The translations under genes were made by a program, and so were the position numbers. DNA of 63,976 nt, counting the filler, from Octopus bimaculoides (Eukaryota): NCBI RefSeq assembly GCF_001194135.2. It is 8 parts of 8 records of this genome, joined end to end, with 100 filler letters (N's around TTAATTAATTAA, not from the genome) between each part and the next. Parts side by side here need not be neighbours in the genome. Positions count along the whole stretch, not along the records: positions 11,718 to 36,068 come from NC_068988.1; 7 more parts are not named here. The stretch is one strand, 5' to 3'. How positions within the stretch are numbered: the stretch's first letter is position 1; each line of letters begins with the position of its first letter. The notes under the pieces are model-generated. The model searched no databases, was not told the origin of the DNA, and worked only from the letters and a program-made list of their open reading frames with translations. Shown here one piece after another: positions 1 to 63,976 of the stretch.

Positions 1-2117
1 ACATTACACATCCAACGGAGCATACTGGCTTCATTCCTTGCGAGCTTACGTATGTCCTCAGCAGTTACAGCCCATGTTTCACTGCCATGTAGCATGGCTG
101 TTCGTACGCATGCGTCATACAGTCTGCCTTTTACTCTGAGTGAGAGTCCCTTTGTCGCCAGCAGGGGTAAGAGCTCTCTAAACTTTGCCCAGGCTATTCT
201 TATTCTAGCAGCTACACTTTCAGCGCACCCACCCCCACTACTAACTTGGTCGACCAGATAGCGGAAGCTATCGACTACCTCTAGTTTTTCATGTGTGTGT
301 ATGTTTGTGTGTCTGTGTTTGTCCCCACAACATCGCTTGACATCCGATAATGGTGTGTTTACGTCCTCATAACTTAGTGTTTTGGCAAAAGAGACTGATA
401 GAATAAGTATCAGACTTACAAAGAATAAGTCCTGGGGTCGATTTGCTTGACTAAAGGCAGTGCTCCAGCATGGCTGCAGTCAAATGACTGAAACACAAAG
501 AAGAATAAAGAAAGAAAGAATATCCACATCATCTGTGATCGGAACAAGAAATAAAATCACCTGAAATAATCCTTTGTTATTTCGGTACAGAACCAACAAT
601 CTTGAGGTGGGGGTAGGTCAATTACATCGACCCCCAGTACTTAACTGGTACTTATTCTATCAATCTGCAAAGGATAAAAGGCAAATCTGACATTGGTGGA
701 ATTTGAACTCAGAACATAAAGGCAGACGAAATACCAAAATGCTAATGAGTCTGCCAGCTCTGCCTTAGAATCACCTGAAATTATAGAAGTTAAAAAGAAA
801 ATGTAACCTTTTTTTTTTAAATACAAAAATGAAAAAATATTGGTTTCAAATTTTGGCACAGGGCCAGCAATTTTAGGGGAGTCAATTACATCGACCCCAG
901 TACTAATTTATCGACCCCCAAAAGGATGAAAAGCAAAGGTGACCTTGGCGGAATTTGAACTCGGAACATAAAGATGGATGAAATGCCACTTAGCAGTGTG
1001 CTAATGATCCCACCTTAGAATCACCTGAAAAAAANNNNNNNNNNNNNNNNNNNNNNNNNNNNNNNNNNNNNNNNNNNNNNNNNNNNNNNNNNNNNNNNNN
1101 NNNNNNNNNNNNNNNNNNNNNNNNNNNNNNNNNNNNNNNNNNNNNNNNNNNNNNNNNNNNNNNNNNNNNNNNNNNNNNNNNNNNNNNNNNNNNNNNNNNN
1201 NNNNNNNNNNNNNNNNNNNNNNNNNNNNNNNNNNNNNNNNNNNNNNNNNNNNNNNNNNNNNNNNNNNNNNNNNNNNNNNNNNNNNNNNNNNNNNNNNNNN
1301 NNNNNNNNNNNNNNNNNNNNNNNNNNNNNNNNNNNNNNNNNNNNNNNNNNNNNNNNNNNNNNNNNNNNNNNNNNNNNNNNNNNNNNNNNNNNNNNNNNNN
1401 NNNNNNNNNNNNNNNNNNNNNNNNNNNNNNNNNNNNNNNNNNNNNNNNNNNNNNNNNNNNNNNNNNNNNNNNNNNNNNNNNNNNNNNNNNNNNNNNNNNN
1501 NNNNNNNNNNNNNNNNNNNNNNNNNNNNNNNNNNNNNNNNNNNNNNNNNNNNNNNNNNNNNNNNNNNNNNNNNNNNNNNNNNNNNNNNNNNNNNNNNNNN
1601 NNNNNNNNNNNNNNNNNNNNNNNNNNNNNNNNNNNNNNNNNNNNNNNNNNNNNNNNNNNNNNNNNNNNNNNNNNNNNNNNNNNNNNNNNNNNNNNNNNNN
1701 NNNNNNNNNNNNNNNNNNNNNNNNNNNNNNNNNNNNNNNNNNNNNNNNNNNNNNNNNNNNNNNNNATAGGTTTGGTGATGCAAACAGGAAAATAGAACTC
1801 AAAATATTAGCACACACACACATATATATATATATACAAAGAAATTGGCATGGGGAGTGAAGCACCCATTGCTTCATACAAGAGTTCTTCAGTTTCAAGA
1901 CAACAGGAGTTGCAATTTCTCAAACATAGAAGATATAAAACCCTGGTGTCTTTCTTTTGCTTCCCTCCTGCCAATTTTACCCTGGGGAAGGGACTCTGTC
2001 TGAAATGGTGGATACTGCACTCCCCATGACTATTTCACTGAACTCTTTTTGCCATATAATCGTTTCATACACACAGAATTTTAAATGCGAACCACCATAA
2101 GTTTCATACCTCTGATA

Positions 2118-2153
<36 letters not shown>

Positions 2154-2756
2154 NNNNNNNNNNNNNNNNNNNNNNNNNNNNNNNNNNNNNNNNNNNNNNN
2201 NNNNNNNNNNNNNNNNNNNNNNNNNNNNNNNNNNNNNNNNNNNNNNNNNNNNNNNNNNNNNNNNNNNNNNNNNNNNNNNNNNNNNNNNNNNNNNNNNNNN
2301 NNNNNNNNNNNNNNNNNNNNNNNNNNNNNNNNNNNNNNNNNNNNNNNNNNNNNNTATATATATATATATATACACATGCATACATGGTACAGTAACTTGA
2401 ATTTAAAATAAATCTTAAGAGATAAAGTTCTTAAGCCATTTTTTTTCCTGAATACTGTCAGCTGCACCAAATCTACATCTGTACCCTGTGTGTGTGTGTG
2501 TGTGTAATGGAAACCTTTACCTGGCATTGTGGTTTTATGGCACAAAGCAAAGCAAGCCTTGCCGTCCACTCAAGAAAACACATAGTAAATGATCCACAAG
2601 CACTCAAGCAAACTCAGTCCTCAACTTGTTCTATTTACCAAAATGGTTTGCAAGGCACCAACAGGCCTCAAAAGACACATTCATGTCCGTAGAAAAATGA
2701 TTACTGTTTTAATTTACTGAACCCTCATTTGTCATTAACAACAAGAGAATCCATAC

Positions 2757-2790
<34 letters not shown>

Positions 2791-3087
2791 AATATATATA
2801 TAGCTGAGGTGTGTTCTGTTAAGAATGTATAAGAGTACAAATAGAGCTCGTTCACCCTCAGAAGAAGCCATGGATGTTGTAGCATGGAAATCTAAATTTG
2901 CTTACTGAGACAGCAACTGAGCATCACCTGAGGAGATACATATAGATCTTATACAGGTAAATCGTTAAATAATTTAATTTAAACTTAACCTTAAATCCTG
3001 TAAATACGAGGATCTTTAATGTATCGAAACATTTGTAGCGATTAAAAAGCTGCCTAACCGTACTTACTCTTCCTTTCGACTCTTTTA

Positions 3088-3120
<33 letters not shown>

Positions 3121-3353
3121 CAGATAAATAGAGAGAGAGAGAGATATACACACAGCAACAAGATGACAGACAAATTGGGAGTTGGTGTGGGGGGGGGATA
3201 TGAGTTTTGTTTCTATAACAACTAATTTATTCAGAAACTGCACCTACAATGTTTGCACGATTCAAATTGCAGCTGTCCTGATGATGCCATGTCTAGCGGC
3301 AAAAGTGCAATTGACCCCCACCAAAATATACAGGACACACGCTACAGGAGGTC

Positions 3354-4993
3354 TCATACAACGCCGACCACTTGAAAGTCATCATCAAAGTGACCCCTTG
3401 AACTGGATTGGCGAGTGTTCCCATCTGCGGTGAGATCTTTGTTTGAATTCAGTTGAGATGAACGAGCGACGTAGGACCGGGGTCGTGAGTTGTTGCTGTG
3501 GGAGGTGTCGGGTTTGTGACATGCAATTTGTTGATTGTTTAAGATGTGAGGATCAAGAGACTCCCCTGGGCCCAGCTGCCAGTTGTCACGTGCGTTCTCA
3601 GCTGAGGCAGAACGATTGGAAGATACATGCATGCTATGTCTCTTTTTCTGCCGTCTATGTTGACCGGTGTCCAGTGGGACGGCCGCATGGTGACTACGTG
3701 TACACAAGCTGTGATTATTGTCTCTGAGGTTCAACTCCCGAGTCTCGTGTACCAGGTTTTCCATGGGACAATCGTGATGCGTCCCAGAGTTCGGTATGAC
3801 TGTATTGAAACTTTGTTCGCTGCTCTCCCCTGCAGCCAACTTCTGTCCAGTCTCCGTACTATCTCGACCACTGCCTGTACAACTGTTGTGGTGATGGTGA
3901 TGATGATGATGATGGTGATAACTGTTGTCAAACAACTGGCTCGAGTCCAAGTAGCTGCAGGTTTCAGGAAATTCCTCGGCGATGGTCGCAGTTGGTATGT
4001 CGACGGCACAATTTTCGTTGCTGTCGTATAGATTGCTGCGGACATTCTTCTTGGAATGATGTCGATGGTGCTTCATGCCTGACCGTTTTTTATACGCTCT
4101 ATGAACTTTCTTTGAGATACGGCTGGGTTCAATTTCCTGCTTAGGATGCGTTGTCTGTGATAAATCCACTTTCATATCTTCGGCAAAACCGGAACTCAGT
4201 CCGATGCAGTTCACTCCACTGTCTCGTGAATAAGCGTACATTGAATATTTATTCGGCAGCTTACCCTTGTATTCAATACTGATATCATTGCCATAGTAAT
4301 CCTCGCAGTAGCTGTAACGTTCCAGTCTCTTCCGCTGCTTGCTGATTTTCTGCTGTGCTGCAGCATGGCCATGTTCACAGACAGCATTATTCGTTCTCAG
4401 TGAAGATGTCTTTGAGGTAGATTTACGTGGACATTTGTGATGCTGGTTGCTACGATGCTTCGACGAAGCTTCATTGGCCAGTCCTTCGTAGCAGGGAGAC
4501 TGTTGCGAGTGGTGTTTCGTGCTATCTGTTGGTTGTTTCTCAAAGCTGTTGGGTTCATCGACCACAACTGACCAGCGATTCACGTTTGCTTGAAGTTCCT
4601 GTTCCTTACCGAGTTTGGAATTGTAATGGGCTGTTTCTTTAGGACTAGCTTGTTCCGAACACATAGGTTCGCAAGTGTAGGGAGGCAATGTGACAATTGG
4701 GGGAACAGTCGCTGATTTTAGTTTGGAACTTGTCGGCCCAGTCGCCAGACCACCTTTACCGACGACATTGGCATCCTGCACGGTATAGAGATAATGCCAG
4801 GTATTAGATTTGGTCACTTGTTGGTCACTGATCCATTCTTCAGTCCTGCGTTGTTTCTCCAGTTGTTGTTGGTACCATTGCCATTCAGGGGGAGGAAACT
4901 GTGCAGAGAATGTGGCATATTCCACTTCTTTATTCGGGGATGCTTTCTTCTTGTAACGGCCAAACAGTTTACTGAATAACGTGGTTTTCTCAC
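3354..4993 (-). CDS. STOX: Storkhead-box (STOX/knockout-like) protein, terminal coding exon
   Basis: Acceptor gtttcag|GT GAG AAA at 4993 (phase 1), open to the stop at 3354 (about 546 codons). Contains EYATFSAQFPPPEW, matching the conserved STOX FSAQFPP(E/P)EW motif, followed by a long Ser/His/Gln-rich low-complexity tail. In frame with the 6745-7104 exon. Confidence 0.85.
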
Positions 4994-5071
4994 CTGAAAC
5001 GAAAGAGAAACGGTGAATGAGGAATGAGGAAACGAAAACAGTTTCAGCAGCACACTCAGCTGAGACTATAC

Positions 5072-5137
<66 letters not shown>

Positions 5138-5779
5138 NNNNNNNNNNNNNNNNNNNNNNNNNNNNNNNNNNNNNNNNNNNNNNNNNNNNNNNNNNNNNNN
5201 NNNNNNNNNNNNNNNNNNNNNNNNNNNNNNNNNNNNNNNNNNNNNNNNNNNNNNNNNNNNNNNNNNNNNNNNNNNNNNNNNNNNNNNNNNNNNNNNNNNN
5301 NNNNNNNNNNNNNNNNNNNNNNNNNNNNNNNNNNNNNNNNNNNNNNNNNNNNNNNNNNNNNNNNNNNNNNNNNNNNNNNNNNNNNNNNNNNNNNNNNNNN
5401 NNNNNNNNNNNNNNGTACGTTATACTTTTACATACACACAGACACATACATACATATATATATATATAAACAAACACACATACATACAAACACACGTACA
5501 TAAATAAACCCACATGTCACAAAGCTTACCTCCCCTGTTAACCTGTGATTCCACTGCAGTTCTTGAGTACAGCATATAGAGTTCATATCCACTCCTTTTC
5601 TGCATATCAAGCAAAGATATTTCACTGACAATTCAGTGGTCGTGTTTTAACTCCTACTTACGAACACATTTGCCTTTGCTAAATTTACCTGAAAACCTCT
5701 CCATGCTAGCTTTTGCTTCCATGCCTGGAATTTCCTCTCTGGTTTCAGTATGGTAATTAGATCACCAGTATATGACAGC

Positions 5780-6090
5780 ACCCACGAACAGCAGGTCTTA
5801 AACTCCCATGTGATGATCTTTACGACTATAATGAGTAGGAAAAGGGTGAGAATTGAGCCCTGATAAACCCCTACCTGACATCAAACTCATTGCTAAACAA
5901 CAGGTTTTAAATTCCTTTGTGGTAATCTTTAGGATTACAATAAACAGGAGAGGGGTGAGAATCAAACCTTGATGAACCCCTACCTGCACGCCGAATTCAT
6001 TATTGAACAGCAGGTCTTAAATTCCTTTGTGATAATCTTTGGGATTATATTGAAGAGGAGAGGGGCAAGAACTAAACCTGCACACCAAAT
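5780..6090 (-). repeat. Three degenerate ~110-bp tandem units derived from an RTE reverse-transcriptase segment
   Basis: Units start with aacagcaggtcttaaa at about 5786, 5897 and 6006. The minus strand reads QVGVHQGLILTPLLFIVILKITTKEFKT (RT QG..LSP.LF motif). Confidence 0.55.
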
Positions 6091-6744
6091 TTATTGTTGA
6101 ATTCATTGTTGACTCTGGTTTTTATTACTGCACCTTTCAACGGGGTTTGTACAGTCCCCACATGCCATTTGTCGACGCTTGGTTCCCTTAGTAACTACCA
6201 GATTACAGAGTATAACATTCCATTAATGGCCTTCTCCATGTGTGTGTGTGTGTCTGTCTGTGTGTGTTTGTATTTGCTTTTATGTCAAGTTATAATTAAA
6301 GCAATTTAACATTAAACCGAAGAATTACTCCATACTTTTTTTGTAGAGTGACAGGGACTTCAAAGTTTCCCCTTGTTAGCTTTCATTCAACTCTCTCTCT
6401 TTCTCCCTCCCTCCCTCTCCCTCTCGTATATACACACATGGAGTGAAGGGAAGACAAACTGAAACTTGCCGCTGAAGGAAGGAAAGAAAGGTCAGTTTCT
6501 TTTGCTGAACATTTAAGTTACAGGGATGTAAACAAACTAACACCAGTTTTCTCAAGTGGTGGAGGTATGCAAACACACAAGCACACATCATGAGCTTCTT
6601 TCAGTTTCCTCCAACCAAATTCACTTACAAGGCTATAGCAGAAAACACTTTCCCAAGGTGCCACACAGTGGGATTGAACCCCAAACCATGTGAGCCAAAC
6701 AGTTTCCATTATATAAAAATACAACATCATTTAATGATATTTAC

Positions 6745-7104
6745 CTTTGTTCTTGTCTTGATTGATGTTGCTGTTCTTGAGGTTAATGTCCTTCGTAGAA
6801 CCCAGGGTTTTGTCAGACTTAAACTTCAATGATGCACTTCGCCGTATGTGTTCGTGGGCGCTTTTTCTGTAGCGATTGCGAGACGCTCTTGCACTTTGAC
6901 TGCGCTGTGGTTTGGTCTTGCTTGAAGCTTTCTTGATGTCGTTTGCACTGCTCGATGTCTGACATGATATCGAACGGACTTGCGCTTTGGGAGGTGGTAC
7001 CATGGGAATGTAAAACTGTTTATAAGGGGACCAGGGCACAGCAAAGGAATTCTCACCCAAAGGAACTCGATATGTGTCCGGGGTGACCACAAAATATCCA
7101 CTTC
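6745..7104 (-). CDS. STOX: STOX internal exon (end of the winged-helix domain plus linker)
   Basis: Acceptor tttgttgcag|GA AGT GGA TAT TTT GTG GTC ACC CCG GAC ACA TAT encodes (G)SGYFVVTPDTY, matching STOX GYFIVTPQTY. Donor AAA G|gtaaat at 6744. The exon is 360 nt, phase 1 to phase 1, compatible with the next exon. Confidence 0.85.
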
Positions 7105-7770
7105 CTGCAACAAATGAAATAAATTTTTAAAATGAAATTAATTATAATAATGATTTCAAATATTGGCACAAGGCCAGCAATTTCAGAGTACAGAATAAGT
7201 CAATTATGTCAATCCCACCCACAGTATCCAACTGGTATTTATTTTATCGACTCTCAAAGGATAAAACAATTAAATTTCATGGTTATTCCAGTAACGATGT
7301 TAAATATCTACCAAAAAATATAGAATTGGTATTTTCTGCAAGCCATGTTTCTTCAATGAACTCGACATATCTGAACAAAATAATAGTTTCAAATATGACA
7401 TTCTGCAATGAAATTTTGAACGGATACATCTGATTTCTATAGTAAAATGGTTAATATTGGTGGAGTGGTGATACCAGTGCAAAATTTGATGCTTTGATAT
7501 TTATAAAACAATGACAATGGGTGGAAATAACATTTTGATATTTATGAAATAAACTGGTGCAATAGCAATGAAATTTGATGGTATTAATATTGAAATATTT
7601 CAGCATTTTTTCGTTTTATGTGTGGCAAGAGTCAAACTTGTGTCAGTTGATTTCCTGTCACAGGACACCATTCTCAGTAGTTTATGGTAAATTTATTTAT
7701 GTCTTTTATATATTTTTCAGCTTGGCAATGTCTTTCTTGAGCTGGAGATTGTCAAACGCTCACATACAGT

Positions 7771-7805
<35 letters not shown>

Positions 7806-7929
7806 ATGAAAGATGTTGCCAAACACAAAAATATATTTAAAAAATTAAATAATATTGTTATATTTCAGGATGGTCATTTTTTATTTTTTTTGCCAAATAA
7901 TCATAGGCACAAGATATTCATTCTTCATT

Positions 7930-8130
7930 TCAGATTTATTTCATTATTGTTCTTATTTTATCTCCTGCGTCTGGAAATCCTTCATCACACATCCTCTGAC
8001 CTCTTCAGCGACTCTTCATCTCATGTCTCCTCCTGTTCCGTTTACTCCATGGAGAGGTCACAAGACATGTGGTGAAAGATTTCCAAACATAGGACATAAA
8101 ATAAGAACAATTATAAAATAAATCAGAAGT
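7930..8130. repeat. Imperfect inverted repeat / fold-back
   Basis: cagatttatttcattattgttcttattttat..ggaaatc..tgacctct mirrored by agaggtca..gatttcc..ataaaataagaacaattataaaataaatcag. Confidence 0.5.
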
Positions 8131-9859
8131 GAANNNNNNNNNNNNNNNNNNNNNNNNNNNNNNNNNNNNNNNNNNNNNNNNNNNNNNNNNNNNNNNNNNN
8201 NNNNNNNNNNNNNNNNNNNNNNNNNNNNNNNNNNNNNNNNNNNNNNNNNNNNNNNNNNNNNNNNNNNNNNNNNNNNNNNNNNNNNNNNNNNNNNNNNTAC
8301 ACAAATGTCAAAAATAAATAGATTTTCCATAAATTGTCGAAAACAATGTTGTGTTTTTGATTCTTCTAATTTTAAAAATTTCTCCACATTTACATTTTCT
8401 GCTGTGATATCTAAAAATCTCTAAACAAGTTTTATAAATGCTTCCATACTATACACTCTGAAATACATCACTTATTACAGCCTGTATGTTATACAAGTAA
8501 CAATTCTTCGTTACTAAAATGTAGTTTTTACCTGTCTTCATAACAGGAAATTCAAAATTCTTCATTTTGATACCGAGCATGCTTTTTAAAAGATTTCTCA
8601 CAGAAATTAGCTGGCAAAAGTTTGACAATTGTGATACTTAAAACAAAAGAATGCAGAAATATTTATACACCACGTAATGGGTGAAGTGAGAACGGTGCAG
8701 CGTGACAAGTTTCATACTCAGGAAACAGAACAACGTGCAGTAATAAAAGGGGTGAGTGATTCCTTGTCATCGTTAGTTAAAATCCACTTTTCCATGCGTG
8801 CATGGGTTGGATGGAATTTGTTGAAGCAGATTTTCTCAGCCCGGATGCTCTTCCTTTTGCCAACCCTTGACTGTGAATGATGGTTGTAAACGAATGTCAC
8901 CTTCATGTAAGCGGTGTCTTTTATCTTCAATCTTGAGTTATGGGAGGAAATATGACGATATTTGGAAACGGGTGAGGGTTAGCAACAGGAAGGGCATCCG
9001 GCTGTAGAAATATCCATCTCAACAAATTCTGTCCCACTGATGCAAGCATGGAAAAGTGGAAGTTGTGATGATGATAATGATGATATTGATGCATTGATAA
9101 CTGTGCATCATGGTGACAGTGGTGGTGGCAGCAGCAGCAGTGGTGGTGGTGGTGGTGATGATCGTGGTGACAATAATACTTTGATAAGACAATATTGGTG
9201 CAGTGATCGCTGTGCATAATGACATCATCGAGGCAGTTATAAATCAATATGGTAACGACAACAACAACATTAAGGATAGAATGAACAAACAGTGAGAATG
9301 TTAATGGATACCTTCTGGGTGAGGGTTTGTCAGACATGAAAGAGAAAGAGAGAGAGAGAGAGAGAGAGTGAGAGACGTCAGTGTGGTGGTGGTGGTGTGA
9401 TGATGATGTCTGATGTCAATGGTGCATGGAGACGGAGCATGTGAAGAGGATGATAATGGGAGGTGTGAAGCTGCTGGTGATGGACGATGTAGTTAGGTGG
9501 CAGTGGTGGTGGTGGTGGTGGTGGTGGTGATGGTGGCAAAATATGTCTACAGTTAGCAATCGCATTACAAATGGCAATGGTAATTGTTGTTGTCAATGTT
9601 ATTGTAATTCAGCCCTGACCTAGCAGAGACCTGAGACCTAAACAAAAGGCTTTCCAACCACGACATTCTCGTCACTCAAATAATTTTATTTGGGGCTGCA
9701 TCATCCAAAGTGTGCCTCTTATTTAAAAAAAAACAAAAACAAAAAAGATAATAGGCTGTGTCTTCTTTTGCAAGAAAGAATCATAAAACATATTCTTGAA
9801 GCCAAGCCTACCAGCTAGAGACTTGGGGAAGAACAAGATGGTCCATAGTCCCAATCTAG

Positions 9860-10560
9860 GTATGGGCAACATTCTTCAAAGAGTGGGCTGCATGAAACAT
9901 GTCTCGTTATCAGGCAGACTGCACCACTAAAAAAATTCCAGGTAATTTTTTCCATTATATAAGGAGCCTTTGACATGGGGGTAGCATCTCAACCTTGGAT
10001 GCACTTGTATTCACAGCAGGTCAGTAACATGCATGAAATATGAGCCAACTTATGAATCGTTCAACTGCAGGGTGACATGCGGCAAACAGTAACAGCGCTT
10101 GCTCTGTAAAACTAGCCCACTGAGGCCCAACCGCAAAAAAGTTGTTTGTTCTGGGAAAGTTCAGTCACAGGTATAGAAAACCTTTTACAAGAAGCAGGCC
10201 ACACAAGGCATTATCCAGCATCAGGAAGACTGAATTAATAAAAAAAAAAATTGAGATAATTTTTCATTATGTGAAGAGCCCTGACTATGTAGCATCTTGA
10301 CTTTGGATACACATGCATTCACTGCAGGCCAGTAACCCACAGAGCCAGTATGAACCAGCCTATGAGTCTAGGTGACATGCAATAAATTGTAACAGTGCTT
10401 CTTCTGTGGAACTGATCTGGTTAGATCCAACAATGGAAATGTCATGTACGTATGTTGTGGGAAGGTTAAGCAACAGACACAGGCAACCTTTTAAAAGAAG
10501 TGAGTCACATGGGACATGGCTCATTATCAGGCAGGCTGCACTATTAAAAAACTTCAAGAT
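9860..10560. repeat. Degenerate ~308-bp tandem repeat, about 2.3 copies
   Basis: The block aaccttttaaaagaag..cattatcaggcag..aaaaaa..ataatttt recurs near 9870, 10180 and 10485. Confidence 0.45.
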
Positions 10561-10789
10561 AATTTATTCATAAGTGTCACTGGCACAAGCACTTTTCATG
10601 CAATAACTATAAGTTTGACATCAAAATAGTAAATATTTAAATGAAGTTAACAGAGTGTTTTTTTGAATGGTTGATGCGTCTTCCACACTACAAGAATATC
10701 GTTTATTCCAGGCATAAAACAAAAAGTCATGTATTAGTAAGAGATTAAATGATGTTTATAGTTTGTGTGTGTTTATGACTGTCTAATGT

Positions 10790-11110
10790 AAACGTCTGGA
10801 AGGAGGTTGCGGAAGAAGGAGACCTAAGAAAATATAGGACAAAGTACTGAAGGCTGATCTCAAAATGCTGAACCTTATGAAGGAGATGACCGAGGACGGA
10901 GATATGGGGTGCATTGTTGTACTCAAGAAAACCCACCCACCACAACAGAATTGTGATCCTAAAACCAAGGTGCCAGGTAAAAAGCATTGGTGAAGGTACT
11001 GGTACCACGTAAAAAGCACCAGTGGTTTGACCTGGTAAAAAATTCCTGAAGATTGAACCACACAATGGCTTGACATTGATTGATTGCTTAATAGACCAAT
11101 CACATGAAAC
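10790..11110 (+). mobile_element. RTE-type LINE 3' fragment
   Basis: Degenerate translation EG.CGRRRPKKI*DKVLKADLKMLNL..EMTED resembles the RTE C-terminus GRPRKTW...V..DL. Confidence 0.5.
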
Positions 11111-11755
11111 TGCTGTGGTTTGAGTGTGATGTCTCTAGCATGCTACCAAGCAATTCGGTTTCGAATCACTGCTACGCAGTCATGAGCAAACTATGGCCCT
11201 CGTAACTTTCAGGAAAATGAGTATTTTGAAATGAAATTTTCTACAAATATCTTTCAGATGGCGTAATATGCTGATTATATCAAAATTTCATGTGCAAAAT
11301 AAAAAAAAAATGACACATGCACACATACACACATATATATATATACATACTGACACACATCACAATTTTTTTTTCAAAATTTCAAGTTTCATCTTGTAGA
11401 TGTGTGTGTGTGTGTGTGTGTGCGATGTGTATGAGCAGATATTTGTGCACGCATCTACCAATTATTTTATTTCTTATAGCACATTAAATTCTGATATAAT
11501 CACAATTTACACCATCAGAGAGGTATTCATAAAAAGATTTTCTTTGAAAAACACCCGTTTTTCTGAAAGTGATGAGGAAACAAAGTTGGGTTGGGTGGGG
11601 CAGGGAGGAGGGGAGGCNNNNNNNNNNNNNNNNNNNNNNNNNNNNNNNNNNNNNNNNNNNNTTAATTAATTAANNNNNNNNNNNNNNNNNNNNNNNNNNN
11701 NNNNNNNNNNNNNNNNNAGTGAAGTGAAAGCACGTTATAAAAATAAAACTACTGA

Positions 11756-11757
11756 AC

Positions 11758-11809
<52 letters not shown>

Positions 11810-11818
11810 GTAATGATG

Positions 11819-11888
<70 letters not shown>

Positions 11889-11908
11889 TGATGATGATGA
11901 TGATAATA
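11756..11908. repeat. Long (AAT)n/(GAT)n microsatellite
   Basis: Directly visible; one of many (TA)n, (CA)n, (GA)n and (AAT)n tracts in the window, most of them bordering gaps. Confidence 0.95.
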
Positions 11909-11958
11909 TCATCGTAAAATACCTTAGGAATGAGAACCCAGGTTCGAAATTTGCCCAA

Positions 11959-12004
11959 GACACCTGATGAAGGCTGGAAGGTATATCAACCGAAACGTTG
12001 TGTT
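11959..12004 (+). ncRNA. Minimal type-I hammerhead ribozyme motif in a Penelope-like repeat
   Basis: GACAC-CTGATGA-A-GGCTG(gaaggtatat)CAACC-GAAAC-GTT-GTGTT: both core boxes, stem I GACAC/GTGTT, palindromic stem III AACGTT. Confidence 0.6.
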
Positions 12005-12912
12005 AACAACAAACAATATGAGGACAAATATCCGTCAAATGTAAATAATATATGTACATAATTCCACATCTCTTAAATATAGAACTGTACTATTCAGTGT
12101 CTTCTAGACTGAGAATCTTTGGATCTCATCTGTGTACTATATGTTATACATGACTCGCGTCACTACGTTGCTGCCTTTACTAACGTGTAGTATGGCAATA
12201 TTCTTCGTTGAACCACGACATTACTGAAACATATAAGGTAGTTTATACACAAGACATCACTCTAATGTTGTGTCTGTCATTCACTCTTTTTCTTTGTCAC
12301 TCACTCTCTCTCTCTCACTCTCTCCCGATTTTTAACACACGTACATATAAACTTTCATAGCATGTTTCATTTCGTCACATAAATTGAGAACATCGTAAAG
12401 AGGAGATGTATGGTTTGAGAAGGATTTGGTACATTGCAAATTGATATTGAAGCAAATTACTGATATATATGTAGATATACATAGATTAACATCATTTTGA
12501 TTATGATAGAAATGTGTGAATACATGTATGTATTATCTTTATGTTAAATGCATTTGCTGAAACGTGGAGGCGCGTGGATTAGTGGTTAGGGTGGTAGACT
12601 CATGAATGTAGCATCATGGTATCGATTCGTGAACCGAGAGACGCGTTATGTTCTTGAACAAAACACTTTATATCACGTTGCTCTTTACCTCACAGTTCCT
12701 TCAATACGTATCCCACATGGGTTTTGTCTACATGTATTTTTTATACATATTTATCTATATATTTATATCTTATAAATATTTAAAAAAATATTCATATGTG
12801 TCGATATATATTAATATATGTATATGTAAATATATGTATATATATATACATGTGTGTGTCTGTGTGTCTGTGTGAGTGTGAGTGTGTAAATATATATAGG
12901 GAATTATGCACA

Positions 12913-12957
<45 letters not shown>

Positions 12958-13344
12958 CATACACGCGGAACGAGGGGTAGGGAAAGGTAGGAACTGTCAG
13001 AGGATGATTTTATTTGTATGTTGGCATTGTTTTCTTCAACAAAACACCTCATTTCACGTCTCTCAAGTCAGTTCAGCCGGCAAGAATGTGTAATCCTGCG
13101 ACGGAGTGACGTCGCGTCCAGTTAGGGAACATATATCCGCCATGAATCCTGGAAACCGGCACTTATGGGTCAGTATGGCTCGACAGATTTAACGTTAAAT
13201 CTTTCATTTCCAGAAAGAAGCATTATTGATCAGACATAATATAAGCAAATAGTTACTAACAGATAATATCGATTCTACATTCAGGTTTACTACATTCAGT
13301 AGTTAACAGAAATTGACTGCATACATTTAATATGTTACAATAAA

Positions 13345-13360
13345 GGCGTGGTTATATTTT
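13345..13360 (+). promoter_or_regulatory. Conserved upstream motif of A1 (GGCGTGGTTATATTTT), KLF/Sp-like box next to an AT-rich element
   Basis: 213 nt upstream of the ATG; similar motifs occur upstream of four other paralogs. Confidence 0.4.
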
Positions 13361-13557
13361 ATGATAACTGTACACCCAATCACATATAATATATTAATGA
13401 ATGCATTACAGTGTGTTGTAAAACGATGACAAAGAAGCTAGCAGCAAGCGAGAAACACTAAACAAAGATATAAATATTAATATTCTGGTCAGTTTTGCAT
13501 TCAGGTGAATTTGATTATTCTAATATCTTTGCAATTATATCAAAATCTAAGTAACTG

Positions 13558-14610
13558 ATGGACTCATCTGAATCAGGCACCAAAATATCAGAATCATATT
13601 CAGTTCATATAAGAATGGACGGCAACTCTCCAAAAACCGTAAGTGAGAGCACCTTCAATGAATACCTGGAGAAAATCAGACGTCTTGCAATTATAAGTTC
13701 TATTCCTTCTAAAATGAGTTTAGAAATGTGGAAAAGATCTGATATGAAAACACGAATTCTGTATTTATGTCTCCCTTTACTCTATCTAATCTCCACACTT
13801 GATATTTTACGCTTTATATGGTTTATTGTAGCAAGTTATACATCAAACAATAATAAAAGTATATTAGGGGAATCTTATATGCTCATGATGAAGATATTCC
13901 CAAGTATATTATCACTGATCGTTATCTGGAAACGCAATCACATCTACGGATTAATCGATGATTTTCAAACTTATATTCCAATATGCCCAAATAATATATT
14001 GATGAAACGGTACAACAAATTTGGAGCATGTACTGTTTTAATTAATATATATTGTTATTTTATCATAGCCGCTATATTCCAAATTATTTTACCGACAACT
14101 TTAGTTGATCCAGAATATTTTATGGAAGCGTTAGGATTTCCATTATCACGAGAAAATAAGTTTTTTGGGTTTATGTTGATATTAAATTTCTCGACAGATA
14201 TATGGAATGCAATCCTTATTTTGTCATCTGACAGATTATATGATGCATTAACATCAATATTCATAAAAGAATTTAATTATTTATCAGATAAACTTAAAGA
14301 GTCCATACAGGAAATTCAACATTCGAATAGAAGAATCTCTCAGAGACATATAAATCTTAATGAAATATTAACACAAATAATTAAGCAACATACTAGACTG
14401 AGTCATTTGACAAAAGGAATTAACTCGCTATTTCAGCATTTTAATGGGTTGATGGTATTAGTATTCAGTCTTAACTGGTGTATCATAGCATATGAAATAG
14501 CAAATAACTTAGTCAATCAGAAAGGCACCGTACTACAAATTGTTTCAGGAACAACGTCTGGACTATATTTTTTATATCTGATCTACAGAGGACTGGTGTT
14601 TAATTCGTCT
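13558..14610 (+). CDS. GRL/7TMIC-like chemoreceptor, large first exon (copy A1, 351 codons, TM1-TM6)
   Basis: Six hydrophobic segments and an IIKQHTRLSHLTKGINSLF loop motif before TM5, resembling the GR H..L......N..F motif. Ends YRGLVFNSS|gtaagt (phase-0 donor at 14611). Paralogous to five downstream copies. Confidence 0.75.
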
Positions 14611-14978
14611 GTAAGTATCTGTTTTCTGTATTTTTAATGCATAATTCATTGAAAACAAAGGTGTTATTTCCCGTCTATTTCCACGATCATCTCCATATCT
14701 GCTCACTTCGATTCCCCTTATAGCATCTCTTTATCCCTCTGTCTCGTTCATTGTTAGAGAATTAAGGGTTGTAAGTTCCGATCTTTCCACATATGTATGT
14801 ATGTATGTATGTATCTATGTATTTATGTATGTTTGTGTTTATGTATGCATGCATGTATTAATAAGTATGTAGAAGGTTGAAAAGTAACACAAGAGTTGAT
14901 ATATATATATATATATATATATANNNNNNNNNNNNNNNNNNNNNNNNNNNNNNNNNNNNNNNNNNNNNNNNNNNNNNN

Positions 14979-15400
14979 CAGAAAAAGTAATGGAGAGAAG
15001 GAAGTTCACTATTTTTTATTAATATATTAGTCATCTTCGCGTCTTACAGCCCTTTCAATTAATACACAATAATTTAATTACAAATTAGTGCTTTAACTTG
15101 CATTTCTGTGACATGACCATAATTCCATCAGAGAATAAAAAAAAAAAAAAAGATGTCACCTTGAGATGGTATATGTGGACCTAACAATTCATTTCAGCAG
15201 ACGGCTGAAATGAATTGTTAGGTTCACATATAACATCTCAAGGCTATTTCTTTTTTTTCCTCTAATGAAATTATGCTCATGTCACATAAATGAAAATATA
15301 ATGTATTAATTTGTAATTAAAGGGCTGTAAGAAGCGAAGATGATCAATTTGTTAATGATAAATAAATGTGAACTTCCTTATCTCCGTTAACAATTTGCTT
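14979..15400. mobile_element. Fold-back (palindromic) non-autonomous element
   Basis: About 200-bp imperfect inverted arms around a near-perfect hairpin centred near 15200 (ctaacaattcatttcagc-agacg-gctgaaatgaattgttag). Confidence 0.6.
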
Positions 15401-15401
15401 A

Positions 15402-15447
<46 letters not shown>

Positions 15448-15596
15448 TATTGATTTCAAATGTTTCTCACATCACAATTATGTATCCATTGCTCTTCAAA
15501 TCAACTCTTTGTGAACTCATTACTTTAAACTCTTGCTAATTCTATAAATGTTCATTAATAACTTGTGAAAAAATCATTACAGCATATTCGTTCCTT

Positions 15597-15612
15597 GGGT
15601 GTGCTTAACATT
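15597..15612 (+). promoter_or_regulatory. Conserved upstream motif of psiB0 (GGGTGTGCTTAACATT)
   Basis: 120 nt upstream of the ATG; resembles the A1/A2/B1 motif. Confidence 0.35.
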
Positions 15613-15716
15613 AAGTTATGAAAAGTTATATTTGTTCATGTATGATTTTTCGTCATGTAACTAATAGCATATCAGAGGGTCACTTTGTCATACATATTTT
15701 TATATTATTTTCTAAC

Positions 15717-16743
15717 ATGGAATCGTCATAATACTACTGGCGAAATATGTGTCTCTTTCAATATAAATACCGATCAATCTAAATCAAATGTAATAAAAAA
15801 TATTATATTCATTCCTGCTAAAAGTTAAACATCTTTCGCTTACAAGATTCTTTTCTCATGGGATAATTATAGAACAATGGAAAGATTATGGATTAAAGTG
15901 ACGAATAATTTATATTTTAATCCCATTTATGTATTCAATTTCTATGCTTAATATTATGTGCTTGCTTCGTTTATCATAATGATTTATTCTAAAGAAAACC
16001 TTGAGTCGCTCTTTGGGAAAAGCGTTCTTCTTTTGCTAAAGATATAACCATGTTTAATTTTCATAAATATGTTTTGAAACAGATCTCATACCTGCCAATT
16101 AATCCATGAATTCGGTAACCACATTCCTAGAAACCAAATTGCTCAAGATATGGCTATGTACCACACCTAGTGTACATGTTATGTCGTATATAACATATGT
16201 TATACTGTGGTGGCGATTGCTGAGATCCAGGTTGCTTTAAGTTTGACACTTGTAGATCCGGATTTCTTCTTTCATGTCATGGCTTTCCAGATATTACGTG
16301 AGAGCGAATTGATGTTAATTAGTTTAGTAATTAATGCATGATAAATTTATGGGTGACAAGTCTTATCATATCAAATTATATAGTACTCGTTGGATTTCTG
16401 TTAATTATGATAGATGAGTTTGAATATTTATCAAAGAAACTGCAGTATAATTTACCGGGTAAACAAGACGATCATACAAACATATCCCCCAACAAAAGTC
16501 CTTGCATTGATATATTGAATAAGATAATTAAGCAGCTAGGCAGACAATGTTGATTACATGAGATTATGAACAAAACATCTCATGTTACGGCCGCCATTAC
16601 ATTTCTCCTGTTTCGTCTTTGCACATGGAATCTCCAGTGTATTAATAAAATAAAAATGATATTTACTTCAAATGATTTTCGCAATGGGAATAGCATCAAG
16701 TTGTTTCCTGTTAATGTACAAAGATCTTCAGGTTAATTTGAAT
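15717..16743 (+). pseudogene. GRL-like exon pseudogene, subfamily B (psiB0)
   Basis: ATG at 15717. Interrupted translation aligns to B1/B2 (WKDYGLK*RIIYILI, LFGKSVLLLLKI*, LIHEFGNHIPRNQ, DEFEYLSKKL, LNKIIKQ, YKDLQVNLN) with stops and frameshifts. The donor position reads ATAAAT instead of GTAAGT. Confidence 0.75.
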
Positions 16744-17078
16744 ATAAATATTTGCTTTTCTAATTTGCTGCTTCGTTCGTAAGTGTTGTTTAAATCCAAA
16801 AATTCAGTATCATATTCGTTTACTGGTGTTAGTTGGAATGATATCTACACTTATTTGAAACCACCACGCCTAGCTAAGTTTTTTTCATTGAGCAAAGCAG
16901 CAAGTTAAAGTTATACTTGAAGTGTGTTTCTAATCAAAATATATTCTGGCAGCTTACACAAAGAGTGAAATACACTTCCGCCAAAACAACAAAACCTCAA
17001 AGACACACATGCTGCGCACAGCCAAAGCCATACAGATAAGCATACACATGCATATCAATATATGTGTTCGTATATGCA

Positions 17079-17126
<48 letters not shown>

Positions 17127-17422
17127 NNNNNNNNNNNNNNNNNNNNNNNNNNNNNNNNNNNNNNNNNNNNNNNNNNNNNNNNNNNNNNNNNNNNNNNNNN
17201 NNNNNNNNNNNNNNNNNNNNNNNNNNNNNNNNNNNNNNNNNNNNNNNNNNNNNNNNNNNNNNNNNNNNNNNNNNNNNNNNNNNNNNNNNNNNNNNNNNNN
17301 NNNNNNNNNNNNNNNNNNNNNNNNNNNNNNNNNNNNNNNNNNNNNNNNNNNNNNNNNNNNNNNNNNNNNNNNNNNNNNNNNNNNNNNNNNNNNNNNNNNN
17401 NNNNNNNNNNNNNNNNNNNNNN

Positions 17423-17458
<36 letters not shown>

Positions 17459-18421
17459 ATTATCCCGTCATTAAACGACGTATGAGGGGAGAACAATTTC
17501 TTACCGAACAGACACACAGATTACTTGTCTATAGTGATCAAATGTTTGTGTAGATATAAGCTCCATCCCTCCATTTGATCGACATTACCTGTACAGATGC
17601 AACTTGTGGCATATGTGTGTGCGTGAGTGTGTATTGGTGTGTGTGTGTGAGCGAGAGAGAGAATGTGTGTATGGCTCACAATTGAAGTTGTATTTGGATA
17701 TTGTGATTAAGGTGCAAGTTTCGAGCACTTGTCTGTAACTTTTTTGTTTTTCTCCTGGATTTGTAAAAGTAATATGCCAACATCTCTAGACTCTTTTCCT
17801 CATAGCTATCCTACATTCTCAAAATTATACGGGTAACTTCAAACATTTTCATTCAATATATAATGTTGTTACATTTTGTGTACATTATTAGCGAATTAAA
17901 ACTCAAAAGAGAAAGTGAGAGACCTTGCAAATGAAAATGGAATACTCTGCACTGAATGCAATGAATATTTAAATTTGCGATGAATTGGACGCAGTGAATA
18001 TTTAGATTTGCGAGAAATTGGAGTTTAAAAAATTCAATAAACTTGAGAAATCCAAATTATAAAAATTTCTTAGAACATGAATTTATAAAAATATTTCCAG
18101 ACGGTCAACTCTTTAATAACATCTTTCTCTTAGTACTTTTAGTAATTGTTACATACGTAATTAGTAAGCGTCTTTCTCCGTTTTATATACATATATATAT
18201 ATGTAAATATATATATATTTATATTTATATATATAATCTATCTTCGTCTGTTATATATATATATATNNNNNNNNNNNNNNNNNNNNNNNNNNNNNNNNNN
18301 NNNNNNNNNNNNNNNNNNNNNNNNNNNNNNNNNNNNNNNNNNNNNNNNNNNNNNNNNNNNNNNNNNNNNNNNNNNNNNNNNNNNNNNNNNNNNNNNNNNN
18401 NNNNNNNNNNNNNNNNNNNNN

Positions 18422-18720
18422 AGAAAGGAAAATGCACAGAGTTTACGTAGTTTTAGTATATTTTCAAATGAAAGAGTGTTGTCGTTGTCGACCGGTTTCG
18501 CTTTTGGTAATCATGATTTTGAAATTATTGTAATTTCGTATTTTCTCAGGGTTTAATCTATTTTTCTTTCATAGAAGAACATAGACTAAAATATTTTAAA
18601 GAAATATGAAATTACAATAATTTCAATGACATTAACGAAAGCGAAACGGTTTGACAACCACAATATACTTTCATTTAAAATATATTAAAACTATGAAAAC
18701 TGTGCATTTTCCACTTTTGT
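18422..18720. mobile_element. Fold-back (palindromic) non-autonomous element
   Basis: ggaaaatgcacag..tttcgc..gaaattattgtaatttc mirrored by gaaattacaataatttc..gcgaaac..ctgtgcatttttcc. Confidence 0.6.
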
Positions 18721-19939
18721 TTTTATAGACAAATTAGAAACTTGTGTATAGACATATTAGAAACGTGAAATAAATGAAACATATGAAGCATCAAGTAAAG
18801 TATATATACGTATGTATTAGCAAAGAAAAGAAATGTAGACATCGTCAGATAGACCATCAATTTATTAACTTCAATTTCGAACAAAAATCAATCTTATAAC
18901 CTACAATTAATTTAAAATACAAGTACATTTTCAATATTGTAAATTGAGTATTCCCCCCGTGTTAGAAATCACCATAAAAAAGATTCACATCGTAAAAGAT
19001 TGAGTGATCATTTGCAGAATTAGCATATCTACAGACAATGCATGAAGCGCGTGTGCATGTTAATGTTTTTAAACAAATACCATTACTTGTATATATGCAA
19101 TTTATACCTATACATATATATATATTTATATATATATGTATATAGACATATACATAAATGTATGTATATATGTATATATATATATATATATNNNNNNNNN
19201 NNNNNNNNNNNNNNNNNNNNNNNNNNNNNNNNNNNNNNNNNNNNNNNNNNNNNNNNNNNNNNNNNNNNNNNNNNNNNNNNNNNNNNNNNNNNNNNNNNNN
19301 NNNNNNNNNNNNNNNNNNNNNNNNNNNNNNNNNNNNNNNNNNNNNNNNNNNNNNNNNNNNNNNNNNNNNNNNNNNNNNNNNNNNNNNNNNNNNNNNNNNN
19401 NNNNNNNNNNNNNNNNNNNNNNNNNNNNNNNNNNNNNNNNNNNNNNNNNNNNNNNNNNNNNNNNNNNNNNNNNNNNNNNNNNNNNNNNNNNNNNNNNNNN
19501 NNNNNNNNNNNNNNNNNNNNNNNNNNNNNNNNNNNNNNNNNNNNNNNNNNNNNNNNNNNNNNNNNNNNNNNNNNNNNNNNNNNNNNNNNNNNNNNNNNNN
19601 NNNNNNNNNNNNNNNNNNNNNNNNNNNNNNNNNNNNNNNNNNNNNNNNNNNNNNNNNNNNNNNNNNNNNNNNNNNNNNNNNNNNNNNNNNNNNNNNNNNN
19701 NNNNNNNNNNNNNNNNNNNNNNNNNNNNNNNNNNNNNNNNNNNNNNNNNNNNNNNNNNNNNNNNNNNNNNNNNNNNNNNNNNNNNNNNNNNNNNNNNNNN
19801 NNNNNNNNNNNNNNNNNNNNNNNNNNNNNNNNNNNNNNNNNNNNNNNNNNNNNNNNNNNNNNNNNNNNNNATATATATATATATATATATATATAAATAT
19901 ATATATATTATTTATTTGAAGGTTACAATACATGTACTA

Positions 19940-20660
19940 AAGCGCTACTAATAGTTTCATATGTTCAGGGAACTTAAATATATTCTTCAGGCGCAAACCA
20001 CATATACCGACGTAAAGAAATTGAATAATAGAATGAACGCGAAAAAAAATTAGAAATCAGCATATACAAAACGCAGACAGTAAACATCGGAAAACGGAAA
20101 ACAGAAATTAAAATGTCAAAAATGAAAAGTAAAAGGTAAAATGGTGAAAGAGTTATCCTCCTCAGAATTTAAAGGATAATGTTGGAAGGATATCAAGTCA
20201 GACAGGAATAAGCAGAATTTTCCAATTCTTCAGAATATATTTATACATAGGCACACAACCACTGAACATTTCTGACCTGGAGATCAATAGAGAGTTAGGG
20301 GTCTTAGATCTGATCAAGATCTGCGCTCTTTCAGCCAAACACAATCTACATTTATCCGAATACATGGATCGAATAAATGTAGACTTTGTTTGGCTGAAAG
20401 AACGCAAAGATTCGTAATTCTCTACTAAAGTCCAGGTCAGAAATGTTCAGTGGTTGCGTGCATATGTTTAAATATATTCTGAGGGACTGGAAAATTCTGC
20501 CTATTGCAGACAGACTTGATATCTTTCCAGCCTCAACATTTGAGGTCTAAGGATAGCTCTATACCTTTTAATTTTACTTTTTAGTATTGACATTTTAGTT
20601 TCTGTTCTTCGTTTTCCCTTGTTTAATGTCTGCGCTTTATGTGTGCTGATTTCTCAGTTA
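19940..20660. mobile_element. Penelope-like element remnant as an inverted (fold-back) pLTR pair
   Basis: Arms ~20050-20355 and ~20370-20655 are reverse complements. The left arm (minus strand) encodes KCRLCLAERAQIL..LLISRSEMFSGC..YKYILKN, resembling the PLE GIY-YIG C-terminus (C..C..E...LLN.RSE..S.C.H). A hammerhead sits at the outer end. Confidence 0.7.
19942..19994 (-). ncRNA. Minimal type-I hammerhead ribozyme motif
   Basis: Minus strand: GCGC-CTGAAGA-ATATATT(taagttccctg)AACATAT-GAAAC-TATTA-GTA-GCGC, adjacent to a Penelope GIY-YIG fold-back. Confidence 0.65.
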
Positions 20661-21406
20661 CACCTTACTTCAGTTCTCTGCAGTCAGGTCAGCTCGCCAA
20701 ATCCTTTCATTTTGCGACGGACTGACGACCCTTTCAGTTACGGAATATATATACGTCATGAATCCGGGAAACCGACACTTGAGTGTCGGTAAGACTTAAC
20801 AAGGAAATTTTAAATGCTTCGTTTACTGAAAGAAACATAGTTGATAAGACAGGATATAAGGAAACAGATAATATCGATCCCACATTCAGGTTTACTTTAG
20901 AGTAAANNNNNNNNNNNNNNNNNNNNNNNNNNNNNNNNNNNNNNNNNNNNNNNNNNNNNNNNNNNNNNNNNNNNNNNNNNNNNNNNNNNNNNNNNNNNNN
21001 NNNNNNATATATATATATACATACACATATATATATACATACACTTATCGATATGCATTCATGCAGAACGAGAGGATGTAAAATGTTCAAACTTTGAGAT
21101 GATGCGTTTGTATGTGCGCATAGTTTTCTTGAACACCCCCCCCCACTTTTAAACGTTTGCGACGGACTATCGTCCCGCCCAATTAGGGTATGTATATAAA
21201 CCACGAAACCAGGAAACCGGACCTTTTCACTCAGTATGTTTGGAGAAACTTAACTACCTTTTCATTAGCTTAAAGTAACATGGATCATTTGACATAATAT
21301 AATCAATTAATAACAGATTATATCGATCCCACATTCAGGTTCCCTTCAGAGTAAGTAAAAGTTAATAGAAATGACTGCCTACATTGATTTTGTCACAATG
21401 AATAAA

Positions 21407-21422
21407 GGCGTGCTTATATTTT
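21407..21422 (+). promoter_or_regulatory. Conserved upstream motif of A2 (GGCGTGCTTATATTTT)
   Basis: 211 nt upstream of the ATG, inside a ~300-bp upstream block homologous to that of A1. Confidence 0.4.
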
Positions 21423-21617
21423 ATCATAATTATACATCCAGTCATATGTATTAATGAATGTAGTAGGGAGCTGTTCTCAAAACATTAGAAAAAATCAAAC
21501 TGGAATTGAGAAACATTAAATAAGAAAAACGCATATAAATATTCTGCTACTTTTGCATTCAGGTAAATTCAGTTTTTCTAATATCATATCAAGTTATATC
21601 AACAAACTAAGAAACTC

Positions 21618-22670
21618 ATGGAAGCATCTAAATTGGGCCCCAAAATTTCGGAATCACATTCAGTTCATATAAGAACGAGCAACAACTCTTCAAAAACCGT
21701 AAATGAGAGACCTTTGAAGGAATACCTGGAGAAACTGAAACGTCTTGCAATTGTATGTTCCATTCCTTCTAAAATGAGTTTAGAAATTTGGAAAAAATCT
21801 GATGTGAAAACACGAATTCTGTATTTATGCCTCCCTCTGATATATTTAATTTCCACGTTTGATATTTTACGTTTCATATGGTTTATGGTAGCAAGTTATA
21901 CATCAAAGAATACTGAATATATTTTGGAGAAAAGTTTTATGCTCATGGTGAAGATGTCCTCAAGTATATTAACACTGATCGTTACCTGGAAACGAACTCA
22001 AGCCAGCGCTTTAATCGATGATATTCAAACTTATATTCCGATATGCCCAAGTAATATATTAATGAAGAGGTACCGCAAATTTGGAGCAAGCAATATTTTG
22101 ATCAACGTATGTGTTAATTTTGTCATATCCGCTATATACCAAATTATTTTACCGTTAATTTTTACAGATCCGAAATATTTTCTGGAGGGCTTAACTTTTC
22201 CATTATCACGGCGGAATGGTTTTTTTGCGTTTATGTTAATAATAAATTTCTCGACAAGTATATGGAATTTTCTTCTTTTTCTGCCATTTGCGATATTATG
22301 CAATGCATTACCACCAATACTCATAGAAGAATTTAAATATTTATCAGAGACGCTTAGAAAATCCATAGAGGAACTTCAAGATTCCAATCGACAAATTTTT
22401 CGGAGAAGTATAAATCTCAATGAAAAATTAAATGAAATAATTAACCAACATACTAGACTGAGCCTATTGACAAAAGGCTTGAACTCGGTGTTTCAGTTTT
22501 GTAATGGCATGGTTGTATCACTCTTTCTTATTATCTGCTGTATTATCTCGTATGAAATAGCAAATGAATTAGTCTATCAGGAAGGCTACGTACTACAGGT
22601 TATTACGGCAATAATGGTTGCACTGTATTGCTTGTATCTGATATACAGAGGATTGGTGTTTAATTTGCAT
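21618..22670 (+). CDS. GRL/7TMIC-like chemoreceptor, large first exon (copy A2, 351 codons)
   Basis: Close paralog of A1 with identical exon length (1053 nt). Contains IINQHTRLSLLTKGLNSVF and ends YRGLVFNLH|gtaagt (phase-0 donor at 22671). Confidence 0.75.
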
Positions 22671-22955
22671 GTAAGTATCACTTTTCTGAATTTGTTATGA
22701 GAAATTCGTTCAAAACTGAGGGGTTATTTTGTCTTTATATATATATATTAGGGATAAAAATCCAAATTTACAGGTAAAAACTCAATTAAATTCAATTTAT
22801 TAAAAATTAAAATTAAATTAAGTTTCACAGTATAAAACATAAATATATGGTTTTAGAGAAAAGAACCAAGGTTCATGAACTCATCGATGAAAATCCACTG
22901 TCACATATAGAAAAATTAATAAGTAAAAGCACAATAAATAAGTATAATATAATAC

Positions 22956-23009
<54 letters not shown>

Positions 23010-23431
23010 NNNNNNNNNNNNNNNNNNNNNNNNNNNNNNNNNNNNNNNNNNNNNNNNNNNNNNNNNNNNNNNNNNNNNNNNNNNNNNNNNNNNNNNNNNN
23101 NNNNNNNNNNNNNNNNNNNNNNNNNNNNNNNNNNNNNNNNNNNNNNNNNNNNNNNNNNNNNNNNNNNNNNNNNNNNNNNNNNNNNNNNNNNNNNNNNNNN
23201 NNNNNNNNNNNNNNNNNNNNNNNNNNNNNNNNNNNNNNNNNNNNNNNNNNNNNNNNNNNNNNNNNNNNNNNNNNNNNNNNNNNNNNNNNNNNNNNNNNNN
23301 NNNNNNNNNNNNNNNNNNNNNNNNNNNNNNNNNNNNNNNNNNNNNNNNNNNNNNNNNNNNNNNNNNNNNNNNNNNNNNNNNNNNNNNNNNNNNNNNNNNN
23401 NNNNNNNNNNNNNNNNNNNNNNNNNNNNNNN

Positions 23432-23810
23432 ATGTTATATATATTTGTAAGTCCTGGTGTTTTTGTTATGTATTTGTCTGAATATTTTTTTTATTATACC
23501 TAAGGCACCTAGTATGATAGGAATTGTTTCTGTTTTTAGATTCCACATTCGAGTTATCTCTATTTCCAGGTCTTTGTATTTTGAAAGTTTTTCCATTTCT
23601 TTTAGAGAAACGTTGTCATCTTCTGGTATTGATACATCAATTAGAAAGCATTTTTTTTCTTCATGATCTTTGACAATTATATCTGGTCTATTTGCCTTAA
23701 TTTCTCTATCTGTGTGTATTGGCATATCCCAGAGTATGGTTGCTTTCTCGTTTTCTGTGACCTTTTCTGGCGTGTGTTTATACCATTCTCGTTTTCTGTG
23801 ACCTTTTCTG
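23432..23810 (-). mobile_element. Restriction-like-endonuclease (R4/Dong-type) non-LTR retrotransposon fragment
   Basis: IKANRPDIIVKDHEEKKCFLIDVSIPEDDNV..KE.EKLSKYKDL..EI.RMW....IPIILGALG: the PD..D and KY motifs of the RLE domain. Lies next to a (TAA)n tract. Confidence 0.8.
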
Positions 23811-24320
23811 GCGTTATTATTATTATTATTGTTATCATTATTATTATTATTATCTTATAATATTTACTTTGTATTATATTATACTTATTTATTGTGCTTT
23901 TACTTATTAATTTTCTATATGTGACTGGATTTTCATCGATGAGTTCATGAACCTTGGCTCTTTTCCCTAAAACTATATATATATANNNNNNNNNNNNNNN
24001 NNNNNNNNNNNNNNNNNNNNNNNNNNNNNNNNNNNNNNNNNNNNNNNNNNNNNNNNNNNNNNNNNNNNNNNNNNNNNNNNNNNNNNNNNNNNNNNNNNNN
24101 NNNNNNNNNNNNNNNNNNNNNNNNNNNNNNNNNNNNNNNNNNNNNNNNNNNNNNNNNNNNNNNNNNNNNNNNNNNNNNNNNNNNNNNNNNNNNNNNNNNN
24201 NNNNNNNNNNNNNNNNNNNNNNNNNNNNNNNNNNNNNNNNNNNNNNNNNNNNNNNNNNNNNNNNNNNNNNNNNNNNNNNNNNNNNNNNNNNNNNNNNNNN
24301 NNNNNNNNNNNNNNNNNNNN

Positions 24321-24360
<40 letters not shown>

Positions 24361-24364
<4 letters not shown>

Positions 24365-25065
24365 TCATCCCGGTAATTTTAGTTGATCCGGAATATTTTT
24401 GGGAGGTTTCAGCTTTTCCATTATCACAGCAGCATAAGTGTCTTGCGTTTATGTTAACAATTTTCTCGACAGATGTATGGAATTCTCACATTTATGTCAT
24501 CTGTGAGATAATGTGATGCATTAGGATTAATATATTTGGAAGAATCTAACTATTCATCAGAGACGCTTAGAAAGTCCATACAGGAAATTTAAGATTCGAA
24601 CAAGGATATCATTCAGATATCTATAAATCTCAATGAAAGATTAACTGAAACAATTAACTTATATACAAGACAGTCAATTCGTTTCCAGTCTAGTCACAAG
24701 GCCTGAAATTTTGTTGGGGAGGGGGGGGGCCAGTCGATTAGATCGACCCCAGTACGTAACTAGTACTTAATTTATCGACTCCGATAAAGACAGGCGAAAT
24801 ACCGCTAAGTATTTCGCTTGGCGTGCTAACGTTTCTGCCAGCTGACCGCCTTACAAGACTGAGGCAATTGGCAAAAGGCATAAACTCGGTATTTCGGTTT
24901 TGTAATGGCATGATTGAACTACTAGTCCTTATTTGCTGTATCATATATGAAATAGGAATTGATTCAATCAATCAGAAAGACTACCTACTACGAATGTTTG
25001 CGGAAGTAATTACCGCACTCTTCTGCTTATATCCGTTATACAGAGGATTTGAAGTCAATTCATCT
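24361..25065 (+). pseudogene. GRL-like exon pseudogene, subfamily A (psiA3), 3' half visible, SINE-disrupted
   Basis: Translates to ILVDPEYF..AFPLS, FSTDVWN, KGINSVFRFCNGMI, YRGFEVNSS, with frameshifts. A SINE piece (24672-24851) is flanked by the direct repeat TACAAGAC. The donor is degenerate (gtgtct). The 5' half is lost in or before the gap at 23987-24320. Confidence 0.75.
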
Positions 25066-25179
25066 GTGTCTGTTTTGTTTTTGTATTTCAAATGATTGTA
25101 AATTCAAATCATTTGGGTTCTGCAAAATATTTTCTATATAGAGATTCTCTCAATCTCATCTATTTGCTATCTTTTTTCC

Positions 25180-25210
<31 letters not shown>

Positions 25211-25448
25211 TGTATGTATGTATGTATGTATGTATGTATGTATGTATATGTATATACATACATATATACCCACACATTTTTAACCGAATATCTTACGGTT
25301 AAGCTGGTTCCCATGCATTTCTCTGAAGAGAAGATTACATTCTTATCAACATCACCTATTCCTATGGAAGGTATAATTTGTAATCTTCGAAACATATGTT
25401 GGAAATAAAGGAATTCATTTAACATATGCGGTTTACTCCATTTACTAA

Positions 25449-25497
<49 letters not shown>

Positions 25498-25619
25498 TAT
25501 TTACATCCATATGAATATCCTCAAACACGAACACATACATACAAAATGTTACGGCTATACTGGACGTTATTTATGTCTCCATTCATCAGGAAGAGCTTGA
25601 TGTATTAGTGAACAGTCAA

Positions 25620-26330
25620 CGACATTGGAGAGCTAAGTAATTACGTTATTGTTTAGGAAAAGTTAGTGGATCTGGCGAACTGGAAGCTAACTTATTGGAA
25701 ACGACTTACATGATAATTCACGCCTGGTATTAAAATGCCGGCATCTCGACTTTTAGTAAATATCCAGTGTACAAGCTGCAAGGCATCAAATGGACAGAGG
25801 TACCGTTTAGAATGAAACAGTTTGGAGTGTGATTTAGGGCCACCGCAGACGTCTGTACACGCAGAGTTTATACTCCAACGGTGAACAGAGCCTTAGACTA
25901 AATTCAGACGGTTATGCGAAGATGCCAGACATGATAGTGAATTTGCTGTTGGAGAGGGTTGCTGTTGGATGGCTATATGTGTTTGCCGTAATTCCTGAAA
26001 GAGCTAGAAGTCGACGAATTTCTTCGACTTCAGCAGAACGTATTTCTGTCCTCTTACTTGCACCAATTTCTGGCTTCCTAATTCTGGTCACCAATATCTA
26101 GCGCTCTAATTGCACCTGAATTATTAATTGTGGTGCGAGATTGAAAAAGACACCGACCGGTTTGCCTGCACAACACCAACGCCAAGCCAGAGGCCAGGAT
26201 CAAGGATATGTTCGAACATCTTTCGAGAGAAACATTGAGGAACGCATGCGCCTGGTTCTAGAATCATCGCAAGACCATCGTGGAAACTGGGAGAGACTAC
26301 GCAGAGTAAGCTATTATCTCCCATTCTTTT
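25620..26330 (+). mobile_element. Highly degenerate LINE (probably RTE) endonuclease remnant
   Basis: Relatively GC-rich island with VYTPT (cf. VYAPT) and downstream APE-like remnants; many stops. Confidence 0.35.
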
Positions 26331-27992
26331 AAAAGTGCTGTAGGTTTGGATGGGATATTATGTTCTTCCCCTGTTTATGCAAACTGTGATATTTTTATCG
26401 AGCACCGGTATAGATATATAGAAAGATCGATCAATACATAAATATAAAGATAAGTAGATAGATGGATAGATAGATAGATAGATAGATAGATAGGTAGATA
26501 GAGAGATAGATAGATACATACATAGACAAACAGAGAATCAGACAGATAAATATATATATATACATACATGTTTGTAGAAATATTGATGCTTGTTATATAA
26601 ATGTTTTTTATTATATGTGTATACATGTACCTCCGTGTATGAAATTGCTTTTAATCATATTTGAACAGAAGTGATATTTTTATATATTGATGGGCAGAAT
26701 ACACTAATGCTTCTTTTATGAAATCGTAACCTGGGCAAATAGCATTGATTTCATATATGTTTTTCACATCACAATTATGTATCCATTACTCTTCAAACCA
26801 ACTCTTTGTGAACTCATTACATTCAACGCTTGCTAATTCTCTAAGTGTCCATTACTAACATTAGCAGAAAGAAAGCCCACCGGGCGGTTTTCTGTTGATC
26901 TATATATATATATATATTCCAAAGTAGCAAACAGAAACCAACACAGAGGAAAACAAACATATATATATCCAGACAAGTTTCCAACTCTTCTGGTGCTTCA
27001 TATTTTATGCTTGGTTAGTTGAACGAAATTGACGAGAAAATTTTTGTCCAGATGGTAAAGCAATCCGGATGCTTATTCTTATAAATTTCAGCTCAAAGTT
27101 AAATAATATCATTAGAACAGGAGGAGAACACATAATGTCATGTGATTATAACGAAATTAACCCACTTTTAGTGAGAATTTTAAATGCCATACAACCTCAG
27201 TTTGTAACTATCACTTTCCTGAAAGTGCCCATAGCATTGAATGCATAACAAAAATGCAAGCTGAAAAATATATGTGCTGTGTACGTCTCATTCAAATTTC
27301 CTCTTACTTTCTATTTTCGAGCTGTTCGGCTGATAGATTTTCGTATCCTGGCGTATAAAATGTTTCGACATAAAGTGATAATTCGTTTAAATTACATGCG
27401 CTCGAGGAGAATAGATTTTACTGTTCATATTATTTCGACAACCGATAGTACCTTACATGGAAAGAAATCAGCACATATTCATAATATCACATACCCACAG
27501 AACGTCACGGATAAAACAAAACAATTTTTTCTCGTGTATTCCATGAGCAGCAAATAATAAATTCTAGAATGGGCAAATTTCAGTCGAAGGTGTAATAGAA
27601 TTATGTCACAAATAATCTCTGTATATCCGAGAATATTTCTTCAAGTATAAACAAGCAAAAAACTAGTTTACCTCTAGTTTAAGATAGAAAGGAATTCTTC
27701 TGCAAGAGATAAACGCACGAAGACATTAGTCCATCGATGAAGTAGCGTCATGTTTACCCATTAGTAGATAAAAGGCCTATGTCATACTTATTTGTAGAAA
27801 ATAAATGCATATTCAAGATCATGTATAGGCGTATGTACAATGAGTGTATCTTTGTATTCTGTGTGATAATATAGACAGGTTGAAAAATATTTCACTTGAT
27901 AATTAATTACATATGACCTAGCTACTCGTTGTAAATAAAACATCAAATATCCCAATGATGAAATGCTGCTACACAATAGAAATCATCCGTTT

Positions 27993-28008
27993 GGGTGTTG
28001 CTTATATT
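27993..28008 (+). promoter_or_regulatory. Conserved upstream motif of B1 (GGGTGTTGCTTATATT)
   Basis: 238 nt upstream of the ATG; resembles the motifs of the other copies. Confidence 0.35.
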
Positions 28009-28230
28009 AAATGTAATATGACTTAGCTAGAAAGTAAATATTTTAGTGTATTTACCCGTTGAGTGAGTTTTTAATTGACTACGAGGAGAATTAATAATTA
28101 ATTACTTCGTATAAATAATACAAATATTGTAGTCTGACGAGTGATACTGTCTATCGTACCGACGCAACAGACTAAATGTAGGTGAACAGGAGTGTGCAAG
28201 AAATTTATTTTGTCCATATGCAACTTTGTA

Positions 28231-29313
28231 ATGGCTTTGCAGTCTTTACCAACACTTCTTTCAAGTAAGGAATCAGCTCATACGTTTAACGATATGTATG
28301 AATCATTTTATATAAATATCGAGGAGTATCGATCAAAGACACTAAAAGAAACAGTTCTAAGTTCGTTTCTGAAGAAACTTAAACACATTTCTATTTTGTA
28401 CAGCTTTCCGTCAACAATGAATATAAAAATTTGGAAAACGTCTGGATTGAAAACATGGATTTATTTTATTTTGCTCTTTCTGCTGTATTTTATTCTCATA
28501 ATAGAAATTATACGATTTCCATACTTCATTTTGGTAAATTATTCAATTGAAGATGCTGAACCGCTATTAGCGAAAAGTTTTCTTTTATTATTGAAGATGG
28601 TTACTGCTATGATTGCGATAAATGTAGTTTGGAACAGGCAAACAATAAATCAATTGTTGAGAGACTTAAGTGATTATATTCCAGTAAACCAAGATGCTGA
28701 GTATATGGCAAGGTGTAACGAAAGAGGAATGTGTTATATCAAAACTAATATATGTTCTGTGGGTTTGCTATCTATTTCACTCCAAATAATTTTACCACTT
28801 GTTTTGGTTGATCCGCATTATTATCTAGATGTCTTTGCTTTCCCAGGATCCCGTGAGAATAAGTATTTTGTATTTGTTTTAGTACTAAATTGTATGACAA
28901 ATATGTTGGCTTACATGCTTTCATCGCCTGTTCAATCCATGTCCGGTATTACTCTGCTACTTATAAAAGATGAGTTTCAATGTTTGTCAGAGAAACTTCG
29001 AAATGTTTTTCGGAAAATGCGAAGTGAACAGACACGAGTATTTCTAACGCGTACAGACTGCAATAAAATTTTATATCAGATAATAGACCAGCATGGGAAT
29101 ATTTGTGAATTACTAAAAGCTTTAAACGCAGTAAATCAAGCTGGATGTACACTTACTGTAATATTGGTCGCTATTCAATGCTGTTTTATAACATATGAAT
29201 TAGCAAACGGCTCAGTTAGCTCCAAAGTCTACGGGATTCAATCGATATTTGGAATATGTGCAGTAGTGGTGGTTTTGCTGGTGATATATAATGCTCTACA
29301 AATTAATTACTGC
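28231..29313 (+). CDS. GRL/7TMIC-like chemoreceptor, large first exon (copy B1, 361 codons)
   Basis: ATG at 28231 (MALQSL) aligns with the B2 start. Six TM segments and IIDQHGNICELLKALNAV. Ends YNALQINYC|gtaagt (phase-0 donor at 29314). Confidence 0.75.
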
Positions 29314-29344
29314 GTAAGTATTATATTTATTATTTTCCCTTAGC

Positions 29345-31179
29345 TGTTCTTTCATTTCTTTCTCCATGATTTCATTGAACTCTAGTATACCAAGTTATTT
29401 ATAACCTTCCTTTTCGACTTGTTTAATCGCTTCTCCATTAAGTAATTTTATCCTCGCTAGGAACAGTACCTTACCTCTTTTCAGGTTTCTTATACCGCAC
29501 CTCTTGAGTCCGATTTCCATCTTGATATCAGTACTAATCTAGTGGACTATATTCCCCAAAGCACTCACTTGTGCCTCATCCTTGCCATACAGCTTCAAAT
29601 CATCCATGAAGCGGAGATGTTTGATTCTTTGAGATTTTCCCTATCTCATGTTCCTTTTCTTCAGCGCCAAGGTCAGAGGAATCCTACAAAGAAAAAAATA
29701 GTAATGGTGATAAGTTATCTCATGGGAAAATCCTTCATCTGATATCCAGGCTGTCCAAGCTTTGTACGTACGGTGTACATCCCCACCATACTTCACTTCA
29801 GAAAATACGTTTTATGCCTTGCACTTCCAACAATCCTAAGCACTCGGCGTTCCAGGAATGTGGAATCGTATCAAGATTTGCGGTAGTTAATCTAATCCAT
29901 TCTCAGATTTGTCCTCCTTCGGTTACGCTCATGCATTACAATTTTGTTTATCAATAATTAGTGTCCAATACTTATGCATCCCTTCTAGCAACCCTTTTGT
30001 TTCATCGCTAAGGTGTCGTCAACATCAAGAAATTTGTACATTCCTTCTGCAATCCCTCCTGATAGTAACTTCCACGTCAATGGAAGGTAAGAAATCGGCT
30101 TGTCATTGTCGGCAGCATTTCCTTTCAATGTACACTTCATGCACAACGCTGTTCGTCTTTCGGTCAACCACTCCGGGATTTTCTCTTCTCCATGTGCGAT
30201 CATGGCACCACCTGAACATTGTTATCCAAAATCCCTGCACACCATCAGGTCCTGCTGCCCTGCAGTTGCTCATCTTTTTGCTCATATTTCTGATACTGTA
30301 TTCGGTAAAGTGGGGTAGATCCTTGCTGGGATAAACGTCAGGCTACAGAGCCATTTATCTCCAGAATTGTGTTGTATTTGCTTACTCCATATATCACTCC
30401 AAAACTGTTGACTTTCATCAGCAGTAGGGATTAATCTTTTGCTTTCTATATCACCCTTAATTATGATAAAATGCTTTTTGGTCGATTCTAAACAATCGTT
30501 TTGTCGGTTTTGTTTAATCTGTAGTTCAAACATAGCTAGCTTTGCTTCTTGGCAAGTATGCGCTGCTCCACTCCTCCAACTACAACATTTCGTCCTTTTT
30601 TTTTATCAACAGCATACTTTTCCAATTTTTCAAATTTGCGATCATTCTTCATTTCTCGTCTTCTTCATTTTCCCTGTCAAGTTACTGCTCCTCCGACAGC
30701 TTATATCTCCTGAGATTCTTTTCCGCCAAGATTTTCTTTATTTCCTTCTCTTTCTGTCAACGTTCTGTTCGCATTCGTCTTCAGTACCAGACTTTCTGTC
30801 ACAAACTTATTTGAAGCCTTGATGACTCTCTTACTCTTTTACTCTTTTACTTGTTGCAGTCATTTGACTGTGGCCATGCTGGAGCACCGCCTTTAGTCAA
30901 GCAAATCGACCCCAGGACTTATTCTTTGTAAGCCTAGTACTTATTCTATCGGTCTCTTTTTGCCGAANNNNNNNNNNAATCGACCCCAGGACTTATTCTT
31001 TGTAAGCCTAGTACTTATTCTATCGGTCTCTTTTTGCCGAACCGCTAAGTTAGGGGGACGTAAACACACCAGCATCGGTTGTCAAGCGATGATGGGGGGA
31101 CAAACACAGACACAGACACACGCACAAACACACGCACAAACACACGCACAAACACACGCACATAGACACATACACACAA

Positions 31180-31218
<39 letters not shown>

Positions 31219-31800
31219 CACATATATACGACAGGCTTGTTTCAGTTTCCGTCTACCAAATCCACTCACAAGGCTTTGGTCGGCCCGAGGACACTTGCCC
31301 AAGGTGCCACGCAGTGGGACTGAATGTGGTTCGTAAGCAAGCTACTTACACACAGCCACTCCTACGTCTGAGTTTATCTGTTTGTGTGATATTCTTAATT
31401 TCAACGTACTTGAATACATTATTGACTCTACTTGTCTCTTGATTTAGTCTCCATTTGTCACCTTTCTTGAAGTCGCATATAAATTTTGTCTCCTCTGCAT
31501 TTACTAGAACCAAAATTCAGCTCATTACTATCTGGTCTCGACTCTCGCACAACTCGCGGCAATATATACTTCTTGGCAATTATCCATTTCTTCTATTGCG
31601 CAACTTCCGTTTCTCGTATGACCAGCATTACTTGATATCCTTCTTTTGATGGTTTCTAACTCCACTTCTGATAACCATCCATTCGTCCGTATTCCTCTTT
31701 TTACTGCTACTTAAAGCGGTAATGGCTTCATCGATAGTGTTATTAGAAGGGAAGCTATATTTTTTATAGTGAGAGGAAGAACACTTAATGGAGTCTGCAT
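29345..31800 (-). mobile_element. Degenerate R4/Dong-like non-LTR retrotransposon, interrupted by SINEs at ~30840-31370
   Basis: Minus-strand fragments NGWLSEVELETIKRR, IPTADESQQFWSDIWS, AAGPDGVQGFWI, PEWLTERRT..KPISYLPLTWKLLSG..QKGC and HLRFMDDLKLYGKDE. The 5' end abuts a (TAA)n tract. Confidence 0.75.
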
Positions 31801-31831
31801 TCTAAATATCATCATAATCATTATCCTCATC

Positions 31832-31872
<41 letters not shown>

Positions 31873-32471
31873 GGTTATTGATTGATTGATTGATTGATTG
31901 GTTGAGAGATAGCGCATGCCATCAAAGTGATACTAGGATACAAGTATACGAAACCCAATATATCCATCATGACTACGCGTCTGAAATGTGTACACCAGGT
32001 ACATGCATCTCAAAATGGTGATCTCATAGGACGAACGGCGCATGACCTCGCAGGTGGATCCCAGGTAAAATGAGGCCCATCCTGATCAAAAGGTTCCTGA
32101 ATAAGGTTTGTCAAAGGGTGATGCGGAAAACACCTACGTTACCAGAGGTGAATTATTATGAAACCCCAAACTACTCCTCTGAACACATGGCTACGTCTGC
32201 CTACGTCTGCCTACGTCTGCCTACGTCTGCCTATGTCTGCCTACGCCTGCCTACGCCTGCCCATGATCAGAGATGCACATATCGTCAGCCACCAAGGGAC
32301 ATGCTCAACTAGTTAAGGTAAAAAAAACTTACAAGCAAATCTCTGGTATTGAGCAGAATATTTGTTGTAGCCCATCTTTATACCAAGACAAAATAATGTA
32401 CATGATAACACTTCCAATCAGGTAAGCTCACAACCCATGGGAGCCACTACCTGGTACTGCATCAGGACATA

Positions 32472-32534
<63 letters not shown>

Positions 32535-32803
32535 CATTATCATCATCATCATTATTATTATTATTTTATGTTTGACTTTTGCTTTGCATTTGTACAAGTT
32601 AGATCCAAGTCTCACCCAGAGACCTCAAGAGACAACAAGTTAGAAGTTCATGTAGGTGTTATGCCTAGGGTACCATATATTTGGATTTGTACAGTTTTGT
32701 TCAAGTGAATGTTTAAGAAACCATAAGAAAATTATGTGTTTGCTTTAAAATTTGAGATCACATAGACAGTATTTTACGTAGGATATGGGCAGTTCCCATG
32801 AGC

Positions 32804-32869
<66 letters not shown>

Positions 32870-33554
32870 GTCAGTGAGCTGGCAGAATGGTTAGCACACC
32901 GGCATTTCGTCCGTCTTTATTATCTGATTTCAAATCCCGCGCAGATGACTTTCACTTTCATTCTTTCGATCTCTATCAATTACGTTCTAGCAAAACACTG
33001 GGGTTGATGCAATTGACTACACCCGTCACATTTCAGGCCTTGTGCGTTTAGTAGAAAACATTATTATTATTATCATCACGAATAATGATACATTTATTAC
33101 TGCATCCATTATTTAGACAAAGTAGCTGACTGGCATGTACATCGCCACATTAATGTGGCTTTTGTTCTTACTTTCACAGTTATAATTAACAATATTTCTA
33201 AGCTAAGATTTGGTTTTAGTATTAGTTTCTTCACAATATTTATTTCGCAGTCGATAAAATTTTCAGGATTTGGATGCAATGATATCGTCATATACGACCG
33301 TCAGCTTGTGTATTTATATGCCTATGTATTTGTGCATAAAAAATTATATTATTAGGCTGCAGGAAATATGGCTAATGTATTACTGCGATAGGCATTTTCC
33401 CTTACTTTTCTCTGCTCGTATAACCTATAGCCAACTTAATACACGGTGAAAGTCATTAGAGAACATCAGCTAATGAATTGATAATAAAAAACTCCAGATG
33501 AATTATGGGTTTATATACAATCAACAAACTAATGAGATATTGTATTTACCATCT

Positions 33555-33570
33555 GGGCGTGGATTTCTTT
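33555..33570 (+). promoter_or_regulatory. Upstream KLF/Sp-like box of B2 (GGGCGTGGATTTCTTT)
   Basis: 165 nt upstream of the ATG; only the GGGCGTGG core is shared. Confidence 0.3.
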
Positions 33571-33719
33571 ACTGCATGAAAACGTATTATGTATTGATTA
33601 TAAATGTTATAGCTAGTGTTCGCAGATGTAAATTATGAACTCTCCTTCAGACACAGAAATCAAAACTCGATCTCGCTGCGATTGTGCGTTATATTCACTA
33701 TTTGCTTCCAAAATATGTA

Positions 33720-34805
33720 ATGACTCTTAGAAATCTTTATCCACAGTTTTCTTCAAACATGGAATCACTTCATTCAGTCTTCGACACATATCAGTCAGTG
33801 GAGATAGGTATGGACAGCTATCAGTCAAAAGCTATAAAACACACTGTTTTTAATTCATTCCTGGAGAAAATTCGGTGGTTTACAATTTTATGTAGGTTTC
33901 CTTCTGAAATGAATATAAAAACTTGGAAATCATCAGGAGTAAAAGAACGAATTTTGTACTGTATCCTTTTATTGCTCTACATTATTATTATAAGCGAAAT
34001 TGTACGTTTTCCTTGGTTTATTTTGGAAAATTATTCAACTGAAGATACTCGACCTCTATTAGCGAAAAGTTTTCTTCTATCTCTCAAATTCTTTCCCGGT
34101 ATGAATGCAATAAATATAATCTGGAACAGACAACTTTTCAATAAGTTAATACAAGAATTCGGTAGTTACATTCCGATGAACCAAAATACTGAATATATGG
34201 CTAAATACAAACAATTTGGAATGCTTTATATTAAAATTCAGATATGTTTAAGTCTGTTGATACCTTTTGTCGCCCAGGGTCTTTTACCAATTTTGTCAAA
34301 TAACGGGATTCGTTTCCTAGATGCTTTAGCATTTCCAGTATCAATTAAGAGCGAATTTTATGGATATGTTGTGGCATTAAACTGCATGACAAGTGTATTC
34401 ACTTATATACTGATAGCATCGAATAGCATACTCTTCTACATATCACTTTCTATTTTAAAAGATGAGTTTAAATTTTTGTCGGAGAAACTTGAAAACGTCT
34501 TTCAAAACATGCGCACTGAAAATACGGAATTATTTGTTGTGCGTACTAATTACAACAAAATATTATATCATATAATTAATCAGCATGGGATTCTTTGTGA
34601 CTTGCTCAAATCTATCAATGGAATATCTCAAAGTACATATACAGTTACATGGATATTTTTACTTTTTAATTGCTGTCTTATGGCATATGGAATAGCAAAT
34701 AACTTAGTAAAAGAACATGGATACATGATACAATTTATCTATGGTATAATAGCGATTGTATACTGTTTGCCGGCAATACATAAAGGTCTACAGCTAAATT
34801 TCCAT
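33720..34805 (+). CDS. GRL/7TMIC-like chemoreceptor, large first exon (copy B2, 362 codons)
   Basis: ATG at 33720 (MTLRNL). Six TM segments and IINQHGILCDLLKSINGI. Ends HKGLQLNFH|gtaaga (phase-0 donor at 34806). Confidence 0.75.
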
Positions 34806-35151
34806 GTAAGAATTATGTTTTAATTAAATTTTTATTATCACTAAAATTATATATTTGAATCTCATATAACACTTTATTCGTTATGTCTTTATATTTTCGT
34901 ATATATTTCGTTATGCCTATATTTTCACATATATATTTTCATTCCCATAGCACAGAGAAGATACAGCGTCACAAATCGTACTTTAGATATGTAAATTTAG
35001 ACACTCCAAGATTTGCACACATTTATACCTATACTCATACTTACATGGACACACGCATAAATATATATGCACACAATTGTATCTATCTCTAATTACATAT
35101 TTACATCTATGCAGCAATGTATCTATGTTTCTAAATATTTATCTAACTGTA

Positions 35152-36022
35152 TCTACTACATAAGTGGGGACTTCTGGCTGTGGGTGTGTTTGTGGAGTTG
35201 CTAGCTAACTCCTCCTATGTCGTTTTATCGATTTTGATGAAACTTGACACGTGACTAGAACTCATGTCTGGAAACCTCATGACATACTCAGATTGTTGAA
35301 ATAATTGATAATAGGGCCCCTGGAATGGATCTTTATATATATCTAATATGTTTCATTTTAACATCCAAGGGAAATAACTGATTCGCTCAGATTTTAACAG
35401 CCAAGAGAAATAACCCATTCACTTTCCTTAAATCTTTTGGTATAAATCAAATTGAGTATGCTTATTTCTTAGTATTTGAACTGTTAGAGTTATTTTCGCA
35501 ATTTCTTCAGTACAACCAGTAAACAAGTAAATATTATTTTCTTAAACAATAGATCCACTTATTTCGGTTAGTTATTTATTCACGAATATACCAACACTAG
35601 CGCCCCTGAAGGTAATATTCTCTGGGAACGCACAAAAGCCCTTTTCAGAGTTATTTACTTTAAATTGCTAACATGCTTCGTGATTTTAGTATACATAATT
35701 TATTAATATTTCTTCCTAAGTTCTATATACTCTGGGAACGCATTAAAGCCTTTTTGGCGGTTACTTTATTTGAATTCTTATTATCGGGCAGCTAATTTCA
35801 TTTTGTTGCATAACTGACTTCACAATTTGGGTATTCACAACTTATTGGGAATTCCTAAAAACAAGATCCTGTGTAAGACAGTTTGGTATTCTCTGTAAAT
35901 GCACAAAACCAGTTTTAATGGCTACATACTTTGTATTGTTGTTATTTGATTAGCGAAACAATTATGAGAACAGAACCAAGGGATATGCCCCGCTTTCCTA
36001 GGAATTACCGAGTAGTCAGCTA

Positions 36023-36023
<1 letters not shown>
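35152..36023 (+). mobile_element. Putative non-autonomous Helitron
   Basis: Begins TC (a|tctactacataa) and ends CTAG|t (..gagtagtcagctag|t), i.e. inserted between A and T, with no TIR or TSD. Confidence 0.5.
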
Positions 36024-36068
<45 letters not shown>

Positions 36069-36206
36069 NNNNNNNNNNNNNNNNNNNNNNNNNNNNNNNN
36101 NNNNNNNNNNNNTTAATTAATTAANNNNNNNNNNNNNNNNNNNNNNNNNNNNNNNNNNNNNNNNNNNNAGAAGAAGAAGAAGAAGAAGAAGAAGAAGAAG
36201 AAGAAG

Positions 36207-36237
<31 letters not shown>

Positions 36238-37737
36238 GTTGTGAACGCGGAAAAATAAAAGGTCAAATCCTCCATCCAATTCATCCATAATTTTTCCTAT
36301 AAACGTGTCTTAAACCTTGTCACAACTCCACTGGAAAGGAAAAACCTATCATTATCTTCGATATTGATTTATTTCAGCTGAACACAAGACGACATTTTTT
36401 TAATACTTTGGCGGTGGCGGTGACGACGACGATCGCGACGACGACCATGGCGACGGTGGTGAAAGCTGCAGCAGTGGAGATGGAGGACGGTTCAGTGAAT
36501 CAACTCGGGTGTATTATAGATGTGTATGTTGTTTGCTAACCACAGTGGTGGGGAGTAATTTTTTTGTTTTTGAAATATAGCGACTCGGAAGAGATTTGAA
36601 CTCAGATAAATGTATTATTTTACTTACGTTGTTTAATGATCCTAAAATATTTCGGGAAATATCCCCCTTTGCAAATAGAAGAAAGAAAAGTAAGAGTGTA
36701 GAGAAATGTGTTGGTACCGACAGGCTATTCTAGTGTGTTGTGAATGTTATTAAATCATTTAAACCGGATATTTCAGGCATTCTACCAGGTCCTATATCAG
36801 CTTGCTACTCTCGGCCCTGTTGGCTCACATAATGATTTGAAACCCGCGTGTCAGTCTCTTTGTAGTTGTTCGGCCTTTCTAGAAATACCAAAACCAAATG
36901 TTCCTCGAAATCAGTCTACTGTTTAAAAGAGAGTCTATTCCTTCATACCTGAAGAAAGATGGAGTGTTCAAATTTGGAATGCTATTGAAAATAGGCTTTC
37001 TCGATCAGACAACATAAAGTGAAGCGAAAAAGTACCACGAAACAGTTTCATTGGCATTCTTCCAATTCTACTATCTACTGGTTTTGGATCTCAATCAATT
37101 CTTCCATCTGAATTTTCGACCAATTCAACCATTAACTACCTTTCGCTCTCTACCAATTCTTGCATCCACTTGAAATATGAATTAAGGAATTCTAGCAGAG
37201 CTGCAGTGTCACACATTGAAATGAAGACAGAGAATGTCGTGTTAATAATTCTTCAAAACGTTTCAACGGATTTAAGAAAACAGTTAAGATTGACTGAATA
37301 TCTAAAGTATAGAATTGATTAAACAGGTTGCAGTATTTTGGTAACTATTTGCTTCATTCGTCAAGTAAATGCAAAAGCATCCTAGCATTCAAAAAAATAT
37401 TTTAGCATTCAAAAACGCACAGCAGCGTTCAAGGTCAATTTGTGCCAAGCGGCTTTGCGTGCTTTAGCTTCGTTACTATGGCAATAGTCCGGATACTTAT
37501 TGATCAGATCTCGTATAGGTTGAACTATGTAAAAATGTCTCTGAAGCAAAATTTTTTAATCCCGCCCTTAAAATAGCATTGTGGATCCTCAATTTACTAT
37601 GTCGTTATGTGGACACCCAAAAATCTGATATGGACCCTCAGGGGACCATGTGGACCCCGTTTGAGAATCACTGTTTTAAATCACGCTGAGATTCATCTTT
37701 ATTTTTTTATCTTCCGATGAGGTGATAAAACAAGGTA

Positions 37738-38276
37738 TTAGGTTGAGGAAAAGGTTCGTGCGCCGAAGTTGTGCCGAATGGTCGCGCCATCAACGCTGAA
37801 CTTTACTGCGAACAACTAGATCGAGTGTACGATGCGCTGGTTGAAAAGTACCCGAGACTTGTTGGTCGAAAACGCGCTTTGTTTCAACAAGACAATGCAA
37901 AGCCGCATACCGCCAGAAAGACCAGCAACAAGACTGAAGAATTGGACGGTGTGGAAGTTCTGCCGCATCCAGCCTAAAGTCCAGACGTTGCTCCATCTGA
38001 CTACGATCTCTTCTGATCAATGTAGCACTTTATGAAAGGTCACCGATTTGAGTCATTCGATGAAGTTGAAGAAGCCCGTCAAAGTTTTTTTTTTTTATTC
38101 AAAGCCAAAGGATTGGTACTGTGACCAAATCCGAAACATTGCAGATCGCTGGTAGAAGGTCGCGGGAAAATGATGGTCTTTATTTTGAAGAAGAGTTGTT
38201 GTTGTTTTTGAATAAATTCTTGCATAAAAAAAAAATCCTCATTTAACACGGCGCACGAACTTTTTCCTCGACCTAG
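37738..38276 (+). mobile_element. Internally deleted mariner element
   Basis: TIRs ttaggttgaggaaaaggttcgtgcgccg / cggcgcacgaactttttcctcgacctag. Transposase remnant FQQDNAKPH..HPA*SPDVAPSDY. Confidence 0.85.
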
Positions 38277-38569
38277 CACTTTGTTATACTGCAGGGAACT
38301 ACTAAATTGTCTGTGCTTCTCTTCAAGCCCCTTAATTTCTAATCTTGTGTCAAACACAGAAATCAATATTGTGTTACAATTAATTTGAAAAGCCCAAAAC
38401 AAAAGTCATTTAAGTAAACAACATCAAATGCATAATGGAGTGTCTCTGTATAAGGTTAAGGTGACTTACAAGGTTTCGCTGGGAAAAGCATGCGCGCGTG
38501 TATGTCAGTGTGTATATGCGTAAGCGGTTGTATGCATGCGTGTTTGTGCGCGTAATCATACATACATAC

Positions 38570-38606
<37 letters not shown>

Positions 38607-38668
38607 TATATAGACACATACACATGCATATATTCACTCACACTGATACAAGCATATACATAGATACG

Positions 38669-38735
<67 letters not shown>

Positions 38736-38823
38736 GAGAATATACAAATAATAACAACAGACGAGGACAGGTGGTGTAAATAACAAAAGGATATATTAGT
38801 ATGACGCTCGGGAATACGGAAAG

Positions 38824-38860
38824 TCTTTGACGTTTCGAGCTACGCTCTTCAACAGAAAGA
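38824..38860 (-). ncRNA. Minimal hammerhead-like motif with a CUGUUGA core variant
   Basis: Minus strand: TCTTT-CTGTTGA-A-GAGC-GTA-GCTC-GAAAC-GTC-AAAGA, with perfect stems I and II. A degenerate relative lies at 46337-46375. Confidence 0.5.
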
Positions 38861-39084
38861 ATACGGAGACAAGGAGAAAAACACGGAAAAAAAAAATTGA
38901 ATAGTGTTCAGTCAACGGTCAATCATAATATATACATGCATATATACATGGAATATATGTGCATGGATTGGTGCGCATATCTGTGTGTGCATACACACAC
39001 ATATACACGTTCGTGTACGTAAGTATTTGTGTTTTGTTTGTATGTATATTTAAAGCATAGAACGCGCGTGCTGCATGCAGATAC

Positions 39085-39156
<72 letters not shown>

Positions 39157-39349
39157 GAGACAGAGAGAGAGATACAGACAGACAGACAGACAGACAGACA
39201 GTGCTAATGTCACATACCGAAGCTTGCACATCCGCAATTATTACTTTTACATCCACCATCGCTACCGCCACCACCACCTTCGCCGCTGACCTTGGGGTTG
39301 GGGAGCGAAACATCAAAACTAGGACCATATATCATTATCCCTCTCACAA

Positions 39350-39740
39350 CTAAGGTAGTGAGCTGGTAGAATCGTTAGCACGCCGGGCGAAATGCTTAGT
39401 GGTATTTCGTCTGCCGTTATGTTCTGAGTTCAAATTCCGCCGAGGTCGACTTTGCCTTTCATCCTTTCGGGGTCGATAAATTAAGCACTAATTGCTTACT
39501 GGGGTCGAAGTAATCGATTCGGGGGGCGATAAATTAAGTACCAGTTGCGTACTGGGTCGAAGTAATCAATTCGGGGTCGATAAATTAAGTACCAGTTGCG
39601 TACTGGGGTCGAAGTAATCAATTCGGGGTCGATAAATTAAGAACCAGTTGCGTACTGGGGCTGATGAATTGAGTACCAGTTGCGTACTGGGGTCAAACTA
39701 ATCGATACGGGGTCGATATGTTAAGTACCAGTTGCGTACT
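39350..39740 (+). mobile_element. tRNA-derived SINE with a tandemly amplified ~50-bp tail
   Basis: A/B-box-like head (gagctggtagaatcg..gagttcaaattc) followed by about six copies of ggggtcgataaattaagtaccagttgcgtact-type units running into a gap. Confidence 0.7.
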
Positions 39741-39961
39741 NNNNNNNNNNNNNNNNNNNNNNNNNNNNNNNNNNNNNNNNNNNNTTAATTAATTAANNNN
39801 NNNNNNNNNNNNNNNNNNNNNNNNNNNNNNNNNNNNNNNNATCTATACATATATATACATCTACACATATGTATACATATACATGTATGCATATAGATCT
39901 ATCTATCTATATATATATCTATACATATACGTGTACATATACATCTATATGTATACATATA

Positions 39962-40004
<43 letters not shown>

Positions 40005-40134
40005 GAAAGTATCTGTCATTACAGTATCGAAATGGTGTACATATACATCTATATGTATACATATACATCTCTCTCTCTCTCTCTCTCTTTCACTCTCTCT
40101 TTCTCTCTTTCTTTCTCTCTCTTTCTCTTTCTCT

Positions 40135-40449
40135 CTCTCTGAAAGTATCTGTCATTACAGTATCGAATTGTGATTGTTTCAGTTAGTGGAATAGTTTCAT
40201 TTTTAAGGTGAAAGTATTTGACATGAGTGTTTTTGTTTCACTTTTGACACGTAATACTTAAATAGTGGAGGAGATATTATGTTGCCGTGGGCTCGAACTC
40301 TGCAAGAAGTTAATAATTTTTTTTGACTAAAACACAACTGGAACCCTAAGTAAGGCATGTGTAAAATTTGAATGAAATTGGTTGCGTAGTTCTCAAGTTT
40401 TAGGGATTCACACACACAGACAGACATTCTCATTTTTATATATATAGAT
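40135..40449 (+). mobile_element. Dispersed repeat, Lep1/Helitron-like terminus (copy 1)
   Basis: Near-identical to 45361-45672. Ends aaatttgaatgaaattgg..cagacagac..tttatatatatagat. Confidence 0.5.
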
Positions 40450-40499
40450 GGTGTCTTTGCAGGGCAAATTGTTAGATATTATAGTACTAGTATTCATAA

Positions 40500-41590
40500 T
40501 GCTAATAAATTTTTGAAAAGAATAAATAAGCTGTTAAGATATTTAGTAAAACAAGGGTATAAATATGGTAAATTGGTTCAAACTTTTAACCACTATTTAG
40601 GTGGGAAACTTGAAATTCTAAATAAATATGGGGTAATATCTAGTCTTCTGATTAGCAAATATTTGTAAGGATTTGGAAGGTTTACAGTTCGAGTTATTTG
40701 CTTACTACATCACCAATATTGAGACAATTGAGGAAGTAGTAATTACACCCTACGTCATTAATATTTTGTTGGCTCTTTACATTCTTTGGTGATGGAACCA
40801 CGTGTCTGATTAAACATTTCTTTTAAACAGTTTTAATTATCTTTTAAACATAGCAACGTTTATAATAATAGTTGATTATAAGTATTTTTATTAGTTTTTT
40901 AGTTAATGAAATTTAATGTTTATATTAGTTACTGGTAATTTAATATTATAGCTTGTAGTGGTGATATATTAACAAGTATGTGGTGTTTTATTTTTAACTT
41001 TTGAATGACGAAATGCTGTATTTCACTCAATAAAATATTAGCTTTCATTATAGTCGTATCTATTGAAGACTGGTGGGATTACTATTTGTATGGACTTAAA
41101 GATTGGTCGCAATTTAGCATATAATTTAGTTATTGCTGTTCACTATTAATACCGATACAATGTACATTGGTTTATATGTTTCTTTGTTGTAGTTTTATTA
41201 AGGTTAGTGTTTAATCCTGCCTATATATTGATCGATTGAAATAATGTGGTTATTAAGATTTTCTTTTACATTATACTATGGAAGATGGTAGGGATTATAA
41301 TTTTTGTATGACTTAATAGATTTATCGCTGTTTAGCAATGTATTCAGGAGTGGATGTAATTTACTTATTAAATTTATTTATTGATAAGGTTGTACATAGG
41401 GTTAATGTGTGAGAAAGTTGCAGTTTATTTGGTTTGTTTGTTCCCAAGCAACACTTATTTTAGTGCTGTTGATACTGCCAGATTGAATGGTACTGACCAG
41501 GTGTTGAAACCATAATGATATCCATGGGGCAGCTGATGATGAAGGTATGTTGGATTGTTGGTATGGCTGTGAAATAGTATTATAACACAT
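40500..41590 (-). mobile_element. Possible highly degenerate Penelope-like RT remnant
   Basis: Minus-strand fragments (IISIDQYIG, ETYKP, KLRPI) loosely resemble PLE RT N-terminal motifs; many stops. Confidence 0.25.
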
Positions 41591-41602
41591 CCTTTTGATA
41601 TA

Positions 41603-41653
<51 letters not shown>

Positions 41654-43429
41654 GATGGGTTTCTTTCAGTTTCCATCAACCAAATTCACTCACAAGGCTT
41701 ATGAGGGTATAGTAGAAGATGCTTGCCCAAGGTGCCACACAACGTGGTTGAGAAACAAGCTTCTTACCACGCAACCCTGCCTATAATGGTACCAGCTATA
41801 TATTACTTATATATTTGTTTCTTTGAAGAGGAGATACATTGTTCCTAAGTATTTAAGGTTATACTAGAATGGGGGGTATGGTTAGTTTAGTTAGTTTTTT
41901 GAGGCTGAGGATAAAATATTTCTTTTGGTTCATTCCCGTTGAAGACCTAACGGTGCACAAGACACACAAAATAGTGAAAGAGATGAAATATATCTACTCT
42001 TCTATACTATAGTTCATACCATAAAGTACTGCAAGTTATAGAATTGAACAGTGTGGTCCTCAATCATATTTCTTGTTTCAAATTTGTATTTATTTACTTT
42101 TTTAGTGCACCTTGCTACATCTCGCAGTGCATCAACGTGAAAACCACATATGTCCTCATTATTCATATATTACAACAGATGTCATAATATCACAGTCCTG
42201 TGTTATAATCTTTTCCATCATTACTGCCTTATATTAGTCTATATCAACATCATCAACCTTTATTCCTGGGGATACATTGTTTGTATGTGTTTTGTTTTCA
42301 TGCTAGTCATGAATGTGTGGGTCTTAAGATAACAGTTATGTATAATATATGAATTATTTAAGACCTGGGATGCCATTCTTAATAACAAGAACAATTTATT
42401 TATAAATTGCAACCAGGTACCTTTCCATACTCTCTGTTGTATTCTCTCTTACAACCTTGGAATAAGCAAGGAAAATCCATTTCAATGTTATCCTCCTAAG
42501 GTTAACAGGATAGTCAAGGGTTTACTCTTTTAATTAATTATATAAAGGAATTGAGAAGGGATTAGAAGGACAAAAGTAATTAGGAAAATATTCATTAGCA
42601 TAGTCTCCAAATGGTGCTTTGATCAAATCTAAAAAGTCTTTGATCATAGATCTGCTTGGTCTGAGTTAACCTGGGGCTAAACAGTAATAACAAGAAATCA
42701 GAGAGATTATTGAGTGAGAAATCCATGGCTAAGCTGACTGAAAGGAGACCTCGGAGAAGACCAAAAAGAAAATAGTTAAATAATATCTATAGTCTCAGTT
42801 GTTTATGTTAAGGAATCCAGCAGGAAAGTGTGATGACAATTACTTTTGATAGGACCCTATGGAGGAGGTATCTGGGGACTCAACACTCACAACCTTACCA
42901 AGAATAGTTGGCAGAAAAATGGATGAATGGGTAGATGGATGGAATCCCTGAATATAACTTATCTGGAATATAAACATTATAAGTTACTGTAAATCTACAA
43001 ACTTGTTTAAAACCAAAAATCTGCTTAAATATCCTTTGTCAGTTGAAGTTTGATTATTTTAGTGCTGTTGTTGGTATGCATATATTCTCACTGCACTGAA
43101 AAATATTCTGCATATTTATGCATACAGCAAGTTTTTCCATGCAATTCAGATGATGCAACTTTTCATAGAGAATATAAAAGGAATTTAAATAATAAATTAA
43201 TAAAAAGAATTCATTTCCTTCCTGGCCATTATATTATATATTATGAATATGGCTGATGTGCATTGTTTTTGTTATCCATGAAAATACTAAATTTAGCTTA
43301 TTATATATACAACAGCTGTGTTGAAAGGGTAATAAGCAATGCAATAGTTGTACTACTCACAAGTTATTACATAACAGCTGTGCTACTATTGCTCTCTTAC
43401 AAACTATATTATTAGCATCATCATCATCA

Positions 43430-44090
43430 TCATCGTTTAACGTCCGCTTTCCATGCTAGCATGGGTTGGACGATTTGACTGAGGACTGGTGAACCAGACT
43501 GAGGACTGGTGAACTGCTACACCAGGCTCCAATCTGATTTGGCAGAGTTTCTACAGCTGGATGCCCTTCCTAATGCCAACCATTCCGAAAGTGTAGTGGG
43601 TGCTTTTATGTGCCACCGGCATGAAGGCCAATCAGGAGGTACTGGCAATGGCCATGCTCGAAATGGTGTATTTTACATGCTACCTGCACAGGAGCCAGTC
43701 CAGCGGTACTGGCAACGAACTCGCTTGAATGTCTTTTCATGTACCACTGGCACAAGTGCCAGGATGTGACGTTGTTAACGATCACACTTAAATGGTGCTA
43801 TTTACGTGCCACCGGCACGGAAGCCAGACAGCTGGTGCTCTGGCAACGATCATGCTCGGACGGTGCTCTTAGTGATCTACTGGTACAGGTGCCATCACGA
43901 TTTCACTTTCGCTTGCCCCAACAGGTCTTTGTAAGCCAAGTTTAGTGTTCAATGAAGAGACGTTGGCATGGGTGCCAGTCTACAAATTTAGTTCGATTTC
44001 GATTTCACTTGCCTCAACAGGTCTTCGCAAGCGGAGTTTAGTGTCCAATGAAGGAATGTTACGCGTAAGTGGGCTGGCTACATCCCTGTA
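43430..44090 (+). mobile_element. RTE-derived SINE/LINE-end repeat
   Basis: Starts after (CAT)n with cgtttaacgtccgctttccatgctagcatgggttggacg. A related copy lies at ~8790-9030. Confidence 0.5.
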
Positions 44091-44276
44091 GCTATGGTGG
44101 AGCACCACTTTAAAGACTTTTTAATCAAATGAATCAACCCCAGTACTTATATTTTTCTTTTCCTTTAAGCCTGGTACTTATTTTATTGGGTTTTTTGCCA
44201 GACTTTTAAGTTACAAAGATGTAAACATCCCAACACTGCTTGTCTAGTGGTGGTGGAGGACCAAACACTGACACAA

Positions 44277-44322
<46 letters not shown>

Positions 44323-45360
44323 CATCTATCAAATCCACTAACAAGGCTTTGATCAGCCTGGGATCATGTGGTTGGAAAGCAAGCTTCTTACCACACAGCC
44401 ATGCCTGTGCCTATTTTTAGNNNNNNNNNNNNNNNNNNNNNNNNNNNNNNNNNNNNNNNNNNNNNNNNNNNNNNNNNNNNNNNNNNNNNNNNNNNNNNNN
44501 NNNNNNNNNNNNNNNNNNNNNNNNNNNNNNNNNNNNNNNNNNNNNNNNNNNNNNNNNNNNNNNNNNNNNNNNNNNNNNNNNNNNNNNNNNNNNNNNNNNN
44601 NNNNNNNNNNNNNNNNNNNNNNNNNNNNNNNNNNNNNNNNNNNNNNNNNNNNNNNNNNNNNNNNNNNNNNNNNNNNNNNNNNNNNNNNNNNNNNNNNNNN
44701 NNNNNNNNNNNNNNNNNNNNNNNNNNNNNNNNNNNNNNNNNNNNNNNNNNNNNNNNNNNNNNNNNNNNNNNNNNNNNNNNNNNNNNNNNNNNNNNNNNNN
44801 NNNNNNNNNNNNNNNNNNNNNNNNNNNNNNNNNNNNNNNNNNNNNNNNNNNNNNNNNNNNNNNNNNNNNNNNNNNNNNNNNNNNNNNNNNNNNNNNNNNN
44901 NNNNNNNNNNNNNNNNNNNNNNNNNNNNNNNNNNNNNNNNNNNNNNNNNNNNNNNNNNNNNNNNNNNNNNNNNNNNNNNNNNNNNNNNNNNNNNNNNNNN
45001 NNNNNNNNNNNNNNNNNNNNNNNNNNNNNNNNNNNNNNNNNNNNNNNNNNNNNNNNNNNNNNNNNNNNNNNNNNNNNNNNNNNNNNNNNNNNNNNNNNNN
45101 NNNNNNNNNNNNNNNNNNNNNNNNNNNNNNNNNNNNNNNNNNNNNNNNNNNNNNNNNNNNNNNNNNNNNNNNNNNNNNNNNNNNNNNNNNNNNNNNNNNN
45201 NNNNNNNNNNNNNNNNNNNNNNNNNNNNNNNNNNNNNNNNNNNNNNNNNNNNNNNNNNNNNNNNNNNNNNNNNNNNNNNNNNNNNNNNNNNNNNNNNNNN
45301 NNNNNNNNNNNNNNNNNNNNNNNNNNNNNNNNNNNNACATCTCTTTCTCTCTCTTTCTCT

Positions 45361-45672
45361 CTCTCTGAAAGTATCTGTAATTACAGTATCGAAATGTGAT
45401 TGTTTCAGTTAGTAGAATAGTTTCATTTTTAAAGTGAAAGTATTTGACATGAGTGTTTTTGTTTCACTTTTGACATGTAATACTTAAATAGTGGAGGAGA
45501 TATTATGTTGCCGTGGGCTCAAACTCTGCAAGAAGTTAAAATTTTTTTTGACTAAAACACAACTGGAACCCTAAGTAAGGCATGTCTTTGAATGAAATTG
45601 GTTGCGTAGTTCTCGAGTTTTAGGGATTCACACAGACAGACAGACACACATTCTCATTTTTATATATATAGA
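45361..45672 (+). mobile_element. Dispersed repeat, Lep1/Helitron-like terminus (copy 2)
   Basis: Near-identical to 40135-40449. Confidence 0.5.
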
Positions 45673-46417
45673 TGATACTAATAACTGTTACACAATATTT
45701 CTTATTGTTAACATATTATGATAAATTGGTTTTATCATATAACTTTTTTGTACTTCTTATGTCACCAATTGTCACCAGCTGTTAGTGTATAGTATTTCAT
45801 TGATGTGCGATTTTCCTCTTAAGTGTTTCCAATGCCAGTTGCTACCTAATCTCTTGATATTGTTGATGTTTAGCCTTACACCAATGATTCTCAACCATTT
45901 TTTACCTATGGGCCCCTTTGATTCCTGTTTTATTTGGGTTGAGCCTCATAGCTATCCAATGTTTAAAAATCCTAGGCACAGGTATGGCTGTGTGGTCAGA
46001 AGTTTGCTACCCAACCACGTTATATATATATGTATATAGTTATATATATAGATATAGTTTTATATATATATAGAGAGATAGATTATTGTGTGGCACCTTT
46101 GGCTAGTCTCTTCTGCTATAGCCTTGTGAGTGGATTTGGCAGATGGACACTAAAAGAAGCCATGTTTGAAAATATAAGGACACAGATCGGGTCATATAGC
46201 CTGATGATGTCTCCTGGGGCTAAATTACAGTAACAGGATTGCCATGTAAATCTTTACTCCAAAGTACTGTTACTGAATATCTCTTGTTGTGAGATTTAAA
46301 AATAGTAATTTTCTAATTTATAGGGAAGTGAAAAAAGTCTTTAAAGTTTCGAGTCTATGCTCTTCCACAGAAAGGAACACAGAAAGAAACAAGGAGAGAA
46401 AAAATATATATATAACT

Positions 46418-46516
<99 letters not shown>

Positions 46517-48266
46517 GTTATATATATATGTATATAGTTATATATATAGATATAGTTTTATATATATATATAGAGATGACCGCAGCCACTTGGCTAAAAC
46601 ACATAAATAAATAAATAAATAAATATATATATATATATAGATAGATAGACAGAGTTATATATGTATATATATTTATATATAGAGTTATATATAGATATAG
46701 ATAGTTATATATATCGTTAAACGTCCACTAAACGATATATAACTATCTGTATCTATATATAACTTTATATATAATAATTCCCGTAAGGGATTATTAACCG
46801 AGTTTTTTCGTTATTATTTCTATTATTAGATTTATTATTTTTATCTTGTNNNNNNNNNNNNNNNNNNNNNNNNNNNNNNNNNNNNNNNNNNNNTTAATTA
46901 ATTAANNNNNNNNNNNNNNNNNNNNNNNNNNNNNNNNNNNNNNNNNNNNAATATAGTTTTCTTATGAAATAAGAATAATATTTGCAGTTAAAGTCGATTT
47001 CAGGCATTAATCTCCTTTATTTCGCCGGTTTTTACCTCAGTACTTTTTGCTACTGAATATTTGTGCATATAAGTAGCATGGATAGATTATTCTCGCCGAG
47101 ATCTATCATACAAACTAAAATGAAATATAGATTTCTTTAAAAACATATTTGGACTCAAATTCGATTTCAGGTGTATTCTTCCGTTCTTGACCTCACATAT
47201 TTTACTTAAACTTGTTTTCTACCGATGCAATTTTCAAAATGTATAGCTAAAATTTAGCTTAGGATGTGACCAAACTAAAAATGTAATCATCTAATTTGGT
47301 TAACAACTGAATTAGTGACAAAACCTAGAAGTGGTCGCGAATGAGTAATTGCTGACCTTAAGAATATTATTCACATGATATATATATGATATATATATGA
47401 TATATATATATACGGGTTAGTATTTGAGTGTGCATAGTTTGTGTATATGCACCTCTACAACTTTGAATCCACCACAAATGTTAAAGTATGGTGGTGTGTC
47501 TAAGGTGGGTATATTTTAAACGTGCAAGAAACCATGCTACAAAATGTTCCTTGTCTGTGTTCATTATTCCCTGCCAGGTTTGATATAATTATCTTCAGTA
47601 ATTCTGGATACTGGTTACTAAATGTGGCGACCGTTTGATTTTAACGAACATCTTATTGTGGTTGTAATGCATTTTCCTAACTTAGAATGACATCGTTAAT
47701 AAGTCAGTAAACAGTAAAGTAAGTATGGTCCATTTGTATAACATGTTTGACCCATTACATTGAATATCTTCTGTACGTTCTGATATCATTGATCGATCGC
47801 ATCATTAATCAAATGTACATGCAATATCAGTTTCTTTATTATGGCTTACGTATAGAAGATTCAGTGAGAGAAACTATTGCAATTTATTCATCATATACCG
47901 ATATATCATCGATACTTGTAGCGAAAATATGAATAATATATCTCAAAGAAAATACCACAGTGGAGCAATCTACATAATAAATTAGGATATAGAAGGGTCC
48001 TTTACACAAGTAATATAGTGAGTTGAAAAACTTAGATTAATCGAGACTATCCATGCAATTTATAGGTAGTGAGTTTTAATTCTATAATCAAGTTTTAAAA
48101 AATATTTCTGATTTAAAAAACCTTCTGAACTGAAATATTTGGAAAATATAGACAATGCAGGATATCTTGTCTTTAGGCCAACTGCTGAAAGAATTGCTCC
48201 TGTTTTGCCCCTATTAGAATTCCTCAGCAATTCGGTTGGCAAAGCTTATCGGGATCAGTACATATA

Positions 48267-49558
48267 CAGAGTGGACCAGAGAGGACGAACGTTTTTGAAA
48301 TGGCTACTACTCAGCCCCAGGAGGAGGGATATAAGTCCGACAGGTACCATTCGGTCTGTGCTATTATAGCATTTTTTTTCTTTTCAGATAAAGTCATAGC
48401 GCTGTGAACGATGGAGCATCGCGTGTTTGCCCACAACAGTTACGTGAGGAATAAAGAATTTGTTACTGCAATTAAGCGTGAGTTTCGGCGCTACATCAAC
48501 ATACACCGAAATCAGGCTGTTCCTACTCGTAACACAATTTTACGTTGGGTGAATGCACTTCGTACACGAGGTACACTGATGAATAAGAGACCGGTAGGGG
48601 GCGCACGAACGGTACGGACCCCGGGTAGTGTGGAACGCGTCAGACAAGCTTTGATACAGAGTCTAAATTGCTTTGCTGGGAGGCATATCACTGAACTTGT
48701 CATTGGTAATCGATCGGTAAGGCATATTTTGCACGAAGACCTGCATTTCCACCCGTACAAATTGGTCATTGGGCAATATTTGAAACCATGGGACTATGCA
48801 CAACGGCTTAGCTTCGCACGTCATATGGAAGCAATTTTTTAGGCAAATGACAACCTCATTTTGTTATGAAGCTCATTTTCATCTCAGTGTCATGGTGAAT
48901 CAACAGAACTGTCATTATCGGGCTCTTGAAACTCCGAGAGAACTGCACGAAAGACCACTGTACAGCCCAAAAGTGACAGTCTGGTGTGCTGATGGAAAAG
49001 CTGCCGTCATTGGTACTTACTTTTTTGAAGACAATAATGCAAATGATGTTACTCTGAACTCTGAGCGTTACATCGAGATGATAAACAACTTCTTTGTGCC
49101 TGAATTACGACGAAAATATATGCCTATTCGACGTGTGTGGTTTCAGCAGGATGAGATGACGGCCCACGCAGCCAGAACATCAATGAACGCTCTTCCTTCG
49201 CCCTCTCTTCAGGGACCGTCTCATTTCCAGGTTTGCTGACATTTCTTGGCTCCTTCAGTCCCCTGATTTGTCCATGTGTGTTTATTTCTTGTGAGGAAAC
49301 CTCAAGGCAAAGGTGTATGCGCATAACTCCGTACATTGGACAACTTGAAGGACGCTTTTCGCGTGGAAGTCGCCCAAATTGACAGACACAGAGCAATGCT
49401 GGAGTGAGTGGATGTCAACTTTTAAGAACAACTTCAGAAATGCATCTGACAAATTCCAATTCAATATGAACACATTGATGTCAATAAAATTTGTTAGCAG
49501 CTAAAATTAGTGATATTGTGAATTTTTCAAAAACATCCGTCCTCTCTTTCTCACCCTG
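48267..49558 (+). mobile_element. Near full-length decayed Tc1/mariner-superfamily transposon
   Basis: TIRs cagagtggaccagagaggacgaacgtttttgaaa / tttcaaaaacatccgtcctctctttctcaccctg. Frameshifted transposase 48411-49400 with an HTH N-terminus (FRR..N....VPTRNTILRWV), KVTVWC and WFQQD. Confidence 0.85.
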
Positions 49559-49615
49559 TTTATATAAAGAGAGAGAGAGAGAAAGAGAGAGAAGTGAGAG
49601 AGAGAAAGAGAGAGA

Positions 49616-49655
<40 letters not shown>

Positions 49656-51339
49656 CAGGCAGACAGACAGAAAAGGAGAGATAATCAGAGGAGTTGAGGG
49701 AGAGAATGCAGTGATGCTGATCGTGAAGAACAACAATATGACTAATTCTTCAGACGAGTGTTCTACTCACGAGATATAAATGCGATCTTACATATGTTAT
49801 ATGCTGAAAAAAATTTAATTAACTGAGAATATCTATGAGATAATGGCTTTTAGTTAAAACCACCTAGATTTTTATAAGCTTTCAATCCAAAGAACAACTC
49901 TAGTGGGTTGAACTTGTATGTATTTATGGGAGGTTCGAGAGAGCACAGAGGAAAAGTGGTAGCTTATATTCGTTTATCGAACAAGTATTTATGCTTCTAT
50001 TTATCTACCGTTCTAGAAATACTTTTCACTGTAAACCATTGCTACGTTTTATATTACGTAGAATTGTACACTTCGATTCGTGGTTCGTGATTTTCTGAAA
50101 AATAGTATATGCTTTTATCATGACAACATAATCATGACGCTTAATATATACATTTTTTAAAAAGTTATTTCAGGATGACAGATACAGAATTGACTTAACT
50201 TCTGTCTTAGAATGTAAAAACTATATTTTGAATTATCATAATATGCAATATGACTCAATGTAGATTTATGTGTTTAGACAGATATAAAAAAAGAAAGCGA
50301 ATGATAAAATCAAAAGAATTGTGAATTAATCTTAGCCGACACTTTGACAAGAAAATAGGGGAGCTTAGTACGATCCTAATCTTATTCAAGTCGTGCGTTT
50401 ATGTAAAAAAAAATATATTTTTCTAACATTTATCTATGATTGGGAATGGATAAAATAGGCTTTTATAATTTCAAAAAGAAGCTGAAAATCGAATTTTAAT
50501 GTAGGAGACAAACACTAAGGCTCAAGACTGGTTTTCAAATATGGTTTTCAAAATGCGAACTGATGCTGCTTGATTTTAAATTTGAGCATAAGGCTAAGAA
50601 TTCTTCTGAAAGATCCATTAGTCGGTTTTGGTCTTTATCAATACCAAAGGAACACTAGGAACGTAATTGAAAGAGAGAAATGTATTCAAGTTGCAATCTC
50701 GATTAATCTAATTCTTGCAATTTACCAATGTGTTAGAGAATAATCTTGGTTTATTTGATATATCTATTACACTGTGGAACAAAATTATTTTGTGTAAATC
50801 CTATTTGCTTCTATCAAGAAGTCAAAGTTAATGACAACTATTCCTCCCAGAAAGTTGAATATAAACGGTAATAATGGAGTAGAGTGGAATATATGAAGTA
50901 GAATAATCAACGACGAAATGAGGAAAATTAATTCGATCAAAATTTATGAACATAAAACATTGGTTGAACCTTATGAAACAAAGAAGATATGGACCTTCGA
51001 ATACAAAAATTGAAGAGAGCGACTCTCGTTAGTGATTAGAGCACGAATCGAATAATTTAGAGACTAAACTTTATAAATTTTGAAACTTCACTGAGTAAAA
51101 ACTGAAATCAGTGCTCTAATAACCGTGTGAGATCCTTATCATCACGATGATGAAACAGCCAGTATTTGCAGTAAAATCGTTGAAAAATTAGCTTCACAAT
51201 CTTTTTACAGAAAAATGAGTGATTACTGAATGACGCTGCATCACCTTCTTGATACTAGCAGAAACCATACCGAGTTAAAAAAAAAATATTCCCCATCATC
51301 CGTGCAGATCGCACTGGCCGAAATTTAGGAGGGGCAGCA

Positions 51340-52400
51340 ATTTCTCATCATCTTTCTTTTGCCATAGATGTCAAGGACATGTTTTCCAAGGGCTACTATG
51401 AATTCATATCACTACTTCACAAACGTAGTGATATAACCACTGTCGGTCTTTATAGGCTCAAAACACGTCCCTACGAAACTCACAAACACGAGTACAAATA
51501 GGTTCCCATGCGAGGAGAAAGTACTTACCAGGAAAGTTGAAAGATTTGTAAGAATCAACCTCTTAAAATACTACGACCAATAGCATACACACTAAACAGC
51601 AATAAGAATGCTTGATTTGGAAAATATCATCTGCCGATCAGCATGAAAACATATATCAACAACCAAAGAGTTGCAGAGGAAAGCCGCGTATCATAAAACT
51701 CAAACAGGTCTCAACAGTGTTCTCTTCATATGCCAACAGGCATAGGACCACTGTTTCACCAGTTAGTCGTTTGATAAGTGATAACAGCATTCTCCACCAT
51801 GACGCTAAATAAATGGCAGAAGTACTGCAGAAACAATATTGCTCTGTTTTTAGTGATCCCATTAATATTAACGCAAGCGATCTGAACGAACACAATTTCC
51901 AGCATATTATCTCTGAAATAACTTTTACTACATCAGACATCATAGCAGCAGTATATGACATAAACTATTTTATTGCTGTAGTCCTTGATAGATTCCCAGC
52001 TTGTGACTCGATAGAATGCAGATACTAACTTGCATCCCCACCAATCAACCTCTGGAGAATTTTTTAAAACTCGGACCATATACTGAAACAGCTCTTATCC
52101 CAATTTGTCATCCCAGTCTTCAAAAAGGAAACAGGCTTCTTGCAACTAACTCTCACCCAATCTCACTGACCGCCCATATCATCAAAGTGTTTGAAAGGTT
52201 GGTGAGATAAAGGATAACTGACTTCCTGGTGAGCCACAAACTCCTAAATTCCAACTGGCATATTTTTCACTACAGCGGGAACTGCCTAACAAAGCTTTTA
52301 CATCACCTTTATGATGTCCTCAAAGCTTTGGAGTCAGCTTCGAACTCTGATGTCATACGTTTTGACTTCAGGAAAAGCCTTCGACACACCAACATCAGTT
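51340..52400 (+). mobile_element. Degenerate CR1/L2-type LINE RT fragment
   Basis: MAEVLQKQYCSVFS, NSHPISLTAHIIKVFERLVR, CLTKLLHHLYDVLKALE..DVIRFDFRK. Confidence 0.75.
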
Positions 52401-52879
52401 GTCAATCGATGGTGGGGCAACATTTCGTGTTAGGCTCACATGCGGTGAACGTTACCAAAATTTTAGATTCGTGTCAAACATAACAAACTATTCCAAATCA
52501 TTGTTACCGTATTCGAGAAAGTTGAGTCTAGACCCATTAATTTCTACTGGCATCTAGTCATTAAATTTGTAGTTATGAAGTTAAGACAAGTAGTGATATT
52601 TACAAATCAATTAATACGTATGTTTCAGGTTTGCATAATAGAAAATAGGAAATATACCCATTATGTAAACCTTCCTCAGATAAATTATTTCAAAATATGA
52701 AATGTTGATGTAAATGTTTCAATATATATGGTTAATACAGTAAGTCGGCTACTAATTTAGAAGAATGAATATGTGTATTAAGGGGAGAAAAGGGGGAATA
52801 GATCATGGAGAGGGGGAGGAAAGAAGGGAAAAGTAAATAAAGTTGGTAACACCTCAGTGGAATCTAAAAACGTGCGTAT

Positions 52880-53430
52880 TTATTTGGTTTGGTTTCATTA
52901 TATCTTTTTTCCTTCAAAGCTTGGTTCAAATTGCTGACAGCAGACTTGAGCATTAACTTTTGCACTAGGTGGTAACAATTCAAAGTGAATTACTCCTTTG
53001 GAATCCCACCAGATAGAGAGAAGAACCTTTTTCCCATGAAATTCCCTTCTCGGTTGTGGTTGAGCTTTTTCCCTTTTACCAAGCCACTGTTTATGACGTT
53101 TAACATTTCGATTGAAGATCCATTTTTCGTCACCAGTCACAAGTCTATCCAAAAAGGGTGAAATGAGTTCGCGAGAATGGAGTGAAGACCAGATATCAAC
53201 TCGGGATTTGCGGTTGCTTTCGGACAATTGATGAGGCATCCATTTTCCAACTTTAGGAACCTTTCCAAGTTGTTGAAGATGACGATGAACAGTTGTATGG
53301 TTTGAACTAAACTTAACAAGAACATAGGAGGGTATGAACTCTTGTTTCTTCCGAGCAATCTGTGCCATGGACCTATGGTAACCATAGCTCATCAAGGCCA
53401 CCGTTATCAGGTCGTTGGACGGAGAACCCT
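52880..53430 (-). mobile_element. Mos1-type mariner transposase fragment
   Basis: KWMPHQLS, RLVTGDEKWI, KKVLLSIWWDSKGVIHFELLP. Truncated by a SINE at ~53437. Confidence 0.85.
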
Positions 53431-53436
53431 CGCTCA

Positions 53437-53600
53437 TGCGTAGGAGTGGCTATGTGGTAAGTAGCTTGCTTACGAACCACATGGTTCCGGGTTCAGTCCC
53501 ACTGCATGGCACCTTGGGCAAGTGTTTTCTACTATAGCCTCGGGCCGACCAAAGCCTTGTAAGTGGATTTGGTAGACGGAAACTGAAAGAAGCCCGTAGT
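53437..53600 (+). mobile_element. tRNA-derived SINE
   Basis: gtggctatgtggtaag..ggttcagtccc head with the ggatttggtagacggaaactgaaagaagc tail seen in several copies in this window. Confidence 0.7.
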
Positions 53601-53989
53601 ATAGATGTATANNNNNNNNNNNNNNNNNNNNNNNNNNNNNNNNNNNNNNNNNNNNNNNNNNNNNNNNNNNNNNNNNNNNNNNNNNNNNNNNNNNNNNNNN
53701 NNNNNNNNNNNNNNNNNNNNNNNNNNNNNNNNNNNNNNNNNNNNNNNNNNNNNNNNNNNNNNNNATATATATATTATATATTATATATTATATATTATAT
53801 ATATAATATATATACATTATATATATTATATATATATATATAATATATATTGGATATATATTAAATATATATAATATATATTCTATATATATATGCATAT
53901 ATATGTGTGTGTGTATGCCTGTGTGTATGCCTGTGTGTATGTGTGTGTGCGTACGTGTGTGTGTGTGTGTGTGTGTATGTACATCACGC

Positions 53990-54700
53990 ATCAAAGTAAA
54001 ATCTATTCTTTGGAATTCAACGAAATTTCAATACAAAATCGTCTGAAGAGGGCAGAAGTTTACATGAAGGTCGACTGTTCAAAAGTTTTGTTTACAGATG
54101 AAACTCGTGCTAGTTTTGATGGAGCTGATGGCTGCAGCAAAGAATGGATTGTAAATGGACGAGATCGTCATCAACGCTCGAGATAAGGCATCGTTATTTG
54201 GGCAAGTATCATTGGATGTATTATGGTTGGTCCTTGAAAAGCGCCGGACGGTGTTGAAATGACTCCGAACGCTTACACGGCGTTTCTGGGGGAGCACCTT
54301 GAACCTTGGTTAAAAAAAATCAAAGGATCACCTTCAGGATAATCATGATATTGATGCAAGATAATGAGCCCTCGCGCCCAGCGAAGAAAGCTACAGAGTA
54401 TCTGCAACAATTAGGCTTCTGTGGACCACTGAAGATGAAGTGGCCTGCCTGTTCCTCCGACTTAAACTGAATAGAGTTTAGGAGAAAGGACGCCAATTTA
54501 GGAGAAAGGATGAACTGTGACAGGCAATAATGGATGTATCTCGTGGTATAACATCAGAGGAATTCCAGAAGTTAGTATGTTCCATACAACAACGCCTTTT
54601 CAAACGTATTTGAAATGAAGGCTCATATAGCCCTTACTAACCAGCTCACCAATCATTTTTAATGTCTTTTATTTGTTTATTTCTATTCCATGTTTATGAC
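53990..54700 (+). mobile_element. Tc1-like transposase remnant
   Basis: VLFTDETRASFDG, IVIWASI, MQDNEPSRPAK, KWPACSSDLN. Confidence 0.7.
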
Positions 54701-55103
54701 TGTATGTGTTCATTTCTTTATGTTCATCAAACAATTAAATTGGTATTTTCTTGTTTACATGAGTTTTAATTGTACGTCGCTAATCATTTGAAGCACAGAA
54801 AGTTTACGTAAATTTGGTAAATGGCTGTAGATTTTGTGTTGTTTTACAGAACTTCACGTTTTTTATACACCGAGCGCATATTACCGATGTCATCATTCGG
54901 TGAAACTTTTGCTGAATTCCAATGAGTAGTTCTGAAATAAAACCAAAACGGTGTCACGTCGTTAATAATTTGAATAATTTGAAACGCAGCATATATATAT
55001 ATGGATATATACTGAGCTACCCGGCAAAATTGTTAATTATTAATTTTATTACTAATTGACGATTCCCTGCCCTGCATATCTATGGATATATAGATATATA
55101 TAG

Positions 55104-55147
<44 letters not shown>

Positions 55148-56513
55148 GTGTATATATGTATTTATGTATGTATTATGTATGTGTGTATGTATGTGTATGT
55201 ACAAATCACGTAGCCTATTTCTCATGCGCCAAAATACATCATCTTCTGCTTAAAACTTACAACAAAACGAAAAATTTCCGAATTCGTTTTCCTTCCTCTT
55301 TGTCATTTAACATGCAATTACATTTTTTGGACATTTAATTTACTTTTATACACTATTTTGTATTTCCTTTTCATTTTCGCGAAGTGCTTACCTTTTATGC
55401 TGTACTTGCATTCACGCACTTAAATGAATACAACCACAAAGAAAAAAAATACAGTTATATTTTCAGCGTGCGTACAACTTTCTTGTTATAGAAAAATGTC
55501 GCCATCTATATATGTAGCTTATCTCACCTGAAAGCTCATTAAAAGTGGAATCGGTTCAACAACGTTCATTTAAGTCTTCGTTCAATCTTCGACGTTTGTC
55601 TATATCGACTCATAGATATATGTATATGTATATGTGTACACAGCGAGAGTTAAACTCACAAAATCCATTGCATTCACGTTCTGGTATGTACATTTCTTTC
55701 TTTCTTTCTTTCTCCTACATTCTTCAGTCATCGTTCTTCTTACCTTTAAACATGTACGACATCTGTTAGTTATTTCTGCTTCCTATGTTTCTCTTCTTAC
55801 ATACAGGAAAACATGCATTTTCTGTGACACTTTGTACAGGTCTCCAAACGACAAGTTTTCTGGTGGTGAAATGTGTAGTGGTTGTGACATCACTAGTTAA
55901 GGCAGCTAGTGTTCTAGTGTTTCCTTGATTAAATTCGGCTGATAAGCTTCCTTTTAGCTCCAATGGGAATTATTACCCAAGAATTAGCGGAACTGAAATT
56001 GGCTAGTTATAGACAAGTAAATCCCGAAGTAGTCTTTGTTAGATCGGTTTATCGTTTAGCGTAAAATTATATCTGCAATAAATTTGACAAATAAGAGGAA
56101 GTTTAATAATTCCTCCTATAGCTATGATAGATATTTTTATTACCAATGTATGGGTCTAAAGGAATTATGGAAAGCAAGTAATTGCAAAATTATTACAGAA
56201 GTATTATTATAAAGGGAGTAGAAAGAAAAATATTGCAAAAATGATTTATATGATTCTGTTGATATTTTCGAATAAGTCACAGAAACTCTACAGGTGGCTT
56301 GTTTCCTTAATTCAAAGATTCAAATTTGTCGCATACTGTGTCCCGCTGGTTTCGCTTTTGCACTGCATTAAAATCATATGTGTCAGTGGAATACTCAGCC
56401 ACTTACACTCTAATTCTATGACCATGTATTTCAGACGATTGAACATCACGTGAAGCATCTTTAAAACCAAAGAATATTGATATACTCTGTGTGTGTGTGC
56501 GTGTGTGTGTATA

Positions 56514-56544
<31 letters not shown>

Positions 56545-57468
56545 ACGTTCACACTAAATTATGCTACGTTGATTTACATTGTCACTTCATGTTACTTACC
56601 TTAACATGGTGATACAAACGGATAAAATTAAGTACCTAAGTAAAACATGTATCGGTGTTGGAATTGTTGACTAATCCCTTAAAAGCGATGTGTCTGTGTC
56701 CCAGGATAGGTGAAGCCATCAAAAGAATAAGAGAGTCGTATTATGGATAGATTTAACAATAACTTTACGAGTTATGTACAGTAGCTCTATAACAATTTCC
56801 TGGACAGATGTTAGACAAACATTCCAACAATATATTCTCTGTAAAATGGCATTCCTAATATATTTATTGCATTCCTGTTCACTCATTGTAAATTTGTTTC
56901 CAGATTAGAGGTTTCCAGTTGAAGAATTACGATAAAAATGATCGAACATGATATTAAGATGTTTTTCACTTTTAAAGGAGAAGAGTTTAAGTATTGAGAA
57001 ACAGGAAAAAAAAATCATTGCTTGCAAATTGCTATACTGTAAACATGAGAAAGCTGCGATTTTTTCCTCTTTCGTTTTATTAATATAAATATTACATCGG
57101 AAGGAATTACAAACCAATCAATTCACAAAAAAAACATTAGATGAGGGATGGTGTTTCATAAATACGCGCCATAAATTTGCAATTTATCTTAAACTTTAAA
57201 TTACATAAACGAAGAACATTCTAGGTACTTTTTTTTAGAATTTCTACACAACTTTCTTTTCAAATTGAGAATTGAATTATAGACATTAATATAGACATAT
57301 AACTGCAAACAATATAATTGTATTAAAGTATTAAAACTCACACAACTGAAATAAAAGAGCTAAATTTGTTTTTATTTTGGGAAACGCTATAAATTCAAGT
57401 CGATCCTTCGTACAACATTGTTTGCATTTTTGCATTAATTTCCTTTACTTGCTTTTAAGATTGATAGG

Positions 57469-57538
<70 letters not shown>

Positions 57539-57728
57539 NNNNNNNNNNNNNNNNNNNNNNNNNNNNNNNNNNNNNNNNNNNNTTAATTAATTAANNNNNN
57601 NNNNNNNNNNNNNNNNNNNNNNNNNNNNNNNNNNNNNNATATATAGAATATATATATACACGCATACAATCATACATGTCTAACCGTATATACATGTTTG
57701 TGTGTATATGTATGCTACGTGAACGTGC

Positions 57729-57764
<36 letters not shown>

Positions 57765-58131
57765 GGGTGTGTGTTTGTGCCTGTGTACATACAAACAAAC
57801 ACACACACACACACAAATATATATATATACGTATATATATACGTACACATACATTCACACACGCACCCACACACATGTATACATAACCTATATGTGTATA
57901 TACTTAACACACATGCTCATCTATAATTATACATATGCACATATGTGCACACATTGCATGTATATGTATGCAGTTGTTGTTTTTTTTTCTGTACGCGTCT
58001 ATAAAAAAAAACTAGATATGCATTTATACATATATGCATAAGAATCTTAACACACGCATATGTGCATATGTACATATATATGTGTGTATGTGTGTGTTTG
58101 TGATCGTGTGAGCGTCTGTATATATGAGTAC

Positions 58132-58169
<38 letters not shown>

Positions 58170-59700
58170 NNNNNNNNNNNNNNNNNNNNNNNNNNNNNNN
58201 NNNNNNNNNNNNNNNNNNNNNNNNNNNNNNNNNNNNNNNNNNNNNNNNNNNNNNNNNNNNNNNNNNNNNNNNNNNNNNNNNNNNNNNNNNNNNNNNNNNN
58301 NNNNNNNNNNNNNNNNNNNNNNNNNNNNNNNNNNNNNNNNNNNNNNNNNNNNNNNNNNNNNNNNNNNNNNNNNNNNNNNNNNNNNNNNNNNNNNNNNNNN
58401 NNNNNNNNNNNNNNNNNNNNNNNNNNNNNNNNNNNNNNNNNNNNNNNNNNNNNNNNNNNNNNNNNNNNNNNNNNNNNNNNNNNNNNNNNNNNNNNNNNNN
58501 NNNNNNNNNNNNNNNNNNNNNNNNNNNNNNNNNNNNNNNNNNNNNNNNNNNNNNNNNNNNNNNNNNNNNNNNNNNNNNNNNNNNNNNNNNNNNNNNNNNN
58601 NNNNNNNNNNNNNNNNNNNNNNNNNNNNNNNNNNNNNNNNNNNNNNNNNNNNNNNNNNNNNNNNNNNNNNNNNNNNNNNNNNNNNNNNNNNNNNNNNNNN
58701 NNNNNNNNNNNNNNNNNNNNNNNNNNNNNNNNNNNNNNNNNNNNNNNNNNNNNNNNNNNNNNNNNNNNNNNNNNNNNNNNNNNNNNNNNNNNNNNNNNNN
58801 NNNNNNNNNNNNNNNNNNNNNNNNNNNNNNNNNNNNNNNNNNNNNNNNNNNNNNNNNNNNNNNNNNNNNNNNNNNNNNNNNNNNNNNNNNNNNNNNNNNN
58901 NNNNNNNNNNNNNTTTTCTCCACACTATCCAGACACACTCGCATACAAACATCCTCACACACACACACACACATTCTCTATCCCCCTTTCTTTCTCGTAT
59001 AGGTTTCTTAATCTTTTTTCTTCTTATCCCCCCCCACATCCCCCACCCACACATACATACACACACGTACATAATCACACACATACACACACACACATGC
59101 ACACACACACACACACACACATCCACAGAAGATTTCTATTTCTACGTTTCTTTTTCTTCTATTGCAATTCTTACCCTCGTCTGTCTGTCTCTCTTTCTCC
59201 TTCCTTCTCTCCCTCCTCTCTCTCCTTCTCTCTCTCTCCTCTGTTTTCTTTCTTTCATCTCTATATTATTTCCTCTCCCTCCCTCTCTCTTTCACGCCCA
59301 CACAAAATTAGTTATACATTCCCTCACACAGTTACTCTTTCTTTCATATTTATCTCTCTCTCTTTCTCTCTGTCTCTCCATCTCTGTCTCCTTCTCTCTC
59401 TCCAGTTCTTTATTCTCTTTTCTCCTTGTTTCTCTTCGCATCTCTATCTCTCTTTCTCAATCAATCACTCTCTCTCCCCTTCTCCTCCTCCCTCACGTCC
59501 CTCCCCCTCTCTCCACCCTCCTCCCACCACTCCGTCTCTCCGACGTCCAATATGTCTTTCTTCTAAACATTTCTTATTTTTTGCTCTCTCTCTCTCCCAC
59601 CCAACAATTTCTCTCCCTCTTTCTTCTCTTTCTTCCTCTCTCTCTACCCATCTTCTTTTCTCTCTTTCCTCTCTCTCTCTCACTCTTTCACTCTCATTCT

Positions 59701-59736
<36 letters not shown>

Positions 59737-61091
59737 CTCGACTATTACTGTTTTACACTTTCATCTTCCTCATACACCAAACATCACACCTAGAAAGACT
59801 TCACCGCCNNNNNNNNNNNNNNNNNNNNNNNNNNNNNNNNNNNNNNNNNNNNNNNNNNNNNNNNNNNNNNNNNNNNNNNNNNNNNNNNNNNNNNNNNNNN
59901 NNNNNNNNNNNNNNNNNNNNNNNNNNNNNNNNNNNNNNNNNNNNNNNNNNNNNNNNNNNNNNNNNNNNNNNNNNNNNNNNNNNNNNNNNNNNNNNNNNNN
60001 NNNNNNNNNNNNNNNNNNNNNNNNNNNNNNNNNNNNNNNNNNNNNNNNNNNNNNNNNNNNNNNNNNNNNNNNNNNNNNNNNNNNNNNNNNNNNNNNNNNN
60101 NNNNNNNNNNNNNNNNNNNNNNNNNNNNNNNNNNNNNNNNNNNNNNNNNNNNNNNNNNNNNNNNNNNNNNNNNNNNNNNNNNNNNNNNNNNNNNNNNNNN
60201 NNNNNNNNNNNNNNNNNNNNNNNTCCACCACCACCACCACCACCACCACCTGTACCCCAGCATCGTCTCTATCGCTATGATGATGATCATCATCATCATT
60301 ATCATTGTCATCCACCGACAACGTCACCAGCAGAACGAAAGACACCACCAGCACCAATGCCGTCTCACCGCCATTTATCACACCTGAGATCTGCAGTTAA
60401 TGGTGGCGGTGGTGAGGAGGTGGAAGAGGAAGAGGAGGAGGAGGAAAAGGAGTACGACGACGATGGGGACGTAGATGGGGACGGGGGGAAAAGGTGTTGT
60501 TGAAAAGGTGTTGATAGTGTGTTGTTGATGATAGTGGTGGTGATGATGATTATGACGACGACGACGACGACAATGCTGATGATGACGATGAGGATGATGA
60601 TGACGATGAGGATGATGACGATGAGGATGATGACGATGAGGATGATGATGATGATGATGATGAACAACCATTATCTACGTGCAAAGCAAGATTTTTGCCA
60701 ACCACGTCAATTTTGAAATTTACACTCTTCTCTCAATTTTTGGTTTACATTTAGAAACGCGCACATACACACACACACACACTCACACACACACGCACAC
60801 ACATACATACACAGACGGACACACACACAAACACACATACGCACACACAAACACACACGCACATACATACACAGACACACGCACATACACAGACACATAC
60901 ATACAGACACATTCATATACACACACACAGGCACACACAGACACACACAGGCACACACAGACGCAAACACACAGACACACACATACATACANNNNNNNNN
61001 NNNNNNNNNNNNNNNNNNNNNNNNNNNNNNNNNNNTTAATTAATTAANNNNNNNNNNNNNNNNNNNNNNNNNNNNNNNNNNNNNNNNNNNN

Positions 61092-61413
61092 CCTGCTCGG
61101 GAAATTAACGTGCAAGTGGCTGAGCATTCCACAGACACGTGTACTCTTAACGTAGTTCTCGGGGATATTCATCGTGACACAGTGTGACAAGGCTGACCCT
61201 TTGAATTACAGGCACAACAGAAACAGAAAGTAAGAGTGAGAGATGGTTGTGGTGAAAGAGTACAGCAGGGTTCGCCACCATCCCCTGCCGGAACCTCGTG
61301 GACCTTTAGGTGTTTTCGCTCAATAAACACTCACAACGCCCGGTCTGGGAATCGAAACCACGATCCTATGACCGTGAGTCCGCTGCCCTAACCACTGGGC
61401 CATTGTGCCTCCA
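61092..61413 (-). mobile_element. tRNA-derived SINE
   Basis: Minus-strand head ggaggcacaatggcccagtggttagggcagcggactc..ggtttcgattccc. A related plus-strand copy lies at ~12565-12720. Confidence 0.7.
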
Positions 61414-62130
61414 CTATAGCTACGTATAGCGCCATTTTATCCTTCATTGAAATCCCATTGACGCCATTTAAACTGTAAACTAGTTGTCTAACTTCGTAAA
61501 ATGTTTAATTTGACGCAATTTCTTTCATCGTATATCTTGAGTCGATTTCTTCGACCAAATATTTAAAGATAGTTTCGGGGCCACTGACTTGAAGAGTTTG
61601 GCTCAACATATCAAAAGTGACACTTGTTTTAAAGCTTGGTACTTTATACTATCGATCTATTTCTGCCGAACTACTGGTTGACCCGGACTACAGTGAAAGA
61701 CACCTGTCCAAGGTGCCACACAGAGGGATTGAACCCAAGACCACGTACTTACTACACACGCACGCCTGCGCCTATGATATTTCCTCCATAGTATTTTCTC
61801 CTGTAAGTAATTATATGATGTTCCACAAAACTATTCGAGTCATTTGCTCATAGAGGCCCCCTTACATCATTGACAACTGCAGTGCGTCTATCGTTCCAGT
61901 TGTAAGTTGTCCAGGTGTCGTTACTGAAGTGTTAAATGATAGGAGGATATTAAACCATTGATGGATTTTGTTTGAGTTTGTGTAAGCACCAGTAATGTCG
62001 TGGGAAGACGAAACGAAGGTATTGTAGGATGCTTTACACTAGCGTGAGAACGGAGACTGGATCAATTATATACATGATATTCATCAAGCTGGCAATTTTT
62101 TTATATTGCTCTTGACCTAACTCTAGTGAG

Positions 62131-62161
<31 letters not shown>

Positions 62162-62685
62162 TGTGTGTGTGTGTACATGTNNNNNNNNNNNNNNNNNNNN
62201 NNNNNNNNNNNNNNNNNNNNNNNNNNNNNNNNNNNNNNNNNNNNNNNNNNNNNNNNNNNNNNNNNNNNNNNNNNNNNNNNATATATATATATATAATATA
62301 TATAATGTGTGTGTGTTTGTGAATATATACATATATATGTATGTATATATACGTATATCTGTATATATACATATACATATATATACATATATATACACTC
62401 ATGTATGTATGCATGTGTGTATATATGTTTGTATGTATATAAAATACTCTTGACGTACATGGATATATATAAGTATATTCGAAATTTAGGCACCTAATTC
62501 TGCATACTTTCTACAAAAAAATGAATGAATAATGCACTTTCTCTTTTTCCAATGTAATATTATAATCTATCTATCTATCTCTCTATCTCTCTCTCTCTCT
62601 ATCTATCTAACTATCTATCCATCAATATCAATAAGTGTTTGAATAATTGTGTGTTTGAATAATTGTGTGCATATATAATTTTTGT

Positions 62686-62727
<42 letters not shown>

Positions 62728-62898
62728 NNNNNNNNNNNNNNNNNNNNNNNNNNNNNNNNNNNNNNNNNNNNTTAATTAATTAANNNNNNNNNNNNNNNNN
62801 NNNNNNNNNNNNNNNNNNNNNNNNNNNCTCATTCCCCCGTCTCTCTTCCCTTCTCTCTCTGTATTTTTAGCATGTATGTGCTGCATGTATATATGTAT

Positions 62899-62950
<52 letters not shown>

Positions 62951-63976
62951 GAGCATACAGACATATGTATGTATATGGGTATGTATGTATATATGTTTGT
63001 GCGTGTGTGTGTGTATGTATGTATGTATCTATATATGTTTGTGTGTGTGTGTGCGTATATGTATTTATATATATATATACACATGTATATATACATGTAT
63101 ATATATATATATATATACATGTATATATACATGTATATATATATATATACACATGTATATATACATGTATATATATATATATATACATGTATATATACAT
63201 GTATATATATTCTTGTATATGATCGAACAAGCCTTACTGAAACAAAATAAAGTTCTCCATACTTTGTAAACTATTCACCTATTTAAGAATGTCTGTTAGA
63301 GTGTATATGTATTTACGTCATTGTTCAGTTTTATTTCAAGATTTCTTGCCAATAGAGAAAGAGCCGGTTTCTAACCTAGATTCAAGGCTCCTTCATTGGA
63401 ATTTCAACATCAACAACAGGGTATTTTTGTTTGTTTGTTTGTGTGTGTGTGTGTGTGTGTGTGTGCGTGCGCGTGCAGATTTGTACGTTTTGCTTTATGT
63501 TAACAACCGCTGGGCAGCTAATTTGCGCCACTGTACACAGTTTCTCTTCTCTATCCCAAATCATTGTATCAGGCCTGTTATGCTTACATTTTATTGAGGT
63601 CTTCACTGGGACATTCCATGGATCTTTTTTAAAACGGCGCCATATTTTTCATTAACGAAACACTTTGAAACTTGGAACACTGGTAGAATGTGTCATATAA
63701 AACATCTTTTTCTCTTAGTCTTCTTTTAAAAAAATAAGAAATCCCAAAGTTATTCCATGTTAAAGTTGTATTTCTGTAATTTCAACCAATCACTGACGTC
63801 CATTCAGCCGATATACATTAAGTGCCGACTACATAAACAAACGATTCTGAAACAATTAACCCTAACCCTAGGATTAGGGTTAGGGTTAAAGCAAATTTAA
63901 AATGAAAAAAGCAAATAAAACGAAGGTATGGAGATTAAATACGCTTTACATCGCTTAATCAGCCAAAGGAGTAAAT

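What the first reader, a model, noticed from the sequence alone, without database searches (positions are those of the whole stretch)
13558..34805. Candidate protocadherin/UGT1-style variable-exon cluster of chemoreceptors: six tandem large first exons ending at the same splice donor, with no private last exon
Seen in sequence: four intact paralogs, each with an ATG and a 351-362-codon exon encoding six TMs. Each ends at the homologous position in a phase-0 donor (14611 gtaagt, 22671 gtaagt, 29314 gtaagt, 34806 gtaaga), kept even though subfamilies A and B are strongly diverged. Unspliced reading stops 5-9 codons later. The B1-B2 spacer (29314-33719) has only a 10-N gap and is almost entirely LINE/SINE/microsatellite; 24321-28230 is gap-free. 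I found no TM7-encoding exon in either. Established: GR/GRL genes carry conserved phase-0 introns near the C-terminus, and the last exons encode TM7 with the TYxxxxxQF motif that forms the pore and oligomer interface. Vertebrate clustered Pcdh and UGT1 loci splice many promoter-bearing variable exons onto shared constant exons. Inference: each variable exon (ligand-binding TM1-6) may splice over its neighbours to common downstream exon(s) encoding the pore helix, giving many receptors with one shared pore module. I know of no such architecture for GRL/7TMIC genes.
Basis: partly seen in the sequence, partly recalled or inferred. Interest (0 to 1): 0.92.

Follow-up and report, generated by a model that had tools for sequence, protein, structure and literature searches.

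The report
Octopus taste-receptor-like alternative-exon array
This is part of an octopus gene of the insect-type taste-receptor family in which several long alternative exons (four intact, two decayed) most likely each splice to shared small end exons lying outside the window, an arrangement already classical in insect taste-receptor genes.

Summary
There are six tandem + strand copies of a ~1.05-kb exon. Four are intact (A1, A2, B1, B2; 351-362 codons, own ATG, about six hydrophobic segments). Each ends at the homologous codon boundary in GTAAGT or GTAAGA. Two copies are pseudo-exons with degraded donors. The family is GR/GRL (Pfam 7tm_6/7tm_7).

No TM7-tail exon lies in the sequenced window. 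A tail HMM that finds all three tail exons in an Octopus sinensis control locus scores nothing here.

Shared-tail splicing is well supported, but indirectly:
- O. sinensis LOC118764605 isoforms X1 and X2 carry different long exons and an identical 70-aa tail. The switch is at exactly this donor position, over a range above 105 kb.
- Neighbouring LOC118764606 has two long exons followed by three small phase-0 exons.
- A gap-free O. vulgaris stretch shows consecutive long exons with no tail between them.

RNA evidence from the window's own species is almost nil. One read stops matching at the B1 donor.

Tandem long first exons spliced into three shared short final exons is the textbook layout of insect GR loci such as Gr39a, Gr28b and BgerGr60a-m. 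This is a new member of a known kind, of modest interest.

The parts
13558..14610 (+). Long alternative exon A1. Intact, 351 codons, own ATG, about 6 hydrophobic segments. Phase-0 donor TCT|GTAAGT at 14611.
   Evidence: Pfam 7tm_6 at 36.5 bits against a cut-off of 25.8. 61% identical to the long exon of O. sinensis LOC118764605 X1.
13097..13557 (+). Upstream flank of A1, co-duplicated with the A2 flank (21158-21617). Candidate 5' UTR or promoter region; function untested.
   Evidence: blastn aligns 13097-14669 with 21158-22729 at 77% identity. A shared 'ttttgcattcag|gt' motif lies upstream of the ATG (about 54 nt in A2, about 65 nt in A1).
15742..16746 (+). Pseudo-exon psi1, a decayed copy of the D-type long exon. 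Multiple stops and frameshifts; donor lost (ATA|AATATT).
   Evidence: It is 48-62% identical, in three frames, to the intact D-type exon of O. vulgaris in L002.
21618..22670 (+). Long alternative exon A2. Intact, 351 codons. Phase-0 donor CAT|GTAAGT at 22671.
   Evidence: 64% amino-acid identity to A1 and 67% to O. sinensis X1. dN/dS against A1 is 0.61.
24358..25065 (+). Pseudo-exon psi2 (A-type). The 5' part is missing at gap 23986-24320. Two frame changes, an insertion at about 24677-24852, and a weakened donor TCT|GTGTCT.
28231..29313 (+). Long alternative exon B1. Intact, 361 codons. Phase-0 donor TGC|GTAAGT at 29314.
   Evidence: Three sense-oriented RNA reads in run X25. One of them matches only 29251-29314 and then continues as unlike sequence. 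Small RNA contigs lie at 29058-29226 in X32 and X33.
33720..34805 (+). Long alternative exon B2. Intact, 362 codons. Phase-0 donor CAT|GTAAGA at 34806.
   Evidence: 47% amino-acid identity to B1, with dN/dS 0.43. No RNA reads in the runs sampled.
29314..33719 (+). B1-B2 spacer (intron sequence if B1 is spliced over B2). It has one 10-N gap and no TM7-tail exon.
   Evidence: Tail tblastn and tail HMM are negative. Microsatellites are present. A high-copy repeat begins at about 29342.

Best explanation
The window is an internal segment of one large multi-isoform gene of the gustatory-receptor-like (GR/GRL, 7TMIC) family in an octopus. It is probably the counterpart of O. sinensis LOC118764605. 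The gene carries a tandem array of alternative long 5' exons. Each has its own start codon and encodes the N-terminus plus TM1-6. Each ends in a strong phase-0 donor at the first of the three ancestral C-terminal GR introns.

A transcript starting at one long exon is spliced over all downstream long exons to a shared set of small phase-0 exons. These encode TM7 with the TYxxxxxQ motif. There are three of them in the neighbouring locus. Here they lie beyond the 3' end of the piece.

The array evolves by exon duplication, divergence and decay. Four exons are intact and two are pseudo-exons that have also lost their donors.

Shown: the exons, their donors, family membership, the absence of tail exons in the window, and the shared-tail structure in congeners. 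Inferred: that the window's exons use one shared tail, and how one exon is chosen per transcript. By analogy with Gr28b the choice may be made by a separate promoter per exon; this was not tested.
For: (1) Anatomy in the window. Four intact paralogous exons end at the homologous codon in GTAAG. The two decayed copies have lost the donor. dN/dS is 0.43-0.61 although dS reaches about 1.2.

(2) Family. A1 hits 7tm_6. O. sinensis P0001 and P0004 hit 7tm_7 and 7tm_6, all above Pfam's cut-offs. The five best Foldseek PDB matches of the (poor) model are all insect OR/GR structures.

(3) No tail exon in the window. The tail HMM's best E is 0.92, against 4e-15, 2e-9 and 1e-8 for the three tail exons in control L001.

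(4) O. sinensis LOC118764605 isoforms X1 and X2 differ over their long exon, and the whole proteins are 44% identical. They share an identical 70-aa tail beginning exactly where the window's exons end. Both gene ranges end at the same coordinate, more than 105 kb from the X1 exon.

(5) L001 holds O. sinensis LOC118764606. It has long exon E1 (10001-11002), paralogous long exon E2 (23267-24277), then three small phase-0 exons (27093-27161, 30166-30255, 37719-37784). E1 plus the three small exons rebuilds P0015 exactly, skipping E2. The O. bimaculoides protein A0A0L8FL56 joins the E2 orthologue (87% identical) to the orthologous tail.

(6) L002, a gap-free 23-kb stretch of O. vulgaris, holds two consecutive long exons, both with GTAAGT donors. 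It has no tail exon between or after them.

(7) One 150-nt sense RNA read of run X25 matches B1 only up to 29314 and then continues as unlike sequence. That fits splicing at 29313 to an exon starting with G. The 605 tail starts with Ala, codon GCN.

(8) The same architecture is established for insect GR/OR genes (PMC2204066; PMC6175461).
Against: No transcript of the window's organism was seen joining any of these donors to anything. RNA coverage was near zero in every run sampled, and the letters beyond the single B1 read's match were not shown.

The constant exons are not in the window, so sharing is inferred.

The congeneric evidence consists of computational gene models (NCBI Gnomon, JGI), whose RNA support I could not inspect.

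Seven N gaps in the A1-B1 part could not be bridged.

A1 and A2 are only 61-67% identical to the X1 exon, so orthology of the window with LOC118764605 is at the level of the locus and subfamily, not exon by exon.
Confidence: 0.8

Rival explanations
1. These are separate conventional genes. Each long exon has its own private set of small TM7 exons, hidden in the assembly gaps or interleaved further downstream.
For: Seven N gaps (55-679 N) lie between A1 and B1 and could not be bridged. Only 1.26 kb of sequence follows B2.
Against: The B1-B2 spacer has only a 10-N gap and holds no tail exon. Stretch 24321-28230 is gap-free and also empty.

In the control locus the three tail exons spread over about 10.7 kb. 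All three would have to fall inside gaps that make up only 14-18% of each spacer, which by my estimate has a chance below 1% per spacer.

The gap-free O. vulgaris locus L002 shows long exons with no tail between them. The O. sinensis isoforms share an identical tail.
Confidence: 0.04
2. Only the long exon nearest the constant exons is used. The upstream copies in this window are duplicated exons that are not productively spliced. The shared tails in database proteins are artefacts of gene predictors chaining any lone long exon to the nearest tail.
For: All congeneric evidence is from predicted models. Expression of the window's exons is barely detectable. Two of the six copies are already pseudo-exons.
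Against: The four exons keep open frames of 351-362 codons and GTAAG donors despite synonymous divergence of up to about 1.2, with dN/dS 0.43-0.61. The copies that did decay lost both frame and donor. That pattern indicates selection on the exon and its donor together.

One read stops matching exactly at the B1 donor. The insect precedent has RNA-seq support for such splices (PMC6175461).
Confidence: 0.1
3. Each exon is a complete gene making a truncated six-TM protein from an unspliced transcript that ends 5-9 codons after the GTAAG.
For: Every exon has an in-frame stop within 5-9 codons of the donor. Database ORFs of 340-360 aa of this kind exist on Logan contigs.
Against: Those database ORFs come from short unspliced contigs, most likely genomic. 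TM7 carries the family's pore and motif region, and spliced homologues keep it with TYxxxxxQ. The donor is conserved in intact copies and lost in pseudo-copies. One B1 read diverges from the genome at the donor rather than reading through.
Confidence: 0.03

Closest known systems
Insect GR complex loci: Drosophila Gr39a (A-D), Gr28b (A-E), Gr23a; Blattella germanica Gr60a-m
   Same: The protein superfamily is the same (7tm_7/7tm_6). Both have tandem long exons, each with its own ATG and encoding TM1-6. Both have a donor at the first of three conserved C-terminal phase-0 introns. Both have three short shared final exons encoding TM7, seen here in O. sinensis L001. Pseudo-exons are interspersed among intact ones in both (PMC2204066; PMC6175461).
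   Different: The host is a cephalopod mollusc, not an arthropod. The scale is much larger: spacers of 1-6 kb between copies and a range above 105 kb to the tail in O. sinensis, against a few kb in Drosophila. Splicing and separate promoters are shown experimentally for the fly genes and not here.
O. sinensis LOC118764605 (isoforms X1 and X2), with neighbours LOC118764606 and LOC118764607
   Same: These are the closest sequence relatives. A1 and A2 are 61-67% identical to the X1 long exon. The splice point is the same. Isoforms are already annotated with different long exons and an identical tail.
   Different: It is another species, and exon-by-exon orthology is not clear. The window's B-type exons have no annotated counterpart. 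These are predicted models whose RNA support is unknown.
Vertebrate clustered protocadherin and UGT1A loci
   Same: Many large variable 5' exons are each joined in cis to shared constant 3' exons.
   Different: The protein families are unrelated. In Pcdh and UGT1 each variable exon is a true first exon with its own promoter, and Pcdh choice is stochastic through CTCF and enhancer looping. None of this was tested here. The relation is analogy only.

Membership tests
GR/GRL (7TMIC; Pfam 7tm_7 PF08395 / 7tm_6 PF02949) | Significant match to the family profile | tested here: met
   A1 hits 7tm_6 at 36.5 bits (cut-off 25.8). The spliced O. sinensis homologues also pass: P0001 hits 7tm_7 at 33.8 bits, and P0004 hits 7tm_6 at 36.5 and 7tm_7 at 35.1. 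A2, B1 and B2 alone give no Pfam hit, but they are clear paralogues of A1 (tblastn E 1e-53 to 1e-147).
GR/GRL (7TMIC; Pfam 7tm_7 PF08395 / 7tm_6 PF02949) | C-terminal TM7 with the TYxxxxxQ(F) motif | not testable with these tools
   The tail is not in the window. In the spliced homologues the motif is present: TYSIVAYQ (605), TYVIVVLQ (606), TYILVVIQ (607) and TYSVVVIQF in Littorina.
GR/GRL (7TMIC; Pfam 7tm_7 PF08395 / 7tm_6 PF02949) | [quoted passage not shown] | tested here: met
   The first intron is met: phase-0 donors follow all four window exons. All three are phase 0 in O. sinensis L001, whose rebuilt coding sequence equals P0015. Positional homology with the insect introns was not aligned directly.
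GR/GRL (7TMIC; Pfam 7tm_7 PF08395 / 7tm_6 PF02949) | Insect OR/GR fold | tested here: inconclusive
   The AlphaFold2 model of P0001 is poor (pLDDT 54.8, 8-sequence alignment). The five best Foldseek PDB hits are nonetheless all insect OR/GR structures: AgamOR28 (E 1.7e-4, TM 0.45-0.48), ApOR5-Orco, MhOR5 and Gr64a. A sequence search of the PDB gave nothing.
Gr39a/Gr28b-type alternatively spliced GR locus | Tandem long exons, each with its own ATG and TM1-6, ending in a donor at the homologous position | tested here: met
Gr39a/Gr28b-type alternatively spliced GR locus | No private C-terminal exons between the long exons | tested here: met
   The tail HMM and tblastn are negative over all sequenced bases, with a positive control in L001. 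The N gaps are untested. The gap-free O. vulgaris stretch L002 shows the same.
Gr39a/Gr28b-type alternatively spliced GR locus | Shared short final exons encoding TM7 downstream of the array | not testable with these tools
   They lie outside the piece. They are present in O. sinensis: an identical tail in X1 and X2 and three small exons after two long exons in L001.
Gr39a/Gr28b-type alternatively spliced GR locus | Transcripts joining each long exon to the shared exons | tested here: inconclusive
   Coverage was near zero. One X25 read stops matching at the B1 donor. Nothing was seen at the A1, A2 or B2 donors.
Protocadherin/UGT1-type variable-exon cluster | Each variable exon is a first exon with its own promoter | not tested
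   About 460 nt upstream of A1 and A2 are co-duplicated at 77% identity, which fits neutral decay. Acceptor-like pyrimidine-CAG motifs lie upstream of some ATGs, so an upstream leader exon cannot be excluded.

The most novel reading that the evidence does not exclude
The octopus GRL locus may be a very large alternative-exon array, over 100 kb with perhaps a dozen or more long exons of at least four subfamilies (A to D). It could use promoter choice per exon to give individual sensory cells distinct receptors with one common pore helix. That would make it a Pcdh-like diversification system in a 7TMIC channel gene outside arthropods. It would imply that this gene layout is either ancestral to protostome GR/GRLs or evolved convergently in cephalopods.
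Probability: 0.15. Interest if true: 0.6.

Novelty: new member of a known kind. Interest (0 to 1): 0.33.

Why it matters
My literature searches found no description of cephalopod GRL genes or their splicing.

If confirmed, this locus adds a set of GR-like channels to the cephalopod repertoire. It also shows that the 'many long exons, one shared TM7' layout known from insects exists in a mollusc, at more than ten times the genomic scale.

There is a practical point for annotation. These exons are unannotated in the window's species: no identical protein was found. They are likely to be missed or mis-chained by gene predictors, as the O. vulgaris and Littorina models suggest.

Tried and rejected
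- RNA support. Eight read-laying runs on A1, A2, B1 and B2 used three raw RNA-seq runs (only about 6% of each is read) and several Logan RNA contig sets. Coverage was essentially zero and no junction was listed.
- Bridging the N gaps with contigs of four DNA runs. Every contig breaks at the flanking microsatellites.
- Laying the window species' RNA on the O. sinensis tail exon (L001).
- Fetching DNA of LOC118764605. P0027 and P0024 are not on record.
- Homology search with B1. No hit.
- Sequence search of the PDB with the family profile. Only noise.
- A weak tail-like HMM hit on the minus strand of L001 (4014-3841, E 0.05). On inspection it looks like chance.
- Pfam on ORFs of the B1-B2 spacer, to verify a LINE. 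No reverse-transcriptase domain.
- Acceptor-like motifs upstream of the ATGs. They are inconsistent between exons, so no conclusion on leader exons.
Full report
**Observation.** The piece (11718-36068) carries four long open reading frames on the + strand:
- A1 13558-14610, 351 codons
- A2 21618-22670, 351 codons
- B1 28231-29313, 361 codons counted from the ATG
- B2 33720-34805, 362 codons

Each exon is followed at once by a consensus donor: TCT|GTAAGT, CAT|GTAAGT, TGC|GTAAGT and CAT|GTAAGA. All lie at a codon boundary, so all are phase 0. Read-through stops after 8, 9, 9 and 5 codons.

tblastn with the four proteins, and later with an O. vulgaris exon, finds two more copies.
- psi1 (15742-16746) is full of stops and frameshifts, and ATA|AATATT stands where the donor should be.
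- psi2 (24358-25065) has its 5' part missing at a gap. It has two frame changes, a ~176-nt insertion and a weakened donor, TCT|GTGTCT.

The pattern is not chance. The DNA is about 31% GC, so frames this long should not stay open. Nei-Gojobori dN/dS is 0.61 for A1-A2 and 0.43 for B1-B2. It is about 0.5 between the A and B subfamilies, where dS is 1.1-1.3. The intact copies keep GTAAG while both decayed copies have lost it. That indicates the donor is maintained together with the reading frame.

**Gaps.** N runs are at 14924-14978, 17127-17422, 18267-18421, 19192-19870, 20907-21006, 23010-23431, 23986-24320 and 30968-30977. The run at 23986-24320 was not in the program's note. None lies in or next to an intact exon, and only psi2 abuts one. 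All are flanked by TA/TATG microsatellites. Contigs of four DNA runs end at those repeats, so the gaps could not be closed.

**What the exons encode.**
- A1 matches Pfam 7tm_6 above its cut-off, covering profile positions 5-220 of 313. The C-terminal third of the domain is therefore missing.
- The nearest database protein is O. sinensis LOC118764605 isoform X1 (P0001, 421 aa, 61% identical to A1). It hits 7tm_7, and isoform X2 (P0004) hits both 7tm_6 and 7tm_7.
- Each exon has about six hydrophobic segments, and the 70-aa tail of P0001 adds one more.
- The AlphaFold2 model of P0001 was poor (pLDDT 54.8). Even so, its five best PDB matches are all insect odorant or gustatory receptors.

The family assignment to GR/GRL (7TMIC) is sound.

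**Where is TM7?** It is not in the window. I searched with the tails of three O. sinensis loci and one Littorina protein. I also built an HMM from five tails. The HMM finds the three tail exons of a control locus at E 4e-15, 2e-9 and 1e-8. In the window its best score is E 0.92 on the wrong strand and E 3.6 on the + strand. The B1-B2 spacer (one 10-N gap) and stretch 24321-28230 (gap-free) are therefore truly empty of tail exons.

**Evidence from congeners.**

1. *LOC118764605.* X1 and X2 differ throughout their long exon, and the whole proteins are 44% identical. They end in an identical 70-aa tail (AHQLVDHIY...ITYSIVAYQTRS). In the alignment the switch falls exactly where the window's exons end. 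Both gene ranges end at the same coordinate, more than 105 kb from the X1 exon.
2. *LOC118764606.* I obtained 47.8 kb of O. sinensis DNA around it (L001). It holds long exon E1 (10001-11002, donor AAT|GTAAGT) and a paralogous long exon E2 (23267-24277, 43% identical, donor AAT|GCAAGT). Three small exons follow: 27093-27161, 30166-30255 and 37719-37784. Joining E1 to the three small exons reproduces the annotated protein P0015 exactly. All three introns are phase 0, and E1 is spliced over E2. The O. bimaculoides UniProt entry A0A0L8FL56, named 'Gustatory receptor', joins the orthologue of E2 (87% identical) to the orthologous tail. Between the two species' models, both long exons are attached to the same three small exons.
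3. *O. vulgaris.* A gap-free 23-kb stretch (L002) holds the counterpart of the X2 exon (96% identical, with a frameshift, donor AGT|GTAAGT). An intact exon of a fourth subfamily lies 6.8 kb further on (349 codons, donor AAT|GTAAGT). No tail exon is found anywhere in it. This answers the worry that private tails hide in the window's gaps. The window's psi1 is a decayed copy of that fourth subfamily, which shows exon birth and death between species.

**RNA.** This is the weak point. In three raw RNA-seq runs of the window's species, only about 6% of each run is read by the tool. In those and in several assembled RNA runs the exons are almost silent.
- Small RNA contigs lie inside A1 and B1.
- Run X25 gives three sense-oriented reads on B1.
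- One 150-nt read matches only 29251-29314 and then continues for at least 20 letters unlike the genome.

That last read is what a read spliced at 29313 to an exon beginning with G would look like. The 605 tail begins with Ala, codon GCN. The tool did not print the unmatched letters, so this remains a single suggestive read. No junction was seen for A1, A2 or B2.

**Interpretation.** The best explanation (confidence about 0.8) is that the window is an internal part of one large GRL gene. Its alternative long exons are each spliced to a shared set of small TM7 exons that lie downstream of the piece. Three rivals were considered:
- Private tails hidden in gaps. The empty gap-free spacers and L002 make this unlikely.
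- Only the exon nearest the tail is used, and the shared tails are predictor artefacts. Long-term conservation of frame plus donor argues against this.
- Truncated six-TM proteins from unspliced RNA. The conserved donors and the diverging B1 read argue against this.

How one exon is chosen per transcript is unknown. About 460 nt upstream of A1 and A2 are co-duplicated at 77% identity, which is consistent with neutral decay. Acceptor-like motifs upstream of some ATGs leave open whether there is a leader exon.

**Comparison with what is known.** It is in fact the family's classical peculiarity.
- Drosophila Gr39a has four large exons, each encoding six TMs. [quoted passage not shown] Gr23a and Gr28b behave likewise (PMC2204066).
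- Robertson et al. [quoted passage not shown] They report up to 13 isoforms (BgerGr60a-m), some of them pseudogenic. They also state that the three phase-0 introns are ancestral and present throughout GRLs (PMC6175461).

The octopus locus matches every one of these points. New here are the host, the scale and the lack of prior description:
- The host is a cephalopod.
- The span is above 105 kb, with spacers of several kb.
- I found no paper describing this for cephalopod or other mollusc GRLs.

NCBI's O. sinensis annotation already models it. Protocadherin and UGT1 are analogies, not relatives.

**Verdict.** This is a new member of a known kind, with interest about 0.33.

Noticed in passing
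L001:24266-24283 (O. sinensis LOC118764606, second long exon E2): E2 ends in AAT|GCAAGT, a GC donor instead of GT. NCBI annotates no isoform from it in O. sinensis, yet the O. bimaculoides model A0A0L8FL56 uses the orthologous exon. It is either a functional GC-AG intron or an exon recently disabled in O. sinensis.
   Followed up: partly
L002:10001-13065 (O. vulgaris CAI9727299.1, P0012): This 90-aa O. vulgaris model joins the end of the X2-type long exon, at the correct donor, to an unrelated 42-aa exon at 12937-13062 that lies between two long exons. It looks like a mis-prediction. The long exon itself carries a frameshift near 9620 in this assembly.
   Followed up: partly
P0018 (Littorina saxatilis XP_070173750.1, 778 aa): This gastropod model chains the C-terminal part of one long exon, a long linker and a second complete long exon to one TM7 tail (TYSVVVIQF). 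That suggests tandem long exons, and predictor confusion, in a gastropod too.
   Followed up: no
window 13097-13557 and 21158-21617: About 460 nt upstream of A1 and A2 are homologous (77% over the whole 1.57-kb unit). They share a motif 'ttttgcattcag|gtRaat' upstream of the ATG (about 54 nt in A2, about 65 nt in A1) that could be read as a splice acceptor or a donor. B1 and B2 share no upstream similarity.
   Followed up: partly
window 21693-21835: Three X25 RNA reads, all second mates at the same place, 95-99% alike and only partly matching. They lie on A2 in the orientation opposite to the B1 reads. They may be duplicates from a near-identical paralogous exon elsewhere or from an antisense transcript.
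   Followed up: no
window 24677-24852: A ~176-nt insertion interrupts pseudo-exon psi2. Its translation is G-rich and unrelated to the receptor, so it may be a SINE-like element.
   Followed up: no
window 29342-29390: Contig depth in DNA run X4 jumps from about 12 to about 325 just 30 nt after the B1 donor. A high-copy repeat therefore starts immediately inside the intron.
   Followed up: no
window 23986-24320: This 335-N assembly gap lies inside the finding's range but is not listed in the program's note. It removes the 5' half of psi2.
   Followed up: yes
window 12800-13012 and 14788-14920: RNA reads pile up massively here, to hundreds or thousands deep. They sit on TG/TA/TATG microsatellites flanking A1 and come from repeats elsewhere, not from expression of the locus.
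   Followed up: yes

What the first reader, a model, noticed from the sequence alone, without database searches (positions are those of the whole stretch)
13558..34805. Proteins look like a lineage-specific expansion of gustatory-receptor-like (7TM ion channel) chemoreceptors
Seen: six hydrophobic segments, a long loop before TM5 ending IIxQHxxLxxLxKxxNxxF, and short extracellular loops, with no DRY/NPxxY GPCR motifs and no Cys-loop. Established: H..L......N..F before TM5 is typical of the insect GR / 7tm_7 superfamily, which has GRL members in other molluscs. Known octopus chemotactile receptors are Cys-loop channels, a different family. Inference: if the genome is cephalopod, this is a second, rapidly diversifying chemosensory family. 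The two subfamilies (A: YRGLVFN; B: LQ(I/L/V)N) are interleaved in order A, psiB, A, psiA, B, B, consistent with birth-and-death evolution.
Basis: partly seen in the sequence, partly recalled or inferred. Interest (0 to 1): 0.75.

Follow-up and report, generated by a model that had tools for sequence, protein, structure and literature searches.

The report
Octopus taste-receptor-like gene with alternative first exons
The six repeated units are alternative large first exons, four intact and two decayed, of one Octopus bimaculoides gene of the insect gustatory-receptor-like ion-channel family, and all appear to splice to three small shared exons about 24 kb beyond the window, as in insect taste-receptor loci such as Gr39a.

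Summary
Six same-strand homologous units are present: four intact ORFs, each with six hydrophobic segments, and two decayed copies. No assembly gap interrupts an intact ORF.

The family call is right. Once the missing C-terminus is added, the products pass the Pfam 7tm_7/7tm_6 thresholds. The AlphaFold model matches only insect OR/Orco/GR structures. The gene also carries the GR hallmarks: three phase-0 3' introns and a TYxxxxxQ motif in TM7.

The "six genes, birth-and-death" reading needs revision. Every intact ORF runs into a conserved GTAAGT/GTAAGA donor at the same codon, and none encodes TM7.

The piece is identical to O. bimaculoides chromosome CM046608.1 and lies inside the annotated gene LOC106880487. 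That locus holds about 15 such large exons in tandem, 10 of them with a complete, undisrupted reading frame. A single set of three short constant exons follows them.

In O. sinensis, two annotated isoforms switch from about 32% identity to 100% identity exactly at this donor. This is the architecture of insect Gr39a, Gr28b and BgerGr60a-m.

Splicing of the four window exons, their promoters, expression site, channel activity and any chemosensory role are inferred, not shown. I rate it a new member of a known kind, of moderate interest.

The parts
13558..14610 (+). Variable first exon A1: 351 codons from ATG to the last codon before the donor, encoding TM1-TM6. The donor GTAAGT is at 14611-14616.
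   Evidence: Intact ORF. Donor position. Alone it hits Pfam 7tm_6 at 36.5 bits, above the cut-off. Joined to the constant exons it scores 7tm_6 41.8 and 7tm_7 29.4 bits.
13469..13474 (+). TATAAA element 89 nt upstream of the A1 ATG. It is a candidate core promoter; the evidence is weak.
   Evidence: It is conserved in the upstream alignment of A1, A2 and V3. Six of ten intact units carry TATAAA at -150..-41, against 14% of random 110-nt windows, but the units are paralogues and so not independent.
15800..16743 (+). Decayed variable exon psiB, of the V2 lineage. It has several in-frame stops and two frameshifts, and its donor is mutated to ATAAAT at 16744-16749.
21618..22670 (+). Variable first exon A2: 351 codons encoding TM1-TM6. 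The donor GTAAGT is at 22671-22676, and TATAAA is at 21534.
   Evidence: Joined to the constant exons it scores 7tm_7 23.0 bits, E 5.9e-5, below the 26.6 cut-off.
24358..25065 (+). Decayed variable exon psiA, of the A lineage (50% identity to A2). Only residues ~175-351 are present. It has stops, a frameshift and a ~165-nt insertion at about 24680-24843, and its donor is weakened to GTGTCT. The 5' half is replaced by (TA)n and the gap at 23986-24320.
28231..29313 (+). Variable first exon B1: 361 codons from the first ATG (the frame is open from 28192), encoding TM1-TM6. The donor GTAAGT is at 29314-29319, and TATAAA is at 28110.
   Evidence: Joined to the constant exons it scores 7tm_6 51.7 and 7tm_7 38.8 bits.
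33720..34805 (+). Variable first exon B2: 362 codons from the ATG at 33720, with an alternative ATG at 33759, encoding TM1-TM6. The donor GTAAGA is at 34806-34811, and TATAAA is at 33599.
   Evidence: Joined to the constant exons it scores 7tm_7 31.9 bits.

Best explanation
The window is an internal 24-kb stretch of one complex gustatory-receptor-like (GRL, 7TMIC) locus, LOC106880487 on Octopus bimaculoides chromosome CM046608.1.

What the units are:
- Each unit is a long alternative first exon with its own ATG, encoding the N-terminus and TM1-TM6.
- By analogy with solved insect OR/GR structures, that region would be the ligand-binding part.
- Each intact unit ends at a conserved phase-0 GTAAGT donor.

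How the product is made:
- A transcript that starts at one unit skips all downstream units and splices to three short constant exons.
- These are C1, C2 and C3, of 23, 30 and 17 codons, and they lie about 24 kb beyond the piece's end.
- They supply the last intracellular loop and TM7 with the motif TYSIVAYQT.
- By analogy with Orco/OR/GR structures, TM7 would be the pore-lining and subunit-contact helix.
- The locus can thus encode about 10 receptors of ~420-430 residues that differ in TM1-TM6 and share one TM7.
- Exon cassettes are duplicated and decay (psiA, psiB) as whole genes do in other chemoreceptor families.

Shown:
- Family membership, by profile, fold, motif and intron positions.
- The array-plus-one-constant-set anatomy.
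- Selection keeping the exons open.
- Annotated isoforms in two octopus species that use this splice.

Inferred:
- That A1, A2, B1 and B2 themselves are transcribed and spliced this way.
- That each has its own promoter.
- That the products form ligand-gated cation channels.
- That they serve chemosensation.

The confidence given applies to the family assignment and the variable/constant exon architecture. Confidence in the chemosensory role is lower, roughly 0.4-0.5.
For: Location and anatomy:
- The piece equals L001 18806-43156 exactly, and so lies inside the called gene at 7781/10001-73768.
- tblastn maps about 15 variable units on the + strand of L001, and constant-region exons only once, after the last unit.
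- The constant exons are at L001 67322-67390, 70320-70409 and 73715-73768. All have AG acceptors and all three introns are phase 0.
- Ten units have a complete reading frame, one of which (V1) is broken by an in-frame stop. Nine of the ten carry GTAAGT/GTAAGA at the same codon; the tenth (V15) has GTAAAT.

Absence of TM7 in the window:
- tblastn and a profile of two constant regions find no constant exon in the window. The best hit is E 0.46 on the wrong strand.

Splicing seen in annotation:
- O. sinensis LOC118764605 isoforms X1 and X2 are ~32% identical in the variable part. They have an identical 70-residue C-terminus that starts exactly at the donor position.
- Both O. sinensis gene ranges end at the same coordinate, 105 kb or more from their starts.
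- The O. bimaculoides isoforms of 273 and 187 aa likewise share one 3' end.

Family membership:
- Full-length or joined products pass the Pfam 7tm_7/7tm_6 cut-offs.
- The AlphaFold2 model has pLDDT 77.9 and pTM 0.74.
- Its top 20 PDB matches are all insect OR/Orco/GR structures, with TM-score 0.5-0.65. The next matches drop to 0.2 or below.
- K+R counts are 25 inside against 5 outside, which fits an N-terminus-in topology.

Selection:
- dN/dS is 0.35-0.61, with Z of 2.8-4.6.
- Fewer than 0.1% of neutrally evolved copies would keep the frame open.

Literature:
- The same architecture is described for insect GRs in PMC2204066 and PMC6175461.
- The GR hallmarks are taken from PMC2680840, PMC5203786 and PMC7746228.
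Against: - No transcript evidence was available for the four window exons. None of them is in the protein database as an annotated product.
- The annotated O. bimaculoides isoforms use V1 and V2, are 5'-truncated, and may be partly computational.
- A2 joined to the constant exons stays below the Pfam cut-off.
- The TM7 motif ends in T rather than F.
- The N gaps, about 2 kb in total, could hide short exons.
- The promoter evidence is only a TATAAA element shared by paralogues. A possible acceptor-like TTTGCATTCAG lies ~60 nt upstream of the A-type ATGs. That leaves open a shared 5' leader with mutually exclusive splicing instead of separate promoters.
- GRLs outside arthropods are not always chemoreceptors (PMC7746228).
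Confidence: 0.8

Rival explanations
1. Six separate tandem genes. Each unit would have its own downstream TM7 exons, and the family would evolve by birth and death of whole genes.
For: Tandem same-strand paralogues with interleaved pseudogenes look like an ordinary chemoreceptor gene cluster. N gaps between units could in principle hide small exons.
Against: - No constant-region-like exon follows any unit in the window, including the gap-poor 4.3 kb after B1.
- None lies between any of the ~15 units in 60 kb of L001. Only one C1-C2-C3 set exists, after the last unit.
- The annotated isoforms in two species share a single 3' end and an identical C-terminus.
Confidence: 0.05
2. The units are dead exon-1-only duplicates. 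Only the last unit (V15), which lies 447 nt from C1, would be a working gene. The upstream copies, including A1, A2, B1 and B2, would never be spliced productively.
For: V15 plus C1-C3 looks like a compact ordinary gene. No transcript evidence exists for the window units. Some units are clearly decayed.
Against: - Open frames of 351-362 codons and intact donors persist at dS of 0.36-0.91. Fewer than 0.1% of neutral simulations keep the frame open.
- dN/dS is significantly below 1.
- Annotated isoforms in both species use far-upstream units, not only the last one.
Confidence: 0.07
3. The units are internal, mutually exclusive exons. A shared 5' leader exon and a single promoter would feed the array, instead of one promoter per unit.
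For: A polypyrimidine-AG-like TTTGCATTCAG lies ~60 nt upstream of the ATG in A1, A2 and V3.
Against: - Each unit has its own ATG, preceded by a conserved TATAAA at -84 to -130.
- The called gene ranges of the isoforms start at different places, although these may be CDS ranges.
- The insect precedent is described as tandemly arrayed long first exons (PMC6175461).
Confidence: 0.1
4. The proteins belong to an unrelated family: a GPCR, a transporter, a TE protein or a Cys-loop channel.
For: A2, B1 and B2 alone give no significant Pfam hit. PDB sequence searches find nothing.
Against: - Pfam 7tm_7/7tm_6 are passed once TM7 is added.
- The top 20 Foldseek hits are all OR/Orco/GR structures, while GPCRs score TM ~0.13.
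- The GR intron and motif hallmarks are present.
- No DRY, NPxxY or Cys-loop motif is present.
Confidence: 0.01

Closest known systems
Drosophila Gr39a complex locus (PMC2204066)
   Same: Several large exons are alternatively spliced to three small conserved exons. Exon duplication, pseudogenisation and loss occur within the locus, under overall purifying selection.
   Different: Gr39a has four or five large exons, against about 15 here (10 with complete frames). It is an insect locus rather than a cephalopod one. Splicing is documented for Gr39a and only inferred for the window's exons.
Blattella germanica alternatively spliced GR loci, e.g. Gr60a-m (PMC6175461), and Drosophila Gr28b
   Same: [quoted passage not shown] There are up to 13 isoforms, some of them pseudogenic. 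The shared exons encode the conserved C-terminus.
   Different: These are arthropod loci, with RNA-seq support for many splices. The octopus proteins are only 10-15% identical to the insect OR/GR structures in the Foldseek alignments.
Octopus sinensis LOC118764605 isoforms X1/X2 (P0001, P0004) and the neighbouring LOC118764606 (P0015)
   Same: This is the orthologous or paralogous locus. It has the same variable/constant junction. Its constant region differs from that of O. bimaculoides at 2 of 70 residues. Pfam 7tm_7 is passed.
   Different: Only two isoforms are annotated there. X1 is 67% identical to A2 and 61% to A1, so one-to-one orthology of the window units is unclear. LOC118764606 has its own, diverged constant region.
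Animal GR-like (GRL) proteins of molluscs and other non-arthropods (Robertson 2015, as cited in PMC7746228 and PMC5203786)
   Same: Seven TM helices, a TM7 motif, and conserved phase-0 introns near the 3' end.
   Different: I found no report of the alternative-first-exon architecture, or of cephalopod members, in the searchable literature.
Vertebrate clustered protocadherins and UGT1A (own knowledge; analogy only)
   Same: A tandem array of variable first exons is spliced to shared constant exons.
   Different: The proteins are unrelated. Stochastic promoter choice is shown for protocadherins and is untested here.
Octopus chemotactile receptors (CRs; PMC11526382)
   Same: They are candidate ionotropic sensory receptors in tandem arrays in the same species.
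   Different: CRs are pentameric Cys-loop channels derived from nicotinic receptors, so the fold and family differ. Their function and sucker expression are demonstrated. Neither is known for this locus.

Membership tests
Insect GR / animal GRL family (7TMIC superfamily; Pfam 7tm_7 PF08395, 7tm_6 PF02949) | Seven transmembrane helices | tested here: met
   The window exons alone have six hydrophobic segments. The seventh is in constant exon C3, outside the window. The AlphaFold2 model of the O. sinensis full-length isoform shows seven long helices plus TM4-TM6 extensions.
Insect GR / animal GRL family (7TMIC superfamily; Pfam 7tm_7 PF08395, 7tm_6 PF02949) | Intracellular N-terminus (topology inverted relative to GPCRs) | tested here: met
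   This is a prediction only. K+R counts are 25-28 in the N-terminus and the TM2-3, TM4-5 and TM6-7 loops, against 5 in the other loops and the C-terminus. It was not tested experimentally.
Insect GR / animal GRL family (7TMIC superfamily; Pfam 7tm_7 PF08395, 7tm_6 PF02949) | TM7 motif TYhhhhhQF (PMC2680840; PMC7746228) | tested here: met
   Constant exon C3 encodes LIGSIITYSIVAYQTRS. T, Y and Q are conserved and the final F is replaced by T. The motif lies outside the window, in L001.
Insect GR / animal GRL family (7TMIC superfamily; Pfam 7tm_7 PF08395, 7tm_6 PF02949) | Three phase-0 introns near the 3' end, the last immediately before the exon that encodes the TM7 motif (PMC2680840, PMC5203786) | tested here: met
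   The introns V|C1, C1|C2 and C2|C3 are all phase 0 with GT...AG boundaries, and C3 starts 7 codons before TY.
Insect GR / animal GRL family (7TMIC superfamily; Pfam 7tm_7 PF08395, 7tm_6 PF02949) | Profile HMM score above Pfam's gathering cut-off | tested here: met
   Joined V+C products: A1 scores 7tm_6 41.8 and 7tm_7 29.4; B1 scores 51.7 and 38.8; B2 scores 7tm_7 31.9. A2 scores only 23.0, below the 26.6 cut-off. The O. sinensis isoforms score 33.8-36.5 bits.
Insect GR / animal GRL family (7TMIC superfamily; Pfam 7tm_7 PF08395, 7tm_6 PF02949) | 7TMIC fold | tested here: met
   Foldseek against the PDB gives insect OR, Orco and GR structures as ranks 1-20 (E down to 1.2e-4, TM 0.49-0.65). 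Rank 21 onward has TM of 0.23 or less. The model is of the O. sinensis relative, which is 61-67% identical to A1 and A2, not of a window product.
Insect GR / animal GRL family (7TMIC superfamily; Pfam 7tm_7 PF08395, 7tm_6 PF02949) | Tetrameric ligand-gated cation channel activity | not testable with these tools
   This needs heterologous expression and electrophysiology or cryo-EM.
Alternatively spliced GR complex loci (Gr39a / Gr28b / BgerGr60 type) | Tandem array of long first exons on one strand, each ending at the same splice-donor position | tested here: met
   Four intact exons lie in the window and ten complete ones in L001. All have a donor at the same codon.
Alternatively spliced GR complex loci (Gr39a / Gr28b / BgerGr60 type) | A single shared set of three short 3' exons downstream of the array | tested here: met
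   C1-C3 occur once, after the last unit. None is in the window.
Alternatively spliced GR complex loci (Gr39a / Gr28b / BgerGr60 type) | Transcripts joining each first exon to the shared exons | not testable with these tools
   Only public gene models are available: V1+C and V2+C in O. bimaculoides, and X1 and X2 in O. sinensis. No RNA data exist for A1, A2, B1 or B2.
Alternatively spliced GR complex loci (Gr39a / Gr28b / BgerGr60 type) | A separate promoter for each first exon | tested here: inconclusive
   TATAAA lies at -84 to -130 in 6 of 10 units, against a 14% background, but the units are paralogues. An acceptor-like sequence upstream of the A units leaves a shared leader possible.
Class A GPCR chemoreceptors | DRY and NPxxY motifs and a GPCR fold | tested here: not met
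   Neither motif is present. GPCR structures score TM ~0.13.
Cys-loop chemotactile receptors of octopus | Large extracellular ligand-binding domain with a Cys-loop, four TM helices, and Pfam neurotransmitter-gated channel domains | tested here: not met
   There is no such Pfam hit. The products have seven TM helices and no Cys-loop.

The most novel reading that the evidence does not exclude
Octopus sensory cells would choose one, or a few, of about ten variable first exons of this locus, and of neighbouring GRL loci, by promoter choice. The resulting receptor channels would differ in their ligand-binding TM1-TM6 but share one pore and assembly helix, and so could co-assemble. This would make the locus a second, previously unrecognised ionotropic chemoreceptor system beside the Cys-loop chemotactile receptors. 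Its variable/constant logic would have arisen independently of, or been inherited in common with, the insect GR complex loci.
Probability: 0.15. Interest if true: 0.7.

Novelty: new member of a known kind. Interest (0 to 1): 0.42.

Why it matters
Octopus contact chemosensation is currently explained by Cys-loop chemotactile receptors. The GR-like family has not, in the literature I could search, been described in cephalopods.

This locus shows that an octopus keeps about ten selectively maintained GR-like receptor variants. They are packaged in the same "many long first exons plus three shared short exons" layout that insects use.

Three practical consequences follow:
- The public annotation lists two truncated isoforms and none of the four intact window exons. 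Receptor counts drawn from that annotation would therefore be too low.
- Gene finders that treat each ORF as a gene will report six-TM fragments. Almost every relative in the 1.8-billion-protein library is such a read-through ORF.
- The shared TM7 makes a simple expression and assembly hypothesis directly testable.

It also raises a question about origins. The architecture may be ancestral to protostome GRLs, or it may be a repeated outcome of the conserved 3' intron arrangement.

Tried and rejected
- Looking for TM7 inside the window failed. tblastn with the O. sinensis C-terminus, tblastn with the LOC118764606 C-terminus, a two-sequence HMM against all six-frame fragments, and a TY...Q regex all found nothing credible.
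- tblastx between the regions downstream of the units was swamped by microsatellites. It yielded only a 114-nt nucleotide-level repeat.
- Pfam on the bare ORFs was positive only for A1.
- PDB sequence searches with one protein and with a profile found nothing.
- The first AlphaFold2 run, with 8 sequences, was poor (pLDDT 55). Its Foldseek result was only suggestive. It was superseded by the 22-sequence run.
- The word-indexed protein searches returned only 3-5 hits each. The exhaustive HMMER search was needed to find 25 relatives.
- The O. sinensis locus DNA could not be fetched because the gene range is over 100 kb.
- Literature searches for octopus, cephalopod or mollusc GRLs and 7tm_7 found no description of this family in cephalopods.
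- tRNA and Rfam scans of the piece were empty.
- Pfam on the LINE-like minus-strand ORFs between B1 and B2 gave no hit.
- I considered GPCR, Cys-loop, transporter and TE-protein identities and rejected them.

Full report
**1. What is in the window**

The piece (11718-36068) is AT-rich, about 30% G+C, and full of (TA)n, (TATG)n and (AAT)n microsatellites. Four long + strand ORFs stand out:
- 13558-14637, 359 aa.
- 21618-22700, 360 aa.
- 28192-29343, 383 aa.
- 33684-34823, 379 aa.

tblastn of these against the piece finds two further, broken copies on the same strand, at 15800-16622 (extended to 16743) and at 24358-25089. This gives the order A1, psiB, A2, psiA, B1, B2.

A1 and A2 are 64% identical and B1 and B2 are 47% identical. 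A units and B units are 32-36% identical to each other.

Hydropathy gives six hydrophobic segments, with a ~55-residue loop before the fifth. There is no DRY, NPxxY or Cys-loop.

**2. The gap test**

- Every N run lies between units, and none lies inside an intact ORF.
- Most of the larger gaps that I read abut microsatellites; 20907-21006 has unique sequence on its left flank.
- psiB contains no gap. Its decay is real: at least five stops, two frameshifts, and the donor changed to ATAAAT.
- psiA starts at residue ~175, directly after a (TA)n run that follows the gap at 23986-24320. Its 5' half is unsequenced or deleted.
- The sequenced part of psiA still carries stops, a frameshift, a ~165-nt insertion and a weakened donor, GTGTCT.
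- The 10-N gap at 30968-30977 is flanked by identical 64-nt sequences (D17). This looks like an unmerged contig overlap.

**3. The ORFs are exons, not genes**

All four intact ORFs run straight into GTAAGT (GTAAGA in B2) at the same codon, in phase 0. They stop 5-9 codons later, inside what is evidently an intron. The coding parts are therefore:
- A1, 13558-14610.
- A2, 21618-22670.
- B1, 28231-29313.
- B2, 33720-34805.

These encode only TM1-TM6.

The closest database protein is Octopus sinensis LOC118764605 isoform X1 (P0001, 421 aa), which is 61-67% identical to A1 and A2. It continues for 70 residues past this point, and that stretch includes a seventh hydrophobic segment.

Isoform X2 of the same gene (P0004) is only ~32% identical to X1 in the variable part. 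It has exactly the same 70 C-terminal residues, and the switch falls exactly at the donor position. Both O. sinensis gene ranges end at the same coordinate, 105 kb or more from their starts.

**4. Where the window sits**

A further hit, O. bimaculoides LOC106880487 isoform X2 (P0038), allowed 83.8 kb of chromosome CM046608.1 to be fetched as L001. The window piece is identical to L001 18806-43156, an offset of +7088, N gaps included. It lies inside the called gene, at 7781/10001-73768.

tblastn across L001 finds about 15 variable units on the + strand:
- Ten have a complete reading frame. One of them (V1) carries an in-frame stop.
- Nine of the ten carry GTAAGT/GTAAGA at the conserved codon. 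The tenth (V15) has GTAAAT.

The constant region occurs only once, as three short exons after the last unit:

| Exon | L001 coordinates | Encoded residues |
|---|---|---|
| C1 | 67322-67390 | AHQLADHIYAMPLHDLSHEAIVK |
| C2 | 70320-70409 | LSFFLHRLTSEQIGISIGGCFVINPASVLT |
| C3 | 73715-73768 | LIGSIITYSIVAYQTRS* |

All three have AG acceptors and all introns are phase 0.

No constant-like exon lies in the window. tblastn with two different constant regions and a profile against all six-frame fragments gave a best E of 0.46, on the wrong strand. The 4.3 kb after B1 has only the spurious 10-N gap.

A more distant cluster, on an ENA contig of unknown species (L002), also shows three tandem variable-type exons with no constant exon within 10 kb.

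Nearly all of the 25 relatives in the 1.8-billion-protein library are ~350-residue read-through ORFs. Each carries "VS" (GTAAGT) at the same column.

**5. Family**

Pfam:
- Alone, only A1 reaches a Pfam cut-off (7tm_6, 36.5 bits).
- Joined to C1-C3 of the same locus, A1, B1 and B2 pass 7tm_7 and/or 7tm_6. A2 reaches 23.0 bits against a cut-off of 26.6.
- The O. sinensis full-length isoforms and the neighbouring gene LOC118764606 also pass.

Structure:
- AlphaFold2 with 8 sequences was poor.
- With 22 sequences it gave pLDDT 77.9 and pTM 0.74.
- Foldseek against the PDB returned insect OR, Orco and GR structures as the top 20 hits, with TM-score 0.49-0.65. After that came an abrupt drop to unrelated folds; GPCRs score about 0.13.

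Hallmarks:
- Here the motif is TYSIVAYQT, with T in place of the final F. The three phase-0 introns are present.
- The positive-inside count fits an N-terminus-in topology.

Membership of the GR/GRL (7TMIC) family is therefore well supported. GPCR and Cys-loop identities are excluded.

**6. Are the window exons alive?**

- Pairwise dN/dS is 0.61 for A1-A2, 0.44 for B1-B2 and 0.47 for V12-V13. All are significantly below 1, with Z of 2.8-4.6.
- In simulations at half the observed dS, fewer than 0.1% of neutrally evolving copies kept an open frame.
- The intact exons are thus under selection to stay coding. Since they lack TM7, they can only be useful if spliced to the constant exons.
- Each window unit has a TATAAA 84-121 nt upstream of its ATG. 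It is conserved within lineages. This hints at separate promoters but is weak evidence in an AT-rich genome.
- An acceptor-like TTTGCATTCAG upstream of the A-type ATGs leaves open a shared leader exon.

**7. Mechanism proposed**

A transcript initiates at, or selects, one variable exon. It skips the remaining units and joins C1-C3. The product is a ~420-430-residue seven-TM subunit.

By analogy with Orco/OR/GR structures, TM1-TM6 would form the ligand pocket, and TM7 would line the pore and contact neighbouring subunits. PMC7746228 summarises the role of the TM7 motif. All isoforms would then share the same pore and assembly helix.

The steps shown and the steps inferred are listed under Best explanation.

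**8. Comparison with what is known**

[quoted passage not shown] The largest of these, BgerGr60a-m, encodes 13 receptors, and some isoforms of related loci are pseudogenic (PMC6175461).

GRLs are known in molluscs (PMC7746228). I found no description of cephalopod GRLs, or of this architecture outside arthropods, in the searchable literature.

The public annotation of this locus lists two 5'-truncated isoforms. None of the four window exons is in the protein database.

**9. Verdict**

- The family assignment is right.
- The [quoted passage not shown] reading should be replaced. The better description is [quoted passage not shown].
- It is a new member of a known kind, of moderate interest.

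Noticed in passing
window 30904-31041: The 10-N gap at 30968-30977 is flanked by two identical 64-nt sequences (30904-30967 and 30978-31041). This looks like an unmerged contig overlap, that is, an assembly artefact rather than missing sequence.
   Followed up: partly
window 14924-14978, 17127-17422, 18267-18421, 19192-19870, 23010-23431, 23986-24320: The larger assembly gaps whose flanks I read are bordered by (TA)n or (AAT)n microsatellites, so they are assembly failures at simple repeats in inter-exon DNA. The 100-N gap at 20907-21006 is the exception. Its left flank is unique sequence resembling the region upstream of A-type exons, and a 64-nt element occurs on both sides of it (20711 and 21156). 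That suggests a local ~445-bp duplication or a redundancy at the gap.
   Followed up: partly
window 13095-13158, 20711-20774, 21156-21219: A 64-nt interspersed element (TTTGCGACGGACTGACG...CATGAATCCGGGAAACCG, 75-81% identical copies) lies 400-900 nt upstream of the A1 and A2 start codons. It may be part of the duplicated unit or a SINE fragment.
   Followed up: no
window 15460-15573 and 26757-26870: A 114-nt segment, 87% identical between its two copies, lies downstream of A1 and of psiA. The conservation is at the nucleotide level in all frames, so it is not coding. It is probably a remnant of the duplicated intron or an interspersed repeat.
   Followed up: partly
window 29985-30533, minus strand; G+C ~0.41 over 29700-31700: Between B1 and B2, G+C is higher and the GC skew is strongly negative. 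Short minus-strand ORFs there resemble, by eye, the N-terminal part of non-LTR retrotransposon ORF2 proteins. Pfam gave no hit.
   Followed up: partly
window 24680-24843: A ~165-nt insertion interrupts psiA between the regions homologous to residues ~283 and ~276-279 of A2. Its origin was not determined.
   Followed up: no
L001 142-219, 77497-78492 (+ strand), and 81681-81785 (minus strand): The locus has GRL neighbours. The last constant exon of an upstream gene lies at 142-219 and is 85% identical to the O. sinensis LOC118764606 C-terminus. A very divergent variable-type exon lies downstream of C3. A C2-like exon lies on the opposite strand. Several GRL complex loci therefore seem to sit side by side.
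   Followed up: partly
L001 7331-8389 (V1) and 9269-10351 (V2): The two annotated O. bimaculoides isoforms (273 and 187 aa) start inside V1 and V2. V1 carries an in-frame stop in this assembly, although its O. sinensis counterpart (X2, 78% identical) is intact. The public models look 5'-truncated.
   Followed up: partly
L002 1435-2480, 5007-6018, 10001-11065: A contig from an ENA assembly (ERZ21867824, species not stated) carries three tandem variable-type exons of distant family members, two of them decayed. No constant exon lies within 10 kb. A Pao/RVT retrotransposon fragment is nearby.
   Followed up: partly
L001 66875-67321: The last variable exon (V15, donor GTAAAT) lies only 447 nt from C1, whereas the other units are 11-60 kb away. 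V15 plus C1-C3 looks like the original compact gene, to which upstream first exons were added by duplication.
   Followed up: no
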